Positions 1 to 64,000 of a stretch of 64,000 bases of DNA are shown here, one piece after another (positions within the stretch are counted from its first letter, which is position 1; each line of letters begins with the position of its first letter). A program made the translations under genes and the position numbers. The notes beneath the pieces are model-generated. The model made no database searches, was not told the DNA's origin, and saw nothing but the letters and a program-made list of their open reading frames with translations. The stretch lies in sequence record PQ306574.1. One strand, written 5' to 3'. Source of the DNA: Escherichia phage vB_EcoM_PTE-Eco09.

Positions 1-126
1 TTGATTATGAAAGATGATGAATCATTGAAAATTGCACTGGTTATGCTATTACAAGGTATAGAATTAGCAAACCACGAAAAAATGTTGAAACAACAGCGTG
101 AAATTATGAGAGGTGATTATGATCGA
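1..126 (+). CDS. 3' end of an upstream gene (partial, hypothetical)
   Basis: Frame-1 open from window edge to TGA at 124-126 (…LKQQREIMRGDYDRV*); overlaps the next ORF start. Confidence 0.3.
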
Positions 127-442
127 GTTTGAAATTGACAACTTTCACGAAAAAGCAGAAGACCTAACCAAAATTTTGATTAGTCGAGGTGCATATAATA
201 CGAAAGATATTATAAAAGAAGTTAATGTAGCGATGGACGCGATCCGAAAGGAATTTAAACATATTTCAGCAATTGGAGAAAATGGTCATCTTGAAGATGT
301 TGAGCTGGTAGCACTGCGACGCTATTACTTCTTTGTTGATTGCATCATTGATCTAGCTAAAAATTATAGTCATTACATGAAAGATATTGTAAAAGATGCA
401 CGTAAGCTGGCAGAGAATGTTTACGGGAAGTTTCCAGAATGA
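113..442 (+). CDS. hypothetical protein (109 aa)
   Basis: ATG ORF, overlapping stop/start (ATGA) with next ORF; no recognisable motifs. Confidence 0.5.
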   Translation: MIMIEFEIDNFHEKAEDLTKILISRGAYNTKDIIKEVNVAMDAIRKEFKHISAIGENGHLEDVELVALRRYYFFVDCIIDLAKNYSHYMKDIVKDARKLAENVYGKFPE

Positions 443-687
443 AATTAGAACAAGCGATTGTTTATTTTGAGATGGGCTATGATATTGCTCGTGTAGAGTG
501 GGAAGATGGTGATTTTGTCCGATTGATTGATCTTCCCGAAACAGCTATTGCACTGGTCAAAGTAGAAAACGGCATACAACGCAATTACGCGTTTTCTGAC
601 GAAGACAAACAAGCCGATGACTGGTACGCTACCTGTTTTCATCATACAGCGTCAAAATGTGATTCAGGGGCTTCTATGCGCCAATAA
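439..687 (+). CDS. small protein resembling DUF2829 family (the family I recall Tad2 anti-Thoeris proteins belonging to)
   Basis: 82 aa; pattern MKLEQAIVYFEMGYDIARVEW…DDWYAT resembles DUF2829 N-terminal signature (ALxALKxGxxxxRxxW … DW) from memory; needs profile search. Confidence 0.4.
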   Translation: MKLEQAIVYFEMGYDIARVEWEDGDFVRLIDLPETAIALVKVENGIQRNYAFSDEDKQADDWYATCFHHTASKCDSGASMRQ

Positions 688-698
688 AAAAGAAGGGG

Positions 699-718
699 AG
701 GCCGAAAGGCTTCCCCTT
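699..718. terminator. GC-rich hairpin between convergent genes
   Basis: GGGGAGGCC-GAAA-GGCTTCCCC stem-loop flanked by A/T runs between ORF 439-687 (+) and holin (-). Confidence 0.4.
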
Positions 719-722
719 TAAG

Positions 723-1379
723 TTATCTAATCCTTCCGAGGATTCTGGCAGATTGATTGCAAAGAGTATCTAAATTCTCAATGTCAATATCCGGTTTATT
801 CTTCCATGCAATGGCGATACTACCAGAATAGACATTATCGAGATTGAATATAGGGCAAGAATACATAAACCCTATATCGATACTCTCTAATTTCTTTTCT
901 CTTGATGGAATATACTGGAAATCTTTATCGGTAAAATAGGATTTACCTAAAAGATGCCTACGATATTCTTCACTCGTTTTATTGATAGGGAATCCGCCTA
1001 AATTCTTTTCGTCGATTGTATGAGGTAACTTTCCTTCATATGCCACCAAATCAACAAAATAGTTTAGGTTTTTCGGACGAAAACTAAAAACAGCAGAAAA
1101 ATCGGCATCAGCCGACACATGAACTATCTGTAACTGCTCCTGTGCTGCATTATCAAAATTGCGGTCTTTCTCTACCTGGAGAACGTGAGCATAAGTCTCA
1201 TAACGAGTCTCTTTATAAAGCGCAAATAACTCGTTTTTACTATAAACGACAAATGCTAATATGGACAACACGACGGCAGCAAAAACACGAAGTACGAGCA
1301 ACTCCGTGCTTTTAGTTGTGAAAATAGCGCGCAGGACATTTGAGATAGCAAAGTCTTTCCCTTTTTCAGAAACTTGCAT
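723..1379 (-). CDS. t: holin T
   Basis: 218 aa; N-terminal TM segment; strong match to T4 holin T motifs (YETY, EQLQIVHVS, FSAVFSFRPKNLNYFVD, YMYSCPIFNLDNVYSG, ARILGR). Confidence 0.9.
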   Translation of the reverse strand: MQVSEKGKDFAISNVLRAIFTTKSTELLVLRVFAAVVLSILAFVVYSKNELFALYKETRYETYAHVLQVEKDRNFDNAAQEQLQIVHVSADADFSAVFSFRPKNLNYFVDLVAYEGKLPHTIDEKNLGGFPINKTSEEYRRHLLGKSYFTDKDFQYIPSREKKLESIDIGFMYSCPIFNLDNVYSGSIAIAWKNKPDIDIENLDTLCNQSARILGRIR

Positions 1380-1412
1380 ATAATGCCCTAAGATAACTAT
1401 GACAGTGTACTC

Positions 1413-1652
1413 TTATTTAGGTAGTTGACTATCACTAGGGTTATCTTGCTCGTTACTATCTTCTGACTGATCTTTATTAAACTCCTTATAAAGTTCTTCC
1501 ACAAAACGATCATCAATTGGCGTATTGGTATAAGCCGCAAGACGACGAGCGCAATAGAAGAAAATTTTAGTGAGCATCTTTTCACTAATTAGCTTTGACA
1601 ATAATTTCATTCCGAAATTAGACAAAGCACCAATGACGATATTATAGACCAT
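1413..1652 (-). CDS. hypothetical small protein (79 aa) between gene 37 and t
   Basis: ORF in the position where T4 carries gene 38; no similarity to gp38 noticed; hydrophobic N-terminus, acidic C-terminus. Confidence 0.35.
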   Translation of the reverse strand: MVYNIVIGALSNFGMKLLSKLISEKMLTKIFFYCARRLAAYTNTPIDDRFVEELYKEFNKDQSEDSNEQDNPSDSQLPK

Positions 1653-1692
1653 AGCCGTTTCTCCTTAGTAGTTCCCTTCCCTGGGAGTTTCC

Positions 1693-4635
1693 TTAATTCT
1701 TTTTAAGTTCCGCTAGTTCAGCTTTAACGGCTTTCAATTCTTCGCTCATTTCCTGAAACGCCTTAATTAAAAGAGCGTTGACAGCGGAGTTAGAAATTGT
1801 TAAGATCTCTTCTGGATTATCTGGATCGCCGATCTTAGAAGTTGTTACGGCTTCCGGCAATTCTTTTTCAAGATCCTGAGCAATAATACCAACTTCATGA
1901 GCAATGACAGTACGGTCGGTTAAAGATTTAACCTTGTCATAGGTGTATACCGTCAAGCGATTAACTTTATCGGTTGCATTCTCTTTATACTCTTCCTTGT
2001 TGATTTTAAGGCGAGCATCAGAACGAATATACACATCGTTAAAGTTACCATTGCGACCAGCTTGGAAATCACCGGAGGCGTTAAAGTCAAAGTTTGTGGT
2101 ATGAATATGAAGACGTGCCATAGCATTAGTAATAACACCACTAGGAACGTGTACACCCATTGCTGCGATGTGGTCGAAACCCCATTTGGTCGCTTTCCAT
2201 ACGTTATATGCGGAAGTTTGAGCATTAGGACAATCAACCAATAAGCCAGCAGCGCGAGTTTTCCATTCTGACCATGCACCACCTTGTACTTCTCCGCGAA
2301 TCAGGCCATTACCATCACCGGATACAGTGCCAGATTCCAACTGGATCATTTTATCCGCAAATTTCCACGCCTGGGCTTGTTTCTGACCACGGAAGCGAAT
2401 AACACCAGCATCATCGCAGTACATCAAGCCTAACTCTAAACCGTTTGGATCTCTAAACCAGATGTGCTTATTGCCAGTGCGTTTAAACTCAATATCAGCA
2501 CCGTTCAGGGTAATATTACCGCCAGTGTGAATTGCTTTAGGCTTAACAGTACCATTAATGCCAAACTCGATTAATTCAGTACCCGGACCACCCGCACGTT
2601 GAGTATACCAATGCCAGCCGCTTTCATCAGCACATTCAAATACTTGTTTACGAGCATCAGCGCCCCATGCACGAATATTGAAACTAGAAGTAGCTGTACC
2701 CTTACCCCAGCGAATCAGACCAGCAGATTCCAAATCACCGAAGAATTTAGTTTTAATCGCACCAGTTGCTAAAGTACGTTCAGTGGTGAAGTGAGCACCT
2801 TTACTATCTTCAAGCTGTATAACGTTATCACGAGCGTTATTGCTATCGCCCCAATGACTCAAACGGAAATAGTCGCGGGATTGTCCAGCACCAGCATCAA
2901 ATGTTAAATATTGGCCTTTAATGTATGTGTTTCCAGCAAAACGAGCAGCACGACTTGCACGTTCTAAGACTAATGCACCTTCTTTACCATCACCACCCAA
3001 AGTAACATTACCGCTACCCAGATTGTAAGTGAATGGACGATAGCCGTTCCAACCACCAAATTTATCATTTTCGGCAGTAGACAGAAGATATACGTTTTGA
3101 CCATCATTACGCCAGAATGCACCATAGTTACCGTAAATCATACGGAATGCATCACTGTTAGCAGCTACATATTGACCATTGGTGTATACAATTTTTGTTT
3201 TTCCTGTAGTCAAATTTACTTGTCCACTACCTTCCAAATCAAATGAGTTAGCACCAACATCATTACGCCACACAAAACCATCACTAGTACCATCCGCATG
3301 ACCGATATAACCACTACGTTGGTTTTTACCATCACGACGATCCCACCACGCCATATATGCAGCTTGACCAGTCTGTCGATGTAAAGTCATCGCATTACCA
3401 CCACCGTGCAATTCCATTTTACCAGTAATTACATATCCTTTATAATTACCCGGTATTGCACTATTAGAATCAATTCTAATAACTTCTGTAGAATCTGTAG
3501 CACCAGTAGCAAGACGATATACAGCACCCTGAACGGTTTCATGCCAGGTCATTTCATTATAGTTACTACGGAATTTACGAATATATTTTCGTCCAGTACC
3601 CCTATCATTACTCAAGTGAACAATATCATAACTGTTTTGTGTGTTATCGTCAAAACTCAACACACCTCGTTTGTTTTCGGTGTTGAAAAGAGTTACAGCA
3701 CGACCGCCAATAACATTATCACCAGCAGGACGTTCAGCAACAAAATCTGGAACGTCATGAACTACCAGATTAACACCAACACTTTTACCAAATTCAACAA
3801 TAACGTTATCAGTGTAACGCTGATATTTCACATAGATATCATAGTTATCACCAGAAGTATTAACAGCCAAAACATCAAATGATTTGTTTGTATTTCGGCG
3901 ATATGCAATAACGTTAACACCTTTAGGGCGACCATTTCCACTGCGAATAACAATTTCTACAATATCAACTTGATCGTATGCAGTAACGTTATATCCGTTA
4001 CCGCCATGAATACGGAAAAATACGCTAAGACCGTTTTGTGGAATCATTGCAGTTGCTAATTTAAAATAGCCTTCAACGATATCACTAGGAGATGTAGCAA
4101 GTTTAACGTTCTTAACAAACATACGGTCAACTTCTTGTTTGCTATAGACGTTCAATTCTCCTGGAGTTGGTTTATCACCTTCGTGATACATTTTATAGCT
4201 AAATGCTTTTTGACCTTCTCTATTATAGCCATAGGTTTCAACACGAGATCCAGCAGACGCATAACGGAAAGTAAATCCGCGACCGTGCGCTTTACCGGCA
4301 GAATGAGGAACGTTAAGAGTTAGATCCCTGAGTCCATCTTGACCATTGGTACGGAAAGCACCAAAGTAGTTAAGATCTCTCGCTGTCTGGTCTTCCAAAT
4401 AGTTAGCTGTTTTACTTAAGATATAATTATTACCTTTAACCTTACCCGCCATTGTAACATCGCGGTCATACACCGGAGGACAACTTAAATTGATAATATC
4501 ACCGGAATCATTTTTAGTAAGAAGATATTGATCCGCAAGGTTGATTGCCAATTCCCCCGGATTCATCGTACTAGCATCCGGTTTACGACCTTTAGTGCTA
4601 GTGCGTTTAAATTGGATTCTGCTTAAATCTGCCAT
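1693..4635 (-). CDS. 37: long tail fibre distal subunit gp37 with C-terminal intramolecular-chaperone (peptidase S74-like) domain
   Basis: 980 aa; N-terminus MADLSRIQFKR…GELAINL matches T4 gp37 N-terminus; C-terminal ~110 aa carry SDARLK…GIIAQDL…coiled-coil typical of self-cleaving chaperone domains of endosialidase/T5 pb1 type. Confidence 0.85.
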   Translation of the reverse strand: MADLSRIQFKRTSTKGRKPDASTMNPGELAINLADQYLLTKNDSGDIINLSCPPVYDRDVTMAGKVKGNNYILSKTANYLEDQTARDLNYFGAFRTNGQDGLRDLTLNVPHSAGKAHGRGFTFRYASAGSRVETYGYNREGQKAFSYKMYHEGDKPTPGELNVYSKQEVDRMFVKNVKLATSPSDIVEGYFKLATAMIPQNGLSVFFRIHGGNGYNVTAYDQVDIVEIVIRSGNGRPKGVNVIAYRRNTNKSFDVLAVNTSGDNYDIYVKYQRYTDNVIVEFGKSVGVNLVVHDVPDFVAERPAGDNVIGGRAVTLFNTENKRGVLSFDDNTQNSYDIVHLSNDRGTGRKYIRKFRSNYNEMTWHETVQGAVYRLATGATDSTEVIRIDSNSAIPGNYKGYVITGKMELHGGGNAMTLHRQTGQAAYMAWWDRRDGKNQRSGYIGHADGTSDGFVWRNDVGANSFDLEGSGQVNLTTGKTKIVYTNGQYVAANSDAFRMIYGNYGAFWRNDGQNVYLLSTAENDKFGGWNGYRPFTYNLGSGNVTLGGDGKEGALVLERASRAARFAGNTYIKGQYLTFDAGAGQSRDYFRLSHWGDSNNARDNVIQLEDSKGAHFTTERTLATGAIKTKFFGDLESAGLIRWGKGTATSSFNIRAWGADARKQVFECADESGWHWYTQRAGGPGTELIEFGINGTVKPKAIHTGGNITLNGADIEFKRTGNKHIWFRDPNGLELGLMYCDDAGVIRFRGQKQAQAWKFADKMIQLESGTVSGDGNGLIRGEVQGGAWSEWKTRAAGLLVDCPNAQTSAYNVWKATKWGFDHIAAMGVHVPSGVITNAMARLHIHTTNFDFNASGDFQAGRNGNFNDVYIRSDARLKINKEEYKENATDKVNRLTVYTYDKVKSLTDRTVIAHEVGIIAQDLEKELPEAVTTSKIGDPDNPEEILTISNSAVNALLIKAFQEMSEELKAVKAELAELKKN

Positions 4636-4675
4636 TTTATAAAATCCTTAAACGGTTATTAGAATAATATTATTT

Positions 4676-4700
4676 AGAAAAGCGGGGAGATAATCCCCGC
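4676..4700 (-). terminator. hairpin after gene 36
   Basis: GCGGGGA-GATAA-TCCCCGC stem followed by T-run on minus strand. Confidence 0.4.
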
Positions 4701-4705
4701 TAAAA

Positions 4706-6196
4706 TTAGAAAGTACCAAAATCAATCACCGCATTAAGTGGAACCGCTCCAACATCAGCCGGAGTAGGTTTATTACCTTCATGATAAAGCTGATAGCGGT
4801 CCACGGTTTGAGTATTGTTTCGAGAACGGAAAAACACGACCTTTGAGTCGTGGGTGATCCCCAGCTTTTCGGTCCCTTTAATATCACTAATGCGGTGAAT
4901 CATAGCAGTACCATCAGCACCGCTTAACGCCGCATAACAGTTATCCCCGTTATAGTTAGTTTTAGCTGTTCTAACGCCATTTGCAGCCGGAACAGTTAAC
5001 GGTCCTGTCATGGTATCGCCAGTTACGTTAACATAGCGAATATCGGCTAATTTACGGTGATCTACATAGTTCCATGCAGTCCAGGATTCATTAGAACACG
5101 AACGCCAGCACATCGGATGGTCAATAGATTCAGGATAATACACCTGAACAATTCGACGAGTACCGACCGCATCTTCTGGTCGATATACCATCAAAACGCC
5201 GTTATAATAGCTATCAGACGGTTTATTAGTACCTGACCCAGCATTTTCCACACGATAGATACCGCGATTAATAAGAGTGTTCCAATCAACGTTTCCAATG
5301 ATGGTTGGATTTGCTACCATTGATTTTCGCTCAAAGTAGCTCAAACGAACCAATTCATTAGGACCAGCGGGATCGTTTGTCGCCAACATTCTAGGCGCTT
5401 GCAAGTTACCTTCCATAATATCACCAGCACGTTTAACCTGTGCATCATTGGTGACATTGCCTAGCCCAACATCGGCTTTAGTTGGTTTATTGTTGGTGTG
5501 ATAAAAACGACCTTCTCTGCCATTAACAAAAATGGTAGGCTCATCTTTACTTCGGAAGACCAACGTATCAAGAACGTTACCATAATAGATCTTAGTCGCA
5601 TCAAAATTAATTAAATCACGTTCCCTTGCAATTAATTTCGAATCAACCGATAGTTTAACAGTGACAGTGTTTAAATTATACGTTCCTGAGAGAGTATCAC
5701 CGCGACGGGAAACTAAATCCAAATCATTATTCGTTGGTTTATTAACAGGGCTATAGACACGTTGACCTGTGTCTTTAATGGTTGTCCCTTCGATAGTCCC
5801 TTTAGACTTAAATTCGCCCGTTGTGGTGTCAATATACGCCATAATAACGCCATCACGGGCATTAACAAAGCCGATTGACTTCCATGAATGCAAACCCCAG
5901 CTTACGCCGTCAAAATTAGCAGCGTCGCTCTGACCTTTAAAGATACCATTCTTTTTGGTTTCTCCAGCCGATGCGCTACCTACGCTTAAACCTTCCTCGA
6001 AATGAACTTGCTTTTGAAATGTGCCACCTTCGGATGCACTAACAGCATCAAAATCGGTAGCCGAAGGTCTATCAAAAGCGGTATAGATTTTATGACCTTT
6101 GTAGAAAAGCTGATCCCCCGCTGGCTGGATCGTCAAGTTTCCTTGCGTCCAAATGGGAGATCCACCTACAGTAGATCCATATTTCAAATCTGCCAT
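4706..6196 (-). CDS. 36: long tail fibre subunit gp36 (enlarged, 496 aa)
   Basis: N-terminus MADLKYGSTVGGSPIWTQGN…PAGD matches T4 gp36 N-terminus; about twice T4 gp36 length. Confidence 0.8.
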   Translation of the reverse strand: MADLKYGSTVGGSPIWTQGNLTIQPAGDQLFYKGHKIYTAFDRPSATDFDAVSASEGGTFQKQVHFEEGLSVGSASAGETKKNGIFKGQSDAANFDGVSWGLHSWKSIGFVNARDGVIMAYIDTTTGEFKSKGTIEGTTIKDTGQRVYSPVNKPTNNDLDLVSRRGDTLSGTYNLNTVTVKLSVDSKLIARERDLINFDATKIYYGNVLDTLVFRSKDEPTIFVNGREGRFYHTNNKPTKADVGLGNVTNDAQVKRAGDIMEGNLQAPRMLATNDPAGPNELVRLSYFERKSMVANPTIIGNVDWNTLINRGIYRVENAGSGTNKPSDSYYNGVLMVYRPEDAVGTRRIVQVYYPESIDHPMCWRSCSNESWTAWNYVDHRKLADIRYVNVTGDTMTGPLTVPAANGVRTAKTNYNGDNCYAALSGADGTAMIHRISDIKGTEKLGITHDSKVVFFRSRNNTQTVDRYQLYHEGNKPTPADVGAVPLNAVIDFGTF

Positions 6197-6229
6197 AAAG
6201 TAACCTCAAAAATTAGTTATAGTTCCGAG

Positions 6230-6237
6230 TATTTATA
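6230..6237 (-). promoter_or_regulatory. T4-type late promoter (TATAAATA) for gene 36
   Basis: TATAAATA on minus strand about 34 nt upstream of gene 36 ATG. Confidence 0.5.
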
Positions 6238-6398
6238 GAATGTTAACAAAATATCGCTTCGCGACGTGCCGTAGGCACTGGCTATTTTTTAACCGAAACA
6301 AATTTTCTATTATTCTAAAGATCTTTCTTCGTTTTGGTTACAATTTAACCAACTGTATAAAAATAAAGCCGACCACATGGATCGGCTTGTTAAAAATG

Positions 6399-7538
6399 TT
6401 AATCAACATCGAACTCTTTAAAGTTGTTGGATGTGATGTGTTTATTATCTCTGGGTAGTTTAAGAAGACTCATTACAGGGTTAGTAAAATCACCGTTATC
6501 CTGAATATGAGTTGTTCTAACACCATTAACACCAAATGAAGTAGGACCAGTAGTTTTGACGACTCCACTGATCGGCGTTATTAGTATGTTTCTAATTTTA
6601 ACCATACCTTCATTGGAGTTGGTTGGATATCTGATACAACCAGTTACTACACTATCAACTCCTTCCGGTACGGTATAGACGGCTTCAAACTTTTCCCATT
6701 GGTCTTTTTTGCTGGCATTGTATCGAACACCAGTTTGATATTGTCCATCGGTGAAGTAGTTGTGATAGAAACGCGCTGTTACGTTGGCTGCGGCTGCGGC
6801 ACTATCACGGAACAATTCAAAGGATATTGATAGTTTGTCACCTGCCTTTATGTTAAAATCCTCAAGTGGGGCGCTGGTCTCATCATGAGGCCATTGTATT
6901 AGCTCGAAATGTTCGGCATCTTCGCTAACATACTCAACCGGATAATCTAAAAATCGTTGTGGTGTTCCTGTTATAGCAAGATCATCTATAGTATCATAGA
7001 CTTTCTCAATTTGTATAGATGAATCTTGTCCTTCCCCGTGAGTTGCTTGCATCCCTTCGCACACAATTTTACCCATTTTAGTAGAATAAATTGCTGCATA
7101 TGATACACGAGGCATTTGCTGTAGCAAAATGTGATTCGGGAATGATACAGATCCCAGCTTAGAGAATACACCATCACTGATCGGATCTGCAAACAATTCT
7201 CCATGCGTTGCCATCGCAATGATATAGTCACCTTTCAGCAAAGAAAGATAATCACGCATTGCCAAAACAGCACCGCGACCATAGAATACCTTTTCTTCGT
7301 GTAGTTGTCCAGTTGGAGTAAGAACTTTAAAATTTAGGCCATTTTCATAGCCAGTGCCAACGATCTCCACTCCATTAAATCTAATCCTTGCTGGTTTGGT
7401 AGAATCCGCATTAGATCCGCGCACTTCCAGCTTATACATCACAGAGTTATTTTCTGAAATGCTGGTAAATGTCGCAGAGTCTTCGTCGAAATGCGCAAAC
7501 CTAATTCCAGTATTGCGTAATTCTATATCTTGTGTCAT
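6399..7538 (-). CDS. 35: long tail fibre hinge protein gp35
   Basis: 379 aa ORF between 34 and 36, size and position as T4 gp35 (assignment by synteny). Confidence 0.65.
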   Translation of the reverse strand: MTQDIELRNTGIRFAHFDEDSATFTSISENNSVMYKLEVRGSNADSTKPARIRFNGVEIVGTGYENGLNFKVLTPTGQLHEEKVFYGRGAVLAMRDYLSLLKGDYIIAMATHGELFADPISDGVFSKLGSVSFPNHILLQQMPRVSYAAIYSTKMGKIVCEGMQATHGEGQDSSIQIEKVYDTIDDLAITGTPQRFLDYPVEYVSEDAEHFELIQWPHDETSAPLEDFNIKAGDKLSISFELFRDSAAAAANVTARFYHNYFTDGQYQTGVRYNASKKDQWEKFEAVYTVPEGVDSVVTGCIRYPTNSNEGMVKIRNILITPISGVVKTTGPTSFGVNGVRTTHIQDNGDFTNPVMSLLKLPRDNKHITSNNFKEFDVD

Positions 7539-7571
7539 AATAACCCCATAGGGGGCTTTCGCCCCCTTTAA

Positions 7572-10500
7572 TTAGTCTTCCCAGATAAAGTCTACGGTAC
7601 GAGTCAGATTATTGGCGATGATTTTAACATTACCAACCTTGATCCAGTCACGAACCGTCATAGAGTTCATTAAACCACCTTCTGCAACAACTGCCCCGAT
7701 TTCCTGAGCGGTAGGCTTATTCTGTTTGGTGTAAATTTCACCCCATGCGGTCCATTGACCACCAGTACCGGAACGGATATAATGTTTATGAGTACCATCA
7801 GGGGACCAAAGCTGGGTAAGCCCGTCCGCGTCAGTACCCCATTGCATCAGAGTACCGTTTTTCTTCTCTGGATAAGTTTCTTTGATGTTCTGGGTAGTAA
7901 CTCGCATATTCCAGAAACCGATGTTACCGATTGCCGGAGCGGTTGCCGCGCTAGCTTCATGCTTAACAGAAACAATAGGCGCATTATCCATAGTCAGCTT
8001 GCCGACCATTGTATCGCCAGCATTCTTAACAAACCGACGGTTAAGAACTTCGTCGGCGTTTCCTGCGTGTACGATCTGATATTTCTGTCCGGCGATCTCT
8101 GTAGTTAACGTTTGAGAACCTGCCTTGATGTTAACACTTCCACCGTGACCGATATTCAGCGTACCATCTGGGGAACGAGTCATTGCCGGATTAGACTGGT
8201 CAACAATGTATAAACCGCCTTGTTTCGCATACAGGTTACGACCTGCAATAAAGTCTCTATATGCTGTCGCGTCGCCATTGTGTTTCATAGCAAAGGCGTA
8301 ATGCTCAACGACTCCACCATCATTGATTTTACCGAAAGAGATAGCATCACTATCAACAACTTGCGCTGTTCCAGTACCACCAACGATAATAGACCAAGAG
8401 TTTTTCATTCCTTCCGATGCGGTTGTGCCATGCAGAGTAATTCCGGTGTGACCGTCAACTCCACGATCACCCAACACCAGATGACCATTACTCGGAACAT
8501 CGGTCGAGTTCTTAGTCACAGACAGAGTTTCAAAGGAACCTGATTTTAAGCACTCTAAATCGCCCTTCACGTTAACGTTTTTATTAAACGTGTAATTGCT
8601 CTCTATGGTCTGATCAATGTCTCTACGCGCCCATTTAGAGGCCTCTACGTTACCCAATTTCAAACTATTCTGAGCGGTTGCCATCTTAGGTAAGAAATTA
8701 GCAAGTGCGTAGTTTAATCCTTTAGGGGTAACAGCAATTCCGTCATGCTGGTAGTTTCCTAGTTCTTGAGTAGAACCTTGCAGATTATCACCAACAAAAC
8801 AGTTTTCCTGAGTAGCAACTTTCAAGAATCCACGACGCGCTTCGGTTGCTTTCCATGTATCCTCTGTCTGAACAACATATTTGAAGTTCTTCGGAGAAAT
8901 TGCTACATTGTCCATAATACCAGCCACGGTTTCGGCGTGAGTACCAACTCGGATAATACCTTCTTTACCTTCGGTGGCCTTTTTGCCTTGCAGCTTTTTA
9001 GGCGTGATGATTGTAGTATCATCTTGACCAGCGTCAGTAAGCTGAGTAGTCGCAACTTTAGCGACACCTTTTGTATCTTCGGTTGCATCCAGACCGCTGA
9101 TCATGATACCTTGCCACAAATCACCAGTAAGGTTAAGCCCCTGAGTCGGATCTACTTTCAAACGCTGTGCATTCTCAAAGAAGGTTTTAATCTTCAATGG
9201 GGTAGAAATGCGATCATCGTCACGACCTGCGTCAAATTCCGGCTGAGTTGCAATTTCTGCTAAACCGTGTAAAGTTTCCGTTGCGCGGCGAGTATGCAAC
9301 TTTTTAGGCGTGATGATATGGTTATCACTTTGACCTAAGTTTGTTTCTTCCTGAGTTGCAATTTCAGCGATACCAGTGCGCGATTCGGTAGCAGTACGTT
9401 TCGTTAGCGTGCGAGTCGTGATTAGTAAAGCATCTTGCGGGGTTGATTCTGTAGCCCCTTGCACTTCCGCGTCAGTTGCCAGATAGCCAACACCACGGGA
9501 AGTTTCGGTCGCCTTGACTTCGTTGATGTTTTGTGGCGTAACAATTTTAGCATGGTCGTTGATGTTATAGATCCCTGTACCAGCTTCGCCACGTCGAGCG
9601 GCAGCACTACCGCCAACCTGAACAATTTCAGCAATACCAGCGAGATCTTCGGAAGCGCGACGTTCTTCTAATTTCTTAGGAGTTATTGCGCGAGTATCGT
9701 CTAAACCTTCATTGGTTTCGTGCTGGGTTGCAATTTCCATCACACCACGACGGGCTTCGGTAGCAACACAGTCATTTAACTTTTTGGGTGTAACGATAAC
9801 ATCATCCAGGAAGTTGGAACCAGTATCTTGATGCGTTTCCGCTTGAGTCGCAATGCGAGCAATACCGCGTCGAGTTTCGTTGGCTGTTTTATTAGACAGC
9901 ATTTTTGGTGTTACAGCAACTTCGTCGCTAGGATTCTCTTCATGGTTTTTATTCGTTTCAGTCTGGGTAGCCAGTGCAATTACACCAACACGATCTTTAC
10001 GAGTCGGATCTACTCGTTCTACAATCGGGTGAGCATGTGCCACCAACCAGTATTTCTTACCATCATCACCTTCTGAATAAGAGAACTCCAGATAAGGTAC
10101 ATAATCATTTGCAGCGTTGAAAGACAATTCAGACACTCCAGTCCATGTATCGGTCCCATTGAATGGGTACTCGCTACGCTTAGGAAACTGAACCATGTTT
10201 TTCTGCATAAGGATTTTTGTATCCTCTTCTGAGGTAATGATTCGGCAAGTCTGGTTTCCGTGCATATACTGCATAGAAACTTGAATACGATCACCCGGCT
10301 CGACATTGGTCGGCAGCGTCAGAGTAACATCACGACCACCAAATACAGCAACATAGCTATTAGGTTGCAAGCGAGTGTCATTGATGATCGGTTTAAGACG
10401 AACAGACTGATCACCATCCCACAAACGCCATAAGTTTTCCGTCTTGTCAAAGATGAATACACCATGACCGCTACGCTTACCGATAATCTCTTTTAGACCG

Positions 10501-11312
10501 GACGTGCCAATTGATTGTTCTTCTGCGTGCTCATGAACTTTAACCGTAACGTGGTTGGTTGCGGTTAATCCGTCAAGGTCTGTAGTCTGGATCATGTCGC
10601 CATTGTTGGCAAACTTAGGAAGCACTAAGGTAATATTACCCAACGAACTACGACGAAATACCTGATCACCATTCTGCATTTGAATAGCATCAATCGCTGG
10701 CTGTGCGTACACACCGCGTGGCTCTGTTCCTGTCTGATAAACATGCCAACGATTACGAACAAAGATGAAATAGTTCATTGCATACGGGGTAGTGCAATAC
10801 CATTTTCGGTTGTACACATTACCGTTATGGTAAAACTCATGTCCTGTACTCAAAAACGATAATTCGTTAACACCACACTTGCCACCGATATCTTTTACTG
10901 TTATAGTGTCTCCCTCTGCTGGTTTAGTTGGCATAGAGAAAGTCAAGTTTGCAAATTGACCATCTGCTGCGATATAATCACCAGACTGTAAAGGAGTATC
11001 ACCGGAAGTTGCTGCAATATAATCCCAACGTGGGTCCGTGCGCAGTGCTTGCCATTTAGTCGGGTCAAAATCACCTGCTGGCTTTGTGATATCTTCTTTT
11101 GCATAATACGGACGGTTTTGATAGATTGTAGTTCCGTATTGATCATAACCGCGAGTTGTGTCATACTGAGTAATGCCATTATGGTAATTGAAAAATTCAA
11201 CGTTGACCGCATCCGTTGATGTGTTTTTATCTGCGTATGCTACATTGACGACCTTTTCATTACCAGCGTCAAAGCCAAATGTGGCCTTGAAATGTTGAGA
11301 AAAATCTGCCAT
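7572..11312 (-). CDS. 34: long tail fibre proximal subunit gp34
   Basis: 1246 aa; N-terminus and C-terminus (…GNVKIIANNLTRTVDFIWED) match T4 gp34; about 10 tandem ~35-aa ATExRRG…ATQ…ITPKKL repeats as in T4 gp34. Confidence 0.9.
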   Translation of the reverse strand: MADFSQHFKATFGFDAGNEKVVNVAYADKNTSTDAVNVEFFNYHNGITQYDTTRGYDQYGTTIYQNRPYYAKEDITKPAGDFDPTKWQALRTDPRWDYIAATSGDTPLQSGDYIAADGQFANLTFSMPTKPAEGDTITVKDIGGKCGVNELSFLSTGHEFYHNGNVYNRKWYCTTPYAMNYFIFVRNRWHVYQTGTEPRGVYAQPAIDAIQMQNGDQVFRRSSLGNITLVLPKFANNGDMIQTTDLDGLTATNHVTVKVHEHAEEQSIGTSGLKEIIGKRSGHGVFIFDKTENLWRLWDGDQSVRLKPIINDTRLQPNSYVAVFGGRDVTLTLPTNVEPGDRIQVSMQYMHGNQTCRIITSEEDTKILMQKNMVQFPKRSEYPFNGTDTWTGVSELSFNAANDYVPYLEFSYSEGDDGKKYWLVAHAHPIVERVDPTRKDRVGVIALATQTETNKNHEENPSDEVAVTPKMLSNKTANETRRGIARIATQAETHQDTGSNFLDDVIVTPKKLNDCVATEARRGVMEIATQHETNEGLDDTRAITPKKLEERRASEDLAGIAEIVQVGGSAAARRGEAGTGIYNINDHAKIVTPQNINEVKATETSRGVGYLATDAEVQGATESTPQDALLITTRTLTKRTATESRTGIAEIATQEETNLGQSDNHIITPKKLHTRRATETLHGLAEIATQPEFDAGRDDDRISTPLKIKTFFENAQRLKVDPTQGLNLTGDLWQGIMISGLDATEDTKGVAKVATTQLTDAGQDDTTIITPKKLQGKKATEGKEGIIRVGTHAETVAGIMDNVAISPKNFKYVVQTEDTWKATEARRGFLKVATQENCFVGDNLQGSTQELGNYQHDGIAVTPKGLNYALANFLPKMATAQNSLKLGNVEASKWARRDIDQTIESNYTFNKNVNVKGDLECLKSGSFETLSVTKNSTDVPSNGHLVLGDRGVDGHTGITLHGTTASEGMKNSWSIIVGGTGTAQVVDSDAISFGKINDGGVVEHYAFAMKHNGDATAYRDFIAGRNLYAKQGGLYIVDQSNPAMTRSPDGTLNIGHGGSVNIKAGSQTLTTEIAGQKYQIVHAGNADEVLNRRFVKNAGDTMVGKLTMDNAPIVSVKHEASAATAPAIGNIGFWNMRVTTQNIKETYPEKKNGTLMQWGTDADGLTQLWSPDGTHKHYIRSGTGGQWTAWGEIYTKQNKPTAQEIGAVVAEGGLMNSMTVRDWIKVGNVKIIANNLTRTVDFIWED

Positions 11313-11346
11313 TATTGGGTCTCCTGTTATAATATGAAATTATTTA

Positions 11347-11928
11347 TTGTGTGAGGTGTTTGTTGTGGCAAAAACAAAATTTTGGGATATCGAGACACAG
11401 AAAGCGATAAAAGGTAGATTCTATCATGTCGATGGAATATTATACCATTTAAAGGATTCTGTAGCTGCTGGATTCCGAAAAGAAGGGTCCATATACAAAA
11501 AAGGTGATGTGGTAAGGGTATGTCTCCATAAAGAAGGATATTTATACTTTACATTTTACAACAATGGTCATAAACTTAATCTGTTTGTACATAGAGTTGT
11601 CTGGTTTTTAGAGTATGGTACTCAGGTTGAACGAATAGATCACATAGACCAAGACAAAACTAACAATAGACCGTCAAACATGAGAGAAGCAACCGAACAG
11701 CAAAATCAGTTTAACGTCTCAAAGAAAAAGGCTTGCCATAGCAAATATAAAGGTGTATCATTATCACCAAGCAAGAAAAAGCCGTGGAAGGCGTATATTG
11801 TTATCAATCGAAAGAATATACATCTAGGATACTTTGAGACAGAAGTTGAGGCGGCTAAGGCTTATGACCGTGCAGCACATGAAATAGTTGGCGAGTATGC
11901 TTATTTAAATTTTCCAAAAAGAGGATGA
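11347..11928 (+). CDS. HNH homing endonuclease with AP2 DNA-binding domain
   Basis: HNH motif (ERIDHIDQDKTNNRPSNMREATEQQN) plus AP2-like domain (YKGVS…WKAYIVINRKNIHLGYFETEVEAAKAYDRAA); track start is TTG, true start likely slightly downstream. Confidence 0.65.
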   Translation: MCEVFVVAKTKFWDIETQKAIKGRFYHVDGILYHLKDSVAAGFRKEGSIYKKGDVVRVCLHKEGYLYFTFYNNGHKLNLFVHRVVWFLEYGTQVERIDHIDQDKTNNRPSNMREATEQQNQFNVSKKKACHSKYKGVSLSPSKKKPWKAYIVINRKNIHLGYFETEVEAAKAYDRAAHEIVGEYAYLNFPKRG

Positions 11929-11934
11929 TATATT

Positions 11935-12120
11935 ATGGTTAAAGTTGATTTGTCAGAAGGTGCAAAATGGGTAGTTGACAGAATCCCTGATAAGGATTAC
12001 AATTATTTCCGCGCCGAATTAAACAATGCAATTCTGCGAGTTATGGAGAAGTACGGGTATGACCGTGAAGTATCTAACTCGTTTGGCGAATATGTTGTTG
12101 TGAGAGTGGAGAGAACTTAA
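11935..12120 (+). CDS. hypothetical protein (61 aa)
   Basis: ATG ORF with SD, immediately upstream of rnh. Confidence 0.4.
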   Translation: MVKVDLSEGAKWVVDRIPDKDYNYFRAELNNAILRVMEKYGYDREVSNSFGEYVVVRVERT

Positions 12121-12122
12121 TT

Positions 12123-13070
12123 ATGACGTATAACCCATTTACAAAAACGACCGCTACACTTAATGATTTCTTCGATGATCCAGAAGATAAACTGCCGGAA
12201 GGTGTGCATTTGATTGATATGTCGCAGCTTATGATTGCTACTATCTCACATACCTTTAAACCGGAAGATCCTATTAATGAAGGTATGATCCGTCATCTTA
12301 TCCTTGACACCATGCGTTATAATATGACAAAATTCAAAGAGCAATACCCAATTACGGTACTTGCCTTTGATTCAAGCAAAGGTTACTGGCGACGTGATAT
12401 CGCCCCTTACTATAAACGCAACCGTAAGGAAAAACGAGACGCAGATCCGCGTGATTGGGAGATGATCTTTGCTGCGATCAATAAGATCACCGAAGAGTTT
12501 AAAGAGAACATGCCTTATCACGTTATTAAGGTTGACAAAGTTGAAGCGGATGATATAATCGCTGTATTAACTAAAAAGTTTTCTGTAGAAGGTCGCCAGG
12601 TGCTAATCAACTCCGGCGATGGTGACTACACACAGTTGCACAAATACAAAAATGTGAAACAGTGGGCACCAGTACAGAAAGCGTGGAAGAAATGCAAATA
12701 TGGTAGCCCTTACAAAGACCTTATGGTAAAATGTGTTAAGGGTGACGCAAAAGACGGTGTAGCTTCTATCAAGTGCCGTAGTGATTTCATTATCTCACGA
12801 CTGGAAGGAGAACGAGCTAAACCAATTGCAACCAAATGGTTAGAGCAAATTTTCGATGCCGAAGATCCAAAGTCTTTGATGACAGAGGAAGAAGCACGAC
12901 GCTTTGACGAAAACCGCGAACTTATTGATTTTGAATTTATTCCTGATAACATCGAATATGAAATTTTGTTAGCATGGGAAAAATCTAAACCAGCACCACG
13001 CGGTAAAATTTATAACTATTTTGTAACAAATGCGTTAGTTAAAATGTTGCAGAAAATTGGTGAGTTCTAA
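12123..13070 (+). CDS. rnh: RNase H (5'-3' exonuclease / flap endonuclease)
   Basis: 315 aa; colinear similarity to T4 RNase H (SGYWRRD, YKKNR, YEADD, DGDFTQLHKY-like, KQW-P, NVASVK-like, RSDF, EGER, IDF-YIPDNI, PRGKIY-YF). Confidence 0.9.
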   Translation: MTYNPFTKTTATLNDFFDDPEDKLPEGVHLIDMSQLMIATISHTFKPEDPINEGMIRHLILDTMRYNMTKFKEQYPITVLAFDSSKGYWRRDIAPYYKRNRKEKRDADPRDWEMIFAAINKITEEFKENMPYHVIKVDKVEADDIIAVLTKKFSVEGRQVLINSGDGDYTQLHKYKNVKQWAPVQKAWKKCKYGSPYKDLMVKCVKGDAKDGVASIKCRSDFIISRLEGERAKPIATKWLEQIFDAEDPKSLMTEEEARRFDENRELIDFEFIPDNIEYEILLAWEKSKPAPRGKIYNYFVTNALVKMLQKIGEF

Positions 13071-13080
13071 GGGTTGACAC

Positions 13081-13680
13081 ATGAAAGAACTTGAATTAAA
13101 ATACTATGCACACTCACAAATTGGCGTCGAAACCATCTGTGATTTGTGGGTGGCAATGTATGACGGGTACAATCTCTTAGACCGAGATAACATATTAAAA
13201 CACGAATTTTATTATGATACCGAAGATCATGCGCTACGTCAAAAAGGAATTTATGCACGACTTGACTGTAGAAAATCAGAGATCATGGTCAAAATGGGTG
13301 ATAATGAATCTGGACTATTCAACCGCGAGGAAATGACATTTTCAAATTGGGATGAGTTCGTCCATTTTATTGATAGTCTAGGGGTAAACTCCGACTATAT
13401 CACTGCAATAATGCAAGTAATGACATATCGCAAGTCATTGACTCTAGATATGGGTTGTGGTATAGTGGAAATGTGCAAAGACACTTTCTATTATGGCAAA
13501 GTAGGCGAAGGATTGGGAAACACTGCTCATTATGAACTTGAGTTCGAGTTAAAATCAGGTGATGAAAAAGCACTTGACATTATCCGAGAAATGATGCTAG
13601 AATATGTTGGTGACGATTTAAGTCCTAGCGAAATTTCAAAAGCTGAACGTGGTTTTCAATTAATGACGAAAGAGGGTTAA
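13081..13680 (+). CDS. CYTH-like (triphosphate tunnel metalloenzyme) domain protein
   Basis: 199 aa; N-terminal ExExK (MKELELKY) and C-terminal acidic ELEFELK motifs typical of CYTH; inserted between rnh and dsbA. Confidence 0.5.
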   Translation: MKELELKYYAHSQIGVETICDLWVAMYDGYNLLDRDNILKHEFYYDTEDHALRQKGIYARLDCRKSEIMVKMGDNESGLFNREEMTFSNWDEFVHFIDSLGVNSDYITAIMQVMTYRKSLTLDMGCGIVEMCKDTFYYGKVGEGLGNTAHYELEFELKSGDEKALDIIREMMLEYVGDDLSPSEISKAERGFQLMTKEG

Positions 13681-13685
13681 ATATT

Positions 13686-13961
13686 ATGACTGAACAGAAA
13701 AAAGAAAAAGTAGTATTCGATGAAAATGTACACGGAAATACCCTGGCACAACTGATTAAAGAAGCCAGCGATCAGAAAACCATTCAAGAAGCATATGGCG
13801 ATAAGATCAAAGAGATCAAACAGCGTGCTAAAGAAGAATTAGGCGTAGATGGTAAAATGTGGGGCATTCTGTTTAAACTGTATCACCAGCAACAGCGCGA
13901 AACCTTCGAAGCAGAACGCGACGAAGCGGTAGAACTCTATGATCGGGTGTTCAATGCTTAA
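13686..13961 (+). CDS. dsbA: double-stranded DNA binding protein DsbA
   Basis: 91 aa; matches T4 DsbA (FDE-HG, FIKEASD, RAKDELGVDGKM, VELYD-VF). Confidence 0.8.
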   Translation: MTEQKKEKVVFDENVHGNTLAQLIKEASDQKTIQEAYGDKIKEIKQRAKEELGVDGKMWGILFKLYHQQQRETFEAERDEAVELYDRVFNA

Positions 13962-14208
13962 TGAACATGCGGTAAAAGCCGCGAATAAAACAGCAAACGG
14001 TCTTGCAATCGAAAAACTGGTTGTTGAAGAGGGATTGACTTATCTTGAAGCGACAACGCAGTTTGTAGAGGAAAACTCTATCGAATATGGTCACTATCAG
14101 AAGTATATTCCGGTGTCCATTATTGACAAGATCACACAAGAATGTATAGTAAATAGAACACTCAGGAAGGGAGTGATCGACGAACCAACCAACACTCTCG
14201 ATATTTAA
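13939..14208 (+). CDS. 33: late transcription co-activator gp33
   Basis: Matches T4 gp33 (IEKLVVEEGL-YLEATT-F-EENSI, TNTLD C-terminus); true start probably the ATG near 13954. Confidence 0.8.
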   Translation: MIGCSMLNEHAVKAANKTANGLAIEKLVVEEGLTYLEATTQFVEENSIEYGHYQKYIPVSIIDKITQECIVNRTLRKGVIDEPTNTLDI

Positions 14209-14217
14209 GGGGTATGT

Positions 14218-14898
14218 ATGATCAGAAACCGTCTTCCTCCAGATCCAGATATGCGAATTAATGCTAAATCTGTGTATATGTTATATTGCATGATGAAAGC
14301 TCATATGAACGGGCGTTATGATTGCGTAAAATACAATTGGAGGATGCGGTTGTCTGATGCCGCATTCAATAAACGCAGAGATAAGTATTATTTCGCAAAA
14401 TTAGCGGAAAAGTACAATCTAAGAGAATTATACTTCCTATTCCTAAGCAATCTGGTAGCTAATACCGATGCATGGGTAGGTGAAATCACCGATGTTGACG
14501 CATACGGGTTTTACATGGAGTACATCGGTAAAATCACTGATGCGGCAACACGATTTGACGATGACATTAAAAGTCTTGTATACTTCTCAGAGAAACGCGG
14601 GGTTACTCTTAAAGAGCTAATTACATATAATCCCGCAACCGAAACTAGCGGTATCTTTAAACTACTGCAAAATCGGATTATATCGTTTGAGTCGTTTATG
14701 TTGTTAGATAGCTTTCTAAATATAATCGACGAACACGACAAGGTAGCCAAAGACTTGATTTGGCAAACTTATAGTGTTAAAATGAAGGCGTACAAGAAAC
14801 TACTTGTTATTGACGCCGCAAAAGCAAGAGCATTATTTGTTAAAGTAGTTAAAGAGTGTAAAGAAATATCTCAATTAAAAGCCGAAACAAATAGTTGA
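14218..14898 (+). CDS. 59: helicase loader gp59
   Basis: 226 aa; matches T4 gp59 (KSVYMLY-M-KAHMNGRYD-VKYNW-MR-SDAA, FLSNLVAN-DAW-G-I-D-DA, YNP, IFKLLQ-IISFE-F-LLDSFLNIID-HD). Confidence 0.85.
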   Translation: MIRNRLPPDPDMRINAKSVYMLYCMMKAHMNGRYDCVKYNWRMRLSDAAFNKRRDKYYFAKLAEKYNLRELYFLFLSNLVANTDAWVGEITDVDAYGFYMEYIGKITDAATRFDDDIKSLVYFSEKRGVTLKELITYNPATETSGIFKLLQNRIISFESFMLLDSFLNIIDEHDKVAKDLIWQTYSVKMKAYKKLLVIDAAKARALFVKVVKECKEISQLKAETNS

Positions 14899-14922
14899 CA
14901 AGTAAATTTAAATCTGTATAAT
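14895..14922 (+). promoter_or_regulatory. sigma70-like early promoter upstream of gene 32
   Basis: TTGACA-N16-TATAAT about 35 nt upstream of gene 32 ATG. Confidence 0.5.
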
Positions 14923-14958
14923 AGTCTAGTAAATTAATCAAAAGAAGGAATAGTGAAT

Positions 14959-15927
14959 ATGTTTAAACGCCAAGATTCTTCCAAACTGCAAGCTCAACTG
15001 GCCGCACTGAAAGGTGGCAACGGTTTCTCCAAAGAAGATCCGAAAGAGTGGAAGATTAAGACTGATGCAGCAGGTAACGGTGAAGCCCTGATTCGCTTCC
15101 TGCCGTCTAAGACAGAAGACGGTCTGCCGATTGTGAAACTGGTAAACCATTCCTTCAAAGTTAATGGCAAATGGTATTGGGAAAACTGCTCCAGCACCCA
15201 CGGTGATTTTGATTCTTGCCCTGTGTGCAAATATATTAACGAAAAAGACTTGTACAATACCGATAAAACCGAATGGCAACTGATTAAGCGTAAAGCGTCT
15301 TACTACGCAAACATTCTGGTACTGAAAGATCCTCAAGCACCAGAAAATGAAGGTAAGGTATTCAAATTCCGCTTCGGTCAGAAAATTTATGATAAGATCG
15401 TTGCAATGGTGAACGTGAATACCGATATGGGCGAAGTTCCGGTCGATGTAACTTGTGTGTTCTCTGGTGCTAACTTCCTCCTGAAAGCTAAGAAGGTTGA
15501 TAAACACCAGAACTATGATGATTCTCGTTTCATGCAGCAATCACAGCTTCCGAAAATTGAAGACGAAGCATATCAGAAATATCTGATGGAAAACATGGTT
15601 GATCTGAGTGAGATTGTAGCGCCTAGCCAGTTTAAACCGTTCGATGAACTGGAAACCAAATTTAAGAAAACTATGGGCGTTTCTATGGTAGCTGGTGCTG
15701 CGGCTTCCAGTGCTGCGGCAGCGATTAACAGCCAGCTTGACGATTTTGACGCACAGATGAATGCATTCGATTCTGGTATGACCGCAGCTAACACTGTAGT
15801 TGGTATTAACGCAGCTAGCACGGCGTTAGATTCTTCCGCTGATGACCTGATGGCATCTCTGGACCTGGGTGGCGGTACTTCCTCCGCTTCTGATCTGGAT
15901 GATCTTGACGCTCTGTTAGGGATGTAA
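14959..15927 (+). CDS. 32: single-stranded DNA binding protein gp32
   Basis: Strong match to T4 gp32 throughout (MFKR…LPSK…VNH-FK-NGKWY-E-CSSTHGD-DSCPVC-YI…[30 protein letters not shown]…acidic C-terminus); start taken at ATG 14959 with SD. Confidence 0.95.
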
Positions 15928-15938
15928 TGAATTTTACA

Positions 15939-15962
15939 GCCTCCCTCCGGGAGGCTTTTTTA
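15939..15962 (+). terminator. rho-independent terminator after gene 32
   Basis: GCCTCCC-TCC-GGGAGGC stem followed by TTTTTT. Confidence 0.6.
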
Positions 15963-15987
15963 TTGCCTAAAATTTTATGAAAAGGTG

Positions 15988-16015
15988 TTGACATGCTTAT
16001 GTGGTAATGTATAAT
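15988..16015 (+). promoter_or_regulatory. sigma70-like early promoter with conserved leader
   Basis: TTGACA-N16-TATAAT then GCACACATCGAAACA…GGAGG leader. Confidence 0.5.
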
Positions 16016-16045
16016 GCACACATCGAAACAATGGAGGATAAAAAT

Positions 16046-17260
16046 ATGTTAGTACGTCAAGCGCATGAAATTGAATGGACTAAGGAGAAACATAATTGTA
16101 GAGCGAAAAGCCCAACAGATTTTTATGGTAAAATTTTAGAAATATGTAAAACAGAAAATTTAGTTTTTGTCGGCTTTGTTGGGGAATGGGAAGGAAACAA
16201 AACAAAAATAAAACTTATCTGCGAACATGGTCATGAATGGATATGTTCGATAGATAAATTTGTAAGTAAAGGAACAAGATGTTCTCATAAACAATGTAAA
16301 GGTAAACGAATATCTAAAAAATTGTCTATATCCGAAACGGAATACAAAACGAGAATTTTAGAAATATGTGAAACTGAAAATCTAATTTTCTTAGGTTTTG
16401 TTGGTGAATGGAAAGGGTGTGATACTAAAATTCGCATAAAATGCAAATACGGTCATGAATGGGATGTATCTATATATAGCTTCACAAAAATGAATACCAG
16501 ATGCCCTACATGCGCAGGACAGAACAGGACAAAAGACGAATACAAAACGAGAATTTTAGAAATATGTGAAACTGAAAATATAATTTTCTTAGGTTTTGTT
16601 GGTGAATGGAAAGGATGCCGCACAAAAATAAAACTTAGCTGCAAACACGGTCATGAATGGATATCTTCCATATTATGTTTTGTGTATCAAAATACTCGCT
16701 GTCCTGTATGTGTTGGTAGATTGTCTATCGACGATAGAATGATACAGATTAATCAAGTTTGCAATTCTTTAGGTTATGTAATAATTAAGATCCACGAAGA
16801 ATGGAAAAACACAGAAACTAAAATTGATGTTAAATGTTTATGTGATTATATATGGACAACAACAATACATAGAGTCATACATGGGACTACAGGTTGCAGA
16901 AAGTGTGCTACACATGGATACAATACAAAAAAATCGGGGACTCTTTATATACAGAAATTAACCAACGATGATTCCTTTGTTGGTGTGAAATTTGGAATAA
17001 CAAACAGAGACACGAATGAACGAATGAAAAACCAATCATCAAAGTCTAAATTCGACCATGAGATCTTTTATGAATTGACTTTACAAGACGGTCAAAAGAT
17101 CTTAGAATTAGAGAACAAGATCAAGAAAGCGATGAAAGGTAAAACTTCCTATATCTCAAAAGAAGATATGCCGGATGGCTGGACCGAAACAGTAGCGCCG
17201 TCTGAATTGAGCACTATCATGTATATCGTAAAAACTTTTGAAAAAGAGTTGACAGCGTAA
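16046..17260 (+). CDS. hypothetical protein with four tandem Cys/His-rich repeats and a C-terminal T5orf172/GIY-YIG-like domain
   Basis: Four ~70-aa repeats (TRILEICETEN-IFLGFVGEWKG…K-GHEW…TRCP-C) then GTLYIQKL…VGVKFGITNRD…ERMK; start set at ATG after GGAGG. Confidence 0.45.
   Translation: MLVRQAHEIEWTKEKHNCRAKSPTDFYGKILEICKTENLVFVGFVGEWEGNKTKIKLICEHGHEWICSIDKFVSKGTRCSHKQCKGKRISKKLSISETEYKTRILEICETENLIFLGFVGEWKGCDTKIRIKCKYGHEWDVSIYSFTKMNTRCPTCAGQNRTKDEYKTRILEICETENIIFLGFVGEWKGCRTKIKLSCKHGHEWISSILCFVYQNTRCPVCVGRLSIDDRMIQINQVCNSLGYVIIKIHEEWKNTETKIDVKCLCDYIWTTTIHRVIHGTTGCRKCATHGYNTKKSGTLYIQKLTNDDSFVGVKFGITNRDTNERMKNQSSKSKFDHEIFYELTLQDGQKILELENKIKKAMKGKTSYISKEDMPDGWTETVAPSELSTIMYIVKTFEKELTA
16111..16740. 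repeat. in-frame tandem DNA repeats (~210 bp units, 3-4 copies)
   Basis: Units beginning near 16120, 16333 and 16540 are highly similar; copies 2 and 3 are near-identical over about 80 nt. Confidence 0.7.
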
Positions 17261-17276
17261 CGCAATAGTGTATAAT
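17249..17276 (+). promoter_or_regulatory. sigma70-like early promoter with conserved leader
   Basis: TTGACA-N16-TATAAT-GCACAT-ATCGAAACA…GGAGG, overlapping 3' end of upstream ORF. Confidence 0.5.
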
Positions 17277-17305
17277 GCACATATCGAAACAACGGAGGAT
17301 TAACA

Positions 17306-17635
17306 ATGTTTTTGAATGCCACCCTTTCCCAGAAAAGTGATAAAATCGAACTTCTGTATGTCATTGCTGATGTGGACGTACAACGAAGAAATATAGATTT
17401 AAAAATTCACAAATATTATACTATGAGCGAATATCATGAAATAGAGATCCCACATAGTGTGTATCCTGCATTATTGTTAGGAAAAGGAAATCTAAGTGAA
17501 TATTCTTTGAAAGTCATCAAAGATTCTAAATCAATGCTTGCTCATATGGAAAAAGATTTTCTTGATGAAGTTTCCGCGCTAGTTATTAAACTGAAAGAAG
17601 AAACAGCACCGCTTTTCATGGAACAAAAAGGTTGA
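17306..17635 (+). CDS. hypothetical protein (109 aa)
   Basis: ATG ORF behind promoter/leader/SD cassette. Confidence 0.5.
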   Translation: MFLNATLSQKSDKIELLYVIADVDVQRRNIDLKIHKYYTMSEYHEIEIPHSVYPALLLGKGNLSEYSLKVIKDSKSMLAHMEKDFLDEVSALVIKLKEETAPLFMEQKG

Positions 17636-17659
17636 CGCCGAACACAGATGATGTATAAT
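17632..17659 (+). promoter_or_regulatory. sigma70-like early promoter with conserved leader
   Basis: TTGACG-N16-TATAAT-ACAAAC-ATCGAAACA. Confidence 0.5.
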
Positions 17660-17690
17660 ACAAACATCGAAACAAAGAGAGGACTATATT

Positions 17691-18020
17691 ATGTGGACAG
17701 TAGAAAAAATCGTTGACGAATCAACCGAAATTGTCTCGTGTGGCACTATTGAAGAATGTCTTAAAGCCGCTAACCGTGAATGTATTACGGTTTATGAATC
17801 CCGTCGCGGTGATGGTAGCTTGATTCAAAGTGATTATCGTTACACCGCACATAAAATTGTATTCCGTTTCTGGGAAAACGGTGTCAATGTCGGTGTCAGC
17901 TTACTGAAAATGTGGCGTGATTATTCCGAACGCTACTATGTTTCTCCTGATGATGGTAATGAATTTAAGACAGCAATCACAGAAGAAAATGTAAACGAAA
18001 ACTATTTCAAACTGATTTGA
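17691..18020 (+). CDS. hypothetical protein (109 aa)
   Basis: ATG ORF with SD behind promoter. Confidence 0.5.
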   Translation: MWTVEKIVDESTEIVSCGTIEECLKAANRECITVYESRRGDGSLIQSDYRYTAHKIVFRFWENGVNVGVSLLKMWRDYSERYYVSPDDGNEFKTAITEENVNENYFKLI

Positions 18021-18035
18021 TGGGAGATTTATATT

Positions 18036-18605
18036 ATGATTCAATGTGTATTTGCTATTGGTGACACTAAAATGTCAGATGAAAATTGGGCTTTTGGTTT
18101 TAAAGGCGGTTTACCGTGGGGGCGTCCAATTAAAAAGGACATGGAAAACTTTAAAATGCGCACTATGGGAGATGTTGATCTTGCGGCGGTTGTAATGGGA
18201 CGTAATACCTTTGAAAGTCTGCCTAAAGCACTGGAAGGTCGTCTTAATGTGGTTATTAGTACCGATGCCAGCAAGCCGACACCGAAAGCCAAAAACGGCG
18301 ACCAGCCTAATGTGTATACTGGAATTGAATTAAAGGATCTGTTAAAAGTCCTGGAGAAAACGCAAGGTTTGGTAAGTGTTATCGGTGGACCTTCCCTGAT
18401 TGAAAAAGCGGTTGACTTTGCGGATCGTATTGTGTTAACATATGTTCAACGAGCAGGAATTAATGATCCGTTCGAATATGATGTTGGTATCTCTAAGGAA
18501 ATGATTCAGGAATTATATTTTGACTTTGCAACAAAAGAAGAACATAATTACTTCCTTGATGATTACCTGATCAGCGAACAAATTTTAGAACGTAAGAAGG
18601 CGTAA
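18036..18605 (+). CDS. frd: dihydrofolate reductase
   Basis: 189 aa; DHFR-like motifs (IGD-TKM-W, GGLPW, VVMGRNTFESLP, VIGG); adjacent to td as in T4. Confidence 0.85.
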   Translation: MIQCVFAIGDTKMSDENWAFGFKGGLPWGRPIKKDMENFKMRTMGDVDLAAVVMGRNTFESLPKALEGRLNVVISTDASKPTPKAKNGDQPNVYTGIELKDLLKVLEKTQGLVSVIGGPSLIEKAVDFADRIVLTYVQRAGINDPFEYDVGISKEMIQELYFDFATKEEHNYFLDDYLISEQILERKKA

Positions 18606-18606
18606 C

Positions 18607-18699
18607 ATGAAAATTCTGACAGATTATGAGTGCAAACATTGTGGTGAATCTTTGATGTTTGCTGGTAGTCGGTGCTTACATTGCGGACGGGAACAATAA
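18607..18699 (+). CDS. small zinc-ribbon peptide (30 aa)
   Basis: MKILTDYECKHCGESLMFAGSRCLHCGREQ; two CxxC pairs; below track size cutoff, hand-derived. Confidence 0.3.
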   Translation: MKILTDYECKHCGESLMFAGSRCLHCGREQ

Positions 18700-18968
18700 T
18701 GAAAGTCGGTATTATTCAATTATGGACGGCTACCAGTGAAAACTACGCAGTAGCCGTAGATTATTACGGTTTACAATATCTCTATGATGAAGCGAGCGCA
18801 TCATGGCTTCCTGTGCAAGAAAATAGCGATATCTCAAGACCTGCTACTATATTCGACCGTGGCGTTGTCTTTATCGATATTGACGAGACAGTAGCAAAAC
18901 TGCGTAAGAAAGCAATCAACAAGAAAAAGGTGATGTGGGATGAAAGAATATTTGAAACTATTGCGTGA
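18699..18968 (+). CDS. hypothetical protein (about 89 aa)
   Basis: Track ORF 18672-18968 starts at GTG; internal ATG (MKVGII) overlaps the stop of the preceding peptide. Confidence 0.4.
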   Translation: MKVGIIQLWTATSENYAVAVDYYGLQYLYDEASASWLPVQENSDISRPATIFDRGVVFIDIDETVAKLRKKAINKKKVMWDERIFETIA

Positions 18969-20160
18969 TGTTCTCGATAATGGCTGGCCTCGTGAAGATC
19001 GAACGGGGGTAGGTACGCTCTCTAAATTCGGCGCAGAGATGCGAATTGACTTAAGCAAGGGTTTCCCATTACTGACCACTAAAAAGATGGCTACAGCCTC
19101 TGTAATTGGCGAATTGCTATGGTTTATGGAGGGATCACTTGACCGCCGTCGCTTACAGGAAATTACACGCGGTAAGTTTGACGAAGAAGCCTTCGACATT
19201 TGGCGCGGCAACTGTCTTGATATGAAAGAAAAGAATCCTTTGCGATTCAATGGTTATAATGTCGGCAATATGTATGGTATGGCGTGGCGACGCAAACCGA
19301 TTCATCCACACGGTGAAATCAAAATTAAGCGCGTTAAGAGCAAATATACACATACATTTAAGCACCCGTGGGTAGAAGACTTTACGCCAACCAATGAAAC
19401 AGAAGACCGTTTATGTGCTATCTGGCGTGGTATGCGTTATGAAGAGTTTGATTATATTCTGGTAGCAGACCACTGGAAGACTCAATCTAATTTTGTTAAT
19501 GATGCATATTGCTTGTGGGGATTCCAGGAATGGGTAGATGATGGTTATTTCGGTTATCTGCTTGATAGTGATTATCTGGGTGGGGATATTATAGCACCGG
19601 ATACCACGATGTTTGTTAGTATGGACGTAGACACATCAAGCACTAAAGACGATGAAGAATATGTCTATCGCCCGAAGATTTGGGAAGACCAGTTACAAAA
19701 CGTGATCGAACAAATTAAAAACAATCCAACGGATCGCCGGATCATTATTGACTCATGGAACGTACAAGGAACACATAATGCTGTATTAGGTGTATGTCAT
19801 CCTTTCGTGCAATTCTACGTCAATGAAGGTAAACTGTCTTGTATGTGGTTTCAGCGAAGCGTAGACAGCTTTTTAGGCTTGCCCTTTAACGTCGCCAGCT
19901 ATGCGCTGTTAACTCACATCATAGCGAAAATGTGTGATCTTGAGGTAGGAGAACTGATTTTCTCTGGTGGAGATACTCACATTTACAAAAACCATTTTGA
20001 TCAAGTCATGGAACAGTTAAGCCGTGTTCCGTTTGATAAACCAACAATTGAGTTGCCGGAATTTAAATCTTTAGATGAGGTATTGACAAAGACTCCGAAA
20101 GACTTTAAAATTCACAACTATCAAAGCCATCCAGCGATCACCGCTCAAATGGCAGTATAA
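18940..20160 (+). CDS. td: thymidylate synthase (ThyA family) with a ~120-aa in-frame insertion
   Basis: N- and C-terminal regions colinear with T4 Td (DRTG-GT, GFP-TTKK, ELLWF, catalytic CH, QRSVDSFLGLPFN-ASYA-L-HI-AKMC, FSGGDTHIY-NH, PKDF…MAV); extra segment between YGMAWRR and DQLQNVIEQI; no intron. Confidence 0.85.
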   Translation: MKEYLKLLRDVLDNGWPREDRTGVGTLSKFGAEMRIDLSKGFPLLTTKKMATASVIGELLWFMEGSLDRRRLQEITRGKFDEEAFDIWRGNCLDMKEKNPLRFNGYNVGNMYGMAWRRKPIHPHGEIKIKRVKSKYTHTFKHPWVEDFTPTNETEDRLCAIWRGMRYEEFDYILVADHWKTQSNFVNDAYCLWGFQEWVDDGYFGYLLDSDYLGGDIIAPDTTMFVSMDVDTSSTKDDEEYVYRPKIWEDQLQNVIEQIKNNPTDRRIIIDSWNVQGTHNAVLGVCHPFVQFYVNEGKLSCMWFQRSVDSFLGLPFNVASYALLTHIIAKMCDLEVGELIFSGGDTHIYKNHFDQVMEQLSRVPFDKPTIELPEFKSLDEVLTKTPKDFKIHNYQSHPAITAQMAV

Positions 20161-20165
20161 ACAAA

Positions 20166-20181
20166 GGGGGCGAAAGCCCCC
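20166..20181 (+). other. GNRA-tetraloop hairpin after td (no T-tract)
   Basis: GGGGGC-GAAA-GCCCCC. Confidence 0.4.
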
Positions 20182-20228
20182 AATATGGAGGATAAACTTG
20201 TTCCTGCTAAAATATGAAGTGAGGTAAT

Positions 20229-22472
20229 ATGATTAAAAATGTTGTTAAGTCTTCCGGTCTGACTGTTCCGTTTGAAAAAGAAAAAGTAATGAAAATTCTG
20301 GAAGCGGCAGCCGAAGGTCATAACGTTGATCCATATGAATTGTTTGATATGGTTGAACCACTTCTGACAGAAGGTATGTCTACCAATGATATCCAGAAAG
20401 TATTGATTAAGGTCGCCGCAGATAACATCACGGTAGAAACACCCGATTATCAATATGTAGCAAGTAACCTTGCAATGTTCGCGCTTCGTAAATCAGTATA
20501 CGGTCAATTCCAACCTATTGATTTTTATAGCCATATTGAGCGTAATATTGCAACCGGAAAATATGATCGCGAAATTCTGCAAAAATATTCCCGTGAAGAA
20601 GTGGAATATCTGGAGAAATTCATCGACCATAAACTTGATTTTAAAATGACCTATGCTGGTGCGATGCAGTTAAAAGAGAAATATCTTGTTCAGGATCGCA
20701 GCACTAAGAAAATCATCGAAACACCGCAATTTGCGTATATGCTGATCGGTATGTGCTTGCATCAAGAAGAGACCGAAAATCGACTTGAACATGTGATTGA
20801 TTTTTATAATGCGGTTGCGAATAAGCAAATCTCTCTGCCTACTCCGATTATGGCAGGTGTGCGTACCCCAACACGCCAATTTAGTTCGTGTGTGGTGATT
20901 GAAAGTGATGACTCATTGCAGGGTATTAATGAAACCGCAAATGCAATCATCAAGTATATTAGCAAGCGTGCTGGTATCGGTATCAACGCTGGCATGATTC
21001 GCGCGGAAGGATCTAAGATCGGGCATGGTGAAGTTCGTCATACTGGAGTTATCCCATTCTGGAAACATTTTCAGACTGCCGTTAAGTCATGCTCACAAGG
21101 CGGTATTCGTGGCGGGGCGGCGACTCTCTATTACCCAATGTGGCATTTAGAGTTTGAAAGTCTGATTGTGTTAAAGAACAATAAGGGGGTGGAAGATAAC
21201 CGCATTCGTCATCTTGATTACGGCGTACAGATTAATAACCTGATGGTAGAGCGATTCCTTAAACGGGATTACATTACTCTGTTTAGTCCAGATGTTGCAG
21301 GTGGCTTGTTGTGGGATCTATACTTCCGAGATGAGGAAGGTTTCCGCCAGCTTTACGAAAAACTGGAAAAAGATCCGAGTGTTCGTAAAACTCGTGTTAA
21401 AGCCGAAGACCTGTTTTTAGCGGTGGCAATTGAACGTTTTAACACTGGTCGAATCTACCCAACGTTCACAGACAACATGAACAATCACGGGGCGTTTATT
21501 CGTAATGTAGCACCGATTAAACAATCTAACCTGTGTTGTGAAATTGCTCTGCCAACAAAACCGATGGGTCGTGATGATTCAGAGATCAGCCTATGCACTT
21601 TGGCAGCATATGTTTTAGGTAATTTCGATATCGAAAATATGGAAGAAGTAGAACGCATTGCTATGGTTATGGTGCGTGCACTTGACAACCTGTTAGATTA
21701 TCAGGATTATCCTGTAGAACAAGCTCTGACAGCCAAAAAACGTCGCTCTCTGGGTGTTGGTGTGACTAACTTTGCATCGTATCTAGCAGATAATTTCTTC
21801 ACATATGAAGACGCTAGCGAGTTTACGCATAAAACGTTTGAACGCTTGCAATATGCTCTGATTAAGGCTAGTGTGCGACTGGCTAAAGAGAAGGGTGCTT
21901 GCGAACTGATGCACGAAACACGCTATGGTCGCGGTGAACTTCCTATCGACTGGTACAAAAAGACAGTAGATGAACTGGTTGATCCGGTGTATGAGATGGA
22001 TTGGGAAGAACTGCGCGAAGACCTGAAAAAATATGGCATTCGTAACAGTACGCTTTCGGCGCTGATGCCCTGTGAGTCATCTTCTCAGGTGTCTAACAGC
22101 ACAAACGGTATTGAACCGCCTCGCGGGATTGTATCGGTTAAAGGATCGAAAGAAGGGCAATTTAATCAGGTTATTCCGAACGTAGAGAATAATGCTGATG
22201 TTATTGACCTGCTTTGGACACTGATCAAGAAAGGTAACAAGCCCTATCTGACACTGGCAGCGATCATGCAGAAGTTTGTAGATCAGGCGATTAGTTCCAA
22301 TACATCCTATGATCCAAGCACTTATAAGACTGGTAAAGTCGATATTGCTGATGTGTTAGATGATATGTTGTTCGCTCAACATTACGGTCTGAAAACCCTG
22401 TATTATGCGAACGTTCGCGACGGTGCAGATGGTACGGAAGACGCTAGCGAGTGCTCATCTTGCAAGCTGTAA
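20229..22472 (+). CDS. nrdA: ribonucleotide reductase large subunit (class Ia alpha)
   Basis: 747 aa; ATP-cone N-terminus, catalytic core motifs (NLCCEI, SALMP-ESSSQ), C-terminal CSSCKL; size as T4 NrdA. Confidence 0.95.
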   Translation: MIKNVVKSSGLTVPFEKEKVMKILEAAAEGHNVDPYELFDMVEPLLTEGMSTNDIQKVLIKVAADNITVETPDYQYVASNLAMFALRKSVYGQFQPIDFYSHIERNIATGKYDREILQKYSREEVEYLEKFIDHKLDFKMTYAGAMQLKEKYLVQDRSTKKIIETPQFAYMLIGMCLHQEETENRLEHVIDFYNAVANKQISLPTPIMAGVRTPTRQFSSCVVIESDDSLQGINETANAIIKYISKRAGIGINAGMIRAEGSKIGHGEVRHTGVIPFWKHFQTAVKSCSQGGIRGGAATLYYPMWHLEFESLIVLKNNKGVEDNRIRHLDYGVQINNLMVERFLKRDYITLFSPDVAGGLLWDLYFRDEEGFRQLYEKLEKDPSVRKTRVKAEDLFLAVAIERFNTGRIYPTFTDNMNNHGAFIRNVAPIKQSNLCCEIALPTKPMGRDDSEISLCTLAAYVLGNFDIENMEEVERIAMVMVRALDNLLDYQDYPVEQALTAKKRRSLGVGVTNFASYLADNFFTYEDASEFTHKTFERLQYALIKASVRLAKEKGACELMHETRYGRGELPIDWYKKTVDELVDPVYEMDWEELREDLKKYGIRNSTLSALMPCESSSQVSNSTNGIEPPRGIVSVKGSKEGQFNQVIPNVENNADVIDLLWTLIKKGNKPYLTLAAIMQKFVDQAISSNTSYDPSTYKTGKVDIADVLDDMLFAQHYGLKTLYYANVRDGADGTEDASECSSCKL

Positions 22473-22480
22473 AATAAGTG

Positions 22481-22509
22481 TTGACGCGGGGAGAAATCCC
22501 CGCTATAAT
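22481..22509 (+). promoter_or_regulatory. early promoter with palindromic spacer (PeSL-like)
   Basis: TTGACG-CGGGGAGAAATCCCCGC-TATAAT then ACAACC-ATCAAAAACA leader. Confidence 0.5.
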
Positions 22510-22540
22510 ACAACCATCAAAAACAAGTGAGGATTTTATT

Positions 22541-22708
22541 ATGACCAAATTAAAATGTGTTGCTGTAGATTTTGAGCTAGCTGATAGCTTTGTTGTTGGT
22601 GATGAATATGATGCTCGACATGATGGGACTTGCTACTACGTCGAGGATGAATACGGTGTAGAATGGGCGATTCTTCCTGATGATAAATGTTTTGAGGTTG
22701 TCGGATAA
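22541..22708 (+). CDS. hypothetical small protein (55 aa)
   Basis: ATG with SD GTGAGG downstream of promoter; track ORF extends upstream without start signals. Confidence 0.45.
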   Translation: MTKLKCVAVDFELADSFVVGDEYDARHDGTCYYVEDEYGVEWAILPDDKCFEVVG

Positions 22709-22881
22709 TGGCTACTGTATGGTTATTGATTGCAATAAGCAATTCAATGTATAATTACGGAAATATGTCAAGCATTGAGTTTGCAACAAAGCAGGATTGC
22801 GTTAAAGCTCGCGAGATTATCCGCGAAGACAATAAACGCTTTATGAATCTATATTGCGTTGAAAAACAAAAGGTGAACTAA
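22708..22881 (+). CDS. small hydrophobic-N-terminus protein, paralog 1 (57 aa)
   Basis: MATVWLLIAISNS…CVEKQKVN; start overlaps upstream stop (TAATG); hand-derived. Confidence 0.4.
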   Translation: MATVWLLIAISNSMYNYGNMSSIEFATKQDCVKAREIIREDNKRFMNLYCVEKQKVN

Positions 22882-23048
22882 TGGCTACATTATGGTTATT
22901 GCTTTCCGTTAGCGTAGGCGTATATAATAAAGGAACTGTTACCAGCGTAGAGTTTTCATCATATCAAAATTGTTTTGAAGCTGTGCAGGAATTGCAGCAG
23001 GATAGCGAAATAAACAGAAATACTAAGTTCTTTTGTGTTAAAAAGTGA
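22881..23048 (+). CDS. small hydrophobic-N-terminus protein, paralog 2 (55 aa)
   Basis: MATLWLLLSVSVG…FCVKK; paralogous to previous ORF; start overlaps upstream stop. Confidence 0.4.
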   Translation: MATLWLLLSVSVGVYNKGTVTSVEFSSYQNCFEAVQELQQDSEINRNTKFFCVKK

Positions 23049-23117
23049 TAGTGAGGTGAATTAATCCTTCTTCTGGATACCTGATAAATAATGGTATACA
23101 GAAAAGAGGATTAATTC

Positions 23118-23765
23118 ATGAACTTACAAAAACTACATGACGCAATCATAGAAAAAGCAAAGACGAGAGGAACCGTTGAAGGGTATAAGGAAACACATCA
23201 TATTTTACCGCGATCTATGGGTGGCGGTGATGAAGTTGATAACCTGATTGAGTTGACAGCAAAAGAACATTTCGTGATTCATCATCTGCTAGCAAAAATT
23301 CATGGTGGACCTATGGCACAAGCATTTGGTATGATGTGTTTAGCAAAAAATGCGAAGACCAATAAAAGAGATTATATTGTTTCGTCTAGGGTATATGAAC
23401 AAGCTAGGGTACTTATCTCTGAACAAAGAAAGGGCAAACCTATGAAAGAAGAAACGCGAAGAAAGATTAGCGAATCTTCGAAAGGTGTGTTGAAATCAGA
23501 AGAGACAAAAGCTAAAATGCGTAAGCCAAAAACAAAGGAGCACGCGTTAAACATTTCAAAAGCTAGAATGGGCAGTAAAAATCCTATGTTTGGGAAACCA
23601 TCGCCAACTAAAGGAATACCACATAGTGAGGAAATGAGAAAGCTGATTGCACAAAGGACAAAGGAAGCAACAATGGCAGATCCTTGTCCGCATTGCGGTA
23701 AAATTACCAATAAAGGCAATTCTCTACGATGGCACTTTGATAACTGTAAAATGAGGAATATGTGA
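23118..23765 (+). CDS. HNH homing endonuclease with NUMOD-like repeats, in the nrdA-nrdB intergenic position (as mobE in T4)
   Basis: HNH motif (HHILPRSMGGGDEVDNLIELTAKEH-HH); repeated KxExxxK(I/M)(S/R) NUMOD-like modules. Confidence 0.7.
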   Translation: MNLQKLHDAIIEKAKTRGTVEGYKETHHILPRSMGGGDEVDNLIELTAKEHFVIHHLLAKIHGGPMAQAFGMMCLAKNAKTNKRDYIVSSRVYEQARVLISEQRKGKPMKEETRRKISESSKGVLKSEETKAKMRKPKTKEHALNISKARMGSKNPMFGKPSPTKGIPHSEEMRKLIAQRTKEATMADPCPHCGKITNKGNSLRWHFDNCKMRNM

Positions 23766-24932
23766 ATGGGAAATACGGTATTTAATCGTGAACACGTTGA
23801 TATTATGAATGAACCGATGTTTCTGGGCAGCGGTTTAGGTATCGCTCGTTATGACATTCAGCGTCATCAAGTATTTGAAGAATTAATTGAAAAATCTCTG
23901 TCATTTTTTTGGCGCCCCGAAGAAATTTCACTTGCAACCGACCGCATTCAATATCTTAATATGGGTGACGTTGAAAAGCGTTTCTTTACTGAAAACTTGA
24001 AGTATCAGACATTACTTGATTCTATTCAAGGTCGCGCACCGTCCGCAGCATTTGGTCCAATTGTATCTGATCCAACTCTCGATACATGGTTGCAAACATG
24101 GACATTCAGCGAAACGATTCATAGCCGAAGCTATACACACATTATGCGTAACTGTTTCATTGATCCGGCTAGTGAGTTCGACCAGATCATCGATAACCCT
24201 GCTATCATGAAGCGAGCGGAATCTATCGGGAAATATTATGATGATGTTCTTTATTGGATTCGTAAGTATGAGAATGCAAAAGAAGATCTCCGCTATTGGG
24301 AAGAACGAGACGACCAGACAGCATTAGATGATGCAAGAAGATTTTTTGAAGATACAAAACGAGATCTGATGGCTTCGATTTATCTGTGTGCACACTGCGT
24401 AAATGCACTGGAAGCAATCCGTTTTTATGTGTCCTTTGCATGTACTTTCAGCTTTGCCGAACGTGGTTTACTGGAAGGTAACGCGAAGATCATGAAATTT
24501 ATTGCGCGTGATGAACAACTTCACTTAAAAGGAACACAATACATTATTCGTCAATGGCAAACGGGGGTTGATGGTGATGAGTGGAAACAGATTGCGGAAG
24601 AACTTGAAGGCGAAGCAACGAAAATCTTTCTGGATGTTGTCGAGCAAGAAAAAGAATGGGTAGACCACCTATTCGCAATGGGGGCAATTCCTAACCTGTC
24701 ACCGGAAATTCTGAAAACCTATGTAGAATACCTGGCAGATTCCCGTATGCGTGCTGCCGGACTGAAAAGCCCGTTTAGTGTTCGTCGTCATCCGTTACCG
24801 TGGATGCGTAAATGGTTGAACTCTGACGAAGTACAGAATGCAGCGCAGGAAGTAGAGATTATGTATCTGGTATCTCAGGTTAATACCGATTTAACAGACG
24901 ACGACTACAACCGATTCGGGAAATATCTATGA
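23766..24932 (+). CDS. nrdB: ribonucleotide reductase small subunit (class Ia beta)
   Basis: 388 aa, same length as T4 NrdB; di-iron/tyrosyl radical protein motifs (SETIHSRSYTHI, CTFSFAERG, ARDEQLH); continuous ORF. Confidence 0.95.
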   Translation: MGNTVFNREHVDIMNEPMFLGSGLGIARYDIQRHQVFEELIEKSLSFFWRPEEISLATDRIQYLNMGDVEKRFFTENLKYQTLLDSIQGRAPSAAFGPIVSDPTLDTWLQTWTFSETIHSRSYTHIMRNCFIDPASEFDQIIDNPAIMKRAESIGKYYDDVLYWIRKYENAKEDLRYWEERDDQTALDDARRFFEDTKRDLMASIYLCAHCVNALEAIRFYVSFACTFSFAERGLLEGNAKIMKFIARDEQLHLKGTQYIIRQWQTGVDGDEWKQIAEELEGEATKIFLDVVEQEKEWVDHLFAMGAIPNLSPEILKTYVEYLADSRMRAAGLKSPFSVRRHPLPWMRKWLNSDEVQNAAQEVEIMYLVSQVNTDLTDDDYNRFGKYL

Positions 24933-25405
24933 TATATTTTGTCGATTTAGATTTTACGATCACAGATCCAACGCATCGACTAGCAAAGATGCCAACCGAA
25001 AATCTTGATAAAGTCGAGTCATGGATCGAATATAACAAAGCATGTGGGGGAGATTCCCCCATTTACGATGTAATTCGTGTTATTAATGCTCTTTCCGACA
25101 ACGGGCATTTGATTTACATCCTCACAGGACGAAGTTCACATGCTTACATGGAAACAATTGATTGGTTAATTTCTAACGGGGTGTGTTTTGATAAAATCTT
25201 TATGAGAGGCCGTACCGATTCCCGTAAAGACTATCACATCAAATTAGAGGTAATTAAATCCTTTGATAAAGATGAAGTTGTCGGAGTCTTTGAGGATAAC
25301 CCAGAAGTGATTAAAGTTTTGCGTGAAAATGGTTATCGTGTCTTTGACGTAGGAAATCACAAAGATAAGACGCGAGCGGATATTGCAAATCACGGTCATG
25401 ATTAA
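24929..25405 (+). CDS. HAD-superfamily phosphatase-like protein
   Basis: 158 aa; N-terminal DxDxT (VDLDFTIT) and downstream HAD-like elements; resembles the phosphatase half of PseT. Confidence 0.5.
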   Translation: MIYFVDLDFTITDPTHRLAKMPTENLDKVESWIEYNKACGGDSPIYDVIRVINALSDNGHLIYILTGRSSHAYMETIDWLISNGVCFDKIFMRGRTDSRKDYHIKLEVIKSFDKDEVVGVFEDNPEVIKVLRENGYRVFDVGNHKDKTRADIANHGHD

Positions 25406-25416
25406 TGTTTGTTCAA

Positions 25417-25441
25417 AGTCGCCCATAGTGGCGACTTTTTT
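25417..25441 (+). terminator. rho-independent terminator
   Basis: AGTCGCC-CATAGT-GGCGACT followed by TTTTT. Confidence 0.6.
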
Positions 25442-25452
25442 GTTATTGGGTG

Positions 25453-25481
25453 TTGACAATCGGATCGGGGTATAGCATAAT
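25453..25481 (+). promoter_or_regulatory. early promoter with conserved leader
   Basis: TTGACA-N17-CATAAT-GCACCC-ATCGAAACGGAGG. Confidence 0.5.
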
Positions 25482-25505
25482 GCACCCATCGAAACGGAGG
25501 AACAT

Positions 25506-25724
25506 ATGGAAACAGAAGAACAAGTCATTGCATATTTTCATCGTAAAAAGATGAAACTTAGAATCGAAAAGCAGTACATCAATCACTACATTGACCGAGT
25601 TCACTTAACAAGTACACCTTACCTATTCCGGTTGATAAACCCTAGAAAACGGTGGGAGAAGTTGGATAGAAACACAAAAATAATTGATAAGCTCACCCAG
25701 TGGTGGAATGAATACAACAAGTAA
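25506..25724 (+). CDS. hypothetical protein (72 aa)
   Basis: ATG ORF behind promoter cassette. Confidence 0.5.
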   Translation: METEEQVIAYFHRKKMKLRIEKQYINHYIDRVHLTSTPYLFRLINPRKRWEKLDRNTKIIDKLTQWWNEYNK

Positions 25725-25731
25725 AAAGTAG

Positions 25732-25765
25732 TTGACACTGAATAACTGGGGTAGTAAGATACTCC
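25732..25765 (+). promoter_or_regulatory. PeSL-like element: early promoter with stem-loop enclosing the -10
   Basis: TTGACA-N17-TAAGAT; inverted repeat GGGGTAGTA/TACTCCC; then ATCGAAACGA leader and GGAGAATCAAAATG. Confidence 0.55.
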
Positions 25766-25793
25766 CATCGAAACGAAACAAAGGAGAATCAAA

Positions 25794-26012
25794 ATGAAAT
25801 TTACTTGCACCGACTCTATCAGCAAGCACTTTGTAGTAGGCGAAGTATACGAATCTACTACCATTCGCCAGCGTGACCTGATGGGTCGCCTTTACAATCA
25901 GCCAGTATTCATTATTGGCGAAGAATTGTTCTACATTGAAAACCGTCCGTGGGTTGCTTTCAATAAACGAGGACGCAAGGTAGCAAAATTCGAACTTGTC
26001 ATTAAAAAGTAG
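25794..26012 (+). CDS. hypothetical protein (72 aa)
   Basis: ATG ORF behind PeSL-like cassette. Confidence 0.5.
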   Translation: MKFTCTDSISKHFVVGEVYESTTIRQRDLMGRLYNQPVFIIGEELFYIENRPWVAFNKRGRKVAKFELVIKK

Positions 26013-26047
26013 TTGACAGCATGAAACGGGGGTAGTAATATACCCCC
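26013..26047 (+). promoter_or_regulatory. PeSL-like element
   Basis: TTGACA-N17-TAATAT; perfect inverted repeat GGGGGTA/TACCCCC around -10; ATCGAAACGA leader. Confidence 0.55.
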
Positions 26048-26079
26048 ATCGAAACGAAATACACTTTAAGGAGAATCAA

Positions 26080-26229
26080 ATGAACAACTTTGACGCGGTA
26101 CTGAAAATGGCAATCGAAACTTACGCGGAGATCTCCGGCGAGAAAGTAGAGGACATTATCAAAGAATGTCAGAACTTTGAAAGCCAGACAGCCAAGAATG
26201 TTCAAATGTTGATGTTTGCGGTTGCATAA
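26080..26229 (+). CDS. hypothetical small protein (49 aa)
   Basis: MNNFDAVLKMAIETYAEISGEKVEDIIKECQNFESQTAKNVQMLMFAVA; SD AAGGAG; hand-derived. Confidence 0.4.
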   Translation: MNNFDAVLKMAIETYAEISGEKVEDIIKECQNFESQTAKNVQMLMFAVA

Positions 26230-26237
26230 AAAAGCAG

Positions 26238-26272
26238 TTGACAGCATATCACGGGAGTAGTAAGATACTCCC
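26238..26272 (+). promoter_or_regulatory. PeSL-like element
   Basis: TTGACA-N17-TAAGAT; inverted repeat GGGAGTA/TACTCCC. Confidence 0.55.
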
Positions 26273-26299
26273 ATCCCAAAACAACTAAGGAGTATCAAG

Positions 26300-26698
26300 A
26301 TGATTAAATTTCAAACTCGCAAAGACGTTCTGGACTTCGTTAAAGTTTTCGGTTACGCTGCATTGCAACATGCAATGGACAAAATGACCATCTCCCCAGA
26401 TCAGACTATGCTGATCCGTATGGTTAAAGCAACCGCCTACAAAAACGACATTACCCTCTCAGAAATCAACGACGGTAATACTGTCCGCGAGGTAATTGTT
26501 TCTTTCGAATCACCGAAAATTGGAGGTTTTCATACCACGATGTTAGGTGAAATCACTGTCACTGTATACGGGCAAGGTGGCGGAGTGTTTACCGTCAAAG
26601 AAGCAATGGAAAACGGAACACTGAACAAAGAAAAACTGGAATTTGTCCTGAAAATCATCAATGAGCGTAACGAAGCTCGCGATATTCTGGAAAGTTAA
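26300..26698 (+). CDS. hypothetical protein (132 aa)
   Basis: ATG ORF with SD behind PeSL-like cassette. Confidence 0.5.
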   Translation: MIKFQTRKDVLDFVKVFGYAALQHAMDKMTISPDQTMLIRMVKATAYKNDITLSEINDGNTVREVIVSFESPKIGGFHTTMLGEITVTVYGQGGGVFTVKEAMENGTLNKEKLEFVLKIINERNEARDILES

Positions 26699-26705
26699 TA
26701 AGGTG

Positions 26706-26729
26706 GGCGGGAGAAATCCCGCCTTTGTT
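26706..26729 (+). terminator. terminator-like hairpin
   Basis: GGCGGGA-GAAA-TCCCGCC followed by TTTGTTG. Confidence 0.5.
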
Positions 26730-26748
26730 GTGACGTGAGGAAAGGATA

Positions 26749-27150
26749 ATGATTAATGAGCTAATAGAAAACTATGGATTCGTTAAATATTCATGTTTAG
26801 AGTGTAAAGATGGTGACGTGATTCTACCGCCTCAGAAGAACCGTTTAAATGTTCTTTACGCTATTTCGGTTGATGATGAACTGGTATACATTGGTCAGAC
26901 TGTCAATCTCAGAAAGCGGATCAATTATTAACGGACTAGCATTAACAGACAAACACCAACAGCGGATACTCGCAAGAGTAAGAATATTCATAAGGCGCTA
27001 GAGGAAGGTAAGACAGTAACATTCTATTACCGCCAGTGCTTTGAGTTATATATTGAGAATCCAACGGGTAAAGATATTATAAGCACTGCCGATATCGAAG
27101 AACCTGTTTTGATCACCAAATTTAAACCAGAATGGAACACAAATTATGTC
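26749..27150 (+). pseudogene. GIY-YIG nuclease-like reading frame interrupted by one in-frame TAA (at about 26929-26931)
   Basis: N-part VLYAISVDDELVYIGQTVNLRKRINY, then TAA, then same frame stays open with GIY-YIG-like C-part (…ELYIEN…EEPVLITKFKPEWN); 3' end overlaps rnlA start. Confidence 0.4.
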
Positions 27151-28315
27151 AACAAAAGAAAACAACAAAAAAGTTTTAGCATTGTTCAAAAATCTGATGG
27201 CACTATGTGACGGATCTGATACGTTCTATTACAAAGATGAAATTACGGCGATGCAAACCCGTATGCGCATTTTTAGCTATCTGTACTTGAGCAAACCTGA
27301 AATGTGGAATAAACCAGATGCGTTAGAGTGTCGCGGGATCATGTTTGAAATTGACGATAAAGGTCGTCCGGTCCGCATCGCATCTCGTCCTATGGAGAAG
27401 TTTTTTAATTTGGGTGAGAATGATCGCGCTCGCTTTAAGCCGGAAGATGTGGAAATGGTCATGGACAAAATGGACGGTAGTCTAGTAAGCACATACATTG
27501 ATAACGGCTATGTTCAGTTGAAGTCTAAAGCGGCCTTGTACTCAAGCCAGGCAGAGAGAGCAAACGGTCTTCTGTATTCAGAGAAGTATGCGGATCTACG
27601 CGCTAAGATTGCTGATATTGGGTCTGATTATACTTTCAACTTTGAATATACAGCGCCCAGCAACCGAATTGTTGTAGAATATTCTGAACCGTCGCTAACA
27701 CTTCTGAATGTACGCCATAACGTCACAGGAGAGTACGTACCGCATCAAATGCTATTTTCTGACGCAATCCTACGTCCTCATCTGGTAAATGCGTTACAGG
27801 TTGATTCAGCGCGTTTTAGCAATATTCTTGATGAAGTTCGGACCGCAGAAGGTATCGAAGGAATTGTTGCACGCACTAAAGACGGTCAAATGTTCAAAGT
27901 GAAGAGTGAATGGTATATTGGTGTGCATAACATTAAAAACACATCGATGTTTCCTAATAACCTGATCTACTATGTCGTAGAAAGCGAAACCGATGATTTG
28001 CGTGCTGCATATGAAGGCGAACCGGAAGCACTGGAACGAATCGAGCTATTCGAGGAAGCATTCAGGTCTATTCTTCGCAATGCCTTCACGACAGCAACAG
28101 AATTTTATAACGCACACGCGGGAGAAGACAGAAAGACATATGCATCAAATGCGACTATCGAATCACGTAAACATGGTGATGCACAAGCATATATTTTCAT
28201 GTGTCTGATGATTGCATTTGATGGTCTTGATTATGACCGTATTCTGGATTCAATGAAAACTTACTATCTACGGAATTATAAGAAACTTATTCCGGCTGAT
28301 AAGATTGATTGGTAA
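27146..28315 (+). CDS. rnlA: RNA ligase 1
   Basis: 389 aa; nucleotidyltransferase motif I lysine in KMDGSL; size and neighbourhood as T4 gene 63. Confidence 0.8.
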   Translation: MSTKENNKKVLALFKNLMALCDGSDTFYYKDEITAMQTRMRIFSYLYLSKPEMWNKPDALECRGIMFEIDDKGRPVRIASRPMEKFFNLGENDRARFKPEDVEMVMDKMDGSLVSTYIDNGYVQLKSKAALYSSQAERANGLLYSEKYADLRAKIADIGSDYTFNFEYTAPSNRIVVEYSEPSLTLLNVRHNVTGEYVPHQMLFSDAILRPHLVNALQVDSARFSNILDEVRTAEGIEGIVARTKDGQMFKVKSEWYIGVHNIKNTSMFPNNLIYYVVESETDDLRAAYEGEPEALERIELFEEAFRSILRNAFTTATEFYNAHAGEDRKTYASNATIESRKHGDAQAYIFMCLMIAFDGLDYDRILDSMKTYYLRNYKKLIPADKIDW

Positions 28316-28359
28316 TAATAAGCGGGGCTAGTTCCCCGCCTTTTGTCGTTGGGGGTAAT

Positions 28360-28683
28360 ATGTCAAAGCTGATATACATTGTTATCATCTCTGTGTTGCT
28401 AGGGGTAGGTGGTAATATGTGGTGGGAAAATAAAAAGGAGGTAGATCGACTGAATCAGGAATTTACAGAGTATAAGAAAAAGACAGATGAAAAGATGAAG
28501 GTCGTAGACTCACTACAAAAGGAGATGTACGGAATAAGAACTAAGTTTGCAGAAGAACAAAACAAAGCAATGAAAGACGCTACACGAGGCTATGTAGTAG
28601 CACAAAAACCAAAGTTGGTAGAGAAACAGCTTAATGATTCATTTAAGGAGTTTACCGAAGAATTAAAGGAGGCTACTAAATGA
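28360..28683 (+). CDS. i-spanin-like protein (N-terminal TM, periplasmic coiled coil)
   Basis: MSKLIYIVIISVLLGVGG TM then charged coiled-coil-like region; next to pseT as T4 pseT.3; track ORF starts upstream at a non-ATG codon. Confidence 0.5.
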   Translation: MSKLIYIVIISVLLGVGGNMWWENKKEVDRLNQEFTEYKKKTDEKMKVVDSLQKEMYGIRTKFAEEQNKAMKDATRGYVVAQKPKLVEKQLNDSFKEFTEELKEATK

Positions 28684-28799
28684 GCATAGAAATATTGCCT
28701 ACACAAGAGCAGATAAGCAATTTTAATCTGGTTGATTATCTGTGGATAGGTGCAAGCATTATTATCCTGATGGTGTTTTCAATTTTCGTGATACACTGG

Positions 28800-29132
28800 A
28801 TGTTTAAGAAAGCACATAAGAATTTTCAGACCTCCATAATCCATGTCTTCGCTTTGCCTATTGTATTTGCGCTTTCTTCGTGTACAATGGACCATTATTC
28901 ACAGGAACCGAAAGTACATCCTCCACTACCAGCACCAATAGAAAAAGTTGACATTGACCTGAAAGTGGATACAATAGACGGTAAACCTAGAGTTTCTATG
29001 TCGTGGGAGGACTCCCAAAAATTCAGAGTCTGGCTTGCGGATATTAAGAGATATACACTTGAAAGTAAGTTGATCATGTGTTATTATCGAAAAGAACTTA
29101 ATGAGGAACGGTGCAAACCGAAGGAGAAATAA
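28800..29132 (+). CDS. o-spanin-like lipoprotein (the ORF could instead start at 28680)
   Basis: Internal ATG gives signal peptide MFKKAHKNFQTSIIHVFALPIVFALSSC with lipobox-like LSSC; Pro-rich mature part; position as T4 pseT.2. Confidence 0.45.
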   Translation: MFKKAHKNFQTSIIHVFALPIVFALSSCTMDHYSQEPKVHPPLPAPIEKVDIDLKVDTIDGKPRVSMSWEDSQKFRVWLADIKRYTLESKLIMCYYRKELNEERCKPKEK

Positions 29133-30010
29133 TGCCGAAATGTGAAGTGATTTTAACCGTTGGTTGTTCTGGGTCCGGTAAAACTACATGGGCGATGGAA
29201 ACATGTAAACGGTTTAGTAATTATCGTAATGTGAATCGTGATGATCTTCGTCTTATGTTGTTTGGTGTTGACTCACATTTGAAATACAAGTATACTAAGG
29301 AAAAAGAAAAGCTGGTAGAGTCTATTCAGAGAATGATTGCTCGTGAGACTCTATCACGCGGATTGAGTATCATTATCTCCGATACCAACCTGAAAGAAAA
29401 ACATCGTGTATTCTACAAAGAACTTGCAAAAGAATTTAACGCGGTGTATACTGAACAAGTGTTCAATGAATCATTTGAGACACTAAAGAAACGTAATTTC
29501 TATCGCGGTGAGAAAGCAATTCCACTTTCTCATTTGCGCAACCAATTTTATCTGATGCAGGAATATATGGGTCAAGAAGTATACAAACCGAATACCATGC
29601 TGCCAAAGGCAGTGATCTTTGATATTGATGGGACATTAGCGGATAAGGGCGGTCGTCATCCGTTTGACTGGACAAAGGTCAAAGAAGATAAACCTCGTCC
29701 GCAAGTGGTCGAAATGCTTAAACTGTATCGTGATAATGGTTATCGTATCATTACATGCTCAGGGCGTGAGGATGTTTGCGAAGAAGATACTCTGCAATGG
29801 TTGCGTGAACAGGGTATTGAACCGAGTGATCACTTTCAACGTGAAACTAATGATCGTCGTCCTGATCATGAAGTGAAGAAAGAGATCTTCTTCTCTGAAA
29901 TTGCACCGCGTTATCATGTTGTTTTGGCGGTAGATGACCGTGATCAAGTGGTTGACATGTATCGCTCAATTGGTGTAGAATGTTTTCAGGTTAACTACGG
30001 AGACTTTTAA
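29132..30010 (+). CDS. pseT: polynucleotide 5'-kinase / 3'-phosphatase
   Basis: P-loop GCSGSGKTT, HAD phosphatase DxDGT (IFDIDGTLA), C-terminus VDDR-QVV-MYRSIGVEC-QV--GDF matching T4 Pnk; start at ATG after GGAG. Confidence 0.9.
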   Translation: MPKCEVILTVGCSGSGKTTWAMETCKRFSNYRNVNRDDLRLMLFGVDSHLKYKYTKEKEKLVESIQRMIARETLSRGLSIIISDTNLKEKHRVFYKELAKEFNAVYTEQVFNESFETLKKRNFYRGEKAIPLSHLRNQFYLMQEYMGQEVYKPNTMLPKAVIFDIDGTLADKGGRHPFDWTKVKEDKPRPQVVEMLKLYRDNGYRIITCSGREDVCEEDTLQWLREQGIEPSDHFQRETNDRRPDHEVKKEIFFSEIAPRYHVVLAVDDRDQVVDMYRSIGVECFQVNYGDF

Positions 30011-30213
30011 TGTTTACCGATAAACTCAAGCAATTAGGCGAAGCACTTGCTAAACGTGGTTTTAGTGTTGATATTGAACCAGCGCCAGTTATGCCGTTTA
30101 GCGATGAACGTCGCAGTGTATATGTCATCATGAGAAATAATCATGGTGTGAATACATTCAATGTAAAACAGTATAGCGACGGATCAGTAGAATACTTTCG
30201 CGTATACGGTTAA
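30010..30213 (+). CDS. hypothetical protein (67 aa)
   Basis: ATG ORF overlapping pseT stop. Confidence 0.45.
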   Translation: MFTDKLKQLGEALAKRGFSVDIEPAPVMPFSDERRSVYVIMRNNHGVNTFNVKQYSDGSVEYFRVYG

Positions 30214-30234
30214 TTAATATGTGAGGATTATATT

Positions 30235-30741
30235 ATGTTGTCACAAACTTACATGCAGATCGCCTATCTGATCGCAAAGAACTCTAAATGTGTTTCGTGG
30301 AAGGTAGGCGCACTGATCGAAAAAGACGGGCGAATCATTTCTACTGGATTTAACGGAACTCCAGCAGGGCAAGTAAATTGTAGCTGTCATGCACATAAAA
30401 ACGGTTGGCTGGATGATGACGGCAAAATGATCCCAGAAAAACGACCAGAGCATAGTGCATGGTCACAGAAAAACGAGATCCACGCTGAATTAAATGCTAT
30501 TTTGTTTGCTGCCCGTAGCGGTGTATCGATTGAAGGCGCTAGTATGTGGTGTACTGCTTCACCGTGTCCAGATTGCGCTAAAGCAATTGCAAACAGTGGA
30601 ATTAAATATCTATACTATTGCGACACATATGATCGAAATGGTGGGCGTGATTGGGCTGATATTCTGAATAATGCAGATATTACAATCACGCGTATTCCAA
30701 AAGCATTATTGACTGATTTGAAGGGTATTGATAATGACTGA
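30235..30741 (+). CDS. cd: dCMP deaminase
   Basis: Cytidine/dCMP deaminase zinc motifs HAELNA and PCPDC. Confidence 0.85.
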   Translation: MLSQTYMQIAYLIAKNSKCVSWKVGALIEKDGRIISTGFNGTPAGQVNCSCHAHKNGWLDDDGKMIPEKRPEHSAWSQKNEIHAELNAILFAARSGVSIEGASMWCTASPCPDCAKAIANSGIKYLYYCDTYDRNGGRDWADILNNADITITRIPKALLTDLKGIDND

Positions 30742-31048
30742 ACAAGTTGATAATATCGCACTTCGTGAAGCACTAAAGAAAATGTTTTCGGTCGGTACTC
30801 ACTCTTTTCAGTTTACTAAGAAAGATGGTACTGTCCGTGAGATGATCGCCACGCGAGATCCGGCACTGATGCCGTTTGAAACATACGAAAAGTGGTTAGT
30901 TCCGAATGTTGAAAAACCGCGTAAAGAATCAGAAACATCTTTGCCAGTATATGAAATTGCAGTTGAAGGTTTCCGTAGTTTTGGGCTTGATAGTCTGATT
31001 AATGTAGACGGGCTGACTCCAGCGCAGATCGTCGAAATTTATAAATAA
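30734..31048 (+). CDS. hypothetical protein (about 105 aa)
   Basis: ATG ORF overlapping cd stop. Confidence 0.45.
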   Translation: MTEQVDNIALREALKKMFSVGTHSFQFTKKDGTVREMIATRDPALMPFETYEKWLVPNVEKPRKESETSLPVYEIAVEGFRSFGLDSLINVDGLTPAQIVEIYK

Positions 31049-31089
31049 TTCATCATTAAACTGTATTGATTTGAAGAGGTAATAAAATT

Positions 31090-31413
31090 ATGACCGTTAA
31101 AACTCCTAAAGCACTTGGTGACTATGTGATCATTGAAGCTAAAGCAGAAAGCGCAGGGACAGAAGTAAAAAGCTCTATGGGGATCATTATTGAGCAAAAG
31201 CGCACTATGGGCGAGATTCCGCTGGTAGGTAAGATTATTGATATCGGTGAAACGGTAGATAAAGAATTGCTGGGTAAAACTGTTTTACTGCCACATGGCA
31301 AGATGAATAAAGTTCCTCATCCAGACGTTATTAACGGCGTTAAGAAGGAAGAAGAGATCGACCTGAAATGGACTGTAACACACAAACAGAATATTGTGGT
31401 AGTTTACGGTTAA
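31090..31413 (+). CDS. 31: co-chaperonin gp31 (GroES-like)
   Basis: 107 aa; size, position next to cd, GroES-like pattern (GDYVII, mobile-loop-like region, NKVPHP). Confidence 0.7.
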   Translation: MTVKTPKALGDYVIIEAKAESAGTEVKSSMGIIIEQKRTMGEIPLVGKIIDIGETVDKELLGKTVLLPHGKMNKVPHPDVINGVKKEEEIDLKWTVTHKQNIVVVYG

Positions 31414-31424
31414 TGATTTTAAAC

Positions 31425-31445
31425 GGCGGGAAATAATCCCGCCTA
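31425..31445 (+). terminator. terminator-like hairpin after gene 31
   Basis: GGCGGGA-AATAA-TCCCGCC followed by T-rich run. Confidence 0.5.
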
Positions 31446-31495
31446 TATTTTGGCTATATGATTTTGTAAGTTATTGATTATTAAGGAATTTTATT

Positions 31496-31660
31496 ATGAA
31501 AACTATGAATGTAAACATCCACGAAATCCATACCGAAGTATTCACCGAAGAAGACCAGTTTGGTGTATGGGTAAATCCTCATTCGATTACTATCGATATT
31601 CCTAATGACGATTATGATCCGTTCTCTCTGATTAGCGAGATTAGTTTTAATGACTTCTGA
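31496..31660 (+). CDS. hypothetical small acidic protein (54 aa)
   Basis: MKTMNVNIHEIHTEVF…; SD AAGGAA; hand-derived. Confidence 0.3.
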   Translation: MKTMNVNIHEIHTEVFTEEDQFGVWVNPHSITIDIPNDDYDPFSLISEISFNDF

Positions 31661-32129
31661 AATTGATATCTATGCGGGTGGACCTTATCCATCGGGTGAA
31701 TTGAGTAATTTCAATAAAAGACCATTCCGTCTATTTGGTTGCGATATTAACAGCACAGAAGGATTTTTACAGGGGCTAAGATTTAAGAACCCTCAGAGAC
31801 AAAGAGAAATCTTTTTGATGCACGGTGGCAAAGCAAAAAGAACCGGAAGAACTGAAAAGATTGAGAATCACCTGTTATATTTTCAGGGTCGCCAGATTCA
31901 TCGAATGAGTGAGCATTATTACAGACTGGTACATCTGGCATTTGTTACGATGGCACGGAATAACCCAGAATTTTGTAAAGCATTACTCGCTACCGGAAAT
32001 AAGAAATTACGTCATAGTATAGGTGGAACTGATCCGTTAAAGACTATATTGACTGAATCGGAATTTTGTAGTATCCTCAATGATATTCGTGAACGTTTAA
32101 CAAAACGAGGTGAAAATGTCAATTCTTAA
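31650..32129 (+). CDS. NADAR (YbiA/DUF1768)-like domain protein
   Basis: 159 aa; motifs in NADAR order (GELSNF; STEGFLQGLRF; GGKAKRTGR; ALLATGNKKL-HSIGGTDP). Confidence 0.5.
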   Translation: MTSEIDIYAGGPYPSGELSNFNKRPFRLFGCDINSTEGFLQGLRFKNPQRQREIFLMHGGKAKRTGRTEKIENHLLYFQGRQIHRMSEHYYRLVHLAFVTMARNNPEFCKALLATGNKKLRHSIGGTDPLKTILTESEFCSILNDIRERLTKRGENVNS

Positions 32130-33612
32130 TATCATTAATCAGCTTGCAGCAACAGACAAAACATCGCTGAAAGAAAAGATTCTGAAAGAATCAGCAAGCA
32201 ATGAAACGCTGAAAGAATGCTTTTATCTGGCATATTGCAAACAGGTTACGTTTGGCGTAAAGAAATACGATAAACCGTCTCGCTATTCGTCTGTATTGTC
32301 TTTATCCGGTGCATTACAGGTCTTTAAAAATAAACTTGCCACGCGTCAAGTAACTGGTAATGCAGCATTACAACTAGTTACCGATACTCTGACTTGCTTG
32401 TCAGAGGATGATGCTAAAGTTGCAATGATGGTCCTGAATCGTGATCTGGAATGCGGCTGTTCCGCTACCACTGCAAACAAGGTATGGAAGAAACTGATCC
32501 CCCAGCAACCGTGCCACCTTGCATCGTCATGTTCTGATAAGACTATTGCTAATATCAAGTATCCGGCGTATGCACAACTTAAAAGCGATGGCGCTCGTGG
32601 TATGGCTGATATTGACGGGGAAACATTAGCAATCTATACCCGCTCAGGTAATACCTATCAAGGGCTTGATGATTTGTTTGCGGTTTTAGAGCGTCTACGA
32701 GGCCGTGGAATTGTTCTAGATGGCGAATTGGTATATATGCCTACCCTTTCGCAAACACCAGCGCAGAACTTCGTTGAAAGCGTTTATGATGGTACTCTGT
32801 CATGGATATTTGAAGAAGAGGAAATGCCATTAACGCCAGTAGCGGAAGCAGTGAAAGAATCCGTTGTTGCAGATCGTCAGACCGGAAATGGTATCCTCAA
32901 CAAATCACTTAAAGGAACTATTCCAAAAGAAGAAGCCCAATGTATTGTTTACACTGTCTGGGATGTTATCGACCGTGATGTGTATTACGGAAACGAGAAA
33001 GCAACGAAGCAATATAAAGATCGATTCGAAGAACTAAAACAGATTGTTGAAGAACTTAACGATCCTCGTGTTCAGATCATCGAAAACACTGTAGTTAACA
33101 ATATCGATGAAGCTCGCGAAGTATATCATCGTTATGTCAACATGGGCTTAGAAGGTATTATCCTTAAAAATTTACATGGTGTATTTGAAGATCGCCGTAG
33201 TAAAGATCAGGTTAAATTTAAAGAAGTGATTGACTTCGACGCGGAAATTGTTGATGTATATCCGCATAGTAAAGACCCCAATAAGGTAGGCGGTTTTACT
33301 GTCCGTAGTGCGTGCGGACGAATGATGACTAACACCGGATCGGGATTAACCGACACTACAACCGAAAAAGGTGATGATGGTATCGAACGTGTAATTCCGT
33401 TCGATCGTCGAAATGAACTCGACCGAGAAATGTTATGGGCTGACCGTCATAACCTGATTGGAAAAGTCATTGAGATGACATGCAACGGGTATATCCGCAG
33501 CAAATCACGTAAAGAAGATGAACCGGAGTTCTCTTTATTTCTCCCAATCATCAAACGTATTCGCTACGACAAGACCACTGCAAATACAGTAAAAGAGGTA
33601 TTCGATGTGTGA
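32116..33612 (+). CDS. 30: ATP-dependent DNA ligase
   Basis: Colinear with T4 DNA ligase (KQLKADGAR active-site lysine region, LDGELVY, NKSLKGTI-KEEAQC, NNIDEA, LEGIILKN, KFKEVID, PHRKDP-K-GGF, FLPI-R-R-DKT-ANT). Confidence 0.9.
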   Translation: MSILNIINQLAATDKTSLKEKILKESASNETLKECFYLAYCKQVTFGVKKYDKPSRYSSVLSLSGALQVFKNKLATRQVTGNAALQLVTDTLTCLSEDDAKVAMMVLNRDLECGCSATTANKVWKKLIPQQPCHLASSCSDKTIANIKYPAYAQLKSDGARGMADIDGETLAIYTRSGNTYQGLDDLFAVLERLRGRGIVLDGELVYMPTLSQTPAQNFVESVYDGTLSWIFEEEEMPLTPVAEAVKESVVADRQTGNGILNKSLKGTIPKEEAQCIVYTVWDVIDRDVYYGNEKATKQYKDRFEELKQIVEELNDPRVQIIENTVVNNIDEAREVYHRYVNMGLEGIILKNLHGVFEDRRSKDQVKFKEVIDFDAEIVDVYPHSKDPNKVGGFTVRSACGRMMTNTGSGLTDTTTEKGDDGIERVIPFDRRNELDREMLWADRHNLIGKVIEMTCNGYIRSKSRKEDEPEFSLFLPIIKRIRYDKTTANTVKEVFDV

Positions 33613-34081
33613 TAATGAAGGGGCGAAAGCCCCTAAACCTAAAAAATTGTCAAAGAAAGAGCAACGCCAGATCCTGAAAATGAAATATGGTGGACGTTGT
33701 GCCTATTGTGGCGAGGAACTAGGGGATCGCTGGCACGCGGACCACATCAAACCAGTATTGCGACGCTCAAAGGTAGTCTATGATGAAAATGGACGAATTG
33801 CCCGTAATGATGATGGATCATGGAAATATAAGGTTGTAGGAATGCATAAACCGGAGCATGATATACTTGATAACATGAATCCGGCGTGTGTGCAATGCAA
33901 TCTTTATAAAAGCTGTATGGGCTTAGAATACTGGCGTAAGTGTATACGCGAGAACTTCCAGAAGTACATTCAGCGCAATATGGGATTGCGAGCGGCTAAA
34001 CGCTTTGGCTTGCTGTCAATCCACGACCAGCCAGTAGAATTTTATTTCGAAAAGTACGATCGCGAGCATCAAGAAAAATAA
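33605..34081 (+). CDS. HNH endonuclease-like protein
   Basis: CAYCG…HADHIKP…N…CVQCN arrangement; true start may be downstream of the GNRA hairpin at about 33621-33637. Confidence 0.6.
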   Translation: MCDNEGAKAPKPKKLSKKEQRQILKMKYGGRCAYCGEELGDRWHADHIKPVLRRSKVVYDENGRIARNDDGSWKYKVVGMHKPEHDILDNMNPACVQCNLYKSCMGLEYWRKCIRENFQKYIQRNMGLRAAKRFGLLSIHDQPVEFYFEKYDREHQEK

Positions 34082-34093
34082 TTCAAAAAGTTG

Positions 34094-34122
34094 TTGACAG
34101 GGGATCGGTGATCCCCTATACT
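34094..34122 (+). promoter_or_regulatory. PeSL-like element (promoter with palindromic spacer)
   Basis: TTGACA-GGGGATCGGTGATCCCC-TATACT; leader ACACAC-ATCAAAACGA…GGAGAATCAAAAATG. Confidence 0.55.
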
Positions 34123-34167
34123 ACACACATCAAAACGAAACACACTTTCTTAAACGGAGAATCAAAA

Positions 34168-34479
34168 ATGAAATACATCGTAACGCTGCCAATGATTGAC
34201 TTCGACGGAACCATGAACACCCAGAAGACCATGAGCGCGGAGAACCAACTGAAAAACGCTACCCTGATTCGTGAAGTTCGCAAGGCACTGGCAAAAGAAT
34301 TTAACACCAAAATTCATTCTGTAACTGGCGAACGTTTCGCGGATCATCTTGATATCAACATCAAACCAGTGCGCAACGGTGTTATCTCTGTAACAACCAG
34401 CCGCCCACATGCTGACGCTGATAATCTGACCGCTCGCGCAGAAGATGTAATTATGACCGTTATCATGGAAAAACTTTAA
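34168..34479 (+). CDS. hypothetical protein (103 aa); paralog of ORF 36360-36647
   Basis: Shares AKEFN-K block with 36360 ORF (REVRKALAKEFNTKI vs VRDAVAKEFNFKF). Confidence 0.5.
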   Translation: MKYIVTLPMIDFDGTMNTQKTMSAENQLKNATLIREVRKALAKEFNTKIHSVTGERFADHLDINIKPVRNGVISVTTSRPHADADNLTARAEDVIMTVIMEKL

Positions 34480-34487
34480 AAAAGTTG

Positions 34488-34516
34488 TTGACAGGGGATC
34501 ACCGATCCCCTATACT
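34488..34516 (+). promoter_or_regulatory. PeSL-like element
   Basis: TTGACA-GGGGATCACCGATCCCC-TATACT; spacer palindrome kept with its centre inverted relative to 34100. Confidence 0.55.
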
Positions 34517-34550
34517 ACACACATACCAACGAGATATAGGAGAATCAAAA

Positions 34551-34718
34551 ATGTTCCAGACTAAAGCAGAATGCGAAGCATACATTGTAGCAAACCACGG
34601 CGAAGATTATCTGAAATTTGACATTGTAGTAGCACAGAAGATCACCGGAATGGTTGCAAAATATCTGGGTGTTAAAGAAGGTTACTATCCGAGCAACGCA
34701 CCGGAAATCAACAAATAA
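34551..34718 (+). CDS. hypothetical small protein (55 aa); duplicated at 37835-38002
   Basis: MFQTKAECEAYIVANHGEDYLKFDIVVAQKITGMVAKYLGVKEGYYPSNAPEINK; near-identical second copy. Confidence 0.55.
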   Translation: MFQTKAECEAYIVANHGEDYLKFDIVVAQKITGMVAKYLGVKEGYYPSNAPEINK

Positions 34719-34721
34719 TAG

Positions 34722-34756
34722 TTGACAATGATTAAAGGGAGTAGTAAGATACTCCC
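34722..34756 (+). promoter_or_regulatory. PeSL-like element
   Basis: TTGACA-N17-TAAGAT; inverted repeat GGGAGTA/TACTCCC. Confidence 0.55.
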
Positions 34757-34782
34757 ATCAAGACAACAAACGGAGAATCAAA

Positions 34783-34962
34783 ATGAAAGCTATCGAAGTT
34801 CAGAAGTACATGGAAATCATCGTTGAAGGTAAAGCACATACAGTATTGACTACCCACGTAGGATATGATAAAAATGTGCATATGCTGGTAGACAATATCG
34901 GCTGGATGAAGTTTAATCCTAACGAGAACGTACAAGCTCAAGAAATGACCATCCCTTTCTAA
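34783..34962 (+). CDS. hypothetical small protein (59 aa)
   Basis: MKAIEVQKYMEIIVEGKAH…; hand-derived. Confidence 0.4.
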   Translation: MKAIEVQKYMEIIVEGKAHTVLTTHVGYDKNVHMLVDNIGWMKFNPNENVQAQEMTIPF

Positions 34963-34974
34963 GAGGAATATATT

Positions 34975-35253
34975 ATGATGCGAATTACTGCAACGCTGGA
35001 TAAGACACACAAAGAAAGATTTTTCGGTATGATCTTAAAAACGCCGATTTTCGATAATTACCTTTATGTTGACTATGAAGGTCACATTAGCTATAAATGT
35101 AAAAATGATATTCGTGATTCCTTTGGTGATAAATCACAATCTGATATTCATGACCACTGGTGGAACCATGACGAACCTTTACGAGTTATCGCAGTTGATG
35201 TAAAAACAACAAAAGAAGCTGATAAGGTAGTGAATGATTATGAGCAAATTTAA
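34975..35253 (+). CDS. hypothetical protein, paralog family A member 1
   Basis: Y-Y-D block, His-rich HDHWW motif and VIAVDV block shared with ORFs 35677, 36000, 36701. Confidence 0.5.
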   Translation: MMRITATLDKTHKERFFGMILKTPIFDNYLYVDYEGHISYKCKNDIRDSFGDKSQSDIHDHWWNHDEPLRVIAVDVKTTKEADKVVNDYEQI

Positions 35254-35497
35254 AGAATACAAAGCATATCAACAGATCCTGCGAGTATACGCACCAGAGT
35301 TCGCCGAAAAGATGATGGAAGATGCATCAAAATGCCCGTCCTTTTCTGGAAACAAAAACCATTATTCTACTCGTATTGTATCATGGAAAGAAACATGCTA
35401 CACTCAACAGTGGATAAACGTTTTCTCAAAAACAATTGGTTGGAATGGTGTTAATTATGGGTATTCAGAGTCAATTCAAAGATTATCGAGTGTATAA
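35234..35497 (+). CDS. hypothetical protein, paralog family B member 1
   Basis: F-EYKAY…AEKMMEDASKCPSF…IVSWKET shared with next ORF. Confidence 0.5.
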   Translation: MIMSKFKEYKAYQQILRVYAPEFAEKMMEDASKCPSFSGNKNHYSTRIVSWKETCYTQQWINVFSKTIGWNGVNYGYSESIQRLSSV

Positions 35498-35675
35498 AGA
35501 AATCTGTGCTGTATTTGATGAGAAAACAGCAGATAAAATGATGAAAGAAGCGTCACAATGTTCATCTTTTGTTGATAACAAAGATTTAAGAGTAAATGAG
35601 ATCGTGTGCTGGAGCGACACGAAACATGAAATTGTATGGCGTACCGTGTACTATAGCCGCGACCGAGGATTATAA
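35457..35675 (+). CDS. hypothetical protein, paralog family B member 2
   Basis: FKDYRVY…ADKMMKEASQCSSF…IVCWSDT; tandem paralog. Confidence 0.45.
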   Translation: MGIQSQFKDYRVYKEICAVFDEKTADKMMKEASQCSSFVDNKDLRVNEIVCWSDTKHEIVWRTVYYSRDRGL

Positions 35676-35676
35676 A

Positions 35677-35985
35677 ATGAAATTAACTAAAAAGATTTTC
35701 CCAGAATTGCGTAACTGTCTGTTACTGGTTACTGAATATAAGCCGTATACGATCTACTTGTACGTTGATGAAAATCTGAAAATCCGTTACTATGATTATA
35801 CGTCTCCAGTGATGCAATCATTTTCTCACTCGATAGCAAATAACTGTATGAATCACAATCATTGGGTATCAAAAACGGATGACGATGCGTCAGAAGTTGT
35901 AGTGGTTGCATGGAATCTATCACCAGCGGAAGCAGATCAAGCACGCATTCAGCATTACGCGAAAAACAACGGTCAAACTTTATAA
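35677..35985 (+). CDS. hypothetical protein, paralog family A member 2
   Basis: YTIYLYVDENLKIRYYDY…NHNHW…VVVVAW. Confidence 0.45.
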   Translation: MKLTKKIFPELRNCLLLVTEYKPYTIYLYVDENLKIRYYDYTSPVMQSFSHSIANNCMNHNHWVSKTDDDASEVVVVAWNLSPAEADQARIQHYAKNNGQTL

Positions 35986-35999
35986 GTGAGGAAAATATT

Positions 36000-36278
36000 A
36001 TGTTCAAAGTAGGTGATAAGTTTATTCTTAGTCGTGATATTCTCCCTAATCTGAAAGGTTGTATCATCAATCCTAGTAAAAATTCATGGTTTTATCTGTT
36101 TATCGACGACAAACTGAATGTACGCGCAGAATATAAAGAAGGTCTTCGTACTGGTCTAGGTTTCTTTCACGATCATGATCATAGCCATTGGCTAAACGGT
36201 GGATTCGAAGCAACGGTGCTAGCGGTTGATGTGACTTACACGAACATCATAGAAAAATATCAAAAAATTATTTTATAA
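36000..36278 (+). CDS. hypothetical protein, paralog family A member 3
   Basis: FYLFIDDKLNVRAEY…HDHDHSHW…VLAVDV. Confidence 0.45.
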   Translation: MFKVGDKFILSRDILPNLKGCIINPSKNSWFYLFIDDKLNVRAEYKEGLRTGLGFFHDHDHSHWLNGGFEATVLAVDVTYTNIIEKYQKIIL

Positions 36279-36284
36279 AAAGTA

Positions 36285-36318
36285 TTGACACCGGATCGGG
36301 GATATAGCATAATATCCC
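36285..36318 (+). promoter_or_regulatory. PeSL-like element
   Basis: TTGACA-N17-CATAAT; inverted repeat GGGGATAT/ATATCCCC around -10; ATCGAAACGAGATACACTTTC leader. Confidence 0.55.
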
Positions 36319-36359
36319 CATCGAAACGAGATACACTTTCTAACTAGGAGAATCAAATT

Positions 36360-36647
36360 ATGGCATACATTACTATCACTCTGAAAGTTAACAAATTCGC
36401 TCACGCTGCACACGAAACCGATAATGCAATCCGTAACAACAAGTTCGCACGTCTGGTACGCGATGCGGTAGCTAAAGAGTTCAACTTCAAATTTGCAGAT
36501 GGTAAAGTTATCACTAAATGGACTCATGACGGCGAAACTAAAGTAGAACTTGCTGATAACTTCGCAAATCAGGAATATGCACACCGTCGCATTAATGAAA
36601 TTATCAGCGATGAACTCTACTACGGTGTACAGGAAGGACTGTTTTAA
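36360..36647 (+). CDS. hypothetical protein (95 aa); paralog of ORF 34168-34479
   Basis: ATG ORF behind PeSL; shared AKEFN block. Confidence 0.5.
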   Translation: MAYITITLKVNKFAHAAHETDNAIRNNKFARLVRDAVAKEFNFKFADGKVITKWTHDGETKVELADNFANQEYAHRRINEIISDELYYGVQEGLF

Positions 36648-36652
36648 TATAC

Positions 36653-36676
36653 GGGGCGTTAAGCCCCACCCCTTTT
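36653..36676 (+). terminator. terminator-like hairpin
   Basis: GGGGC-GTTAA-GCCCC then CCCCTTTT; same hairpin sequence recurs at 40433. Confidence 0.5.
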
Positions 36677-36700
36677 CATCCAACTATTGAGGATAATACT

Positions 36701-37009
36701 ATGAAAGATAATATCTTTGAATTTACCCGCGAAAATCTCCCAATGTTCCGAAAGTCTCTGCTTAAACTAGAGAACAGTAATTATGATGTATATTTTTACA
36801 TCACCGAAGACCTAGAGATCCTTTACGCAGATTATCCAGGTCCGATCCGTACCTTCGAAGAAGCATCGCAGTATAAAAATGTTCACGGTCATGAGCACTG
36901 GTTACGAGAAAACCCAGGTCGCAAGAAAGCACGCGTTAAAGTGATTGCGATTGACGTAACACCAGCATACGCCGACCGGATTGCACTGAATGATTATTTG
37001 TCTAAATGA
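36701..37009 (+). CDS. hypothetical protein, paralog family A member 4
   Basis: YDVYFYITEDLEILYADY…HGHEHW…VIAIDV. Confidence 0.5.
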   Translation: MKDNIFEFTRENLPMFRKSLLKLENSNYDVYFYITEDLEILYADYPGPIRTFEEASQYKNVHGHEHWLRENPGRKKARVKVIAIDVTPAYADRIALNDYLSK

Positions 37010-37016
37010 TTTTATT

Positions 37017-37042
37017 AGCCGACCTTAGTGTCGGCTTTTTTA
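37017..37042 (+). terminator. rho-independent terminator
   Basis: AGCCGAC-CTTAGT-GTCGGCT followed by TTTTTT. Confidence 0.6.
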
Positions 37043-37065
37043 TTGCATAAAATTTTAAAAAAGTT

Positions 37066-37094
37066 GTTGACACCAGATCACGCCTATAGCATAA
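37066..37094 (+). promoter_or_regulatory. early promoter with conserved leader
   Basis: TTGACA-N17-CATAAT-ACACCC-ATCGAAACGAGATACCACTTAGGAGAATCAAACAATG. Confidence 0.5.
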
Positions 37095-37135
37095 TACACC
37101 CATCGAAACGAGATACCACTTAGGAGAATCAAACA

Positions 37136-37405
37136 ATGGCGCTGACTAAAACCACTACCAACTTTGCAAAACGTCACGGCTTCGACCTTGAAATCAATAG
37201 CTTTAACGATTACACCCTTCTGTGTGTATATGAAATCGAAAATGATTGCGAGTGGATGTTCAGCTATCGCGTAAACGAAGACGGATCTTTCACTTGGAAC
37301 GGAAATATCTATCTTGCACAGGAAGTAAAAGAAGAACTACCGGCGACTATCAAAGATGAGAAGCATTTACGTCAAGTTTTAAAATTTATTTCTGAAAATA
37401 TCTAA
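37136..37405 (+). CDS. hypothetical protein (89 aa)
   Basis: ATG ORF behind promoter cassette. Confidence 0.5.
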   Translation: MALTKTTTNFAKRHGFDLEINSFNDYTLLCVYEIENDCEWMFSYRVNEDGSFTWNGNIYLAQEVKEELPATIKDEKHLRQVLKFISENI

Positions 37406-37413
37406 AAAAGTTG

Positions 37414-37442
37414 TTGACACCAAAGTAAGAACATAGCATAAT
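37414..37442 (+). promoter_or_regulatory. early promoter with conserved leader
   Basis: TTGACA-N17-CATAAT-ACACAC-ATACCGAAACGA. Confidence 0.5.
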
Positions 37443-37475
37443 ACACACATACCGAAACGAACTGGAGAATCAAAA

Positions 37476-37757
37476 ATGAAATTCATCAAAGCAACCGAAA
37501 TCCTGAAAAACAAAGAAGCATACATCGGAAACATCGTTGGTATGAACATTCGCGGCGCTGGTAGCCAGTGGACCAAACTGGTTGATGTTAAAGCTAAAGG
37601 CGATAAAATTGAGTTCACTGTAAAAATGCTTACTCATAACGCACATATGGGTATCAAGACAAAAACGATGGCAGCAGATAAAAGCATCAACTATCAGGAT
37701 CTGGGCGATTGGCTGAACTGGTGCAAAATACACAACATCGAAACTAATCACGAATAA
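37476..37757 (+). CDS. hypothetical protein (93 aa)
   Basis: ATG ORF behind promoter cassette. Confidence 0.5.
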   Translation: MKFIKATEILKNKEAYIGNIVGMNIRGAGSQWTKLVDVKAKGDKIEFTVKMLTHNAHMGIKTKTMAADKSINYQDLGDWLNWCKIHNIETNHE

Positions 37758-37771
37758 TTTTAAAAAAGTTG

Positions 37772-37800
37772 TTGACGGGGATCGGGAGATCCCCTATAAT
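37772..37800 (+). promoter_or_regulatory. PeSL-like element
   Basis: TTGACG-GGGATCGGGAGATCCCC-TATAAT; palindromic spacer. Confidence 0.55.
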
Positions 37801-37834
37801 GCACACATACCAACGAGATATAGGAGAATCAAAA

Positions 37835-38002
37835 ATGTTCCAGACTAAAGCAGAATGCGAAGCATATATCATTGAAACCCACGGCGAAGATTATCTGAAA
37901 TTTGACATTGTAGTAGCACAGAAGATTGTAGGGATGGTTGCGAAATACCTCGGAGTTAAAGAAGGTTACTATCCTAGCAACGCACCAGAAATTAACAAAT
38001 AA
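37835..38002 (+). CDS. hypothetical small protein (55 aa); second copy of ORF 34551-34718
   Basis: MFQTKAECEAYIIETHGEDYLKFDIVVAQKIVGMVAKYLGVKEGYYPSNAPEINK; 3 aa differences from first copy. Confidence 0.55.
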   Translation: MFQTKAECEAYIIETHGEDYLKFDIVVAQKIVGMVAKYLGVKEGYYPSNAPEINK

Positions 38003-38015
38003 TTTTATAAAAAGT

Positions 38016-38044
38016 GTTGACAGGGGAGGATAACTCCCCTACAA
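38016..38044 (+). promoter_or_regulatory. PeSL-like element
   Basis: TTGACA-GGGGAGGATAACTCCCC-TACAAT; then ACAACC-ATCAAGACGAGATACCACTTAGGAGAATCAAACAATG. Confidence 0.55.
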
Positions 38045-38085
38045 TACAACCATCAAGACGAGATACCACTTAGGAGAATCAAACA

Positions 38086-38337
38086 ATGGCTAACATCGAA
38101 ACCGCAAAGAAAATCGCTAAAGACCTGAACGTTAAAGGCTTCCGTAAACTGAAATTACAGCGTGTACGCTACACCATCGGCAAACAGTGCTCTTTCATGA
38201 GCGAAGAAGTTGCTAACAGCCTGATTGATAACCTGATTGCGGCTGGCTGGGAAGTTGCGGATCTGAAAACTTGCCGCGAACTGGCTAAAAAAGGTCTTTT
38301 AGATTCTGTTACTATCAAACCAATGGGGGCAGCGTGA
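38086..38337 (+). CDS. hypothetical protein (83 aa)
   Basis: ATG ORF behind PeSL; first codons MANIE shared with ORF 40214. Confidence 0.5.
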   Translation: MANIETAKKIAKDLNVKGFRKLKLQRVRYTIGKQCSFMSEEVANSLIDNLIAAGWEVADLKTCRELAKKGLLDSVTIKPMGAA

Positions 38338-38579
38338 AAAGAAAATTAATTAAACGCAATAAGGAATTTCTTAATAACTGCATTAAGGCCGCTAATGGTT
38401 GGCCTTTGTGCCTCTTCCTTTATGATTGGTATTCTAAACAATCAGTTGAGGAAGCACGACACTATAAGAAGATCAGAAAAGAATCACACACAAAACAAGG
38501 TCGCATTAACGGACTTTACTTAATGTGGCACGGTAAAGAACCGACTAAAATCTGTGCTGGGTTAAAGGGTCGTATATGA
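38334..38579 (+). CDS. hypothetical basic protein (81 aa); first gene of coupled four-gene module
   Basis: Start overlaps upstream stop; stop overlaps next start. Confidence 0.45.
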   Translation: MKRKLIKRNKEFLNNCIKAANGWPLCLFLYDWYSKQSVEEARHYKKIRKESHTKQGRINGLYLMWHGKEPTKICAGLKGRI

Positions 38580-39292
38580 AACAAAAATTAATATTCTGCA
38601 ACTTTGACGGATCGGGAATAATGGGGCTAGAATGGGCTAAAGCAGGTCATAAGGTAGTCTGCTTTAATGCGGATGACGCCGACCACGGTACATACAAAAA
38701 GTATAATACCAGATTTGAACATCCAAACATTACCTATGTAAACACATGGATTGATTTGAATTGGCTGGAAAGAGCAATGGACCTTGAATGGGGGAAACCG
38801 GATATTATCTTTGCATTCCCACCGTGCACCAATTTAGCTGTTAGTGGCGCTGCGCACTTTGAACGAAAGAAACTAGAACAAGGACCATTGATTCAAGTTC
38901 ATGATGTAAGGGCAGCTAAAATAACCGCTTATTTGGGTGAATGGCTAGGAGTTCCCTACATGATAGAGAATCCTGTAAGCGTTATCTCTAGTATGTGGCG
39001 TAAGCCTGATTACATGTTCCATCCGTGGGAATATGGCGGTTATTTGCCGGAAGATGATAAACATCCTACTTTTCCTGAGTATATCGCCGCCCGTGATATG
39101 TACCCGAAAAAGACTTGCTTATGGACCGGACAAGGCTTTATAATGCCAGAAAAGAAACCGTTGCAGATTAATAAAGGGTACAGTAAACAGCATTCTAAGC
39201 TAGGCGGGAAAGGAACGAAAACAAAGACTATCAGGTCACTTACCCCGCGAGGATTCGCAAAGGCAGTATTTGAAGCCAATAAGGATCTATGA
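38576..39292 (+). CDS. DNA C5-cytosine methyltransferase-like protein (minimal, 238 aa)
   Basis: Motif order and spacing of C5-MTase catalytic domain: FDGSGIMG (motif I-like), AFPPC (PCQ-like with Cys), IENPV (ENV-like); too short for a canonical target recognition domain. Confidence 0.45.
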   Translation: MKQKLIFCNFDGSGIMGLEWAKAGHKVVCFNADDADHGTYKKYNTRFEHPNITYVNTWIDLNWLERAMDLEWGKPDIIFAFPPCTNLAVSGAAHFERKKLEQGPLIQVHDVRAAKITAYLGEWLGVPYMIENPVSVISSMWRKPDYMFHPWEYGGYLPEDDKHPTFPEYIAARDMYPKKTCLWTGQGFIMPEKKPLQINKGYSKQHSKLGGKGTKTKTIRSLTPRGFAKAVFEANKDL

Positions 39293-39621
39293 TGAGATTG
39301 TTTAAGTATTCGCTAACGTCAAATTACGATAAACAAGGTCATTGCATCCGTTGCCCTGATTGTCATAGCCATAACATCGAAAGCAAGATCACCGATCATA
39401 TTGATGGACTTTGGTCGCCAGCAAGTGAAATAGAATACTATTGCGCTGATTGTGGAATTGTAGTAGCATATTGGGCATACGGATCATATGATCCATACTT
39501 CCAGATGGGAGAGCGTTCAATCCCTGCGCTTATCTGGAGAATTAAGAACAATATCCGGCATTCATGGGATGAGTTCTTAAAAGATATTGATTTACGTGAT
39601 GACCCATTCAGGAGACTATAA
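39289..39621 (+). CDS. zinc-ribbon protein (110 aa)
   Basis: CIRCPDC … CADCG four-cysteine arrangement; overlapping start with upstream stop. Confidence 0.45.
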   Translation: MMRLFKYSLTSNYDKQGHCIRCPDCHSHNIESKITDHIDGLWSPASEIEYYCADCGIVVAYWAYGSYDPYFQMGERSIPALIWRIKNNIRHSWDEFLKDIDLRDDPFRRL

Positions 39622-39622
39622 C

Positions 39623-40141
39623 ATGAACCGTTTAACGCCTAAACGCCGTTACTATACCAATACTAAAAACTTTGTCATCTCTGTTTATGATGCATGGTTA
39701 GAAGATGGCTATATCAACATGAACCCAGATTATCAGCGTCCTTTAGTATGGGACACCGAAAACAAACGTATGTTTATTGAAAACCTGATTAATGATTTTC
39801 CGGTTGGTGCTATCGCAATGGCTAAGATTGATGATGGCTCTCGCTATGAGATCGAAATCGTGGACGGTAAACAGCGTTTAAACGCAATATTCTCCTTTAT
39901 GAAGGATGAGTTTAGCATTGCTTGTAATGATGATTCTATGTTGTATTACAGTGATTTTACGCCAGCAGAAAAGCGACGTTTCCGAAATCTCGGACTACCC
40001 GCGATCATGATGGAAGAGAGCACACGAGAAGACCGATTAGAGTATTTCTACAAAACAAACTTTTTCGGTGTACCTCAATCGGAAGAACATCGCCAGCATG
40101 TGATTGCATTATTGCAAGATGAACAATTAAAAAATAACTAA
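39623..40141 (+). CDS. DUF262 / ParB-like domain protein (about 172 aa) without nuclease domain
   Basis: DYQRPLVW and EIVDGKQRLNAI resemble DUF262 signatures (FQRxxVW, DGQQR) of GmrSD-type N-terminal domains; start at ATG after GGAG. Confidence 0.45.
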   Translation: MNRLTPKRRYYTNTKNFVISVYDAWLEDGYINMNPDYQRPLVWDTENKRMFIENLINDFPVGAIAMAKIDDGSRYEIEIVDGKQRLNAIFSFMKDEFSIACNDDSMLYYSDFTPAEKRRFRNLGLPAIMMEESTREDRLEYFYKTNFFGVPQSEEHRQHVIALLQDEQLKNN

Positions 40142-40148
40142 AAAGTTG

Positions 40149-40177
40149 TTGACAGGGGATCGGTGATCCCCTATAAT
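40149..40177 (+). promoter_or_regulatory. PeSL-like element
   Basis: TTGACA-GGGGATCGGTGATCCCC-TATAAT; same spacer palindrome as at 34100. Confidence 0.55.
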
Positions 40178-40213
40178 GCACACATACCGAAACGAACTAC
40201 TAAGGAGTATCAA

Positions 40214-40426
40214 ATGGCTAACATCGAAATCATCATTACCGACGTAACTTATGACCGCATTAACGAAATCGGTACTGCATTACTGGAAGATGGAACAACT
40301 CGTACCATCAACTACGCAGAATACGTTGAAATGCGTGGTTGTATTAAACGAGTAGGAAAATATATCCTGATTGAAAAAGACTATTCAGGATACACCTTAG
40401 AGCAATTGCTTGATGGTGCATTATAA
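40214..40426 (+). CDS. hypothetical protein (70 aa)
   Basis: ATG ORF (MANIEIIITDV…) behind PeSL. Confidence 0.5.
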   Translation: MANIEIIITDVTYDRINEIGTALLEDGTTRTINYAEYVEMRGCIKRVGKYILIEKDYSGYTLEQLLDGAL

Positions 40427-40432
40427 TAAAAA

Positions 40433-40452
40433 GGGGCGTTAAGCCCCGTTTT
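40433..40452 (+). terminator. terminator-like hairpin
   Basis: GGGGC-GTTAA-GCCCC then GTTTTC; same hairpin as at 36653. Confidence 0.5.
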
Positions 40453-40493
40453 CATAAATATAGGTTTATAGGTTATCAACTAGAGGATATAAA

Positions 40494-42545
40494 ATGTTTA
40501 ACTTAGAAATCGACGATCTAATGATTGAATCTTTCGAGAAATGGCTGTTGACGGAAGAGGAAGAAAACTTTGGCAGTATTGCTCCTGTACAGTGCTTAAA
40601 GCCTAAGCAGAATCCTAAACAGCTTTTTGCAGTACAGACACGCGATAAAGATGTGATTGTCCGTCTTTGCAACTTCACCAACAAAACACCTAAAATCATT
40701 CGTATGGGTGACAAGACCGCACATGTTGTACTGTGCGAAATGAACAAAAGCGGTCGTATTGTACAGCTTAAAAATGGTCTAGGCGATAACCCGATTGCAG
40801 TTATGTCAAGTGCTTTTGATGTGGTTATGGAAACAGCCCGTAAAGCGCAATTAGACGCTGTTATGTTCCGTTTTAACGTATCCCGCATGAAAGGTAAGAC
40901 CGAACTGGTTAAGCGCGTTATAGAGCGTTTGGTGCGTCGTACACCGAAGTTTGAAGTATTCCAGCAGGAAGTAATGACCAGCAAAAAGATCGCTTTAGTT
41001 GTTGTCAAGCGTCGCGGTATGGCGATTGATAAGATTAAAGGGATTAAACTTGATGATTCCTTGTTCACTAAAGTAGAAAGTGATTTAGGTGATCGCTGGG
41101 TATCTAAGGCTACTGGTGAATCTCTGACTAAAGATGAGGCATATGCGGCTAGTCTTGTGTCAGAAGAAGAACGAAACGCGGAAGCGGAACAACGCGTAGC
41201 GGCTAAATCTCGTTTGACTAAAGAAGAAATGCTGAAAACTCAAGCGACCTATAACAGCGACTATGTGAATCATCCAGAAAAAATTAATCTTAAACCGGAA
41301 GAAGATATCACCGAAGCCGAACCTAAGAAACAGTTTAATACTCTGATTGATCGTCAAGCCTTAGAACGTTCAACCGCCCGTTCTCTGAATGACTGGACAA
41401 GTGATATTATCACTCGCTATGGTTTCATGCGTACTATTTTTGAAAGCGAAGCCGATGCAAAATACGCAGTAAGCGAACTGGTAAAAGTTCAGGATCAATA
41501 TGATCCGTTGTCTGCGGAAGTTATCGCAGCATCAATCAAACGCTTAAAAGAAATCATGAGCGAGGAAGTATTCGAAAACAAGATCACCGCCCGGGCAATG
41601 GATCGAGTAGACCAGTCTATGCCAGCAGATGTAAAAGCTGAAATGCTGCGTAGTCATATCACCCAGATTAAAACCGATGCCCTACGTAATGTTGCGTCCG
41701 GTATGTTTGAAGCAATTGCTAGCAACATGGGTGAAATGATGGCAGATATTGATCTTGATCTGCCAGGCGCGGAAGGTTTTGTGTTGAGCGAATATGCCGA
41801 TGCAGCATACATCAATATGAACAACTTCCTAACTGATCGTAAGCTGGAAGAGTTTGAAGGCATCGCAGATCCAGAAGAATTGGTCAAGATGTGCGATGCA
41901 CTGGATAATGCCTTCTCCAACTATGGCGTTAAACTTGATCCGGGTACTATTCTGTATCGTGGTATGGACTTCCGGTCGCAAATGTGGGAAACTGCACGTA
42001 AGCAAAAAGCGTTTTACTTTAAAAACTATGTGAGCACTTCCCTTGCACCTAACATTTTTGGCGGCTGGAATGCAAACGTGGCTAGTGCCGTTGCTGGTGT
42101 TGATTCTATGGCTGGCTCTCGCGGTGAAGGTGGCGCTAATGTTGCTTTCTCCATTGCTGGCGCGGAAAACATCCCTGTATTGCCAGTAGGTAACAAAGCA
42201 TTTGCTTACAAAGAATGCGAGATTTTACTTCCTCGCGGTGTTGTGTTATCCTTTGATACGGTAACTCGTGCTACGGCATCGACGGATTCACAAGAAACTT
42301 ATTACATTGAGGCACATATTATGAACAAAAATGAACTGGCAGCATTACAAGAATCTGGCGAGATGATCGCGGACGGTGATGCATTCATCCGTGAAGGTGT
42401 TATTAAACCTGCTTCTGACCTGTCTTTCTCCAGCTTTATTACCGAAGCTAAAACCGAACGTAAGAAAGCAGATAAGGCAACTCTACGTCAGCTTATCGCT
42501 GATCTGGTATCTGTAGACGCAATGCCAGATAAATTTAAAATGTAA
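40494..42545 (+). CDS. alt: ADP-ribosyltransferase Alt
   Basis: 683 aa, essentially the T4 Alt length; shared blocks (LFTKVES-GD…TKDEA-AAS); R-S-E ART motifs (LYRG, STS, ECEILLPRG). Confidence 0.8.
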   Translation: MFNLEIDDLMIESFEKWLLTEEEENFGSIAPVQCLKPKQNPKQLFAVQTRDKDVIVRLCNFTNKTPKIIRMGDKTAHVVLCEMNKSGRIVQLKNGLGDNPIAVMSSAFDVVMETARKAQLDAVMFRFNVSRMKGKTELVKRVIERLVRRTPKFEVFQQEVMTSKKIALVVVKRRGMAIDKIKGIKLDDSLFTKVESDLGDRWVSKATGESLTKDEAYAASLVSEEERNAEAEQRVAAKSRLTKEEMLKTQATYNSDYVNHPEKINLKPEEDITEAEPKKQFNTLIDRQALERSTARSLNDWTSDIITRYGFMRTIFESEADAKYAVSELVKVQDQYDPLSAEVIAASIKRLKEIMSEEVFENKITARAMDRVDQSMPADVKAEMLRSHITQIKTDALRNVASGMFEAIASNMGEMMADIDLDLPGAEGFVLSEYADAAYINMNNFLTDRKLEEFEGIADPEELVKMCDALDNAFSNYGVKLDPGTILYRGMDFRSQMWETARKQKAFYFKNYVSTSLAPNIFGGWNANVASAVAGVDSMAGSRGEGGANVAFSIAGAENIPVLPVGNKAFAYKECEILLPRGVVLSFDTVTRATASTDSQETYYIEAHIMNKNELAALQESGEMIADGDAFIREGVIKPASDLSFSSFITEAKTERKKADKATLRQLIADLVSVDAMPDKFKM

Positions 42546-42561
42546 TTTTAAGAAATAATGG

Positions 42562-42602
42562 TTGACTCAAACGGGGACTAGTTTTATACTAGCCCCGTTT
42601 TC
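42562..42602 (+). promoter_or_regulatory. PeSL-like element that also looks like a terminator for alt
   Basis: TTGACT-N17-TATACT; inverted repeat AACGGGGACTAGT/ACTAGCCCCGTT enclosing -10, followed by TTTT. Confidence 0.5.
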
Positions 42603-42622
42603 TGTTATATGGGAGGCTTAAA

Positions 42623-43447
42623 ATGTTCAAGAAATTACAGGATTTTCGTATTTCAGAAGAATCACGCGAATCAATGATGGAACGTATGGATAATTACATC
42701 GAAACATATGACATTGAGGGGATTAATGGTTACATGATCACTGAGATGATCAGTGATCAGATTAACTTTGATGATTATGTGAAGGTTATCCGCTTCCTTG
42801 AGCGCGAGACACAAGATTATGGATTTGTCAAGAAAATCATTAATGTGATGTATGAAGTACACTCCGAAGAATTTGGAGATAATGTATTCAAACATTACAA
42901 ACATAACAACATAACCCCAGCAGAATATAATGCAATCTGTGATTATGTGTCTGAACAATACGAATGGGTAAATGGTGCTCTCTTAGGGGAAGAAGACATG
43001 ACCGATGAGATATCAGAGATTGTCGATTTGATGGATTGCGTCATGGATAAAACCGAAAAGTTAAACGGTACTCTTTATCGAGGTCAACATCTTGACATTC
43101 AGACAATAGAGCGTATCATTGAAGATAAGGAGTTTACCTTTAAAAACTTTGTATCTACCAGCATGACACCGATCATATTTGGAGGATGGCTATCAAACAG
43201 CACTAGCCTTTATTGTGAGAATCGATATGAATCAATGACCGGAAAGATGCAACATTCTTGTAATGTATCATGGGTAATTGACGTAAAAGATCATAAAGGT
43301 TTTGTTGTTGGGTCAATTGCATGGAACCCTTGCGAATGTGAAGTAATTTTACCGCGAGGGACTTGCGTCAAGGTAAACGACGTAGTAGAATCTTTCGGCG
43401 ATGAGAATCGTAGACAATTTACAATTTTCGGTGAGGTGACTAAATGA
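42623..43447 (+). CDS. second ADP-ribosyltransferase (Alt/Mod-like paralog, 274 aa)
   Basis: R-S-E motifs: TLYRGQ, FKNFVSTSMTP (compare Alt FKNYVSTSLAP), ECEVILPRG. Confidence 0.6.
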   Translation: MFKKLQDFRISEESRESMMERMDNYIETYDIEGINGYMITEMISDQINFDDYVKVIRFLERETQDYGFVKKIINVMYEVHSEEFGDNVFKHYKHNNITPAEYNAICDYVSEQYEWVNGALLGEEDMTDEISEIVDLMDCVMDKTEKLNGTLYRGQHLDIQTIERIIEDKEFTFKNFVSTSMTPIIFGGWLSNSTSLYCENRYESMTGKMQHSCNVSWVIDVKDHKGFVVGSIAWNPCECEVILPRGTCVKVNDVVESFGDENRRQFTIFGEVTK

Positions 43448-43956
43448 AAATGATTAAACTGATTGGTCTTGCGGCTTTGGTTGCTATGCTTAATGGGTGC
43501 GCTGTACATGAACTGGCACTGGCATCTAAGAATACACACGAGTTTGTACGGTCATGTGAACGATGGCAGAAAGAGTCACGTTTTCCATTTAATAGCGTTG
43601 AAGATTGCGTGATTGACTACCTTGAAAAGAAAGACGCCTCATTACAGCGTTTAGGTCGTCAACCGGAATCAGCAGAACAGATCGCAAAGATTAAGGCAGA
43701 TAAAGAAGCAGAGAAGAAACGCATTTACGAATATTATTATGGTCGTGAAAATTCAATTGAAGAAATGAATCGCAAAGCAATGGAAGATGCCGACCGTCGT
43801 AGACAATTTGGAGTATGTGTAATCGGGACGGAAGCAGCATATCAAGATGATCTTAATAGTGCGTATGATAACGGAGACTACGAAAAAGTTAAAATGCTGC
43901 GGTCTAAAGAATACCGTTATAAGCTACGTAAACAATGCGAACAGTTATTAAAATAA
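43444..43956 (+). CDS. predicted lipoprotein (170 aa)
   Basis: Signal peptide with lipobox (LVAMLNGC); start overlaps ART stop (ATGA). Confidence 0.55.
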   Translation: MKMIKLIGLAALVAMLNGCAVHELALASKNTHEFVRSCERWQKESRFPFNSVEDCVIDYLEKKDASLQRLGRQPESAEQIAKIKADKEAEKKRIYEYYYGRENSIEEMNRKAMEDADRRRQFGVCVIGTEAAYQDDLNSAYDNGDYEKVKMLRSKEYRYKLRKQCEQLLK

Positions 43957-43983
43957 TAAAAGGGGGTATAATCCCCCTTTACA
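43957..43983. terminator. bidirectional terminator between convergent genes
   Basis: AAAAGGGGG-TATAAT-CCCCCTTT. Confidence 0.55.
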
Positions 43984-43984
43984 T

Positions 43985-44914
43985 TTAGAATAACCTAGTA
44001 ATAGAGTTGACTATCCTACCACCAACACCCTGTAATCTTGACAATGCACTACCAGCAAAGGTCAACGAACTTTTTTTACCCTCACCAACAGTATTTTGAA
44101 TAAGATTTATTGCCTTATCCTCAATCCATTCTCGCGCGGCTTGCTCTCCTACTGCACCAGTTTGCATAGAACGATATGCGAAAGTAACATCGAATGTTGT
44201 GATCTCGTTGTTATTTTCATAACTCAATTCAGGAGAACTAACACCAACTGGAATACATCCACTAAACATCATAATTGTATGTGGTACACCCATTCGGTTA
44301 TGTAAGTTAACCTGAATATCGGCTTCAACGTCAACAGGAAGCGCACGAAGCCCTGTAACGGGGTCTTCTACTGAGTTAACCCAATCCTGCATCGCACGGT
44401 AATTTGATGCGCTAGCGTCCATTCTAAAGCTCAACACAATCGGATCAAAATCACGTCCGGTAATTCGAATGTTTGGCGCATTGTGGTTACGGTCCATTTC
44501 ATAATTCAATCTGTTTTCTGGAACCTTAACAGCATACACCAGAAGACCGCTTGTCTTATATGCCATATTGAACCAATCCATGACATATGTACCAACTTCA
44601 AATTGCCCCAAAAGAGATTGAACTACTCGTGATGACATTGCACCCAACAAATATTTTTTAACACCGGACGAGCTAACAGCTTTACGCACACCACCAATAG
44701 CAAGATTTGCTACCGCGTCAGTATAATCCCCACGAGTAATACCAAAATAATCATTTAGTTTACCTGGTATAATATCATATACAGCACCACCAAAATTTTC
44801 TAGAATTTGCTGCGTCTTGCTACTAGGAACGGTGGCAAACGCCACCGAAAATAGATTAGAACGCTGGAAGTCTAGATTAGCGGCTTGTTCATTGAAATCG
44901 TTTAAATCAAACAT
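43985..44914 (-). CDS. 54: baseplate tail-tube initiator gp54
   Basis: 309 aa; assignment by size and synteny (first of six-gene baseplate block next to alt). Confidence 0.65.
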   Translation of the reverse strand: MFDLNDFNEQAANLDFQRSNLFSVAFATVPSSKTQQILENFGGAVYDIIPGKLNDYFGITRGDYTDAVANLAIGGVRKAVSSSGVKKYLLGAMSSRVVQSLLGQFEVGTYVMDWFNMAYKTSGLLVYAVKVPENRLNYEMDRNHNAPNIRITGRDFDPIVLSFRMDASASNYRAMQDWVNSVEDPVTGLRALPVDVEADIQVNLHNRMGVPHTIMMFSGCIPVGVSSPELSYENNNEITTFDVTFAYRSMQTGAVGEQAAREWIEDKAINLIQNTVGEGKKSSLTFAGSALSRLQGVGGRIVNSITRLF

Positions 44915-45972
44915 TATAATTGACTCCCAAATACAGTACCACGGGAAAGAGTAAGAATCTCCCTGAACGATACTTCCAAAACAAAAGTGCTCGGTAAATT
45001 AGGAGATATTGCAAGCCCACCAAATTTACCATCTGGGGATTTATCAAGTCTTACGTTAGAAATTTGCGCTGGTCCGAAAACATCACTTCTTCCCTCATAT
45101 TCAGAACGTTTTCCAAAGTTTGATATCATCCATATAGTAGGATTCGATACAGTGGTTACGTTTGTCAAAAAGTCAGTTATTCCCTCAAATACAGTACCCG
45201 TTGTATCAGCACCTTCTGGAACCGTTTTAGAAAGAATTGTCTTTTTATACCATGCGTCAACTTCCGCTTTTAATTGTTTTGCGGTACTGGAAATACCACT
45301 AGACCCATAAGATAACTCTACAAACGTCTCATAGATAATCAGGATATTTCGTAGGTCTTCAATACTGCGTGGGGTTAAGTTCCAAACATAGTTTTTAGTT
45401 CTAGGATCTGCCCCAGCATACATGCTACGAGCGGTATTATAGATTTGCTCGTTTTTATCCGCAAGATAACCACCCGTCAAACTTTCCAACCCACCAAATA
45501 CTGCGGTCGATGCCATAGTAGATAATGCGCCAGAAATAGTGCCACCGCCACGCGTAACGAGAGATTCACCAACATCATTAAACTTGTGACTTACCGCATC
45601 AACATCTGATTGACTACGAGGAAGTAGAATATTAGCAACGGCCTCACGTTCAAATCCAACTCCCCTATTACTCGTATATTCTGCCTTACCACCATTAGAA
45701 ATAGATAGACCAAACCCCTTGATCGTGTTTCCTTTATTTCTGAAATCTCGTAGAGAGTCGGTAACACGACTTTTATAATCATAGGCAGTAAACAACAAGC
45801 CGTTATTATAAAGGTCATTTATGTATATACCAGATGAATCATTGCCGCTAGCTCGTTCAGATGGAAATTGAGCGGTTAAAGTTGACTTGTCTTGTTTTTG
45901 AGTAAAACCAGCAGACGCTTTGACGCCTTTGTTAAAGGCGTCTTTAGCATCATCCAAAATTTGAATTTTCAT
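44914..45972 (-). CDS. 48: baseplate tail-tube cap gp48
   Basis: 352 aa; synteny and size. Confidence 0.65.
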   Translation of the reverse strand: MKIQILDDAKDAFNKGVKASAGFTQKQDKSTLTAQFPSERASGNDSSGIYINDLYNNGLLFTAYDYKSRVTDSLRDFRNKGNTIKGFGLSISNGGKAEYTSNRGVGFEREAVANILLPRSQSDVDAVSHKFNDVGESLVTRGGGTISGALSTMASTAVFGGLESLTGGYLADKNEQIYNTARSMYAGADPRTKNYVWNLTPRSIEDLRNILIIYETFVELSYGSSGISSTAKQLKAEVDAWYKKTILSKTVPEGADTTGTVFEGITDFLTNVTTVSNPTIWMISNFGKRSEYEGRSDVFGPAQISNVRLDKSPDGKFGGLAISPNLPSTFVLEVSFREILTLSRGTVFGSQL

Positions 45973-45973
45973 A

Positions 45974-47659
45974 TTAAACTATTCCTTTCTGTAATAGACC
46001 GGGAGAAGGTGTACTAGTTTGAGGTCTGGTTATCTGAACCGTTCTATTATTGTTATAGATCTGCGTGTTTGCAACGTTGGCAGTATTAGTAACAGTATTA
46101 TCGTTTCTAATATTTTGTAGCTGACCTTGTTCTATAGACTTAGCTTGTTTTGCTGTATCGGTTTCATCCGGTGGCGGTGGAGTAACAGCAGGTGCGTTCT
46201 TAGTAATACGAATCTTGTCGTATTGGTCAAGAAGTTCTTTAATTTTCTGTCTGTCTGTAGAAAGAAGGTCTGGATTGTCCAACACTTTACGCTGTTCATT
46301 AACATCATTATCAAGCGCAGCTAATTTATCTGGAAGAGTACCCGGTTTTACGGTCTTTAACATAGAGATATTTCGAACCATGTCACCCTCAACGTCAATA
46401 GTGATATTGCTACTCTTTCTATAGGCATCATCACTAACAGATTTTAGCTCTTTCATCCTAGTAACTTCATATTTTTCCTGTTCAGTTAAAATAGGCTCTA
46501 CTTGCATACTTGCCATACTGCTATATTGCTGATTAGCAAGTTTTGCTTGAGTCTGCATACCTTTCTGAATTTCTTCTTCTTTCTTCATACGGGCGTACAA
46601 CTCTTTTTCTCGTTCATCCATTTTAACACCGCTACGCGCTTGTGCTTGTTTTAAAGCACCATATTCCAGAGTATCAGCCAACGAACCCATACCAGGAATA
46701 GAACGAAGTACCGACGCAAGACCTTTAGTTATTATTCTATCAAGCTGAAAAAACGCATCAACCAACACATCAGCCAAACCACTAACAAGCTCGGTTACAA
46801 GTTCACCATATTCTTTATTTTCCCAATAGTTTTGTATACTTTCAACGGAAGTTAAAACTTTATCTAATGTAGAACCCCAATTTCCTGCCTTCCTCATAAA
46901 CTCGCCAAAGTTCTCGTCAAACTGCTTACTCCAGTATCTAAAATGAATCATTAGAGTATCAACAGCAACAACGATCCCCAGAAGAATAGCTCCCCATTTG
47001 ACAACCTCAAACATTGCGGTCACCGTCATTTTAAACAGCATAGAGAATATCTTGTTGGATACACCAACAGTCTCTTTAAATCCACCGCGAACCGCTTTGA
47101 GTAGCAGTTGCATATTATTGTCACGGTCGCTATTCTTATCTTTCTTTTTCTTTTTATTATCGTCTTTAGGCTTCTTAGGTAACGTAGGGTAGTTATCGTT
47201 ATTTTGTTGTTCCGGTACACTCGGCAAAACTGGTTGCGGTGATGGCATAGTTTGTTCCGGCTGTTTATCATCCTTGATGGCATTTTCGATTGCATCGAGA
47301 CCACTGGTGATCTTAGAAACGACGCTGAATCGACGTTCCATCATGACACCAAAACCGCGTAATTTCTCATTCATTTGAGAAGAAAAGCTATTCAACTTCT
47401 GCAATTCTTCATAGGTTTTTTGAGTATTGCCAGCGGTAGATTGTGTGTTTTCTGCCGTTAATTCGTTGGCTGCGGTGTTATCCTCCACCGCTCCAATAAC
47501 TTCATTAGATTTTTGTTCTACTGTCTCCGCCACCAATTCACTTGCAGCTTGAAGATTATCAATAGAATCAAGTTTATCTAATTTGTTAAGTTTATCAATC
47601 GGGTTTTCTTCCGCTTCCTTGCGCATCCCGCGAAATGATGTTAATGCGTCATTATTCAT
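45974..47659 (-). CDS. 29: baseplate hub subunit gp29
   Basis: 561 aa; internal TM segment and low-complexity Lys-rich stretch; synteny and size. Confidence 0.65.
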   Translation of the reverse strand: MNNDALTSFRGMRKEAEENPIDKLNKLDKLDSIDNLQAASELVAETVEQKSNEVIGAVEDNTAANELTAENTQSTAGNTQKTYEELQKLNSFSSQMNEKLRGFGVMMERRFSVVSKITSGLDAIENAIKDDKQPEQTMPSPQPVLPSVPEQQNNDNYPTLPKKPKDDNKKKKKDKNSDRDNNMQLLLKAVRGGFKETVGVSNKIFSMLFKMTVTAMFEVVKWGAILLGIVVAVDTLMIHFRYWSKQFDENFGEFMRKAGNWGSTLDKVLTSVESIQNYWENKEYGELVTELVSGLADVLVDAFFQLDRIITKGLASVLRSIPGMGSLADTLEYGALKQAQARSGVKMDEREKELYARMKKEEEIQKGMQTQAKLANQQYSSMASMQVEPILTEQEKYEVTRMKELKSVSDDAYRKSSNITIDVEGDMVRNISMLKTVKPGTLPDKLAALDNDVNEQRKVLDNPDLLSTDRQKIKELLDQYDKIRITKNAPAVTPPPPDETDTAKQAKSIEQGQLQNIRNDNTVTNTANVANTQIYNNNRTVQITRPQTSTPSPGLLQKGIV

Positions 47660-48177
47660 GATAGGAGATCCAATATGTTAATGCCACCATAGATAGTACC
47701 TTCTGGAGTATCTAAGGCAACGGTTTTTCTTAATCCTGTAGCCCAATTCATAATAAACGCTGGGAATTTATGAAAGTCTACACTAGGATCGTGATAGTGA
47801 TTGCTTAGGAAATTTGCATCATCATGTGTATATTCAGAAGAGAGCATAGGAGGCGTGAACTTGAATTTCTCGCCATTAAATTCAAACTCCGATTCTGTAC
47901 AGATATAAACATCATCCAATCGCAAACCATCTTTTTCTTCTAGGCATTTGCCATTAAAAGAGCATAAGTGAAGCATAACATATTCTGCTTCGGCTGCATT
48001 TAGTCCTGGGTGAATGGAATCAAGTAGAATTTTTAAAGTATCTTCACAGCTACGAACATCTTTTAATAATCTGTGCTGTTTGATCCCCATTTTAGGGATC
48101 TTGATATGTTTCCCGTTAACGGTAATATTTTTAACAGGAACAACAAATTTTAGAGATGGTTTAGTATCAGTCATCAT
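47656..48177 (-). CDS. 28: baseplate hub distal subunit gp28
   Basis: 173 aa; synteny and size. Confidence 0.6.
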   Translation of the reverse strand: MMTDTKPSLKFVVPVKNITVNGKHIKIPKMGIKQHRLLKDVRSCEDTLKILLDSIHPGLNAAEAEYVMLHLCSFNGKCLEEKDGLRLDDVYICTESEFEFNGEKFKFTPPMLSSEYTHDDANFLSNHYHDPSVDFHKFPAFIMNWATGLRKTVALDTPEGTIYGGINILDLLS

Positions 48178-49283
48178 ATTTTACCTTCAAATTGTACATC
48201 TTTCAAAATCTCACTATGACTAAACATGTGAATATGTGTTAATGATTGTTCTCGACAAATTTCATGAACAACTTCATCGACAATAAAATCGGTGCGAATT
48301 TGCTGTTTAGCATCAAAGAATCTTAGCTTTTGTGCTGGACGTAGAGAGAAATTACCATGACACACCGCGCTGGCATAGGAATCAAATTGTCCAAAAGTTG
48401 CCAGTTTAGAACCTTCAAGATACGCGTTTTTATATGTCAAATTACCATAAGCGCCACCATGAGCAAAATGAGCTATGTTATCACCATTACCCACTACAAT
48501 CTTGTTATACTGCTTCGTGATGAAATCAATTGTTGTGTAAGTGACATTAGCGAATGAGTTTTTTGTTACCGCATTACTCTTAGTATCCCACTCAAAGTTA
48601 AACACCATCAAATATTCGCTCATATCCATGAATTGTCCTGTTAGGGTAGGCTCGGTGACGATAGCAGGAATTGGATCACCCTGCATCAGTAGTTTATGAT
48701 CGGTGATCTTGATCCCGTCAAAGTCCTCCCAACAATAAACGAACGATTCGTTGTCTACACTCTGACCATGCGTTCTCACATATTCAAAATAATCGTTAAC
48801 GGTGTTCACCCACGGACACTTAGGAATGAATACGTTTACTCCCGTAATGGCAGGTTTCCACAATGGAACATTTTTATAGATCGCGTCTATCATACTGGTG
48901 ATGTTATTCACCGCGTTAGTGTCGGTAGCGCGAGAAAACTTTAGATTCAGCGTTTCATGGTAGCTCTTTAACTGGAAGGTTATTATATTATCGGCCTTAG
49001 AGTCAACCGTCACATTACTATGCGCGATACCATATATCCGGTTGAATACTTGTTCAGTATTAGCCGTTGATAATGAAATTTGTATAATCTCTGTTCCTGC
49101 TAATTTCGTATGAAGCGCCTTAGAATCATATATTTGTAACAATCCTTCATTGACACCACGAAGAGAATCACGTAATGTCATTGTAATGAAGGTAGCACCC
49201 AATTCAACAAATCTATTTTCCAAAAATGCTTCATAATCTTGATATAGCTTTATAGAGACGTTAGGAAATCCGGGTCTTTGCAT
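48174..49283 (-). CDS. 27: baseplate hub subunit gp27
   Basis: 369 aa; synteny and size. Confidence 0.65.
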   Translation of the reverse strand: MQRPGFPNVSIKLYQDYEAFLENRFVELGATFITMTLRDSLRGVNEGLLQIYDSKALHTKLAGTEIIQISLSTANTEQVFNRIYGIAHSNVTVDSKADNIITFQLKSYHETLNLKFSRATDTNAVNNITSMIDAIYKNVPLWKPAITGVNVFIPKCPWVNTVNDYFEYVRTHGQSVDNESFVYCWEDFDGIKITDHKLLMQGDPIPAIVTEPTLTGQFMDMSEYLMVFNFEWDTKSNAVTKNSFANVTYTTIDFITKQYNKIVVGNGDNIAHFAHGGAYGNLTYKNAYLEGSKLATFGQFDSYASAVCHGNFSLRPAQKLRFFDAKQQIRTDFIVDEVVHEICREQSLTHIHMFSHSEILKDVQFEGKI

Positions 49284-50034
49284 TATTTGCCTCTTTAACG
49301 TCTTTTTCTACTAATGTTAGGGCGATATTTCTTTCTACTGGCAACATATCCATTAGATCACCAAACGAATAACTACTTTTCACAAGCAGATGATTAATCC
49401 TATAAAAAGTAAAAAGCTCATCTGGATTAAGGATTAGTTTATATAACCCCAACAAATCGGTATATCTTAATTCGTGTGTATCACAGCATTTGATCTTCTG
49501 CTCAATCAAAATGGTGTGCATTTTCTTTACTATGGTTTCAAATTCTGAGAAGGATATCGAATCTATAACCTGATCGCGCACTTCCTCCGGCAATTCGGTC
49601 CATGCATACTCATTATCACCATCAGAAACGCTCTCAATCGCTTCTAGAAACGTTTTTGCGTAGTCGGTTGATGGTTTCACATACTTAAACTTAATTTTAA
49701 GTCCAGCCGTTTCTAGGACGATTGGTTGCAGTGCCGGAACAGCAAGGTTTAACAATATTCGCTTTTCCTTACCGCAGGTCGGACACTTAAAAGAAAGTGG
49801 TAATTTTGTTTTACCTATTGAGCTAGTAAAAACGTTCAGGAAAATATATTCTCGGAATATCGGGTCCACATCAGGGTATAATTCCTCCAACAATTCATCT
49901 AGAATCAATTGTTCCTCCGATGGATTGCCCTTCATATCAGCCGAAACTAAAAGAAAATCACGATAATCTTTTACAGTGAATGGCTTAAAACGTTTAGCCC
50001 CGCCATCTGGCATTTTAATTCGTATAACATTCAT
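49261..50034 (-). CDS. 51: baseplate hub assembly protein gp51
   Basis: 257 aa; synteny and size. Confidence 0.6.
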   Translation of the reverse strand: MNVIRIKMPDGGAKRFKPFTVKDYRDFLLVSADMKGNPSEEQLILDELLEELYPDVDPIFREYIFLNVFTSSIGKTKLPLSFKCPTCGKEKRILLNLAVPALQPIVLETAGLKIKFKYVKPSTDYAKTFLEAIESVSDGDNEYAWTELPEEVRDQVIDSISFSEFETIVKKMHTILIEQKIKCCDTHELRYTDLLGLYKLILNPDELFTFYRINHLLVKSSYSFGDLMDMLPVERNIALTLVEKDVKEANNAKTRIS

Positions 50035-50054
50035 AATACAATCCCCCTTTCGGG

Positions 50055-50062
50055 TATTTATA
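50055..50062 (-). promoter_or_regulatory. T4-type late promoter (TATAAATA) for gene 51 block
   Basis: TATAAATA on minus strand about 21 nt upstream of gene 51 ATG, in divergent region with gene 26. Confidence 0.5.
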
Positions 50063-50103
50063 AAATACTAAATAATTTCTATGTATCATAAGAGGTGTAT
50101 ACT

Positions 50104-50733
50104 ATGCAACATATTTTCAAGATTAAGTTAGGTGATAAGACGATCACCGCTAGAGCATTCACCTATGAAGAATTTCAGAAACTAGTAGAATATAAGAGCA
50201 CCGGACGTCTTAAGGAAGCGGTATTAGACATTATCAATGATTGCACAGGAATTAACGCATTAGAGTTAGAGAAATGCGAGGCTGAATACCTATTCCTTAT
50301 GCTATGGTGTCATAGCCTAGCAAAAGAAAATTTCAAATCTACGTGGGTGTGTGGAGTATGTAACAAAGAGAAAGAATATAATCTTAATGTTGAACGGACA
50401 CAGATCCCAGACACAGAACCATATCTGTTAGATTTAGGAGGGGTTAAAATCAAATTCCGTCCTCCGCGTTTTACAGAAGATGACGATATCATGCAGATGG
50501 TAATTGCTTGTATTGATTATATTGTCATTGATAATCAGGAATTTGATATTCATGACCTAAACGAACAAGACTTCGACACCATACTAAGTATGTTGACAAC
50601 AGAACACGTAGAGACTATCATCGATGAATTGACAGGTCCACAAATCACACTGGCAGTACCGATCAAGTGTGATTGCGGGGAGTCCGGTATTCATTCGATC
50701 AGGGGTCTTAATGAATTTCTGACGATCCTTTGA
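50104..50733 (+). CDS. 26: baseplate hub subunit gp26
   Basis: About 209 aa; synteny and size; start at ATG. Confidence 0.6.
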   Translation: MQHIFKIKLGDKTITARAFTYEEFQKLVEYKSTGRLKEAVLDIINDCTGINALELEKCEAEYLFLMLWCHSLAKENFKSTWVCGVCNKEKEYNLNVERTQIPDTEPYLLDLGGVKIKFRPPRFTEDDDIMQMVIACIDYIVIDNQEFDIHDLNEQDFDTILSMLTTEHVETIIDELTGPQITLAVPIKCDCGESGIHSIRGLNEFLTIL

Positions 50734-50740
50734 GGTAGTT

Positions 50741-51127
50741 ATGACAACAGTTAACCAGATGTACACTGACTTAAACCTAGAGTTTAAGCTAGCATGGAAC
50801 AACGATATTAAAAAGAACACAGGGATTAAAGCGATTAAAGATTCCATATTGCTGATCATAACCACGGCTAAGGGATCTCGCCCGTTTGATCCGAACTTTG
50901 GATGCGATCTAAACCGCGCACTATTCGAAAACATCAACCCATTGACTGTGGATACCTTGTCTAAGAACATAACCGAATCGATAAGAAACTACGAACCACG
51001 AGTAAAAAGGCTTGACGTAGACGTCACTCCGCAGTATGATGAGAACTCGATTATAGTAACGGTTTATTTTTCTGTTATAGACAATCCAGATGAGTTAGAA
51101 CAACTTAGAGTTAGATTGTCTAAATGA
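50741..51127 (+). CDS. 25: baseplate wedge protein gp25 (GPW family)
   Basis: 128 aa; GPW/gp25-like pattern; T4 gp25 size. Confidence 0.75.
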   Translation: MTTVNQMYTDLNLEFKLAWNNDIKKNTGIKAIKDSILLIITTAKGSRPFDPNFGCDLNRALFENINPLTVDTLSKNITESIRNYEPRVKRLDVDVTPQYDENSIIVTVYFSVIDNPDELEQLRVRLSK

Positions 51128-51142
51128 TTGAGGTGTTTTATT

Positions 51143-51550
51143 ATGGATCTGAATGAACTAAAAGACCAGCTTGACGCTGACGTCAAGATCGACGCAACAA
51201 AGCTACAATGGGAAGCACTTAATAACCCTGTAGTTTACTCTAAATGGCTGCGTGTGTATAGTGAAGCAAAGCGCGAGATCATTGCGCTGGAAGCAAAGAA
51301 AAAGAAAGCCACAAAAAATAAACTTGACTTTTACACTAATCGTAGTGATGAATGGTGTAGAGTGGAGTACGCCACATCAGAATTGAAAGTTGTGATGGCG
51401 GCAGATGATGATATCCTACCATTGGATACAAAAATTGCTTATTATCAAATGGTTATGGATTTTGCTGGCAAGGCTCTTGATATAATCAAATCACGAGGAT
51501 TCGCGATCAAGAATGCTATAGAGTTGCGTATGCTTGAGTCTGGAAAGTAA
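51143..51550 (+). CDS. uvsY: recombination mediator UvsY
   Basis: About 135 aa helical protein right after gene 25 as in T4; start at ATG MDLNELK. Confidence 0.65.
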   Translation: MDLNELKDQLDADVKIDATKLQWEALNNPVVYSKWLRVYSEAKREIIALEAKKKKATKNKLDFYTNRSDEWCRVEYATSELKVVMAADDDILPLDTKIAYYQMVMDFAGKALDIIKSRGFAIKNAIELRMLESGK

Positions 51551-51580
51551 GACACTAAATATATGCAGGAGGAAGGATTT

Positions 51581-51754
51581 ATGACTTGTATTTGTGCTGT
51601 ATGTAAACAGCCAATCGAAATGGCGTTGGCTGTTAAAATCGAAAATCATGTTGTTCATCCGGGATATTGCGAAGAATTTGCAAGCCGGAATCATTTGAGC
51701 GAATCAAGTGCAGAAGAACAAGAACAACTGGTAGAAACTACTTTGATTCTCTAA
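51581..51754 (+). CDS. small Cys-containing protein (57 aa), position of T4 uvsY.-1/-2
   Basis: SD GGAGGAAGG then ATG; MTCICAVCKQP…. Confidence 0.45.
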   Translation: MTCICAVCKQPIEMALAVKIENHVVHPGYCEEFASRNHLSESSAEEQEQLVETTLIL

Positions 51755-51792
51755 AGGAATTTGTTGATAACCGATTTTAATTGGTTTATTTC

Positions 51793-51817
51793 GCCCCATC
51801 AATGATGGGGCTTTTTT
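51793..51817 (+). terminator. rho-independent terminator
   Basis: CCCCATC-AAT-GATGGGG followed by TTTTTT. Confidence 0.6.
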
Positions 51818-51832
51818 GTATCCGATGATTTA

Positions 51833-52069
51833 TTAAAAATCCTCTTCCGGCTCCTCTTCCGGCTCATTTTCACTCTCTAACTGTTTTCTTCGACCTGCGA
51901 TTGCATCACGAATAGAGATATCATCTGACGGTTTGAGATCGGTCTCTTTCTTGCGCTTTTCATAATATTTTTCAAGCTCGTCCAAACCTTCCATAGTATT
52001 ACAAGAATAGATTTTATTCATGAAACCATCAATAACCGCCTCGGCTAAGAATCGTTTAAAACTAATCAT
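51833..52069 (-). CDS. small acidic protein in the position of T4 UvsW.1
   Basis: 78 aa ORF directly downstream of uvsW on the same strand. Confidence 0.5.
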   Translation of the reverse strand: MISFKRFLAEAVIDGFMNKIYSCNTMEGLDELEKYYEKRKKETDLKPSDDISIRDAIAGRRKQLESENEPEEEPEEDF

Positions 52070-52111
52070 TTTTAATCTCCGTAAAAATAAGGGGCATACA
52101 GCCCCTATTTA

Positions 52112-53668
52112 TTAAATTTCGATTGTTTTGGTTGAATAATCGAATTTATCTTCGTTGTACACTCGAACCCTTTCTATGCCGTGCTTAGTTGCGTAATTGA
52201 GATGACTATATTGCTTCTTAGCGGTCTTACTCTTTGTCTTTATACCCAACAAATCAATAATATCCCATACATAAGCAATATCCTTAGAACCATGCTTACG
52301 CAATGCACGACCAATACTTTGACGAACAATAGTAGACTCTTTGACAGGATGACCGAAAATTACATGGTGTAAGTTCTTGATAGAAACGCCAGTAGAGAAA
52401 ACGCCGTAGGAGGCGACGCAAATGATCCCGGTCTCTCCTTCCGCTAATTTTTTGAACTCGTCTCGTTCCGCAGTCTTAACCCCACCATCAATGTAGTAAA
52501 CCTTATCATGTACCTTCTGTAAGGCTTCATACATCATTTTTCCGTGTTTAGTGTTGCGAAACATTAAAAAGACGTTTTCGTTCTTCTTAGCGAGTTTTAG
52601 TGCCAAATTACACACAAACTTATTCCGTCTGCCGTGTGAAGTTATATATTTGATCTCTTCCGCGTATTCTTTCCCCTTAATAGCCGCGCATTCATCATCA
52701 GCATATTTTAGGAATAGACAGTTGATTTTCAGTTTTGTAACTTGTCCTTCATCCATAAGACGATCAATACTTACGATCCTAGATATATCTCCAAACAATC
52801 CAACGTATTGCAAAGCATTACACTTACCCTCACGAGGTGAACCAGTCATACCAATCTTAAATTGGCAATGAGTCATATCATTTACAATATTTTGAAGGTT
52901 TTTAGCGGTTGCTTTGTGACATTCATCGACAATAACCATTCCGTATTGCTGGAACCACTCTTTAGGCATCTTACATGCAGATTGCCAAGTTGAAACAGTT
53001 ATCAATCGTTCCCCCGGATGTTTTTGGCTACCACTCATCATTGTATGGATAGCCTCAAAAGGGAATAGCCTATAATCAATGAAGTCATCACGCATCTGGA
53101 GAACAAGAGAAGTAGTTGGAACAATGATTAACACCTTTCCCTCGTAGTTTTCCAGATACCATCGAGATAATAAACAAGCAATCAAACTTTTACCAGCAGA
53201 AGTAGGCAAAACTAACATTCTACGACGATTATGTATACCCTGAAATACAGCTTCACTTTGATACCAGTGAGGGGTGATCTTATTAGCGCCAGAATATATC
53301 GCCAACGAACCGATCCAACTGTCAATGTCTTCTTTAGTGATTTTCTCCTTTTCCAGAAGACGGGGATCAATCCAAACAGAATAGCTCATATTCTTAGCAA
53401 AGATACCCAAAGTTTTGATCAGTCCGATAGGAAGAGTGTTTTCATAGGTAAATAGCCGGATTCGCCCATCCCATTGCCCGTAGCGATAACGAGGATTAAA
53501 TCTTGCACCTTCAATCTCAAAAGAAAAATAGTCTCGTAGTTCCATAGATATTGAATCAGAGCATTCAATTTTAACAAAACTATAATTCATAAAATGCACA
53601 TGAATATCTTGCATCACATCACCTTTTAACAAGTTTTCCAAGAACAAAACCATCAGGAGGGGTGTCAC
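52112..53668 (-). CDS. uvsW: SF2 DNA helicase UvsW
   Basis: 518 aa; Walker A (LPTSAGKS), DExH (VDECH), helicase C-terminal motifs; T4 UvsW size and neighbourhood. Confidence 0.8.
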   Translation of the reverse strand: MTPLLMVLFLENLLKGDVMQDIHVHFMNYSFVKIECSDSISMELRDYFSFEIEGARFNPRYRYGQWDGRIRLFTYENTLPIGLIKTLGIFAKNMSYSVWIDPRLLEKEKITKEDIDSWIGSLAIYSGANKITPHWYQSEAVFQGIHNRRRMLVLPTSAGKSLIACLLSRWYLENYEGKVLIIVPTTSLVLQMRDDFIDYRLFPFEAIHTMMSGSQKHPGERLITVSTWQSACKMPKEWFQQYGMVIVDECHKATAKNLQNIVNDMTHCQFKIGMTGSPREGKCNALQYVGLFGDISRIVSIDRLMDEGQVTKLKINCLFLKYADDECAAIKGKEYAEEIKYITSHGRRNKFVCNLALKLAKKNENVFLMFRNTKHGKMMYEALQKVHDKVYYIDGGVKTAERDEFKKLAEGETGIICVASYGVFSTGVSIKNLHHVIFGHPVKESTIVRQSIGRALRKHGSKDIAYVWDIIDLLGIKTKSKTAKKQYSHLNYATKHGIERVRVYNEDKFDYSTKTIEI

Positions 53669-54350
53669 CGCGTTTCACGACCTTATTAACTACCCCGTTG
53701 TTATACCACTTACTACCAGTATGAAAATCGTTAAGCCTTGCTACACGCTCGGCGAGAGCACCGGACTCACGATCCTTTTGGACTTGTCTTAGACACATTT
53801 CCCTGTTAGCGGCTTTGCGTTCCTCCGTCCATTCTATATGGTCCCACCCAACATGTAAATTACCCTTGACGAATCCGTCAGGTGGAGTTTCTCCATCTCG
53901 AACTCGTATAGATTTAACACCGTCGTTGTACCATGTGCTGCCGGAAACACTATCTCGCATACCTACTATTGCTTTTTTTAGTTTTCCAGTTTTCATATCA
54001 CGTTCTACGCGCTCTTTGGCAGAAGAAGACATTTTAGCGCGTACAGAGTCTGAGTATACCTGGTCTCCGTCATAACGACCGCCAGTAACTACATTATAAT
54101 AATTGGGATCTTTTACAATGTCAACAGTGACAAGTTCTTTTTCGTATAGGTAAGCATCTTGCTCGGTATCAAACATTTTTAATATGCGCTTCTCGAAGTT
54201 CTCAATGCCATATTTTTCAAATGCAGCACGAAGAAGGTCACCAGACCCCATATATCCATCATGCATATTGTTAGTAGAATGTTTACCTATATACAATTTG
54301 CCGTTTACAAGATTCTTTATCTCATAAACATAATGAAATCTTTTAGCCAT
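53619..54350 (-). CDS. GIY-YIG homing endonuclease (Seg-like) with two C-terminal DNA-binding repeats
   Basis: N-terminal YVYEIKNLVNGKLYIGKH; two ~30-aa repeats (WYNDGV…RDGETPPDGFVKG); 3' end overlaps uvsW start. Confidence 0.7.
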   Translation of the reverse strand: MAKRFHYVYEIKNLVNGKLYIGKHSTNNMHDGYMGSGDLLRAAFEKYGIENFEKRILKMFDTEQDAYLYEKELVTVDIVKDPNYYNVVTGGRYDGDQVYSDSVRAKMSSSAKERVERDMKTGKLKKAIVGMRDSVSGSTWYNDGVKSIRVRDGETPPDGFVKGNLHVGWDHIEWTEERKAANREMCLRQVQKDRESGALAERVARLNDFHTGSKWYNNGVVNKVVKRGDTPPDGFVLGKLVKR

Positions 54351-54422
54351 AGTAAAAATCTCCGTATGCAATAAATACAGTATACAAATATTTATACAAA
54401 CACCCCCAATCAGGAGAATAAC

Positions 54423-55151
54423 ATGTTTGATAAAGAATATTTCGAAGAACTCCGCGCTATTGCGGCGTCCGACGACAAAGAATCACAGAAAGCCACTAAA
54501 ACAGAATTAGCGGACTACGCAAAACAATTTGATATAAAGGTCAAAAAGACGCTCTCGCTAGAGAACATGATCGAGTTCGTAGAAACAGAATTAACTAAAC
54601 TGGCTTCCGAAATGGAAGAAGAAACTCCGGCAGAAGGAACCAGTATTAACGATCTTATTCTGGCAGCAGACACCGCAGATGATAAAGTGGTATTCGACGA
54701 AGTTGATCCGTCTCTGGTTGAAGCAATGAAAGAACCAGAACAAAAAGAAGAACCAATTACAATTGAAGTTGTAGAAGAAGCCAAACCACACACAGTACCA
54801 GTTACAATTGAAGTTGTAGATGTACCGGAAGTTAAAGTGGAATCTCCGGTAGCCAACCTTTTCTCTGACGAAGCAGATCATCGTTCCCCAGCACATGACA
54901 CTGATTCATTTTGCGATCTTACTGGCTTCCGTCCGACCATTTGCTTGATCGGTGGCGGTCGTGGTTACTACTCCTGCCCGTGGTGGATTTTCGACTGGAT
55001 CGTTAATACTCCAGATTGGAAGAAGTATCCAGAGCGTTTCCCGCACGCGTATGTACACGACACCCTCAAGTCACTGATCTATTATATCAAACGCGATGGG
55101 TCTGTCAAGGTGCGAGAGACTAAACATAGCCAATTCCACACACTCAAGTAA
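54423..55151 (+). CDS. hypothetical protein with acidic repeat-containing N-terminus and Hoc-C-terminus-like tail (position of T4 inh)
   Basis: Repeated PITIEVVEEAK / PVTIEVVDVPE; C-terminal CPWWIFDWIV resembles WWVFDEIV block in the next ORF. Confidence 0.35.
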   Translation: MFDKEYFEELRAIAASDDKESQKATKTELADYAKQFDIKVKKTLSLENMIEFVETELTKLASEMEEETPAEGTSINDLILAADTADDKVVFDEVDPSLVEAMKEPEQKEEPITIEVVEEAKPHTVPVTIEVVDVPEVKVESPVANLFSDEADHRSPAHDTDSFCDLTGFRPTICLIGGGRGYYSCPWWIFDWIVNTPDWKKYPERFPHAYVHDTLKSLIYYIKRDGSVKVRETKHSQFHTLK

Positions 55152-55416
55152 TTTTTGGGTGATAAAAGTTGTGAAATATTTGTTATAATTTTAATTGTAG
55201 TTCCGTTATGCAATTAAAAAGAGGATACTACATGTCTAACAAAATCAATGTATTACATCAAACAGAACAAATACCCAGACGAGATCGATACTATTTCGGC
55301 CTCGTTGCATCACTATTCTAATACTCATGTATTGGAATCTCGCAATGGTTATCTGGTTGATGGCAATCAACTATTTCAATTAATTAAATTCGGATTTTCT
55401 ATGGGAGTGGCTTTAT

Positions 55417-56631
55417 ATGGCTTTCACAGTATCAATTAAATCTGACAAAAGATGTTTTCTTGCTGGAGATGGTTTCACCTTAACGGCGACTGTAGCGGGT
55501 GACGAACCATTACCCAGCAATTTGACATATACATGGACAAAAGACGACCAACCACATGAAAATAGCACAGCTACGCTATCTGTAGTAGGTGCAACAAGTG
55601 AAAATGCGGGTAGCTATAAAGTAACGGTACAGGATACCGATACGATGGAATCAGTAGAATCTGAAGTTTTCCTCATGGAAGAAGCTGAATTAATCGTAAA
55701 TATCACCGAACCGCAGCATTTCTACGTATCATCACAAACAGACGTAGAATTACATGCAACAGTAAAATTTTCTGGTGGGAAGACTCCAGCAGACAACTAT
55801 GAACTACATTATAGTTGGAGTAAGGGCGAAGACGTTATAGACACAACACAGGATATTACGATCCAAAAATTTACAGCAGATAAAAACGGCGTGTATACTG
55901 TAAAAGTGTGGGGTGAGTCGGAAGATTCAGCCGCTAGCGCATCGACTAAAATCATGCTGGCAACAATGAACGTAGATCAGGATGTGGTGGAATCAAAGAC
56001 CGTGGCACTAGGTAAGGAGATCTTACTTAATTATGTTGTGTCAGAGGACATTGTAGGCGATTCTAGCGGTATGCCTAAATTGACGATCAAACATAACTGG
56101 TATTTGCAGCGCGAAGGGCAACCGTCACCGACTCTGATCGGTAGTGAGGACGGCGAAGCACTGGAAGGATTTTCTATCATGCCAGACGGTCATCTGTTCA
56201 AAGAGAGTGCTACTTACGATGACACAGCCAAATTCTGGTGTGTTGCTAAACTATATCAACAGATTGAAGATGAACCAGTAGAAGTTGCAACAAGTACAAG
56301 TAGAAAATGTTCAATGGAAGTTGTTAAAATGTTTCGTTACGTACACCCGATCCCGTGGCGCAAAACTTCATTTATCTACATTGGATGGTGGGTATTTGAC
56401 GAGATTGTTAAATTCAATGAGGCTGGGTTAGAGTGGCGTGACCGAGAAGTTTATTCTACCAGCAAGTACGCCAAAGATCTGGAGACAATCGCGGCAGCGG
56501 AAGAAAAATATAGTGATTGCACTTGCATGGAATCTCGCAATGGTTTCATGTATCATTCCAAAGAGTTACATAAACTGGACCGAGATACGTTAGAGCGAGT
56601 TCTACGCATTCGTGAAACGCATCCTGCTTAA
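55417..56631 (+). CDS. hoc: capsid decoration protein Hoc-like (Ig-like domains)
   Basis: 404 aa; repeated Ig-like segments (TLTATV…YTWTK…AGSYKV; ELHATV…YSWSK…GVYTVKV); position near uvsW as in T4. Confidence 0.6.
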   Translation: MAFTVSIKSDKRCFLAGDGFTLTATVAGDEPLPSNLTYTWTKDDQPHENSTATLSVVGATSENAGSYKVTVQDTDTMESVESEVFLMEEAELIVNITEPQHFYVSSQTDVELHATVKFSGGKTPADNYELHYSWSKGEDVIDTTQDITIQKFTADKNGVYTVKVWGESEDSAASASTKIMLATMNVDQDVVESKTVALGKEILLNYVVSEDIVGDSSGMPKLTIKHNWYLQREGQPSPTLIGSEDGEALEGFSIMPDGHLFKESATYDDTAKFWCVAKLYQQIEDEPVEVATSTSRKCSMEVVKMFRYVHPIPWRKTSFIYIGWWVFDEIVKFNEAGLEWRDREVYSTSKYAKDLETIAAAEEKYSDCTCMESRNGFMYHSKELHKLDRDTLERVLRIRETHPA

Positions 56632-56642
56632 TGAAATCTATC

Positions 56643-56668
56643 AGCCATCCTTCGGGGTGGCTTTTTTG
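56643..56668 (+). terminator. rho-independent terminator with UUCG tetraloop
   Basis: AGCCATCC-TTCG-GGGTGGCT followed by TTTTTTG. Confidence 0.65.
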
Positions 56669-56678
56669 TTTTTAGTGC

Positions 56679-56706
56679 TTGACAGAGCGATTTAGATGCC
56701 TATAAT
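56679..56706 (+). promoter_or_regulatory. sigma70-like promoter
   Basis: TTGACA-N16-TATAAT. Confidence 0.5.
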
Positions 56707-56833
56707 GGCACGCATCGACATGCTACTGTCCATAGTGAGGCGAATAAAATATTATGAATATGGGGGTTGAAATGGCGTTGATAACTGTTACTGTATTATT
56801 CGTTGTTGTGTTTATGAATGTATGAGGTGAAGT

Positions 56834-57031
56834 ATGAATGAGATTGTACGATTGATCAAAGAAGCACCAATCGAGATGTATTTTCTGGCTTTGGTTGCAA
56901 CAATGGTCTATCAGCTAGTCGCATGTCATGTGTGGAAGTCGGAAAATGCTTTTATCCGGTTTTTTGGTACTGTCATGATCCAGTTTCCGGTACTGATCAC
57001 TATCCTGTTAATCGTCAATGGGGCGAAGTGA
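56834..57031 (+). CDS. small hydrophobic protein (65 aa)
   Basis: Two predicted TM segments; SD GAGGTGAAG upstream. Confidence 0.35.
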   Translation: MNEIVRLIKEAPIEMYFLALVATMVYQLVACHVWKSENAFIRFFGTVMIQFPVLITILLIVNGAK

Positions 57032-57306
57032 TGGACAAGAAAACAGCGTTAATGGTTTACATGCTACGAGAAGACCACGGTCTTAATTTTGTTGATATTG
57101 CTAAAAAGATTGGCGGGATCAGCGGACAAGATGCGGCTAAGGCATGGTTGATGGTAAAAGATGCACGCGAGGCTTACGCCAGCCGCGAAAAGGTTGTTTA
57201 TCGTAAACACCATATCAACAAAAAATTTAAAAATAAAGTTCAAAAACGTGTTGACAAGCCAAATAACACTGTTATAATGGACGCATTCAAACGGGCAATG
57301 TCCTGA
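57031..57306 (+). CDS. hypothetical basic protein (91 aa), possibly DNA-binding
   Basis: Internal ATG of track ORF 56923-57306; start overlaps previous stop; Lys/Arg-rich C-terminus. Confidence 0.4.
   Translation: MDKKTALMVYMLREDHGLNFVDIAKKIGGISGQDAAKAWLMVKDAREAYASREKVVYRKHHINKKFKNKVQKRVDKPNNTVIMDAFKRAMS
57251..57278 (+). promoter_or_regulatory. sigma70-like promoter inside 3' end of upstream ORF
   Basis: TTGACA-N16-TATAAT. Confidence 0.5.
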
Positions 57307-57352
57307 TTTGTAATTAATATTCTGAATAACTAATCAATAGAGGTGACTAATT

Positions 57353-57790
57353 ATGAAATTCCGTAAAAACCACGTAGCAATGAAAAAGGCAATGTTCGAA
57401 GCATTCAAAGCAGTTGATCAGGGCGGTGTTACTCTGATTGAGCAAATTAATGTTGATGTTTGGCAATCTCCGGCGATCACCTGCTCCCGTCTTGCTACGG
57501 CTGGCCTTCTGAAAGTTCACAGCTCTACCGCATACGACGAAGCATTGCAAGTCATTAAGGCTTTTGCGGGAGACGTTACCAGCAAGTGGGTCTATGTGAA
57601 TAAAGGTGAAATTGCGGTTGCTCACGTAGGCAACAATATTCAGATGGAAATCAAGATTAAGGAAGGGTCTAAACGCAATCAGATGCTTGTTCGATTCCAA
57701 CCATACAAAACTAACGTAGTGCCGGATGATCTGATCATCTCTAAGAGTAATGTTACCATTCGCCGAAATCAGATCGTTATCAACAAATAA
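57353..57790 (+). CDS. hypothetical protein (145 aa)
   Basis: ATG ORF with SD GAGGTGA. Confidence 0.5.
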   Translation: MKFRKNHVAMKKAMFEAFKAVDQGGVTLIEQINVDVWQSPAITCSRLATAGLLKVHSSTAYDEALQVIKAFAGDVTSKWVYVNKGEIAVAHVGNNIQMEIKIKEGSKRNQMLVRFQPYKTNVVPDDLIISKSNVTIRRNQIVINK

Positions 57791-57798
57791 TTAACATT

Positions 57799-57824
57799 AG
57801 CCGTCCTTCGGGGCGGCTTTTTTG
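57799..57824 (+). terminator. rho-independent terminator with UUCG tetraloop
   Basis: AGCCGTCC-TTCG-GGGCGGCT followed by TTTTTT; covaries with the 56643 terminator. Confidence 0.65.
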
Positions 57825-57825
57825 T

Positions 57826-58200
57826 ATATGTTATTAACATAATTTTAGTTTACATGTGCACAATATTAATACTGTTTGATTAAATTATGATCAAAACGAA
57901 GAAAGATCTTTAGAACATAGAAAATGTATCTTTGGTTAATTATTAATCACTACATATTGTAACACAAATGTTATACTCCGTAGGAGTTCGCGAAGCGATA
58001 TCCTTTTGTGTAGTTTTTACATGTATGATTAAATTATGATCAAAACGAAGACTTATCTTATAGAATAATAAAAATTTGTTTCGAACATTTATTAATCAAT
58101 TACTGGAAGTGTTTTTAATGCTCGCTGTGCTCGCTTCCGCTACGCGGATACTTGTATTTGTTATTAACTTGTAGTATGATATTGCTTTCTATGGAGGAAA
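57826..58200. repeat. AT-rich intergenic region with two ~45-nt direct repeats
   Basis: TACATGT-GATTAAATTATGATCAAAACGAAGA at about 57850-57905 and 58017-58052; GTTATTAAC at 57828 and 58160; TTCGCGAA palindrome. Confidence 0.5.
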
Positions 58201-58204
58201 TATT

Positions 58205-58792
58205 ATGTTTGACCAGTTACAAGATCTATTTGGAGTAAAACCACTTCGTAGATGTGCTTTAATCGGCTCTAGAAAAGCGCCTAGCGACATTTTGATAATG
58301 GCTAGTACCATTGGGAGGGTATTGTCAGAAAATCGCGTTGTAGCGCATTCTGGAGGGGCTTACGGTATGGACAATGCTTTCATGAAGTATTACGATCCAG
58401 AGTATAGAAAAATTTTCATTCCAAATTGGAAGTTTTATGACCACAAGCATAACGGTCATGATGTGATTGCATGGCAAACCTTAGAACAAAAAAATCTGGC
58501 GATGGATGAATTAGAACACGTTTATGATAATCCTCGTTCTATACCGTTATACATGCAAAATCTGTTTTCTAGAAATGTTGCTCAAGTCTTAGGTGAGACA
58601 CTTGATGATCCTGTAGATTGTGTGATATTCTGGGCGAAAGAAGTTAATGGAATCGTTTCTGGAGGAACTAGAATTGCTGTTTATGTTGCCCGTAGACATG
58701 GGATACCATGTTTTAACTTATATCATCAAGAAAATAGATCCGCCGTCGAAAAAATCTTGGGCGGATCTGACTTGTCTTGGTTAGATATTTAG
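58205..58792 (+). CDS. DprA/Smf-like (SLOG-superfamily Rossmann) protein
   Basis: 195 aa; IGSRKAPSD…VVAHSGGAYGMD and C-terminal IVSGGTRIAVYVARRHGIPCFNL match the DprA-type Rossmann core pattern. Confidence 0.45.
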   Translation: MFDQLQDLFGVKPLRRCALIGSRKAPSDILIMASTIGRVLSENRVVAHSGGAYGMDNAFMKYYDPEYRKIFIPNWKFYDHKHNGHDVIAWQTLEQKNLAMDELEHVYDNPRSIPLYMQNLFSRNVAQVLGETLDDPVDCVIFWAKEVNGIVSGGTRIAVYVARRHGIPCFNLYHQENRSAVEKILGGSDLSWLDI

Positions 58793-60034
58793 TTAAGCGT
58801 TGTCAATCTCAAGCGGTGGCAGTTCGATTCCTAAAATGTAGGACATTTCTGAACGTCCAGCCATTTTACCCCAATCGTCACCCTTGATGACCTGGTGTTC
58901 TTCCTGATCAACTTTTGATGTATATGGGTTGACAGAGAGTGAATAACGATTCATAATAGCTACATGATGCTGGAAGCTATTAGGGTCAATTACACTCTTA
59001 TACGCGCCAGCGCCGTCGGCTTCTGTATATGGGGAGTAGAACAGAGAACCTACACTCTCCATATCACCGATCATGTGCTTACAACCAACGAGCATATAAT
59101 CGAAAGGTGTTGTCGTGTCTGCGTACACTTCCAGACCGCAACGTAGACGACCTTCGCTTAGAGCATTGTCGGTTTCTTCCATCCAACCGGAAGATTGCAG
59201 GAGGCCAACCACGCGAGAAGACGCCAAAACGTATGTACCAGCAAAGGAGGAAGTCCGCAACATTTGATTGCTCATTTCGCAAGCATAGCGGTAAAGTTCA
59301 CGCGCTTGTGTTGGTGCATCCTGAACGCTAACGAGAGAAAGTACGCCATCAGGGGTGATCCCTTTAATTTTATAGCGAGATGATACAGTGATCAACTTCT
59401 GAATAATATCTTTGTTGATCTCTTCGGAAGCAACAGTAGCCAGAAGATCAATTACAGAGTTTTCAGAGTTGATTTGGCTTGCCTCAAGATCCTGCATCAA
59501 TTCGGTCGTGAATGAGGTTTTCAGTTTACGAGAACCTACATTAACTTGCCACTTGTCAAACTGCATAGAGGTAGACGCAATTTCGGTGTTTTTATCTTCA
59601 AAGTATTCTACCGATGCACAATCGCTATAGAAACGAATTTTGTTTGTCATTACGCCTTTAAAGATCGCAGCTTCTGGAGTTGCGGCATCTTCACCGACTG
59701 TACCAGCGGTCACAACTTCGTATACAACATCGCCTGATTTGAATAGTGCGCCTTCGTCATAAGATTTTTCTTTTGAAAACTCTTCAATCTCTGTGCGATC
59801 ACCAACCGCGCCACCGTAGGTTGCAGCAGTTCGGAAAGTCATCTGACCATCATGATTAAGATAACGTAGGCCGTACAATGCAGATACTGGTTGATCCGTT
59901 GGCTGGATTGCTACCAGATCAGAGAAAATCAGGTTGTTTACCGCGCGAGTTAATGATAATAGTTGCGGTCGCGCTGTCTGGTTAGCTACTGAGGAAGTAG
60001 ATTCCCGCAACAGTTCAGTAAAAATATGAGTCAT
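58793..60034 (-). CDS. 24: head vertex protein gp24
   Basis: About 413 aa; adjacent to gene 23 and similar to it in places (paralog relation as in T4); start at Met 38-45 nt downstream of a TATAAATA late promoter. Confidence 0.75.
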   Translation of the reverse strand: MTHIFTELLRESTSSVANQTARPQLLSLTRAVNNLIFSDLVAIQPTDQPVSALYGLRYLNHDGQMTFRTAATYGGAVGDRTEIEEFSKEKSYDEGALFKSGDVVYEVVTAGTVGEDAATPEAAIFKGVMTNKIRFYSDCASVEYFEDKNTEIASTSMQFDKWQVNVGSRKLKTSFTTELMQDLEASQINSENSVIDLLATVASEEINKDIIQKLITVSSRYKIKGITPDGVLSLVSVQDAPTQARELYRYACEMSNQMLRTSSFAGTYVLASSRVVGLLQSSGWMEETDNALSEGRLRCGLEVYADTTTPFDYMLVGCKHMIGDMESVGSLFYSPYTEADGAGAYKSVIDPNSFQHHVAIMNRYSLSVNPYTSKVDQEEHQVIKGDDWGKMAGRSEMSYILGIELPPLEIDNA

Positions 60035-60071
60035 GTTTATGAATCCTGTATTTGCCTTAATGGATATATCA

Positions 60072-60079
60072 TATTTATA
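60072..60079 (-). promoter_or_regulatory. T4-type late promoter (TATAAATA) for gene 24
   Basis: TATAAATA on minus strand upstream of gene 24 start. Confidence 0.55.
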
Positions 60080-60118
60080 CAAAAAGAAAAAGGAATCCAA
60101 AGGATTCCAAAAATAAAC

Positions 60119-60271
60119 TTACTTCTTCCTAGAAACATTATCAACGCTACGGTTAACTTTGTTTACCAGATTAATTGCATGATCAGAACGAATAATTGCA
60201 TAAGCTAATGCTAACATCAATTCGTTGTATTCCTTACGAGTCATAACATAGCTGTTTTCTTTCTTACTCAT
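60119..60271 (-). CDS. hypothetical small protein (50 aa)
   Basis: Strong SD AAGGAGG 6 nt before ATG; MSKKENSYVMTRKEYNELMLALAYAIIRSD…; hand-derived. Confidence 0.4.
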   Translation of the reverse strand: MSKKENSYVMTRKEYNELMLALAYAIIRSDHAINLVNKVNRSVDNVSRKK

Positions 60272-60566
60272 GCATTCCTCCTTATGGAGAATTTTGGGTT
60301 AGTTCAGGGAACAGCGTACCAAAACCAAAAATTACCGCTAGCGTCACGCTGGAATGCCATAACAAGGTCCGTCATACACCAGATCTTGTATATCTATCAA
60401 ATCTATCCGACCCAACATCAGCATGAACGCTCATTTCATTCATTGGTCCCTTTGCCATGCAGTTACTACGAAAATTGGTGGAATTGTTTGTTGTGTGTAT
60501 CTATTTTCGCTCCCAATAGAATATAGGCTTGCAACCTTATTTATGACGGGTTATAATACGCAAAAA

Positions 60567-60592
60567 GGGAAGACCCTTTCGAGTCTTCCCTT
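60567..60592 (-). terminator. terminator after gene 23
   Basis: GGGAAGAC-TCGAAAGG-GTCTTCCC followed by TTTTT on minus strand; second hairpin GGTCGGGT/ACCCGACC at about 60633-60653. Confidence 0.55.
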
Positions 60593-60675
60593 TGGAATTA
60601 ACACTTTACACTGTCATAAGGTTTATGATAGGTCGGGTATTGCACCCGACCGGAGTTTTTCAGGAATTGCTTATA

Positions 60676-62259
60676 TTAGCAACCTTTAACCCAAACACGA
60701 CGGAAGTATGCGTTTTTACCTACGCTGTCTTTGCTCAACATACCGGAGGTGATGCGAGCGGACGGTGACTGGGATTTGCTGTCTGCAAACGGGTTAATAC
60801 CGATGCCGTAGCGAGTCTTGAAGCCAAGAACCGGGTGGAAAGACTGCGGGTCAGTTGCACGCAGCGGAGTCAGAGCAACATACGGAGCATAGTAGATACC
60901 AGCATCCATTTCGTTATCGCCTTTGTAACCTACGGTGAAGTAGTCCTGACGAGCATACTGGTCGATGAATACTTTGTACTTACCAGCCAGAACACCAGCG
61001 AAAACAGCTTTAGTGGTGTCGGTATTCAGACCCTGTGCAGCACCCTGCATAGCAAGACTGATACCCTGATCAGCAGAAGCCAGAATGTTTACAACGTTAC
61101 GGGAAGCGATAATAAAGTTACCAGCACCGCGACCAGTCTGACGAGCGATTTCAGCAGCTTCTTTGTCGATCTGGTAGATCAGAGATTTGAAGGATTCACC
61201 AGCCCAACGAGCACCGCGAGTATCGATCGGGTCTTGCAGGTCAAATACACCAGCTTTAGAACCAACGGTCTGAGTCATACCAGTCTTACCAACCTGAGCG
61301 GTAAAGTTGATCACATCAACGATTTCGCGGTTGATTTCCAGCAGAACTTCGTTAGCCAGGATAGCATTCAGTTCGGCATCAGCATCCATACCGTGTACAG
61401 CACGCAGATCCTGCGCAACTTCGATAGAGTAACGAGCTTTCAGTTGGCGAGATTTCGCTTCAACAACCTGTTTGTCAATACGCATTGACATTTCGTTCCA
61501 CGGGTTATTCTGAGAACCATTAAACCCTTGCTGCAATTCAGCGATGGAAGTAGCCATACCAGCAGCAATTTCAGCCAGTTCGCCTTTTTCGATCAGCTTC
61601 ATTACGCATTCATCAAGGGTATCTCCCGCCTGAGTAGGTGTTACGGTAGAACCTTTAACGTTTTGCAGATATGCAATACCAGTCTGTTCGAATACGTGAT
61701 ATACAATATCACCTTCGTTGATTGCTTGGCTGTTTTGCAGTTTCTGGAATGCAGTACCAGTCGGAGAGCTTGCGGTTGCGTCTTTAGCGGCAAGAGAGCT
61801 ATGATATACATCCGGCGCAAACATCGGGTGGAATGCTTCGCGAGCATCGGATTTCAGCGGATCGCCACCGTATACAGAACGGATTGCAAAGATCTGGCTA
61901 GTCGGAGTGCTCATCGGCTGAACGCCACAAATATCAAATGCGATCAGGTTAGGGATAGCACGGCGAACCATACCGATAACAGCCGGACCTACGTTGGTGA
62001 TTGCACCAGTGGTCTGACCTGCGGCGATTTTGGATGCATCGTAACCGTGGTCGCCAGCAACTTCTGCTTCGGTGATAAAGCCACCAAATGCTTCAACAAC
62101 TTTTTCATCCTTATAGATCGGGTCTACAGCAAAATCCGCTTCCTGAGATTCCAGAATTTTAGCAACCAGTTTCTGCTTAGACGCAGTTGCGATTTCCGGC
62201 AGTTTTTCGTTCTCCAGCAGCGGGGACCATTTTTCCATCAGTTCTTTGGTAGTTTTCAT
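60676..62259 (-). CDS. 23: major capsid protein gp23
   Basis: 527 aa; near-colinear identity to T4 gp23 (PEIA, KDEK, GDHGY, IAAGQT, GPAV-GMVRRAIPNLIAFDICGVQPM, SIAELQ-GFNGS-NPWNEM, RIDKQV-EAKSRQLKA-YSIE-AQDLRAVHGMDADAEL, GIYYAPYVALTPLR). Confidence 0.97.
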   Translation of the reverse strand: MKTTKELMEKWSPLLENEKLPEIATASKQKLVAKILESQEADFAVDPIYKDEKVVEAFGGFITEAEVAGDHGYDASKIAAGQTTGAITNVGPAVIGMVRRAIPNLIAFDICGVQPMSTPTSQIFAIRSVYGGDPLKSDAREAFHPMFAPDVYHSSLAAKDATASSPTGTAFQKLQNSQAINEGDIVYHVFEQTGIAYLQNVKGSTVTPTQAGDTLDECVMKLIEKGELAEIAAGMATSIAELQQGFNGSQNNPWNEMSMRIDKQVVEAKSRQLKARYSIEVAQDLRAVHGMDADAELNAILANEVLLEINREIVDVINFTAQVGKTGMTQTVGSKAGVFDLQDPIDTRGARWAGESFKSLIYQIDKEAAEIARQTGRGAGNFIIASRNVVNILASADQGISLAMQGAAQGLNTDTTKAVFAGVLAGKYKVFIDQYARQDYFTVGYKGDNEMDAGIYYAPYVALTPLRATDPQSFHPVLGFKTRYGIGINPFADSKSQSPSARITSGMLSKDSVGKNAYFRRVWVKGC

Positions 62260-62292
62260 GTTCTTTAAACCTTGTTTGTTGTTAACCTAAAG

Positions 62293-62300
62293 TATTTATA
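62293..62300 (-). promoter_or_regulatory. T4-type late promoter (TATAAATA) for gene 23
   Basis: TATAAATA on minus strand 34-41 nt upstream of gene 23 ATG. Confidence 0.6.
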
Positions 62301-62318
62301 AAGTAGATTTGAATTACA

Positions 62319-63113
62319 TTAGATGAAATTCAGGTAGCGGGATACGCCGGAATCTACAGTTGCCTTTTTCTCTGATTCTTCGACAGCTTCTGCAATAACA
62401 TTCAGCTTGTCGGCATCAGTATTTAGTGATTCTTCAATCTTCGCTGGTTTGTCTTCTTTCTTAGCAACCATTTCGACAATTGCAGTTAATTTCTTATCGA
62501 AAGTTTCGCTATATTCCAGACCTTCAATCAGCGCGGTTACTTTTTCTTTCTGAGTATCGGAAAGATCACGAGTGCTTTCATTGATCGCTTGTTCTCGCTT
62601 CATGCCACGAATTTCGCTTTCAAGTTGCAGTTTGGCATCAAAGAGTTCAGAGGTTTTTTCTTTTTCTTCTTTGAGTGCTTCGTCAAGTTCAGCAACAACG
62701 TCTACAGATTCTTCCGGTACTACAACATTGTGAGTAACGAAAACATCTTTCAGAGAACCAATCAGGGATTCGCACAGATCCGCTTTAATATTACGGGTGA
62801 CGGCTTCTTTATTTTCTGCCAGCCATTTAGCGCCTAAGTGATTCAGGAATTTGTCTGCATCTTCGTACAGTTTGGTTTCAATCTCGGTGCGTGCTTCTTC
62901 GACCTTTGATTCTACCAGTTCATCGGCTTTAGCGGCGATTTTTTCAATGTGGCTTTCTGCCAGAGCAACAGCATTAGCTTTTACCGCCTGAGCGTAGATA
63001 GTACCAAAATTTTCTTTTACTTCCGGCGACAGTTCGACGGATTCAAACAGGTCATCGAGAGCAACGTCTACGGTGATCTGTTTTGCTTCTTCGAGCAGCA
63101 TTTCTTTAAGCAT
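62319..63113 (-). CDS. 22: prohead core scaffold protein gp22
   Basis: 264 aa, highly charged coiled-coil-like protein between 21 and 23; T4 gp22 size. Confidence 0.75.
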   Translation of the reverse strand: MLKEMLLEEAKQITVDVALDDLFESVELSPEVKENFGTIYAQAVKANAVALAESHIEKIAAKADELVESKVEEARTEIETKLYEDADKFLNHLGAKWLAENKEAVTRNIKADLCESLIGSLKDVFVTHNVVVPEESVDVVAELDEALKEEKEKTSELFDAKLQLESEIRGMKREQAINESTRDLSDTQKEKVTALIEGLEYSETFDKKLTAIVEMVAKKEDKPAKIEESLNTDADKLNVIAEAVEESEKKATVDSGVSRYLNFI

Positions 63114-63144
63114 GGTTATAACCTTCTTGTTGATAACGACGTTA

Positions 63145-63840
63145 TTATTTATAGCGTTTAGATAACGCTTCTGCGAGCGCCATAAACGCGCTATTATTCG
63201 ATTCTACGATGTTTTGTTGTGAGGCTGTAGGGTTAGTCACTTTTTCGGTTTTGTCGCTTTCTGGTGCGTCTGACGAGCTAGAATCGCTATCCGTTGACTC
63301 AACCACCGGAGTTACCCACGCATCAGGTGCGCTCGGACCCCATACAACATCAACACCAACCGTCAACACAAAACCTTCCTGTACAATATTGTATCCGCGA
63401 CCGGAGTCTTTCAACCGACCCAACCCACGGGAGGAAACGCCAGGAATCCAGCCAGCGCGAATCAGTGCAGCAAGTTTATCACCTGCGCCTTTATCCCCTT
63501 CAATAACACGGGCTTTACCCATCACGTTATTACCTTCCCACCATAATTTTTCAATTATGATGCAAGCATTAGATGGATCTGGCATTGCTCTTGCTGGGTG
63601 ATTAAGTTCGCCTAGAGCTTGATGTGTCTCAACTTGTTCATGTATGTATTTAGTAACCGCATTTTCTAGAACACTGCGAGGATACCAGCGTTTATTGCGG
63701 TTTACTGTTTCGGCTTGCAGGAAAATCCCTTGAATATAGAGATTTCCTGTAGCCTTATCATCAAATGATTCAAGCAATGACGAACTACCGCGAGCACAAG
63801 GAACGCCCCATTGTTCGATCAGTAATTCGTTCTTTTCCAT
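63145..63840 (-). CDS. 21: prohead core protease gp21
   Basis: 231 aa; conserved His (GELNHP) and Ser (GVSSRGLG) regions typical of T4-type prohead protease; position upstream of 22. Confidence 0.75.
   Translation of the reverse strand: MEKNELLIEQWGVPCARGSSSLLESFDDKATGNLYIQGIFLQAETVNRNKRWYPRSVLENAVTKYIHEQVETHQALGELNHPARAMPDPSNACIIIEKLWWEGNNVMGKARVIEGDKGAGDKLAALIRAGWIPGVSSRGLGRLKDSGRGYNIVQEGFVLTVGVDVVWGPSAPDAWVTPVVESTDSDSSSSDAPESDKTEKVTNPTASQQNIVESNNSAFMALAEALSKRYK
63146..63153 (-). promoter_or_regulatory. T4-type late promoter (TATAAATA) for gene 22, inside 3' end of gene 21
   Basis: TATAAATA on minus strand 33-40 nt upstream of gene 22 ATG. Confidence 0.5.
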
Positions 63841-63852
63841 GTTGTTTCCTGT

Positions 63853-63993
63853 TATAATCCTAACGCCTTACGTTTACGCATTGCTTTTTTGCGCTTACGT
63901 TCCGCATGACGTTCGATAGATGGATTTGCACGTTTGGTTTTTGCAGCACGACGGGCAATTTGACGGCGTTTAGCTTTGCTTAGGCCAGTAGTC
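63853..63993 (-). CDS. small basic protein (about 46 aa), possibly a prohead core/internal protein
   Basis: [47 protein letters not shown]; immediately upstream of gene 21; hand-derived. Confidence 0.3.
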
Positions 63994-64000
63994 ATGTAAG

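Follow-up and report, generated by a model that had tools for sequence, protein, structure and literature searches.

The long tail fibre of the analyzed phage very probably ends in a tip of the T2/S16 type, as is standard for RB49-like phages, with an intramolecular chaperone of the Peptidase_S74 family at the end of the distal subunit gp37 and with gene 38, which encodes the adhesin, at a distant locus. This arrangement is already known and represents the published design of RB49 and of the majority of T-even phages. The S74 domain acts in partnership with gp38 and is not a substitute for it, because cleavage of the chaperone exposes the docking surface for gp38.

Nucleotide searches assigned the window, i.e., the whole analyzed stretch of 64,000 nt, to the genus Krischvirus, the RB49 group of T4-type coliphages, and the first 25 kb were concordant with this assignment. 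The region 700–6300 could be aligned to RB49 over its full length with an identity of about 90%, and its identity to many relatives was 91–96%. The long tail fibre module is located on the minus strand and has the T4 order, with gp34 (7572–11312, 1246 aa), gp35 (6399–7538, 379 aa), gp36 (4706–6196, 496 aa), and gp37 (1693–4635, 980 aa). On the same strand, gene 37 is followed by a small ORF of 79 aa (1413–1652), which is called Dc5 in RB49, and by the T4-type holin gene t (723–1379, 218 aa). The gp37 protein matched phrog_1699, "long tail fiber protein distal subunit", with E = 3e-185, the small ORF matched phrog_402 with E = 5e-20, and the holin matched PF11031 with E = 8e-61 and was 48% identical to T4 T. 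The enlarged distal connector gp36 matched phrog_16472 over its full length, and its N-terminal 171 aa were 37% identical to T4 gp36. The T4 record contains the order 37-38-t and lists 221 aa for gp36, 1026 aa for gp37, and 183 aa for gp38. Therefore, the remark in an earlier sequence-only reading that gp36 has about twice the T4 size was correct. However, 496 aa is the standard size of this gene in RB49, and it bears nothing on the assembly of the tip.

A box that resembles T4 late promoters (TATAAATA, 6230–6237, minus strand) is present upstream of gene 36, as a match to the consensus only. A search for further boxes of this type in the intervals that separate gene 37 from the small ORF and the small ORF from t revealed none. 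The three genes therefore probably share a transcript that originates at the box ahead of gene 36. Signals for sigma-70 promoters and for terminators around the locus did not exceed the shuffled expectation.

The last 109 residues of gp37 (aa 872–980, nt 1696–2022, minus strand) appear to constitute a real and, judged from the conserved residues, catalytically intact S74 domain. They start with SDARLK, include GIIAQDL, and end with N980; the codon of S872 occupies nt 2020–2022. In the Pfam search, PF13884 matched aa 872–931 over profile positions 1–58 of 58 with E = 1.4e-11 and 45 bits; the cut-off of the family is 22 bits, and the score of gp37 is far beyond chance. When the C-terminal 279 aa were compared with the PDB sequences by phmmer, the sole significant match was gp37 of Salmonella phage S16 (6F45_A, E = 9e-5), and the alignment placed DVYIR-SDARLK opposite DLNVS-SDRRIK. 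Thus, S872 and K877 of the catalytic motif S872-D-A-R-L-K877 (nt 2005–2022, minus strand), which form a Ser-Lys dyad of the type S-x4-K, align to SDRRIK of the S16 protein. In an alignment of 21 gp37 homologues, S872, D873, and K877 turned out to be invariant.

The fold was predicted with AlphaFold2 for a monomer of aa 801–980 (180 aa). The mean pLDDT was 77.8, with values of 73–95 across the domain. In the monomer model, a helix of 31 residues (aa 949–979, nt 1699–1791, minus strand; DSSP helix 149–179 of the model, pLDDT 86–94), which presumably forms a trimeric coiled coil, comes after a small beta-rich core. A Foldseek search of the PDB with the monomer model returned top matches that all belong to the S74 family, i.e., the ICA domain of MyRF (7DC3), the GA-1 chaperone (3GUD), and the chaperone of the endosialidase endoNF (3GW6). 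The best match was 7DC3 with E = 8.5e-5 and a TM-score on the target of 0.65 for the monomer. The sequence-only reading had recognized an S74-type intramolecular chaperone at this end of gp37 and had located gp37, SDARLK, GIIAQDL, and the terminal helix. All of these are indeed present, and the PF13884 profile match, the homology to S16, the invariant Ser, Asp, and Lys, and the similarity of the predicted tip domain to solved S74 domains all agree with the proposal.

Conservation is unevenly distributed along gp37, which is 80% identical to its RB49 counterpart overall. The chaperone domain is 92–97% identical to RB49, whereas segments upstream drop to 46–80%. Patches of 46–72% identity are found at aa 151–350 and 651–850, and the latter, just ahead of the predicted cleavage site, is variable among the relatives (62–80% identity to RB49). 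This divergence from RB49 is allelic variation of the shaft.

From these results and from the homologous systems, the following route to the mature tip can be proposed. The sequence shows a gp37 precursor of 108 kDa (computed mass 108.3 kDa). The fold and the family of the C-terminal 109 residues are those of an S74 chaperone, and, by analogy to family members from endosialidase, T5 pb1, and S16, the domain would trimerize and template the folding of the preceding fibre. The chaperone would then release itself between R871 and S872 with the aid of the S872/K877 dyad, as suggested by homology to S16 and the fPS phages, and R871/S872 is thus the predicted scissile bond. The computed masses of the products are 96.1 kDa for the mature gp37 and 12.2 kDa for the released fragment. 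In the mature 96-kDa protein, the terminal DVYIR strands would form a flat trimeric platform, as in the S16 structure. A single glycine-rich gp38 adhesin could dock onto this platform through its N-terminal tryptophans and would bear the receptor specificity, as has been published for RB49. For Krischvirus as a whole, we infer from S16 and T2 that gp37 is cleaved.

Several observations at the junction are in agreement with this route. The published cut sites are DLNVS^SDRRIKK in S16 and DVYIR^SDGRLKI in the fPS phages (PMC7917993), and both are matched by DVYIR|SDARLKI of the analyzed gp37, so that the docking strand directly precedes the cleavage site. This strand, D867-V-Y-I-R871 (nt 2023–2037, minus strand), is the last one of the mature protein and, based on its conservation and the S16 structure, the predicted docking platform for the N-terminal domain of gp38; a docking role of the terminal DVYIR strand has been described (PMC7917993). 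In the gp37/gp38 system, it is the cleavage of the chaperone domain that exposes the docking surface (PMC9569957, PMC7917993). NDVYIR is conserved in most of the 21 homologues, and the junction NDVYIR|SDxRLKIN is common to Krischvirus and Tequatrovirus. Because, in addition, the identity between RB49-type gp38 and the gp38 proteins of some Tequatrovirus phages reaches 90%, the sequences would fit a scenario in which adhesins are freely exchanged while their socket is conserved.

The search for gene 38 itself showed that, in RB49 and in most of the relatives listed, the gene is displaced and not lost. In the 64-kb window, tblastn with gp38 of RB49 and of T4 yielded no match better than E = 2, and tblastn with RB49 gp57A and T4 RIII yielded nothing significant. 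However, the window is syntenic to about 92–156 kb of RB49, and both g38 (at 45 kb) and the gene for gp57A (at 61 kb) of RB49 lie outside of this span. RB49 g38 is RB49p079 (45.4–46.1 kb, 258 aa), which is annotated as "similar to T2 and RB69 gp38 adhesin" and is separated from gene 37 by about 105 kb. The encoded protein is homologous to S16 gp38 (6F45_D, E = 1.5e-50), including the N-terminal residues W7 and W20. With RB49 gp38 as the query, tblastn showed that, of the 30 closest relatives listed, at least 22 have a full-length copy of the gene at a distant locus, among them ELT3, Phi1, JSE, ECD7, TB34, and SAP as well as SSG23, Whisky, Cognac, GEC-3S, and JK32. The displaced gene 38 and the small ORF Dc5 appeared already in a publication of 2002. 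Both were also treated by Trojet et al. 2011 (PMC3157838), and Efimov et al. 2022 (PMC9569957) put forward the model of a self-cleaving gp37 capped by gp38 for RB49. They found that RB49 gp38 recognizes OmpA and O antigens and that the host-range mutations E230K/Y231S map to gp38.

These results put three proposals of the sequence-only reading into perspective. The statement that gene 38 is absent holds for the 64-kb window, but not at the level of the genome, as judged from RB49 and the relatives listed above. The inference of a loss had no basis, because only the canonical position within the window was in view and the region syntenic to g38 lies outside. The proposed different route of tip assembly is indeed different from that of T4, with an S74 domain and without a needle, but it very probably follows the published T2/S16 route of the majority of T-even phages. 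Likewise, the receptor specificity differs from that of T4, as had been suspected, but, as in RB49, it would reside in gp38 and not in the end of gp37 (PMC9569957).

Two other explanations of the tip have to be considered. The chaperone domain might have replaced gp38, so that receptor binding is left to the tip of the mature gp37, similar to the T5 L-shaped fibre and the endosialidase tailspikes, and no separate adhesin exists. The lack of a gp38 homologue in the 64-kb window, the authenticity of the S74 domain, and the variability of aa 651–850 among the relatives would all be compatible with such a replacement. Nevertheless, it is very improbable, because the majority of the closest relatives listed encode a full-length gp38 elsewhere, the host-range mutations of RB49 are located in gp38 (PMC9569957), the docking motif NDVYIR|SD has been conserved, and the region syntenic with RB49 g38 lies beyond the span of the window. 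In the relatives, on which this comparison was based, a tip of the T5 pb1/endosialidase type, which has no capping adhesin, was not found; gp38 is encoded and, in RB49, host-range mutations are located there. The least probable explanation is that the S74 domain is a degenerate remnant that is no longer cleaved and is kept on the mature fibre. It would be compatible with the literature, in which nothing usable on virion proteomics with processed gp37 was found for Krischvirus, nor any other direct proteomic data on this protein. However, in a remnant of this kind, neither the invariance of Ser, Asp, and Lys of SDxRxK nor the high conservation of the domain next to much more divergent upstream segments would be expected, and a retained domain would block the docking surface for gp38 (PMC7917993). 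Taken together, a cleaved chaperone that makes way for a gp38 encoded elsewhere remains the preferred explanation.

In the Krischvirus genomes, the slot between gene 37 and t, which is the position of gene 38 in T4, is filled by the 79-aa ORF. A 2019 paper draws it as "Dc5" in the fibre loci of pseudo-T-even phages (PMC6832132). The sequence-only reading had regarded this ORF as unrelated to gp38, and this was corroborated by the hhalign probability of 0.3% versus T4 gp38. It is thus not a diverged T4 gp38, and the 7-mer EELYKEF, which is shared by the two proteins, is due to chance. The T4 antiholin RIII could be dismissed as well (hhalign probability 0.1%). The ORF carries a precomputed PF26925 label; NCBIfam and the local copy of Pfam gave no match to it, and no mention of PF26925 was found in the literature.

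The small protein is 96–99% identical across Krischvirus, and about 330 other phage records contain homologues of 30–47% identity; most of these records are from Felix O1-like Ounavirinae, and others are from Erwinia, Vibrio, and Aeromonas phages. The family is widely distributed among virulent phages that infect enterobacteria and vibrios. No prophage copies were detected when 185,579 species genomes were scanned, and a scan of metagenomes added only three further informative contexts. The phrog_402 family has an N-terminal helix that is moderately hydrophobic, on the Eisenberg scale similar to the membrane helix of holin T. This helix is followed by a second one, which is amphipathic, by a T-x-T-x-x-D-D motif that is invariant in the family, and by an acidic tail. 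From these features, the conserved protein might have a membrane helix.

The gene neighbourhoods did not yield a uniform picture. In Krischvirus, the neighbour is holin T, and in the Ounavirinae, it is a protein with a single membrane pass and a coiled coil, which has been termed a holin by some annotators. In the podovirus Vibrio phage 1.061.O, the homologue directly follows an endolysin of the GH108 type, and no fibre gene is located upstream. In three T7-like contigs, it lies between a small membrane/coiled-coil protein on one side and terS-terL on the other, which is the slot of the T7 holin gp17.5. In Aeromonas phage LAh_6, the neighbours are structural genes. Based on these contexts, the ORF can tentatively be viewed as a component of the lysis module, either as a small membrane protein that would partner or regulate the holin or as a holin itself. 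However, fibre genes also adjoin the homologues in most of the lineages examined, and therefore, the contexts do not separate a lysis role from a fibre role.

Alternatively, the 79-aa protein could act at the fibre tip, where it would substitute for the function of gene 38 as a small chaperone or assembly factor of a new type. In Krischvirus, the Ounavirinae, Lahexavirus, and the T7-like contigs, the ORF is located behind a fibre or needle gene, and in the analyzed genome it is apparently co-transcribed with gene 37. Nevertheless, this role is unlikely. The Vibrio phage homologue behind the endolysin argues against it, as do the unrelated tip types of the preceding fibres, i.e., S74 in Krischvirus versus a gp37_C needle in Sf13. 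Furthermore, the ORF is nearly invariant in Krischvirus and does not share the variability of the distal gp37, and a hydrophobic N-terminal helix is unlike known fibre chaperones. On balance, the evidence leans towards a membrane protein of the lysis module, at something between a tentative possibility and an even chance, over a fibre factor.

The significance of these results beyond a correct annotation is small. Nevertheless, host-range predictions for this phage should be based on gp38, the gene of which lies about 105 kb away in the relatives, rather than on the end of gp37. In T4-like genomes more generally, a gene that is missing from its T4 position cannot be taken as absent from the genome.

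Several known systems are similar to the analyzed locus. In RB49, the gene order and sizes are identical, with 496 aa for gp36, 979 or 980 aa for gp37, 79 aa for Dc5, and 218 aa for t. The nucleotide identity of this region is about 90%, whereas that of the gp37 proteins amounts to only 80%. With the S16 tip (6F45), the phage shares a homologous gp37 chaperone domain and the same S-D-x-R-x-K at the cleavage site, and RB49 gp38 is homologous to S16 gp38 down to the N-terminal tryptophans. In contrast, gene 38 directly follows gene 37 in S16, T2, and T6, where the 79-aa ORF is found here and gene 38 is displaced in the relatives. In addition, the residue before the cut is Ser in S16 and Arg here, and the gp37 shafts are unrelated over most of their length. 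The endosialidases of K1F/NF and T5 pb1 belong to the same Pfam family and have the Ser-Lys dyad, the fold class, and the C-terminal position on a trimeric fibre in common with gp37 (the T5 fibre structure is cited in PMC6832132). However, their mature fibre or spike bears the receptor-binding or enzymatic domain, whereas here cleavage would lay bare a docking site for a separate adhesin. The similarity to T4 includes the N-terminus of gp37, which is homologous (46% identity over 71 aa), and the same neighbouring genes 34, 35, 36, and t. In T4, gp37 is aided by the chaperones gp38 and gp57A. It ends in a His-rich needle without an S74 domain and needs the adjacent 183-aa gp38 chaperone, and neither is present here. 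In accordance with this difference, no gp37_C Pfam match was found in gp37, and BLAST against the C-terminus of T4 gp37 and against T4 gp38 gave no significant match.

The gp38 adhesins of Tequatrovirus (e.g., PaulHMueller) and those of the RB49 type, represented by RB49 gp38 itself (locus L003, 15368-16144, minus strand), shared up to 90% identity, and the gp37 junction motif NDVYIR|SDxRLKIN was common to several genera. Taken together, these sequence similarities suggest that adhesins have been swapped across genera on a conserved socket.

A protein of 303 aa encoded on an E. coli assembly contig (P0031) combined a gp38 adhesin N-terminus with the gp37 S74 chaperone domain at its C-terminal end, and PF05268, PF21721, and PF13884 were all present. 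This protein arose either by recombination or as a chimera of the assembly.

The small ORF between gene 37 and the holin gene t (1413-1652, minus strand) belongs to a family (phrog_402/PF26925) with an invariant TxTxxDD motif. Further members were found in other phage records and contigs (L004:4992-5186, L005:5004-5213, L006:4992-5201, L007:3992-4192, L045:3992-4183, L050:974-1180, and L051:1802-1993). In at least five unrelated lineages of virulent phages, a family member neighbours a holin-like or endolysin gene or occupies the position of the T7 holin gp17.5. No copy was detected when the genomes of 185,579 bacterial and archaeal species were scanned.

Ounavirinae loci also encode a phrog_4038 protein (L004:5186-5560 and L006:5201-5536). 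The Sf13 representative, annotated as a "holin", carries a single membrane helix at the N-terminus and, after it, a long coiled coil, an architecture nearer to that of an inner-membrane spanin than to that of a classical holin, and therefore, the label may be wrong.

T4 late promoter-like TATAAATA boxes were located just upstream of gene 36 (6230-6237, minus strand) and gene 34 (11539-11546, minus strand); across the window, boxes of this type totaled eight, which is not above the shuffled expectation.

The middle of gp37, at 3025-3360 (aa 426-537) and approximately 2497-2685 (aa 651-713), both on the minus strand, is similar to the trimerisation region at the C-terminus of T4 gp34 (PF21446, E=1.5e-41; PDB 4UXE) and to tail fibre S of phage Mu (5YVQ), whereas T4 gp37 is far less similar to it than these two proteins are. 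Therefore, the gp37 shaft is a mosaic.

Follow-up and report, generated by a model that had tools for sequence, protein, structure and literature searches.

The ORF that separates rnh from dsbA in the window (the whole stretch of 64,000 nt analysed here, from Escherichia phage vB_EcoM_PTE-Eco09, accession number PQ306574.1) is a maintained coding gene and part of the core gene set of the genus Krischvirus; its product is, as judged from its sequence and its predicted structure, a stand-alone CYTH protein or triphosphate tunnel metalloenzyme (TTM) of the YgiF lineage. On the same grounds, the protein is quite probably a Mg2+/Mn2+-dependent two-metal triphosphohydrolase and not an adenylate cyclase. 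We infer the activity, the timing of expression and the substrate class of the phage protein. The identification of the CYTH domain is not new, since the counterpart in phage RB49, RB49ORF244c, has been annotated as YgiF-like or CYTH-like since 2003–2006, and the enzyme superfamily to which this uncharacterised protein belongs is well known. The present analysis adds the exclusion of a cyclase on motif grounds, the existence of at least six anciently diverged alleles inside 95–100% identical flanks, and a tunnel lining that differs from that of the bacterial YgiF-like triphosphatases and is conserved across the phage alleles.

The gene, its neighbourhood and its distribution

The ORF comprises 199 codons and a stop codon, and its product starts with MKELELKY, in which the ExExK motif pointed out by the earlier note is indeed found at residues 3–7 (E3-x-E5-x-K7). 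An in-frame TGA lies at 13075–13077, two codons 5' of the ATG, so the N-terminus cannot extend further. The gene and its two neighbours are as follows.

12123..13070, plus strand: rnh, encoding a T4-type RNase H / 5'-3' exonuclease (Pfam RNaseH_C, 2.6e-37; 5_3_exonuc_N, 6e-18)
13081..13680 including the stop codon, plus strand: stand-alone CYTH/TTM CDS, 199 aa (ORF list and sequence)
13686..13961, plus strand: dsbA, encoding the late-transcription dsDNA-binding protein (Pfam Phage_DsbA, 5e-22)

Further downstream, gene 33 (Trans_coact, 2e-26), gene 59 (both Gp59 domains) and gene 32 (gp32, 1e-51) were recognised with Pfam, which gives the order rnh, CYTH ORF, dsbA, 33, 59, 32 and places the ORF in a rightward-transcribed block of replication and late-transcription genes. 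Only 10 nt separate the stop codon of rnh from the start codon of the CYTH gene, and 5 nt separate its stop codon from the start of dsbA, so the gene is probably co-transcribed with its neighbours. In T4, rnh and dsbA abut with a gap of 8 bp and no gene between them; thus, compared with T4, the ORF is an inserted gene, and the Pfam matches on the neighbours agree with the earlier description of an interrupted T4-like rnh-dsbA-33-59-32 block. A promoter-like site is located at 13574..13603, inside the 3' part of the CYTH gene, and another at 13074. In addition, homing endonuclease genes, which favour local gene conversion, occur near the locus, and an Rfam search gave no match within 11000–16500.

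With 3 kb of sequence around the ORF, 58 matching phage records were obtained at 90–99.5% identity, all of which are Krischvirus (RB49-like) coliphages or Shigella phages; the window itself is a Krischvirus (RB49-like) genome. Presence in related phages, which the earlier note had proposed to look up, was found throughout: tblastn with the CYTH protein retrieved the same 58 records, full-length and in the same slot in every one. Moreover, distant T4-like metagenome contigs carry the gene in this slot, with dsbA and 33 downstream and with rnh upstream where the contig reaches that far. The dN/dS ratio between alleles is about 0.2–0.36. In the record of vB_EcoM_G2494 the gene is split by a frameshift, which is either a sequencing error or a real loss, and because of this copy the gene may be dispensable in the laboratory. 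The IMG/VR scan yielded three close loci only, all of them Krischvirus, and a HMMER search against 1.8 billion representatives gave only three phage-type clusters at E < 1e-30, the remainder being cellular CYTH and CYTH-CHAD proteins. The scan of PHROG with YgiF and the bacterial relatives revealed no second related phage family beyond PHROG 14893. CYTH proteins of unrelated subfamilies occur in other phages; one CYTH protein is listed for Aeh1 (PMC1524935).

Family, predicted fold and active site

The protein matches the Pfam CYTH family (PF01928) with 29.5 bits (E 8e-7), above the gathering cut-off of 23.2 bits, which bears out the CYTH assignment made earlier from the letters, and 10 of the 13 phage alleles match this family singly. 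It also matches PHROG 14893 (E 4e-133), which is labelled as unknown function, while NCBIfam gave no meaningful match. A single-sequence search of the PDB sequences produced marginal matches only (YgiF, E 1.2), so profiles were needed for this comparison. With a profile made from the phage alleles only, YgiF (5a60) was the sole PDB match (E 2e-5) and was aligned end to end; when the phage profile was compared by hhalign with a profile of 46 bacterial YgiF-like proteins, the probability was 99.7 and the E value 1e-25.

The AlphaFold2 model, built from a 53-sequence alignment (mean pLDDT 95.4, pTM 0.89), has eight long strands and a C-terminal helix (residues 187–195 by DSSP), and the feature of the superfamily, an eight-stranded antiparallel beta-barrel tunnel with a C-terminal plug helix, is present in this predicted model. 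Searched against the PDB with Foldseek, the model had its best match in YgiF 5a60 (E 2.6e-13, TM 0.79), followed by plant TTM3, Bacillus CYTH proteins, SaTTM and thiamine triphosphatases. Nearly all of the top 50 matches are TTM enzymes, with class IV cyclases and capping-enzyme RNA triphosphatases at lower ranks. Both the model and these matches support the beta-barrel tunnel that had been expected from the motifs. Unlike YgiF, which has 433 aa and a CHAD domain, the phage protein stops at residue 199 just past the plug helix, and no Pfam match to CHAD was obtained. The presence of the gene in all of the 58 records, the low dN/dS, the Pfam CYTH score and the high pLDDT together indicate a genuine gene instead of a reading frame that arose by chance.

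The roles of the YgiF residues and the effects of their mutation were described by Martinez et al. 2015 (PMC4641920): E160 holds metal 1, E4/E6/E162 hold metal 2, R56 is the catalytic Arg, and K69 binds the substrate and orients the first Glu. The corresponding parts of the phage gene are listed below.

13087..13101, plus strand: ExExK motif, E3, E5 and K7 on strand beta1; E3/E5 correspond to YgiF E4/E6 (alignments to YgiF)
13252..13266, plus strand: Y58-A-R60-L-D62 on beta3; under the favoured alignment, R60 corresponds to YgiF R56 and D62 to R58 (hhalign, MAFFT and spacing from the DT anchor)
13291..13293, plus strand: K71, corresponding to YgiF K69 (alignment; invariant among the phage alleles)
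13324..13332, plus strand: R82-E-E84 on beta5, tunnel-facing, corresponding to YgiF R81/E83 (invariant in the 53 aligned sequences)
13429..13431, plus strand: R117, a basic tunnel residue corresponding to YgiF R126 (invariant; alignment)
13468..13482, plus strand: E130 to D134 on beta7, corresponding to YgiF E139/D143 (alignments)
13534..13554, plus strand: E152-L-E154-F-E156-L-K158 on beta8 (sequence; alignments to YgiF)
13636..13665, plus strand: C-terminal plug helix, S186-K-A-E-R-G-F-Q-L-M195 (DSSP; alignment to YgiF SKAARGY)

E3-L-E5-L-K7 is invariant in all 53 aligned sequences, phage and bacterial. The acidic ELEFELK motif, with which the earlier note had let the protein end, is present but occupies residues 152–158 on beta8 and is followed by 41 further residues. 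Within it, both hhalign and MAFFT pair E154 with the metal-1 residue E160 of YgiF and E156 with the metal-2 residue E162, and K187/R190 are aligned with their YgiF counterparts in the plug helix, whose SKAxRG motif is common to the two proteins. K7, R82/E84, R117, E130/D134 and K187/R190 are invariant across the phage alleles and the bacterial relatives, and the basic tunnel residues K7, R60, K71, R82, R117, K187 and R190 are conserved. Furthermore, the three Glu that make up the acidic patch of YgiF/AtTTM3/SaTTM-type hydrolases are present as E3, E5 and E156. From these alignments, every metal-binding and catalytic residue of YgiF appears to have its equivalent in the phage protein, in the case of R60 under the favoured alignment.

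The reservation on R60 concerns a short stretch on beta3. In hhalign, in MAFFT and by the gapless spacing from the DT motif, R60 stands opposite YgiF R56, whereas pairwise BLAST and HMMER shift the stretch by two residues and put Y58 opposite R56 and R60 opposite R58. The first Arg has the same spacing of 13 residues from the conserved DT motif in the phage protein, the closest bacterial relative and YgiF. The hhalign solution is favoured because it keeps this spacing, leaves K71 opposite K69 and places a two-residue deletion at the tip of the hairpin, by which the beta3-beta4 hairpin of the phage protein is shorter than that of YgiF. If Y58 were opposite R56 as in the alternative alignment, the central Arg would be lost and the case for a hydrolase would be weakened. 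In the most distant allele, P0121, Y58 is replaced by Val.

By homology with YgiF, the substrate triphosphate would be threaded into the eight-stranded beta-barrel, where metal 1 would be held by E154 together with the substrate, and metal 2, held by E3, E5 and E156, would activate a water molecule for its attack on the terminal phosphate. R60 would assist the leaving group, K7, K71, R82, R117, K187 and R190 would bind the phosphates, and the C-terminal helix would plug one end of the tunnel.

According to Vogt et al. 2021 (PMC8233210), three motifs separate the class IV adenylate cyclases from the TTM/ThTPase hydrolases: HF ahead of ExExK with four residues in between (HFxxxxExExK), a central Arg exchanged for a small neutral residue (C/V/L), and an ExE on beta8 whose second Glu is exchanged for Ala. 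In the phage protein the HF motif is absent and there is no room for it, as only M1 and K2 precede E3 and a TGA lies two codons upstream; the central position is R60 in the favoured alignment or Tyr in the alternative one, a small residue in neither; and the position of E156 is held by Glu in every sequence, phage or bacterial. Since all three motifs fail, the protein would be classed as a hydrolase by the published criteria. The notion of a class IV (CyaB-type) adenylate cyclase, which would manipulate the host through cAMP or another cNMP, draws on the product name 'adenylate cyclase' in three GenBank phage records and on the common CYTH fold and ExExK of these cyclases (CyaB; Yersinia pestis AC-IV, 2fjt/3n10). 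It was rejected on account of the three motifs, and the class IV structures (TM about 0.5) rank far below YgiF in the Foldseek search; we regard such an activity as very improbable, and the GenBank label is probably wrong. The earlier note had left it open that an enzyme at this place could produce or destroy a nucleotide signal. With the three cyclase motifs failing, the first half of that proposal falls away, while the second, taken as the breakdown of a triphosphate compound, is consistent with the intact predicted hydrolase site.

Allele structure and tunnel lining

Most of the gene is occupied by a core that differs strongly between otherwise closely related phages.

About 13110..13530, plus strand: diverged allelic core, residues about 11–149 (sliding identity and mismatch maps)

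Compared with phages Skers, L003 and L005, the DNA identity of this core is 40–65%, with sharp edges, whereas the flanks in rnh, dsbA and 33 are 95–100% identical. Synonymous sites are saturated in the core (pS 0.7–0.85), while the last 50 codons have a backbone-like pS of 0–0.17, and the C-terminal 50 residues are 86–100% identical among the four Krischvirus classes. When the core sequences were clustered, they fell into six classes of alleles, between which the amino-acid identity is about 40%. In the core, Krischvirus alleles can be as unlike one another as they are unlike the allele of a phage with no more than about 75% identity in the flanks, so the alleles are ancient; most likely they have been swapped through recombination at the conserved gene ends. 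The allele in the window is of the phi1/FL37 type and not of the RB49 type; RB49ORF244c, the same gene in the same position, has 84% protein identity to the window protein.

The variation in the core is not evenly distributed. With the facing of residues assigned from strand parity, the mean conservation is 0.80 for tunnel-facing and 0.53 for outward-facing core residues (Mann-Whitney p = 5e-6), and 16 of the 35 tunnel-facing positions are invariant compared with none of the 36 outward-facing ones. The sequences thus suggest that the chemistry of the interior is held constant and that the exterior is free to vary. Set against Skers, about 27% of the window consists of comparable blocks that are diverged or carry indels, and for this reason the allelic core was rejected as specific evidence for an arms race. 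The 3' 150 bp of the gene show 1–5 differences per 150 bp, equal to the 97–98% identity of the backbone; a special constraint on this part was therefore rejected too, and the promoter-like site within it is not needed as an explanation.

The interior differs from that of the bacterial relatives, as a comparison of eight phage alleles with 46 bacterial sequences revealed. The bacterial A-L-R-x-R, with its second Arg in 46 of 46 sequences, is replaced by Y58-A-R60-L-D62, and T-L-K by M-V-K-M in the region of K71. On beta2, L-x-N is replaced by K40-x-E42. In addition, H/S is replaced by F80, T-x-F by V113-x-T115, A by C132 and G-x-V by F136-x-Y138. About 11 positions differ in this way (K40, E42, Y58, D62, F80, V113, T115, C132, F136, Y138 and the K71 region). 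They are near-invariant in the bacteria, the changes are fixed across the compared phage alleles, and all of them face the tunnel by a strand parity that is anchored on the catalytic residues and not on coordinates. Under the favoured alignment Y58 stands at the site of the W/Y which in thiamine triphosphatase stacks on the organic part of the substrate (PMC8233210). Because so many tunnel positions differ and are yet conserved across divergent phage alleles, the substrate could perhaps be other than free tripolyphosphate; a nucleoside triphosphate, another organic triphosphate or a 5'-triphosphate end would be tentative candidates on this sequence comparison. K40 may simply compensate for D62.

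Relatives and possible roles

The inorganic triphosphatase YgiF (PDB 5a60/5a61) has 25% identity to the phage protein over the whole CYTH domain, and the two have in common the metal-1 Glu, the metal-2 acidic patch, the catalytic Arg (favoured alignment), Lys69, R81/E83, R126 and the SKAxRG plug helix. They differ in that the phage protein has Asp for the second Arg of RxR and Tyr two residues before the catalytic Arg, and in that its gene sits in a block of replication genes. The closest relatives from cellular organisms are stand-alone gammaproteobacterial proteins of about 200 aa. More widely, such YgiF-like CYTH proteins of Gamma- and Betaproteobacteria (e.g. P0045) have the same architecture and 27–31% identity to the phage protein, with canonical A-L-R-x-R and T-L-K; their genes are chromosomal and lie beside PhoU-like/PHO4 and rsmD-like genes. 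These stand-alone bacterial proteins are the likely source lineage of the phage gene, and their PhoU/PHO4 neighbours fit a part in phosphate or polyphosphate metabolism in the bacteria. Mammalian ThTPase (5a64, 3bhd) has the same TTM fold and, under the favoured alignment, an aromatic residue in common with the phage protein at the W/Y of W/YxRxR, but its second motif Arg is Asp in the phage, and in both sequence and structure the phage protein is nearer to YgiF overall.

The relation to YgiF was noticed early. The GenBank record of RB49 describes RB49ORF244c as "similar to P45267, P30871, HI1598, ygiF", and Nolan et al. 2006 list "RB49ORF244c CYTH domain 0.0026" (PMC1524935); a few newer records give the product as 'inorganic triphosphatase' or 'adenylate cyclase'. 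In the literature we found no functional study of any bacteriophage TTM/CYTH protein and no report on gene essentiality in Krischvirus, HIDEN-SEQ being without a Krischvirus. If its activity were defined, it would be explained why Krischvirus, several members of which are used in phage therapy, keeps an enzyme that T4 does without, and labels such as 'adenylate cyclase', 'inorganic triphosphatase' and 'hypothetical protein' would be corrected. The protein is a tractable candidate for this, with 199 aa, a high-confidence model, a clear catalytic set and natural alleles that have about 40% identity in the core and an identical tunnel, and it would lend itself to studying whether phages interfere with metabolites or messengers that carry a triphosphate.

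Among the roles that a hydrolase of this kind could have, we rank a plain inorganic triphosphatase (PPPase) ahead of a counter-defence enzyme, and the latter ahead of an RNA 5'-triphosphatase. As a PPPase or short-chain polyphosphatase like YgiF or NeuTTM, the protein would serve the phosphate economy or the removal of PPPi during the burst of phage DNA synthesis, and the tunnel substitutions would be neutral or compensatory, for example K40 for the charge lost at D62. This role is possible, and it is suggested by YgiF being the best match in sequence and in structure, by all PPPase catalytic residues being kept under the favoured alignment, and by the phosphate-transport genes adjoining the closest bacterial homologues. 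However, the host already has YgiF, and the 11 tunnel positions changed from a near-invariant bacterial state are fixed in the phage alleles, with the second Arg of RxR lost and three aromatic residues gained.

Those changes could also be read as an adaptation to an alarm or immune nucleotide, such as dITP (Kongming), pppApp/(p)ppGpp or 5'-ppp oligonucleotide messengers, which the enzyme would hydrolyse as a counter to host defence. In E. coli-type hosts dITP is established as an anti-phage messenger, and the preprint on it (10.1101/2024.12.20.629578) reports no phage enzyme for its degradation. The CYTH gene lies among early-type genes, and its active site is conserved beneath a strongly variable surface, with six or more ancient alleles inside near-identical genomes. 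It is doubtful, though conceivable, that the variable exterior represents ancient exchangeable alleles from an arms race with host sensors or inhibitors, and a counter-defence function as such seems unlikely to a like degree. The allele pattern is not specific evidence for an arms race, as mosaic diverged blocks are common in Krischvirus. The dN/dS is below 1, PADLOC gave 0 matches for the CYTH protein, and in the literature searched there was no report of a CYTH/TTM protein in counter-defence nor an anti-defence paper mentioning CYTH. If the function were nevertheless of this kind, it would be the first CYTH-fold counter-defence enzyme, and also the first one that removes an NTP-type messenger by acting on it directly.

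The position next to rnh, whose product removes RNA primers, brings in pppRNA ends as a further conceivable substrate, either those of Okazaki primers for the adjacent RNase H or those of host or phage transcripts, which would be primed for a decay that depends on the 5' end. The TTM-type RNA triphosphatases of fungi and large DNA viruses have the same fold, but T4 replicates without such a gene, and the structural matches to the capping enzymes are far weaker (E about 1e-4, TM 0.44–0.47) than that to YgiF. An RNA 5'-triphosphatase is accordingly given little chance here, the more so as the plug helix of the predicted model shuts one end of the tunnel as in the TTMs that act on small molecules.

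Mosaicism relative to phage Skers and the rnh patch

While most of the window is 92–98% identical to the related Krischvirus phage Skers, a stretch of roughly 10 kb (44100..54400) has only about 71–80% identity; among the genes of the corresponding Skers stretch are uvsW, uvsY and those of the baseplate hub. This divergence shows large-scale mosaicism within the genus. The distal tail-fibre region (1731..4632) is alignable to Skers only in part, with only about 70–73% identity, which is in line with what is expected of host-range determinants. A much smaller patch lies in rnh, the upstream neighbour of the CYTH gene:

12930..12975, + strand, clustered substitutions inside rnh, near its 3' end

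The differences from the window in this patch follow largely the same pattern in RB49, Skers and L017 (another sequence compared with the window), which suggests two haplotypes swapped as a block.

ORFs upstream of rnh and downstream of gene 32

11347..11928, + strand, HNH and AP2 homing-endonuclease ORF of 193 aa
16001..17260, + strand, ORF of 419 aa after gene 32, with internal repeats

The 193-aa ORF is flanked by gene 34 and an ORF of 61 aa, the latter preceding rnh. RB49 and Skers are without it at this position; the HNH gene of Skers is found instead between genes 59 and 32, where T4 has segG. The 419-aa ORF contains 3–4 internal repeats of ~65 aa each, with the pattern …ICETENLIFLGFVGEWKG…C-x-H-G-H-E-W…. 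For the Skers gene in its position, the annotation reads GIY-YIG nuclease family protein; the RB49 counterpart of the 419-aa ORF is RB49ORF239c, with a weak DUF723 match in 2006.

Promoter-like sites and integrity of the CYTH gene

13074..13102, + strand, near-consensus sigma-70-type promoter-like site (11/12 matches), overlapping the CYTH start codon
13574..13603, + strand, near-consensus sigma-70-type promoter-like site (11/12 matches), inside the CYTH gene
1501..2096 of L007 (Escherichia phage vB_EcoM_G2494), CYTH gene annotated as two ORFs of 67 and 130 aa

The second site lies in the conserved 3' end of the gene, ~80 bp before dsbA. In 3.9 kb, the + strand carries six sites of 11/12 matches or more; at 9/12 matches or more, with both strands counted, 24 were observed against an expectation of 12.9 ± 3.0. 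A further match is that of the site at 14895 to the early promoter annotated in RB49 ahead of gene 32. The two-ORF annotation in G2494 is due to a frameshift, either a sequencing error or a real pseudogene, and this is the only record of the 58 in which the CYTH gene is not intact.

Follow-up and report, generated by a model that had tools for sequence, protein, structure and literature searches.

The early promoters of the analysed stretch of Escherichia phage vB_EcoM_PTE-Eco09 (PQ306574.1; 64,000 nucleotides, in the following the window) carry a ten-base sequence, ATCGAAACGA, which begins at their predicted +1 (C-1 A+1 T+2), and the same ten bases are found in this position in many phages that are not Krischviruses. 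The sharing between phages, which is not Krischvirus-specific, is the new result. Our best explanation, to which we give a probability of about 0.45, is that the early transcripts begin with ATCGAAACGA, their initial transcribed sequence from +1 to +10, and that it is at the same time a selected promoter-proximal element that would act on the polymerase. As +1 to +10 of the early promoters, it would make up the 3' half of the known PeSL cassettes.

The window belongs to an RB49-like Krischvirus, a T4-type coliphage, and its early region between gene 32 and alt holds the published PeSL promoter/stem-loop cassettes. Intergenic promoters of the TTGACA/TATAAT type (sigma70) were collected from positions 15,988 to 40,216, the leader not being used as a criterion, and a sequence of the ATCGAAACGA family is present at 17 of the 18. 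At 15 of these promoters it begins exactly 6 nt past the -10 with at most three mismatches (none at 4 of them, one at 5, two at 1 and three at 5), for which the chance is P ~3e-32 given a background of 0.5% per position. The offset is 8 nt in two promoters (37414 and 40149), the promoter at 26238 has a degenerate relative of the motif, and the one at 29952 has no relative at all. The initial annotation, which found a conserved leader after almost every early promoter, is thus right for the looser family and not for its literal pattern (9/18), and the block GAGATAC(C)ACTT that it called frequent is present, itself or as relatives, only sometimes (5/18). The proposed enrichment was confirmed: ATMVAAACR has 36 matches in the window and 13.2 +/- 3.3 in shuffled sequence, and ATCGAAACGA with at most one mismatch has 17, all on the + strand, compared to 6.5 +/- 2.6 in shuffles. 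All 13 copies of the 8-mer ATCGAAAC are on the + strand, with none on the - strand.

All the promoters of the window described here are on the + strand. Three of them, with a 16-nt spacer, have the motif and no stem-loop, which agrees with the earlier suggestion that the two are independent: 15988..16048 (-35 at 15988-15993, -10 at 16010-16015, ATG at 16046), where ATCGAAACAA at 16022-16031 starts at the predicted +1, 16022, with one mismatch to ATCGAAACGA and offset 6; 17249..17308, with ATCGAAACAA at 17283-17292; and 17632..17693, with ATCGAAACAA at 17666-17675. The PeSL at 22481..22543 has its stem-loop within the spacer and a degenerate ATCAAAAACA (22516-22525, three mismatches), and in the PeSL at 25453..25508 ATCGAAACGG (25488-25497) abuts the SD GGAGG; the leader of the latter is identical to that of its RB49 orthologue, and five spacer and three discriminator positions differ. 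The stem is formed around the -10 at 25732..25796, with an exact ATCGAAACGA at 25767-25776, and at 26013..26082, a GGGGG/CCCCC stem with an exact motif at 26048-26057 and then AATACACTTTAAGGAGAATCAA. The degenerate leader of the PeSL at 26238..26302 is ATCCCAAAAC (26273-26282), and in a related contig the same gene is preceded by ATCGAAACGA. Further PeSLs are found at 34094..34170 (spacer stem GGGGATCggtGATCCCC, ATCAAAACGA at 34129-34138), 34722..34785 (variant ATCAAGACAA at 34757-34766) and 38017..38088 (spacer GGGGAGGATAACTCCCC, variant ATCAAGACGA at 38052-38061). Exact motifs are also seen in the PeSL at 36285..36362 (36320-36329, then GATACACTTTC) and the early promoter at 37067..37138 (37102-37111, then GATACCACTT). 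The two motifs shifted by 2 nt are both ACCGAAACGA, at 37451-37460 in the early promoter at 37414..37478 and at 40186-40195 in the PeSL at 40149..40216, whose RB49 counterpart has retained the leader and has the entire spacer and -10 replaced. Beyond 16016-40210 there is a possible further member at 57251..57294, a consensus promoter (16-nt spacer) with ATTCAAACGG at 57285-57294 (three mismatches) and a leader of about 69 nt ahead of the ATG. A possible relative is the consensus promoter at 56679..56723, where ATCGACATGC (56714-56723) begins at an offset of 7 nt from the -10 and is similar to ATCGACACGG, the start of rrnH/rrnE P1.

The PeSL cassettes were described in RB49 and phi1, at the same loci in the same phage group (Arbiol et al. 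2010, PMC2839356; Comeau et al. 2014, PMC4122927). Each consists of an AT-rich tract, a consensus sigma70 promoter in which a G/C stem-loop occupies the spacer or surrounds the -10, and then the SD and start codon (ATG) of a small ORFan. Recombination among the cassettes and mini-circles are published (PMC2839356, PMC4122927), and the mini-circle crossovers have been mapped between the -10 and the ATG (PMC2839356). The published alignments include the motif, which falls between -10 and SD, but what the papers colour and discuss is promoter boxes, stem-loop, SD and ATG, not the +1 to +10 block (PMC2839356, PMC4122927). Unlike the PeSLs, the motif is also found at stem-loop-free promoters (15988, 17249, 17632) and in phages that lack PeSL stem-loops entirely. 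One cassette, at 34488..34553 with the leader ATACCAACGA at 34523-34532, is a chimera: compared with the RB49 PeSLs, its 5' side matches the one at 122,881 and its 3' side the one at 121,736, about 1.1 kb of RB49 is missing from the window, and the junction falls within 34518..34527, that is -5 to +5 (CACACATACC). The PeSL at 37772..37837 has the same leader, ATACCAACGA, at 37807-37816, and this leader and the gene start are a duplicate of those at 34488. That the conserved leader is part of a recombination cassette, one of the roles first proposed for it, is supported by these published elements and by the crossover.

In the RB49 genome the motif is present in 28 of 59 gene-proximal promoters, as compared to 2 of 89 other promoter-like sites and 0.5% of random positions. 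The information at -1 C, +1 A and +2 T of the RB49 promoters is about 1 bit each, equal to that of T-12 or T-10, and Nolan 2006 reports that the RB49 early consensus, with its C-rich -3 to -1, is consistent with 5'-end mapping (PMC1524935). Orthologous Krischvirus promoters vary at the spacer centre and at -6, -4 and -2, while -5, -3, -1, +1 and +2 are invariant, and their leaders change only by swaps between variants of the family. An initiating-nucleotide context, as suggested in the initial annotation, is supported by the locking of the motif to the predicted +1, by its sharply defined distance from the -10 and by the homologous T7 promoters A3 and A1, whose annotated start is that A. The motif is dispensable, since in RB49 it is missing at the promoters of genes 32, 43, 45, 39 and uvsX.

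A search of IMG/VR with the pattern TTGACA-17-nAnnnT-6-ATCGAAACGA gave 115 sites on 112 stretches, in 51-58 clusters of which 47 are outside Krischvirus (GC 0.25-0.64), and representing about 50 independent promoter contexts. Two composition-matched shuffles gave two stretches each, in both cases one unique non-promoter sequence. When the offset was changed from 6 to 7 or 12 nt the number of stretches fell from 112 to 20 and 2, and a change of the A at +6 to G or C abolished the enrichment (4 matches for ATCGACACGA, 0 for ATCGAGACGA). The matches are real promoters, since positions that the pattern does not force resemble those of true promoters (T-12 32/47, T-10 32/47, Y-1 44/47), with no conservation in the spacer. 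The members include enterobacterial and Pseudomonas phages and homologues of the T7-like A3 promoter, where the T7-like contigs carry gtaccacATCGAAACGACAGTGAGTC, and in Erwinia phage pEp_SNUABM_01 the motif heads a tRNA-Met gene. That it is shared far beyond the window phage is a point missed in the initial annotation. Bacterial genomes gave 68 stretches in 596 Gb, which makes the motif phage-enriched and rare in bacterial chromosomes. It is missing from 124 TGTTGACA-N17-TATAAT phage promoters, sampled without bias and mostly of low GC, and so it is not universal among the promoters of bacterial RNA polymerase.

The motif is no translation signal. Its +1 is 16 to 81 nt away from the start codon, and at 11 of the 115 sites an SD is absent from the next 90 nt. 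The proteins encoded downstream are of 56 unrelated families, small and ORFan-type, and the motif is found ahead of tRNA-Met and on T7-like A3 transcripts, where the first gene is far downstream. In the window cassettes the distance from motif to SD varies from 0 to ~17 nt. There was no excess of complementarity to 16S rRNA, the native sequence pairing more weakly than 84-96% of shuffles. The variable SD distance, the tRNA-Met transcript and long untranslated leaders and the lack of 16S complementarity also speak against the translational-repressor site considered in the initial annotation. RB49 encodes both regB and regA, and 11 of 18 cassettes contain GGAGAATCAAA, which is one mismatch from the strong RegB/S1 consensus GGAGRAYARAA (10/11 positions), a site conserved in the 5' leaders of T4-type early genes (PMC3014915). 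This block is however the SD, a separate element 5-25 nt downstream of the motif and not anchored to the transcription start; ATCGAAACGA has no GGAG or GGAU, and the motif is present in T7-likes and siphoviruses without a RegB homologue. The endoribonuclease site proposed earlier thus fits GGAGAATCAAA, and it is highly improbable that ATCGAAACGA is a target of RegB or RegA. It is conceivable, but doubtful, that the first ten nucleotides of the transcript matter as RNA (pppAUCGAAACGA, 5'-triphosphate AUCGAAACGA). They could protect early phage RNAs from 5'-end-dependent decay (RppH/RNase E), bind a conserved RNA-binding factor of the host, which the single-base sharpness would suit, or help ribosomes to load on very short leaders. 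Such a role is consistent with the locking to the 5' end, the phage enrichment and the short leaders (median 28 nt, +11 to +26 49% A and T-poor), but the leader of a tRNA gene is removed by RNase P, the similar rrn P1 leaders are not mRNAs, and the A3 transcripts, the unfixed SD distance and the 16S result argue against it. Nor does the base order reduce predicted structure beyond what composition gives (~0.4 kcal, z = 0.6).

In Klebsiella and Vibrio siphoviruses one conserved promoter (TTGACA...TAGATT) occurs in combination with three different leaders. The motif is in a single one of these and follows the downstream gene rather than the promoter, so that a cassette or RNA-level role fits as well. 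The motif might then have no biochemical role of its own and be the conserved left end of mobile cassettes of promoter or leader plus small gene (PeSL-type, moron-like), kept alike by gene conversion, exchanged between co-infecting phages and persisting because it supplies homology for modular shuffling. In addition to the published recombination and the chimera at 34488, whole-spacer or whole-leader swaps between 98%-identical genomes, the unrelated downstream genes, three leader sub-types (..GAGAT.., ..ACAACGG.., ..AACAC..) recurring in different phage groups and a 23-35-nt leader common to Pseudomonas and Klebsiella phages point in this direction. We still consider it unlikely as the whole explanation: homologous recombination would not be efficient with only 10-13 conserved bases and does not require a strict -10 offset, and the motif is also at non-cassette promoters (T7-like A3, the tRNA promoter). 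Between lineages the 10-mer is intact while its flanks (spacer, discriminator, SD-to-ATG) hold no information, which requires purifying selection on the 10-mer itself. Also considered was an operator at +1 to +10, a typical location for a repressor, through which a regulator from host or phage would turn early transcription off or on; RB49 lacks MotA and AsiA (PMC1524935). The specificity at +6 would suit it, and bacterial copies are mostly ATCGAAACGAT... palindromes resembling LacI-family operators that overlap +1. The phage copies, by contrast, are non-palindromic with no second half-site and occur on one strand only and at promoters only, the hosts range from 25% to 64% GC and the phages are of unrelated families, which makes no shared phage regulator evident, and no candidate protein was identified; an operator is therefore rather improbable.

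As a proposed initial transcribed promoter module, ATCGAAACGA can be compared with other strong host-polymerase promoters. The early T7 promoters A3 and A1 start with ATGAAACGACAGTGAGTC (ATGAAACGAC in T7 itself) and ATCGAGAGGG, both with the annotated +1 at the A, but A3 has no C at +3, A1 diverges after +5, and both have a 7-nt discriminator and long-leader transcripts. We know of no function assigned to the first bases of either. The rrn P1 promoters are the strongest of the host, and the starts of E. coli rrnH/E (ATCGACACGG), rrnD (GTTGAGACGA) and rrnA/B/C/G (ACTGACACGG) are identical to the motif at 8, 7 and 6 of 10 positions, the +1 of rrnH having been inferred from homology with rrnB P1. 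They share C-rich discriminators with the phage promoters, and AACAACGG comes after the initial bases, just as it does in one of the phage leader sub-types, but the discriminator is 8 nt, the spacer 16 nt and the -35 non-consensus, and phages show no enrichment of ATCGACACGA, the exact variant of the rrn type. The likeness to rrn P1 and T7 A1 is an after-the-fact observation.

At promoters such as T5 N25, bases at +1 to +10/+20 (the 'downstream sequence region') influence escape and pausing and in this way alter output more than 10-fold (Kammerer 1986; Hsu 2006; Heyduk & Heyduk 2018, PMC5961368). Within the first 7 nt, T residues and TG/TA slow promoter escape, which is favoured by purine richness and by GA/GG near +6 (PMC5961368). 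The motif has this character, being T-poor and purine-rich with no -10-like hexamer and with G at +4 and +9. Those studies found no natural consensus, in contrast to the specific 10-mer conserved here with single-base sharpness, and in vitro selections gave no single optimal sequence (PMC5961368), so that a purely kinetic optimum is not an obvious cause of the sharpness at +6. Host RNA polymerase would most likely start at the A, and the following CGAAACGA would be a promoter-proximal element retained by selection, acting, as we infer, within the initiating polymerase, at the level of the DNA or of the nascent transcript. It would set the start site and promote productive initiation and escape, and early transcripts would thereby appear in a burst, with a 5' end that is short, A-rich and unstructured. 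Because it is repeated ahead of dozens of small accessory genes, the motif may have a second role as part of a homology patch for cassette recombination, which would spread and homogenise it. The presence of the same ten bases in the same place in many unrelated phages suggests an undescribed promoter-proximal element and not a local quirk.

The conserved ten-base leader block ATCGAAACGA, here called the motif, is the +1 to +10 segment of the early promoters that belong to the PeSL (promoter-early stem-loop) cassettes. A list built from -35 and -10 criteria alone held 18 intergenic early promoters between 15,988 and 40,216, each named by the plus-strand coordinate at which its -35 starts, and in 15 of the 18 the motif, with at most three mismatches, starts exactly 6 nt past the -10. 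In this census ACCGAAACGA was found at 8 nt in two promoters, one was degenerate and one was without anything. The chance probability of this placement is about 3e-32. The enrichment over shuffled sequence expected for the degenerate pattern of the initial annotation was borne out, with 36 matches in the window versus 13 in the shuffles, and ATCGAAACGA with at most one mismatch gave 17 versus 6.5, exclusively on the plus strand. The leader was also said to be independent of the stem-loops, and this holds, since promoters 15988, 17249 and 17632 have no stem-loop and still have the motif. The second block that was said to follow often, GAGATAC(C)ACTT or AACACACTTT, does occur 3' of the motif, but in merely 5 of the 18 promoters.

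In the assembled genome of RB49 the motif was found at an offset of 6 nt from the -10 in 28 of the 59 gene-proximal promoter-like sites and at offset 8 in 5 more, while offsets besides 6 and 8 were empty; of the promoter-like sites that are not gene-proximal, only 2 of 89 have it. The C at -1, A at +1 and T at +2 carry about 1 bit each in the RB49 promoters, similar to T-12 or T-10, and the A at +5, +7, +10 and +12 carries 0.5–0.7 bit. The promoters of the core replication genes of RB49 (32, 43, 45, 39 and uvsX) are without the motif. Comparison of orthologous promoters between the window, RB49 and nine related contigs showed that the motif is under constraint in Krischvirus. The differences cluster upstream of -44, around the middle of the spacer and at -6, -4 and -2 of the discriminator; there is no change at -5, -3, -1, +1 or +2, and +3 to +10 changes only as a swap of family variants, for instance ATACCAACGAGATAT for ATACCGAAACGAAAT. 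In promoter 25453 the leader is identical to that of RB49 despite differences at 5 of 17 spacer and 3 of 6 discriminator positions, and in promoter 40149 the entire spacer and the -10 are replaced and the leader is retained. The discriminators of the 18 promoters have the pattern nCnCnC (for instance at 26,042–26,047 and 37,096–37,101), with the C at -5, -3 and -1 invariant among orthologues and -6, -4 and -2 variable. Two repeats of about 45 bp, TAGTTT(TT)ACATGT...TGATTAAATTATGATCAAAACGAAGA, were observed in direct orientation at about 57,845–57,902 and 58,005–58,052, in a 415-bp intergenic gap (57,800–58,205) that follows a terminator and is unannotated in RB49. Each includes ATCAAAACGA with no standard sigma70 promoter in front, and they may represent very short ORFs (MIKTK...), small RNAs or a promoter of another type.

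The early region lies at 12–44 kb of the window and contains gene 32, frd, td, nrdA/B, denA, rnlA, pseT, cd and ligase, followed by a run of small hypothetical genes reaching alt. Between 24,000 and 30,000 the identity to Escherichia phage RB49 and its relatives (genus Krischvirus, T4-type myoviruses) is 98.6–99.3%, the plus strand of the window corresponding to the minus strand of RB49. The promoters lie in the intergenic, hyperplastic counterpart of RB49 ORFs p185–p240, and it was in "hyperplastic regions", this one among them, that Arbiol et al. described the PeSLs (PMC2839356). In each of these repeated cassettes an AT-rich tract precedes a consensus sigma70 promoter with a G/C stem-loop, and the SD and ATG of the next ORFan complete the unit; the cassettes end upstream transcription and recombine with one another (PMC2839356; PMC4122927), termination or attenuation of upstream transcription by the stem-loop having been demonstrated by experiment only for PeSL211/210 (PMC2839356). 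The window promoters have TTGACA or TTGACG, a spacer of 16–18 nt, a TATAAT-like -10 and aaaaagttg upstream as the AT-rich tract, and they are intergenic with leaders of 18–40 nt ending in the GGAG...ATG of a small ORF. As read from the sequence, about 12 of the 18 have a G/C-rich stem-loop between the -35 and -10 or over the -10, such as GGGGATCggtGATCCCC in promoters 34094 and 40149 and GGGGGtagTAATATaCCCCC in promoter 26013. These elements are already published, and the conserved leader makes up their 3' half, which had gone unremarked. Spacer stem-loops of the type GGGGATCnnnGATCCCC (34,100–34,116; 34,494–34,510; 37,778–37,794; 40,155–40,171) place two Dam (GATC) sites within the promoter spacer, and a Dam methyltransferase gene is present in RB49.

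Recombination between copies, with indels and replacements as in the PeSLs, was seen in swaps of spacers and leaders and in promoter 34488. From the upstream gene through spacer, -10 and discriminator to +5 it matches the RB49 PeSL at 122,881, and from +6 onward the one at 121,736, which places the junction inside CACACATACC (34,518–34,527); the window lacks about 1.1 kb of RB49. The motif is found at recombination junctions, and the suggestion that the leader is part of a recombination cassette gains from this chimeric promoter. A similar arrangement was observed in Klebsiella and Vibrio siphoviruses, where a conserved promoter, TTGACA...TAGATT, is joined just past the -10 to three alternative leader-plus-gene modules, one with ATCGAAACGG and two without, which implies that a given promoter can do without the motif and that the motif can move together with the gene downstream. 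This swapping is a PeSL-like modular shuffling without a stem-loop; the conserved promoter TTGACAgggggcgcaaaactgacgTAGATT is divergent, and the alternative modules include a superinfection-immunity gene. Paralogous small genes of the window have near-identical leaders and N-termini (34,551.../37,835... and 38,086.../40,214..., with MFQTKAECE... twice and MANIE... twice), so whole promoter-plus-gene cassettes have been duplicated inside the region. A 215-aa ORF at 23,118–23,765, between the nrdA-distal small genes and nrdB, has no counterpart of such size at the corresponding place in RB49, where nrdB comes after three small ORFs; insertion of a mobile gene or a homing-endonuclease gene is a possible origin.

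Beyond Krischvirus, many phages that are not related to one another have the motif in their early promoters, sharply defined to the single base and at a fixed distance from the -10. The pattern TTGACA-N18-A-N3-T-N6-ATCGAAACGA, with 18 specified bases, was found in 112 stretches of IMG/VR at 115 sites. The shuffles ACAGATAGCA and ATACGACAGA, the latter keeping A+1 and T+2, gave 2 stretches each, in both cases two copies of a single coding-region sequence that lacks a credible -10, which rules out an effect of composition (A-rich, AT start). The motif itself gave 2 stretches at offset 12 and 20 at offset 7. The variants ATCGACACGA and ATCGAGACGA gave 4 and 0, so that a looser core GAnACG, common with rrn P1, is ruled out for the phages. 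Grouped on the positions that vary, the 115 sites make up 51–58 clusters, of which 47 lie outside Krischvirus, and the GC content of the contigs is 0.25–0.64. In these 47 the unforced positions are promoter-like (T-12 in 32, T-10 in 32, Y-1 in 44, and tG before the -35), the spacer is without information, and +11 to +26 is depleted in T. Other promoters at the same loci have the near-variants ATCAAAACGA, ATCGAAACAA, ATCGAAGCAA and ATGAAAACAA at the same offset. Among the cultured relatives of the matching contigs are 45–48 kb siphoviruses of Salmonella, E. coli and Klebsiella, ~50 kb Klebsiella siphoviruses together with a dozen different Pseudomonas phages (these having up to 35 nt of leader in common), and ~150 kb myoviruses like Cronobacter CR9 and Erwinia pEp_SNUABM_01; a jumbo contig of 360 kb has three copies. 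For the contig groups with 25%, 33% and 63% GC, the search for a host gave distant matches or none. No such start was seen in 124 TGTTGACA-N17-TATAAT phage promoters, mostly of low GC, that had been sampled without bias, which rules out a universal property of sigma70 promoters and makes the motif lineage-restricted.

The motif is also independent of the SD and of the gene. Its spacing from the -10 is fixed and that to the SD variable in the IMG/VR offset scans, the RB49 offset profile and the window promoters, where motif and SD range from abutting (motif at 25,488) to 17 nt apart (motif at 34,129). Start codons lie 16–81 nt from +1, no SD was found within 90 nt at 11 of the 115 sites, and in Erwinia phage pEp_SNUABM_01 a tRNA-Met gene lies directly 3' of the motif. 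Hitch-hiking with one gene family is ruled out, as the downstream proteins belong to 56 unrelated families, mostly of 40–130 aa; single-linkage clustering of the loci by all ORFs put 90 loci in one component and was uninformative. The best duplex of the motif and that of the second block (GATACACTTT) with E. coli 16S rRNA was no better than those of shuffles, a share of 0.56–0.96 of which paired at least equally well. The proposal of a site acting in translation is not supported, given the variable distance to the start codon, the tRNA-Met downstream and the lack of excess complementarity, and an Epsilon-type enhancer is rejected for want of 16S rRNA complementarity beyond the anti-SD.

The endoribonuclease site considered in the initial annotation finds no support in the motif. 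The RegB/S1 cleavage consensus is GGAGRAYARAA (PMC3014915), and ATCGAAACGA has no GGAG and lacks the combination of GGAG or GGAU with RAYARAA. The consensus fits a separate SD block, GGAGAATCAAA, in 11–12 of the 18 cassettes. GGAGAATCAAA starts at 25,783, 26,070, 34,156, 34,539, 34,772, 36,347, 37,123, 37,464, 37,823 and 38,073, and GGAGGATAAAA at 16,033. RB49 encodes both regB and regA, regB lying outside the window, and that the motif is a RegB/RegA target is extremely improbable. The SD blocks of most cassettes agree with the strong consensus at 10 or 11 of 11 positions, which suggests that these early mRNAs are themselves RegB targets.

Some well-known promoters have similar starts, although these resemblances were spotted after the fact. 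In T7-like contigs the motif heads the A3 promoter, gtaccacATCGAAACGACAGTGAGTC; T7 A3 itself has gtaccacATGAAACGACAGTGAGTC, with the A as annotated +1 and the first gene 175 nt away. The starts of T7 A1 (ATCGAGAGGG) and A3 (ATGAAACGAC) resemble the motif, and the phage leader sub-type ATCGAAACGA-ACAACGG can be likened to the rrn P1 starts of E. coli, which are ATCGACACGG in rrnH and rrnE, GTTGAGACGA in rrnD and ACTGACACGG-AACAACGG in rrnA, B, C and G; the exact rrn-type variant showed no enrichment in phages. T7 A1/A3 and rrn P1 are among the strongest promoters known for the E. coli polymerase. C-1 A+1 T+2 is the classical "CAT" start context, and the motif is opposite at -1, +2, +3 and +4 to HRRASWW, the consensus of NAD-capping promoters. 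The spacer GGGGAGGATAACTCCCC of promoter 38017 (38,023–38,039) has the 9-mer ATAACTCCC in common with rrnA/B/C/G P1 (GGAATAACTCCC-TATAAT), directly upstream of the -10 in both. Taken with discriminators that are C-rich as in rrn, and with rrn-like starts, this sharing suggests host rRNA promoters as the model or the origin of some early promoters of Krischvirus.

RB49 5' ends were reportedly mapped by Desplats in 2002. From the T7 annotation and the statement of Nolan et al., an indirect report of the RB49 start site that cites 5'-end mapping (PMC1524935), transcription in this phage would start at the A of the motif. The motif would act during initiation by the host polymerase. Heyduk and Heyduk found that T residues and TG/TA within the first 7 nt slow promoter escape and that it is helped by richness in purines and by GA/GG near +6; no natural consensus emerged from their work (PMC5961368). 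The motif is T-poor and purine-rich, and +1 to +10 contains no -10-like TAnnnT hexamer of the kind that marks a sigma70-dependent pause; TACACT at +13 to +18 of promoters 26013 and 36285 is -10-like and present in few promoters. The stability of the 10-mer as hybrid versus duplex, calculated by hand with published nearest-neighbour values, was about neutral. We consider it most likely, with a probability of roughly 0.45, that the motif is a promoter-proximal module of initiation, under selection for starts of the earliest accessory genes that are reliable and high in output, and that it was spread and homogenised by cassette recombination.

A function of the RNA 5' end would fit a motif that begins at the predicted first transcribed base, and is rather unlikely. 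The Rfam covariance models gave no match in the whole window. Selection of the base order for an unstructured leader was rejected, the effect of ~0.4 kcal beyond composition not being distinctive. About equally unlikely is a pure cassette linker, which would agree with the junction in promoter 34488 and the swapped siphovirus modules, although a role in recombination would not call for the fixed offset from the -10. The site of a trans-acting DNA-binding factor is improbable. Bacterial genomes (596 Gb) gave 68 matches only, of which a few are copies of the same phages and many are ATCGAAACGAT... palindromes resembling LacI-type operators. Such a palindrome (ATCGAAACGAT..., ATATCGAAACGATAT) usually includes the 10-mer at +1 in Paenibacillus, Cohnella, Clostridia and some Actinomycetota, and these copies look like LacI-family-type operators over the start site, a phenomenon separate from the phage motif. 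The phage copies lack the palindromic second half-site (..CGTTTCGAT or similar) of an operator of this type and continue asymmetrically with A or G, whereas the bacterial ones are often symmetric. What the initiation module, taken as a kinetic optimum, explains least well is the sharp loss of enrichment on substitution at +6, and this keeps a reading with specific readout alive. It is conceivable, if doubtful, that ATCGAAACGA is a genuine, hitherto unrecognised core-promoter element close to the start, the individual bases of which are read by the host RNA polymerase during initiation or by a conserved factor at the nascent 5' end. For their earliest genes, unrelated virulent phages of Gram-negative hosts (T4-like, T7-like, rV5-like, T1-like, Pseudomonas and jumbo phages) would then have arrived at it by convergence or by exchange.

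The PeSL cassette is already known and the motif lies within its published alignments, but it is not discussed in either PeSL paper or in the early-promoter logos of Nolan et al. A literal full-text search with ATCGAAACGA, AUCGAAACGA and related strings gave unrelated primers only, and the literature, to which access was partial, yielded no transcription-start data for Krischvirus and no description of the distribution of the motif across phages. The first 10–20 transcribed bases can change output more than ten-fold, without a natural consensus having been found (PMC5961368). The motif is a concrete sequence to test: its place at +1 is fixed, a single base change abolishes its enrichment, and the early promoters of many unrelated phages have it in common. 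As a core-promoter element it would give the initial transcribed region of bacterial promoters its first natural consensus. For the window by itself the practical message is smaller. If the motif boosts initiation or the survival of the 5' end, it could be used as a portable part wherever strong expression independent of context is wanted, as a marker by which to find early promoters and early genes (host-takeover, anti-defence) in the genomes of uncultured phages, and as a clue to how small accessory-gene cassettes move among phages.

Follow-up and report, generated by a model that had tools for sequence, protein, structure and literature searches.

The locus and its genes

The window analyzed here, a stretch of 64,000 nucleotides, comes from an RB49-like T4-type coliphage of the genus Krischvirus. 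Around the gene of interest, the order is rnh, an ORF for a CYTH-domain protein, genes 33, 59 and 32, an ORF of 404 amino acids, two ORFs of 109 amino acids each, frd and td. The 404-aa ORF lies on the plus strand, 3' of gene 32 (14953–15927) and 5' of frd (18036–18605), and extends from an ATG at 16046 to a stop codon that ends at 17260. A preliminary description of this DNA had put it between gene 32 and frd, which is correct, with the two 109-aa ORFs also preceding frd. A GGAGG sits 10 nt 5' of the start. The start is supported by the homologues, which open with the identical sequence MLVRQAHEIEW, and by the annotation of Escherichia phage FL04, which uses the same start and lists the product as a 'hypothetical protein'. 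Over positions 15900–17400, the window is 99.3–99.5% identical to Escherichia phages FL04 and FL37, two independent complete genome records that contain the same 1215-nt gene.

Matches to Pfam and to PHROG 681 ('endonuclease', E 6.8e-92), together with homology to gp174 of phage ICP1, identify the product of 16046–17260 as a predicted nuclease of the T5orf172 family (GIY-YIG superfamily) with four CapR-type zinc fingers arrayed at its N-terminus. The GC content of the gene is 33.2% (31.5% in the array), compared to 44.7% for gene 32 and a window average of 40.4%. Searches of NCBIfam, PADLOC and, over 14800–18200, Rfam returned no relevant match. We found no paralogue of the ORF in the 64-kb window, and no support for the minus-strand ORFs of 41–63 aa that lie within the gene.

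The preliminary description had equated the position of the gene with that of segG in T4. The T4 segG gene precedes gene 32, in the interval between genes 59 and 32, and the T4 slot 3' of gene 32 holds frd.3. The analogy is only positional and off by one slot. The true segG slot is empty in the window (14898–14953) and filled in phage E26, where an extra 594-nt gene (913–1506 of the locus, annotated as 'Fis family transcriptional regulator') separates genes 59 and 32.

Two other genes in the neighborhood deserve mention. The ORF between rnh and gene 33 (13081–13680, plus strand, 199 aa) encodes a protein with a CYTH (triphosphate tunnel) domain (Pfam E 8e-7), which is likewise listed as 'hypothetical' in FL04. 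The thymidylate synthase ORF (18940–20160, plus strand, 406 aa) matches its Pfam domain in two stretches (aa 250–406 correspond to profile positions 110–266), which implies an in-frame insertion of about 140 aa midway through the enzyme. Searched by itself, this insertion has no Pfam match, and the td genes of RB49 and JEP8 are of similar length (1233 nt).

Four CapR-type zinc-finger units

The N-terminal array consists of four tandem units of 65–73 aa, all encoded on the plus strand: repeat 1 (R1; 16118–16336, aa 25–97), repeat 2 (R2; 16337–16534, aa 98–163), repeat 3 (R3; 16535–16729, aa 164–228) and repeat 4 (R4; 16730–16933, aa 229–296). The Pfam CapR homology domain (PF21817) matches the protein in four stretches with 108.3 bits against a cut-off of 24.2 (E 2.1e-31), which is well past what chance would yield and bears out the four zinc-ribbon-like repeats of about 70 aa that had been noticed earlier. 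As modeled, R1 has a treble-clef-like order of a helix, three strands and a short helix, followed by a cysteine knuckle. R2 additionally matches DUF4379 ('probable treble clef zinc finger') at aa 124–159 (30.8 bits, cut-off 24.5, E 3.4e-7), and R3 is delimited by its CapR match and the alignment of the repeats.

A Cys ... CxxC pattern is invariant in each unit. It takes the form C-x3-H ... C-x2-C in R2 and R3, with a C-x4-C variant in R1 and a C-x-C ... C-x2-C variant in the divergent R4. Three cysteines per unit are invariant or nearly so among 21 alleles (C59/C79/C84, C133/C153/C156, C199/C219/C222 and C264/C284/C287). The fourth zinc ligand is presumably the histidine of the GH motif or, in R4, C266.

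In the AlphaFold model of the full protein (mean pLDDT 85, pTM 0.36), each repeat forms a separate module of a helix, three strands and a short helix, and the linkers between the modules are of low confidence. As modeled, the array looks like beads on a string. We found no solved structure that is convincingly similar to the repeat unit.

A probable conversion tract links repeats 2 and 3

Over whole units, the repeats share 43–69% of their nucleotides. R1, R2 and R3 are each other's closest relatives in the whole family (53–70% aa identity; the best foreign unit reaches at most 56%), and R4 is an outlier, whose aa identity does not exceed 29% to R1–R3 or 44% to any other unit of the family. 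R2 and R3 are 69% identical over the whole unit, in amino acids and nucleotides alike. This similarity is unevenly distributed: an 80-nt tract at 16340–16419 in R2 (plus strand) is identical in 78 of its 80 positions to 16538–16617 in R3, and just 3' of the tract the identity drops to 55% with saturated synonymous sites (dS). Because of this mosaic, we ascribe the tract to conversion or recombination between old repeats rather than to a recent duplication of the whole unit, which we rejected. The pattern in the sequence thus indicates an intragenic gene conversion or recombination tract.

These comparisons qualify two claims of the preliminary description. Two of the repeats had been called near-identical at the DNA level, which applies to the 80-nt tract, with the remainder of the unit at 55% and the whole unit at 69%. 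All four had been called recently duplicated, a description that goes too far, given the 53–70% aa identity among R1–R3 and the divergence of R4.

The C-terminal domain has a GIY-YIG fold

The remainder of the protein (aa 297–404; 16934–17257, plus strand) is a predicted nuclease domain of the T5orf172/MUG113-like, GIY-YIG-fold type, as judged from its model, family profiles and invariant residues. The model of residues 291–404 reaches a pLDDT of 96.2 and displays the GIY-YIG alpha/beta fold. The segment LYIQKL ... VGVKFGITNRD, which had been flagged as a T5orf172-like signature, lies within this fold. Taken alone, the domain stays below the Pfam gathering cut-offs: for T5orf172 (PF10544) it falls just short, with 18.8 bits (E 0.0023) where 20 are required, and for MUG113 it reaches 17.5 bits (E 0.0061) where 22.3 are required. 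Of 72 family members, 14 match T5orf172 (best E 6e-9) and 26 match MUG113 (best E 4e-9).

Y301 (in LYI), K315 and G317 (in the KFG motif), R326, H338, E356 and E381 (in GWTET) are invariant in the 21 alleles, and Y301, R326 and E381 are invariant or at least 90% conserved across the 72 homologues. Going by the order of the motifs rather than by structural superposition, Y301, R326 and E381 would be the equivalents of Y6, R27 and E75 in I-TevI. In BLASTP, ICP1 gp174 aligns with E 9e-14 over the repeats and with E 7e-13 over the repeats plus the nuclease domain. Taken together, these data make it very probable that the 404-aa protein belongs to the T5orf172/CapR nuclease family.

One slot holds many alleles

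The slot after gene 32 is polymorphic for presence or absence of the gene among close relatives. It is empty in E26 and G5211 and occupied by proteins with three repeats in W115 (338 aa), four repeats in GEC-3S (BN201_0241, 392 aa), in the window, FL04 and FL37 (404 aa) and in Cognac (405 aa), five repeats in RB49 (RB49p240, 485 aa), and six repeats in JEP8 (541 aa). When metagenomic relatives are included, the homologues have two to six repeats. Three elements recur in every allele: the promoter, the first ~11 codons and the nuclease domain. The nuclease domains are 86–88% identical in nucleotides (96% for Cognac) and 73–87% in amino acids, compared to 45–58% overall protein identity, and the upstream flanks are 92–97% identical. 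By contrast, the DNA of the array (about 16050–16900) shows no detectable similarity between alleles. In a distant blastn search of 50,697 phage records, we recovered the array allele of the window from FL04 and FL37 only.

Three pairs of alleles (P0011/P0028, P0003/P0025 and P0014/P0023) are ~99% identical apart from whole repeat periods (2, 2 and 1, respectively) that were lost or gained exactly in frame, and the junctions of these differences fall inside duplicated sequence. The differences are either true changes in repeat number or, for the shorter forms (the two-repeat alleles P0028, P0025 and P0023), a collapse of repeats in short-read assemblies. Together with the range of two to six repeats in relatives, these pairs agree with the earlier proposal of repeat-driven evolution.

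To look for a target site, we aligned the 450 nt 5' of the gene from two empty and six occupied genomes and found no polymorphism that separates the two groups, so that the flank offers no candidate for a cleavage target.

Members of the family are also found in elements integrated in Salmonella and E. coli. In contigs of Salmonella enterica, the gene for a three-repeat homologue (P0034; 6001–7047) adjoins csgDEFG in the chromosome, and genes for a large serine recombinase, a second MUG113-like protein, a UvsW-like helicase and UvsY lie nearby. This locus looks like an integrated element with T4-like genes.

Promoter-bearing direct repeats bracket the gene

An intrinsic-terminator-like stem-loop (15938–15956, plus strand; 8-bp stem with 6 GC pairs, then a T run) follows gene 32 and is kept in all krischvirus loci that we aligned. 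Next comes a sigma-70-type early promoter (15988–16015, plus strand), a 12/12 match to TTGACA-16-TATAAT, which is predicted to drive the ORF; GEC-3S has an annotated early promoter at the homologous site, and we infer the same function here. The promoter is part of an 82-nt direct repeat comprising an AT-rich region, the promoter and a 5' UTR with the Shine-Dalgarno sequence. Its upstream copy (15961–16042, plus strand) is 76% identical to a downstream copy (17222–17303, plus strand), in which a second perfect TTGACA-16-TATAAT promoter (17249–17276) covers the final codons of the ORF and would serve the one that follows. The stem-loop is present on the upstream flank only; the downstream copy is without one. 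In E26, the empty site consists of the upstream copy up to GGAGGAT joined to the downstream copy (TAACAATGTTT...).

This layout resembles that of a PeSL-type cassette, of which the stem-loop at 15938–15956 would be the upstream stem-loop part. PeSL-mediated deletion, insertion and mini-circles have been demonstrated in RB49 and phi1, which belong to the same genus (Arbiol et al. 2010, PMC2839356). The flanks would therefore provide either a second possible route of mobility or homology that could be used in break repair.

The first of the two 109-aa ORFs (17306–17635, plus strand), which has no family match, is itself a promoter-bounded presence/absence cassette (promoters 17249–17276 and 17632–17659). 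The window, E26, G5211 and Cognac carry it, whereas RB49, GEC-3S, W115 and JEP8 do not.

A proposed homing-type endonuclease with an exchangeable array

The preliminary description had seen in the protein a GIY-YIG-type nuclease that carries a modular array for DNA binding, and had suggested that it may be a homing-endonuclease-like element that changes its specificity through duplication of repeats. This reading is supported in that it fits every computational test that we ran: the four CapR fingers, the GIY-YIG fold and its invariant Tyr, Arg and Glu residues, the homology to ICP1 gp174, and the presence/absence polymorphism in krischviruses all point the same way. From these features we infer zinc binding, DNA binding, cleavage, a target and homing for the 404-aa protein. 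That the product is a free-standing endonuclease of the homing type, from the T5orf172 branch of the GIY-YIG superfamily, is in our view reasonably likely, and we lean slightly toward the view that the gene actively homes.

The following mechanism would account for these features. Early transcription would start at the gene's own sigma-70 promoter. The four CapR-type fingers, each folded independently and strung together like beads, would jointly read a long DNA site, and the C-terminal GIY-YIG-fold domain (Tyr301, Arg326, Glu381) would cut nearby. In a mixed infection, the break in the genome of a krischvirus that lacks the allele would be repaired from the carrier genome, a repair that would spread the gene together with adjoining gene 32–frd markers. 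The array would evolve fast, through recombination among its own repeats and through replacement, with the promoter, leader and nuclease domain remaining constant.

Four considerations count against this explanation. The 450 nt 5' of the gene yielded no candidate target, and the T5orf172 score of the protein itself stays under the Pfam gathering cut-off. Presence or absence of the gene can also be obtained by recombination between flanking promoter repeats without a nuclease (PMC2839356), and, as with Odn and CapR, T5orf172 proteins can be domesticated for other roles. Sequence analysis alone cannot separate an active homing gene from a domesticated one (PMC10448857). Recombination between the promoter repeats leads to an alternative in which the gene would be the passenger of a PeSL-type cassette that moves by recombination between the flanking promoter-bearing direct repeats, maybe via mini-circles, with its own nuclease uninvolved in the spread. 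The 82-nt repeat that brackets the ORF, the two perfect promoters, the terminator stem-loop, the E26 empty site as an exact join of the two repeat copies, the precedent of deletion, insertion and mini-circles in RB49 and phi1 (PMC2839356), and the same promoter-bounded presence/absence pattern in the neighboring ORF 17306–17635 are all in line with it. Yet it does not account for why intact catalytic-type residues and a hypervariable DNA-binding array are retained, and the downstream copy lacks the stem-loop. Moreover, it is compatible with homing, as the PeSL homology could be the substrate for break repair. As a full account of the gene we regard the passenger model as unlikely, if still worth serious consideration. 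Somewhat less likely still is domestication as a weapon, in which the nuclease would destroy foreign DNA that the array targets, be it from rival phages, from satellites or from the host chromosome, to the benefit of the phage and without copying of the gene itself. The ICP1 T5orf172 protein Odn acts in this manner (PMC8263062), an extreme diversity of arrays next to a constant nuclease is what an arms race with shifting targets would yield, and the family also resides in the integrated elements of Salmonella and E. coli. Against this, the gene is dispensable, with the slot empty in several krischviruses, no PADLOC defence model matches, and the DNA-binding part is a generic CapR array of the kind found in homing endonuclease genes (HEGs) rather than a captured replication-initiator domain as in Odn.

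A role as a non-cutting, CapR-like DNA-binding regulator that represses or tunes transcription has a precedent in PLE CapR, a transcriptional repressor of the same domain type that is derived from such genes (PMC8096241). CapR, however, has no nuclease domain, and it is this domain that is best conserved here (73–87% vs 45–58% overall), down to the invariant Tyr, Arg and Glu, making such a role very improbable. Finally, the preliminary description had named an assembly artefact as a possible source of the repeats. We ruled it out because the identical 1215-nt ORF is present in the independent complete genomes of FL04 and FL37; the divergence of the repeats from one another (43–69% nt identity over whole units) and the comparable arrays in relatives speak against it as well, so that an assembly or sequencing artefact is next to inconceivable.

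Returning to the homing-type endonuclease, the allelic pattern invites a bolder and rather doubtful extension, namely that the slot after gene 32 is a natural 'specificity-swapping' locus. The promoter, leader and nuclease would stay constant, the finger array would be replaced or resized (0 or 3–6 units), the alleles would target one another or rival phages, and every unit of 65 aa might recognize a fixed DNA segment following a rule that can be decoded. If true, this would provide a modular, re-programmable GIY-YIG nuclease scaffold.

Comparison with known systems

Judged by its sequence, the gene is of an ordinary type, a 'selfish' phage nuclease gene of an already described family. In the survey by Barth, Dunham and Seed (2023, PMC10448857), zinc fingers of the CapR, DUF723 or related types were found in 87% of T5orf172 HEGs, often in several repeats described as 'beads on a string', a modularity that should permit rapid diversification of target recognition. 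The interpretation in the preliminary description is therefore not new, and nothing fundamental changes, because both the architecture and the proposed mode of evolution, specificity through recombination of repeats, have been published (PMC10448857). The same survey notes that T4 itself has no T5orf172 genes and does not name krischviruses. What the locus contributes is that this class of homing endonucleases, most of whose descriptions come from ICP1, T5-like and Aeromonas phages, also has a representative beside gene 32 in a T4-like genus, in a slot where classical Seg/Mob endonucleases would have been expected. The most useful addition is the allelic series itself: one slot and the same nuclease domain, with arrays of 3–6 units, form a natural set for mapping how CapR-type fingers read DNA.

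Like T4 SegG, the other Seg proteins and I-TevI, the 404-aa protein combines a GIY-YIG fold with DNA-binding modules, and like segG its gene is free-standing beside gene 32. In Seg and I-TevI the nuclease is N-terminal, whereas here it is C-terminal. We rejected orthology to SegG, as there is no sequence similarity (BLASTP E 2.2) and the slots differ. The flanks share with the PeSL cassettes of RB49 and phi1 the strong early promoters around a variable gene, the stem-loop on the upstream side and the chimeric single copy at the empty site. These cassettes were described mainly around ORFans in hyperplastic regions (PMC2839356), whereas here a nuclease gene lies between core replication and nucleotide-metabolism genes.

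For PLE CapR, the namesake of PF21817, Netter et al. (2021, PMC8096241) showed experimentally that DNA binding depends on four conserved cysteines, and they reported its relationship to the N-terminal domains of T5orf172 proteins in ICP1. CapR has the same zinc-finger DNA-binding domain but is a repressor without a nuclease domain, whereas four copies of the domain are joined to a nuclease domain here. The zinc ligands differ as well, being mostly C-x3-H ... C-x2-C in place of the CxxC ... CxC reported for CapR (PMC8096241). ICP1 Odn (Gp88) shares the C-terminal T5orf172 domain with its conserved Arg and Glu, and its nuclease activity depends on the Glu (Barth et al. 2021, PMC8263062); we found no other T5orf172 protein in the literature whose nuclease activity had been demonstrated. 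Unlike our protein, Odn carries a RepA_N domain captured from its satellite target instead of a CapR array, and it serves as a nuclease in defence rather than in homing.

The closest parallels are the ICP1 gp174-type HEGs, despite an identity of about 24–29% between gp174 and the 404-aa protein. Both have an N-terminal zinc-finger array followed by a C-terminal T5orf172 domain, a beads-on-a-string layout, repeats that are degenerate at the DNA level, in-frame gain or loss of repeats, and a gene whose presence varies among close phage relatives. In gp174, an in-frame deletion arose by recombination between degenerate repeats (PMC10448857). By contrast, the carrier here is a T4-like member of the Straboviridae (Krischvirus), and many alleles (0 or 3–6 repeats) occur at one fixed slot. 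Within the genus, RB49p240, GEC-3S BN201_0241 and other krischvirus PHROG 681 genes share the slot, the promoter and the MLVRQAHEIEW leader with the gene in the window, but the number of units varies among these alleles, and the arrays of RB49 (5 units) and GEC-3S (4 units) are wholly different from it at the DNA level.
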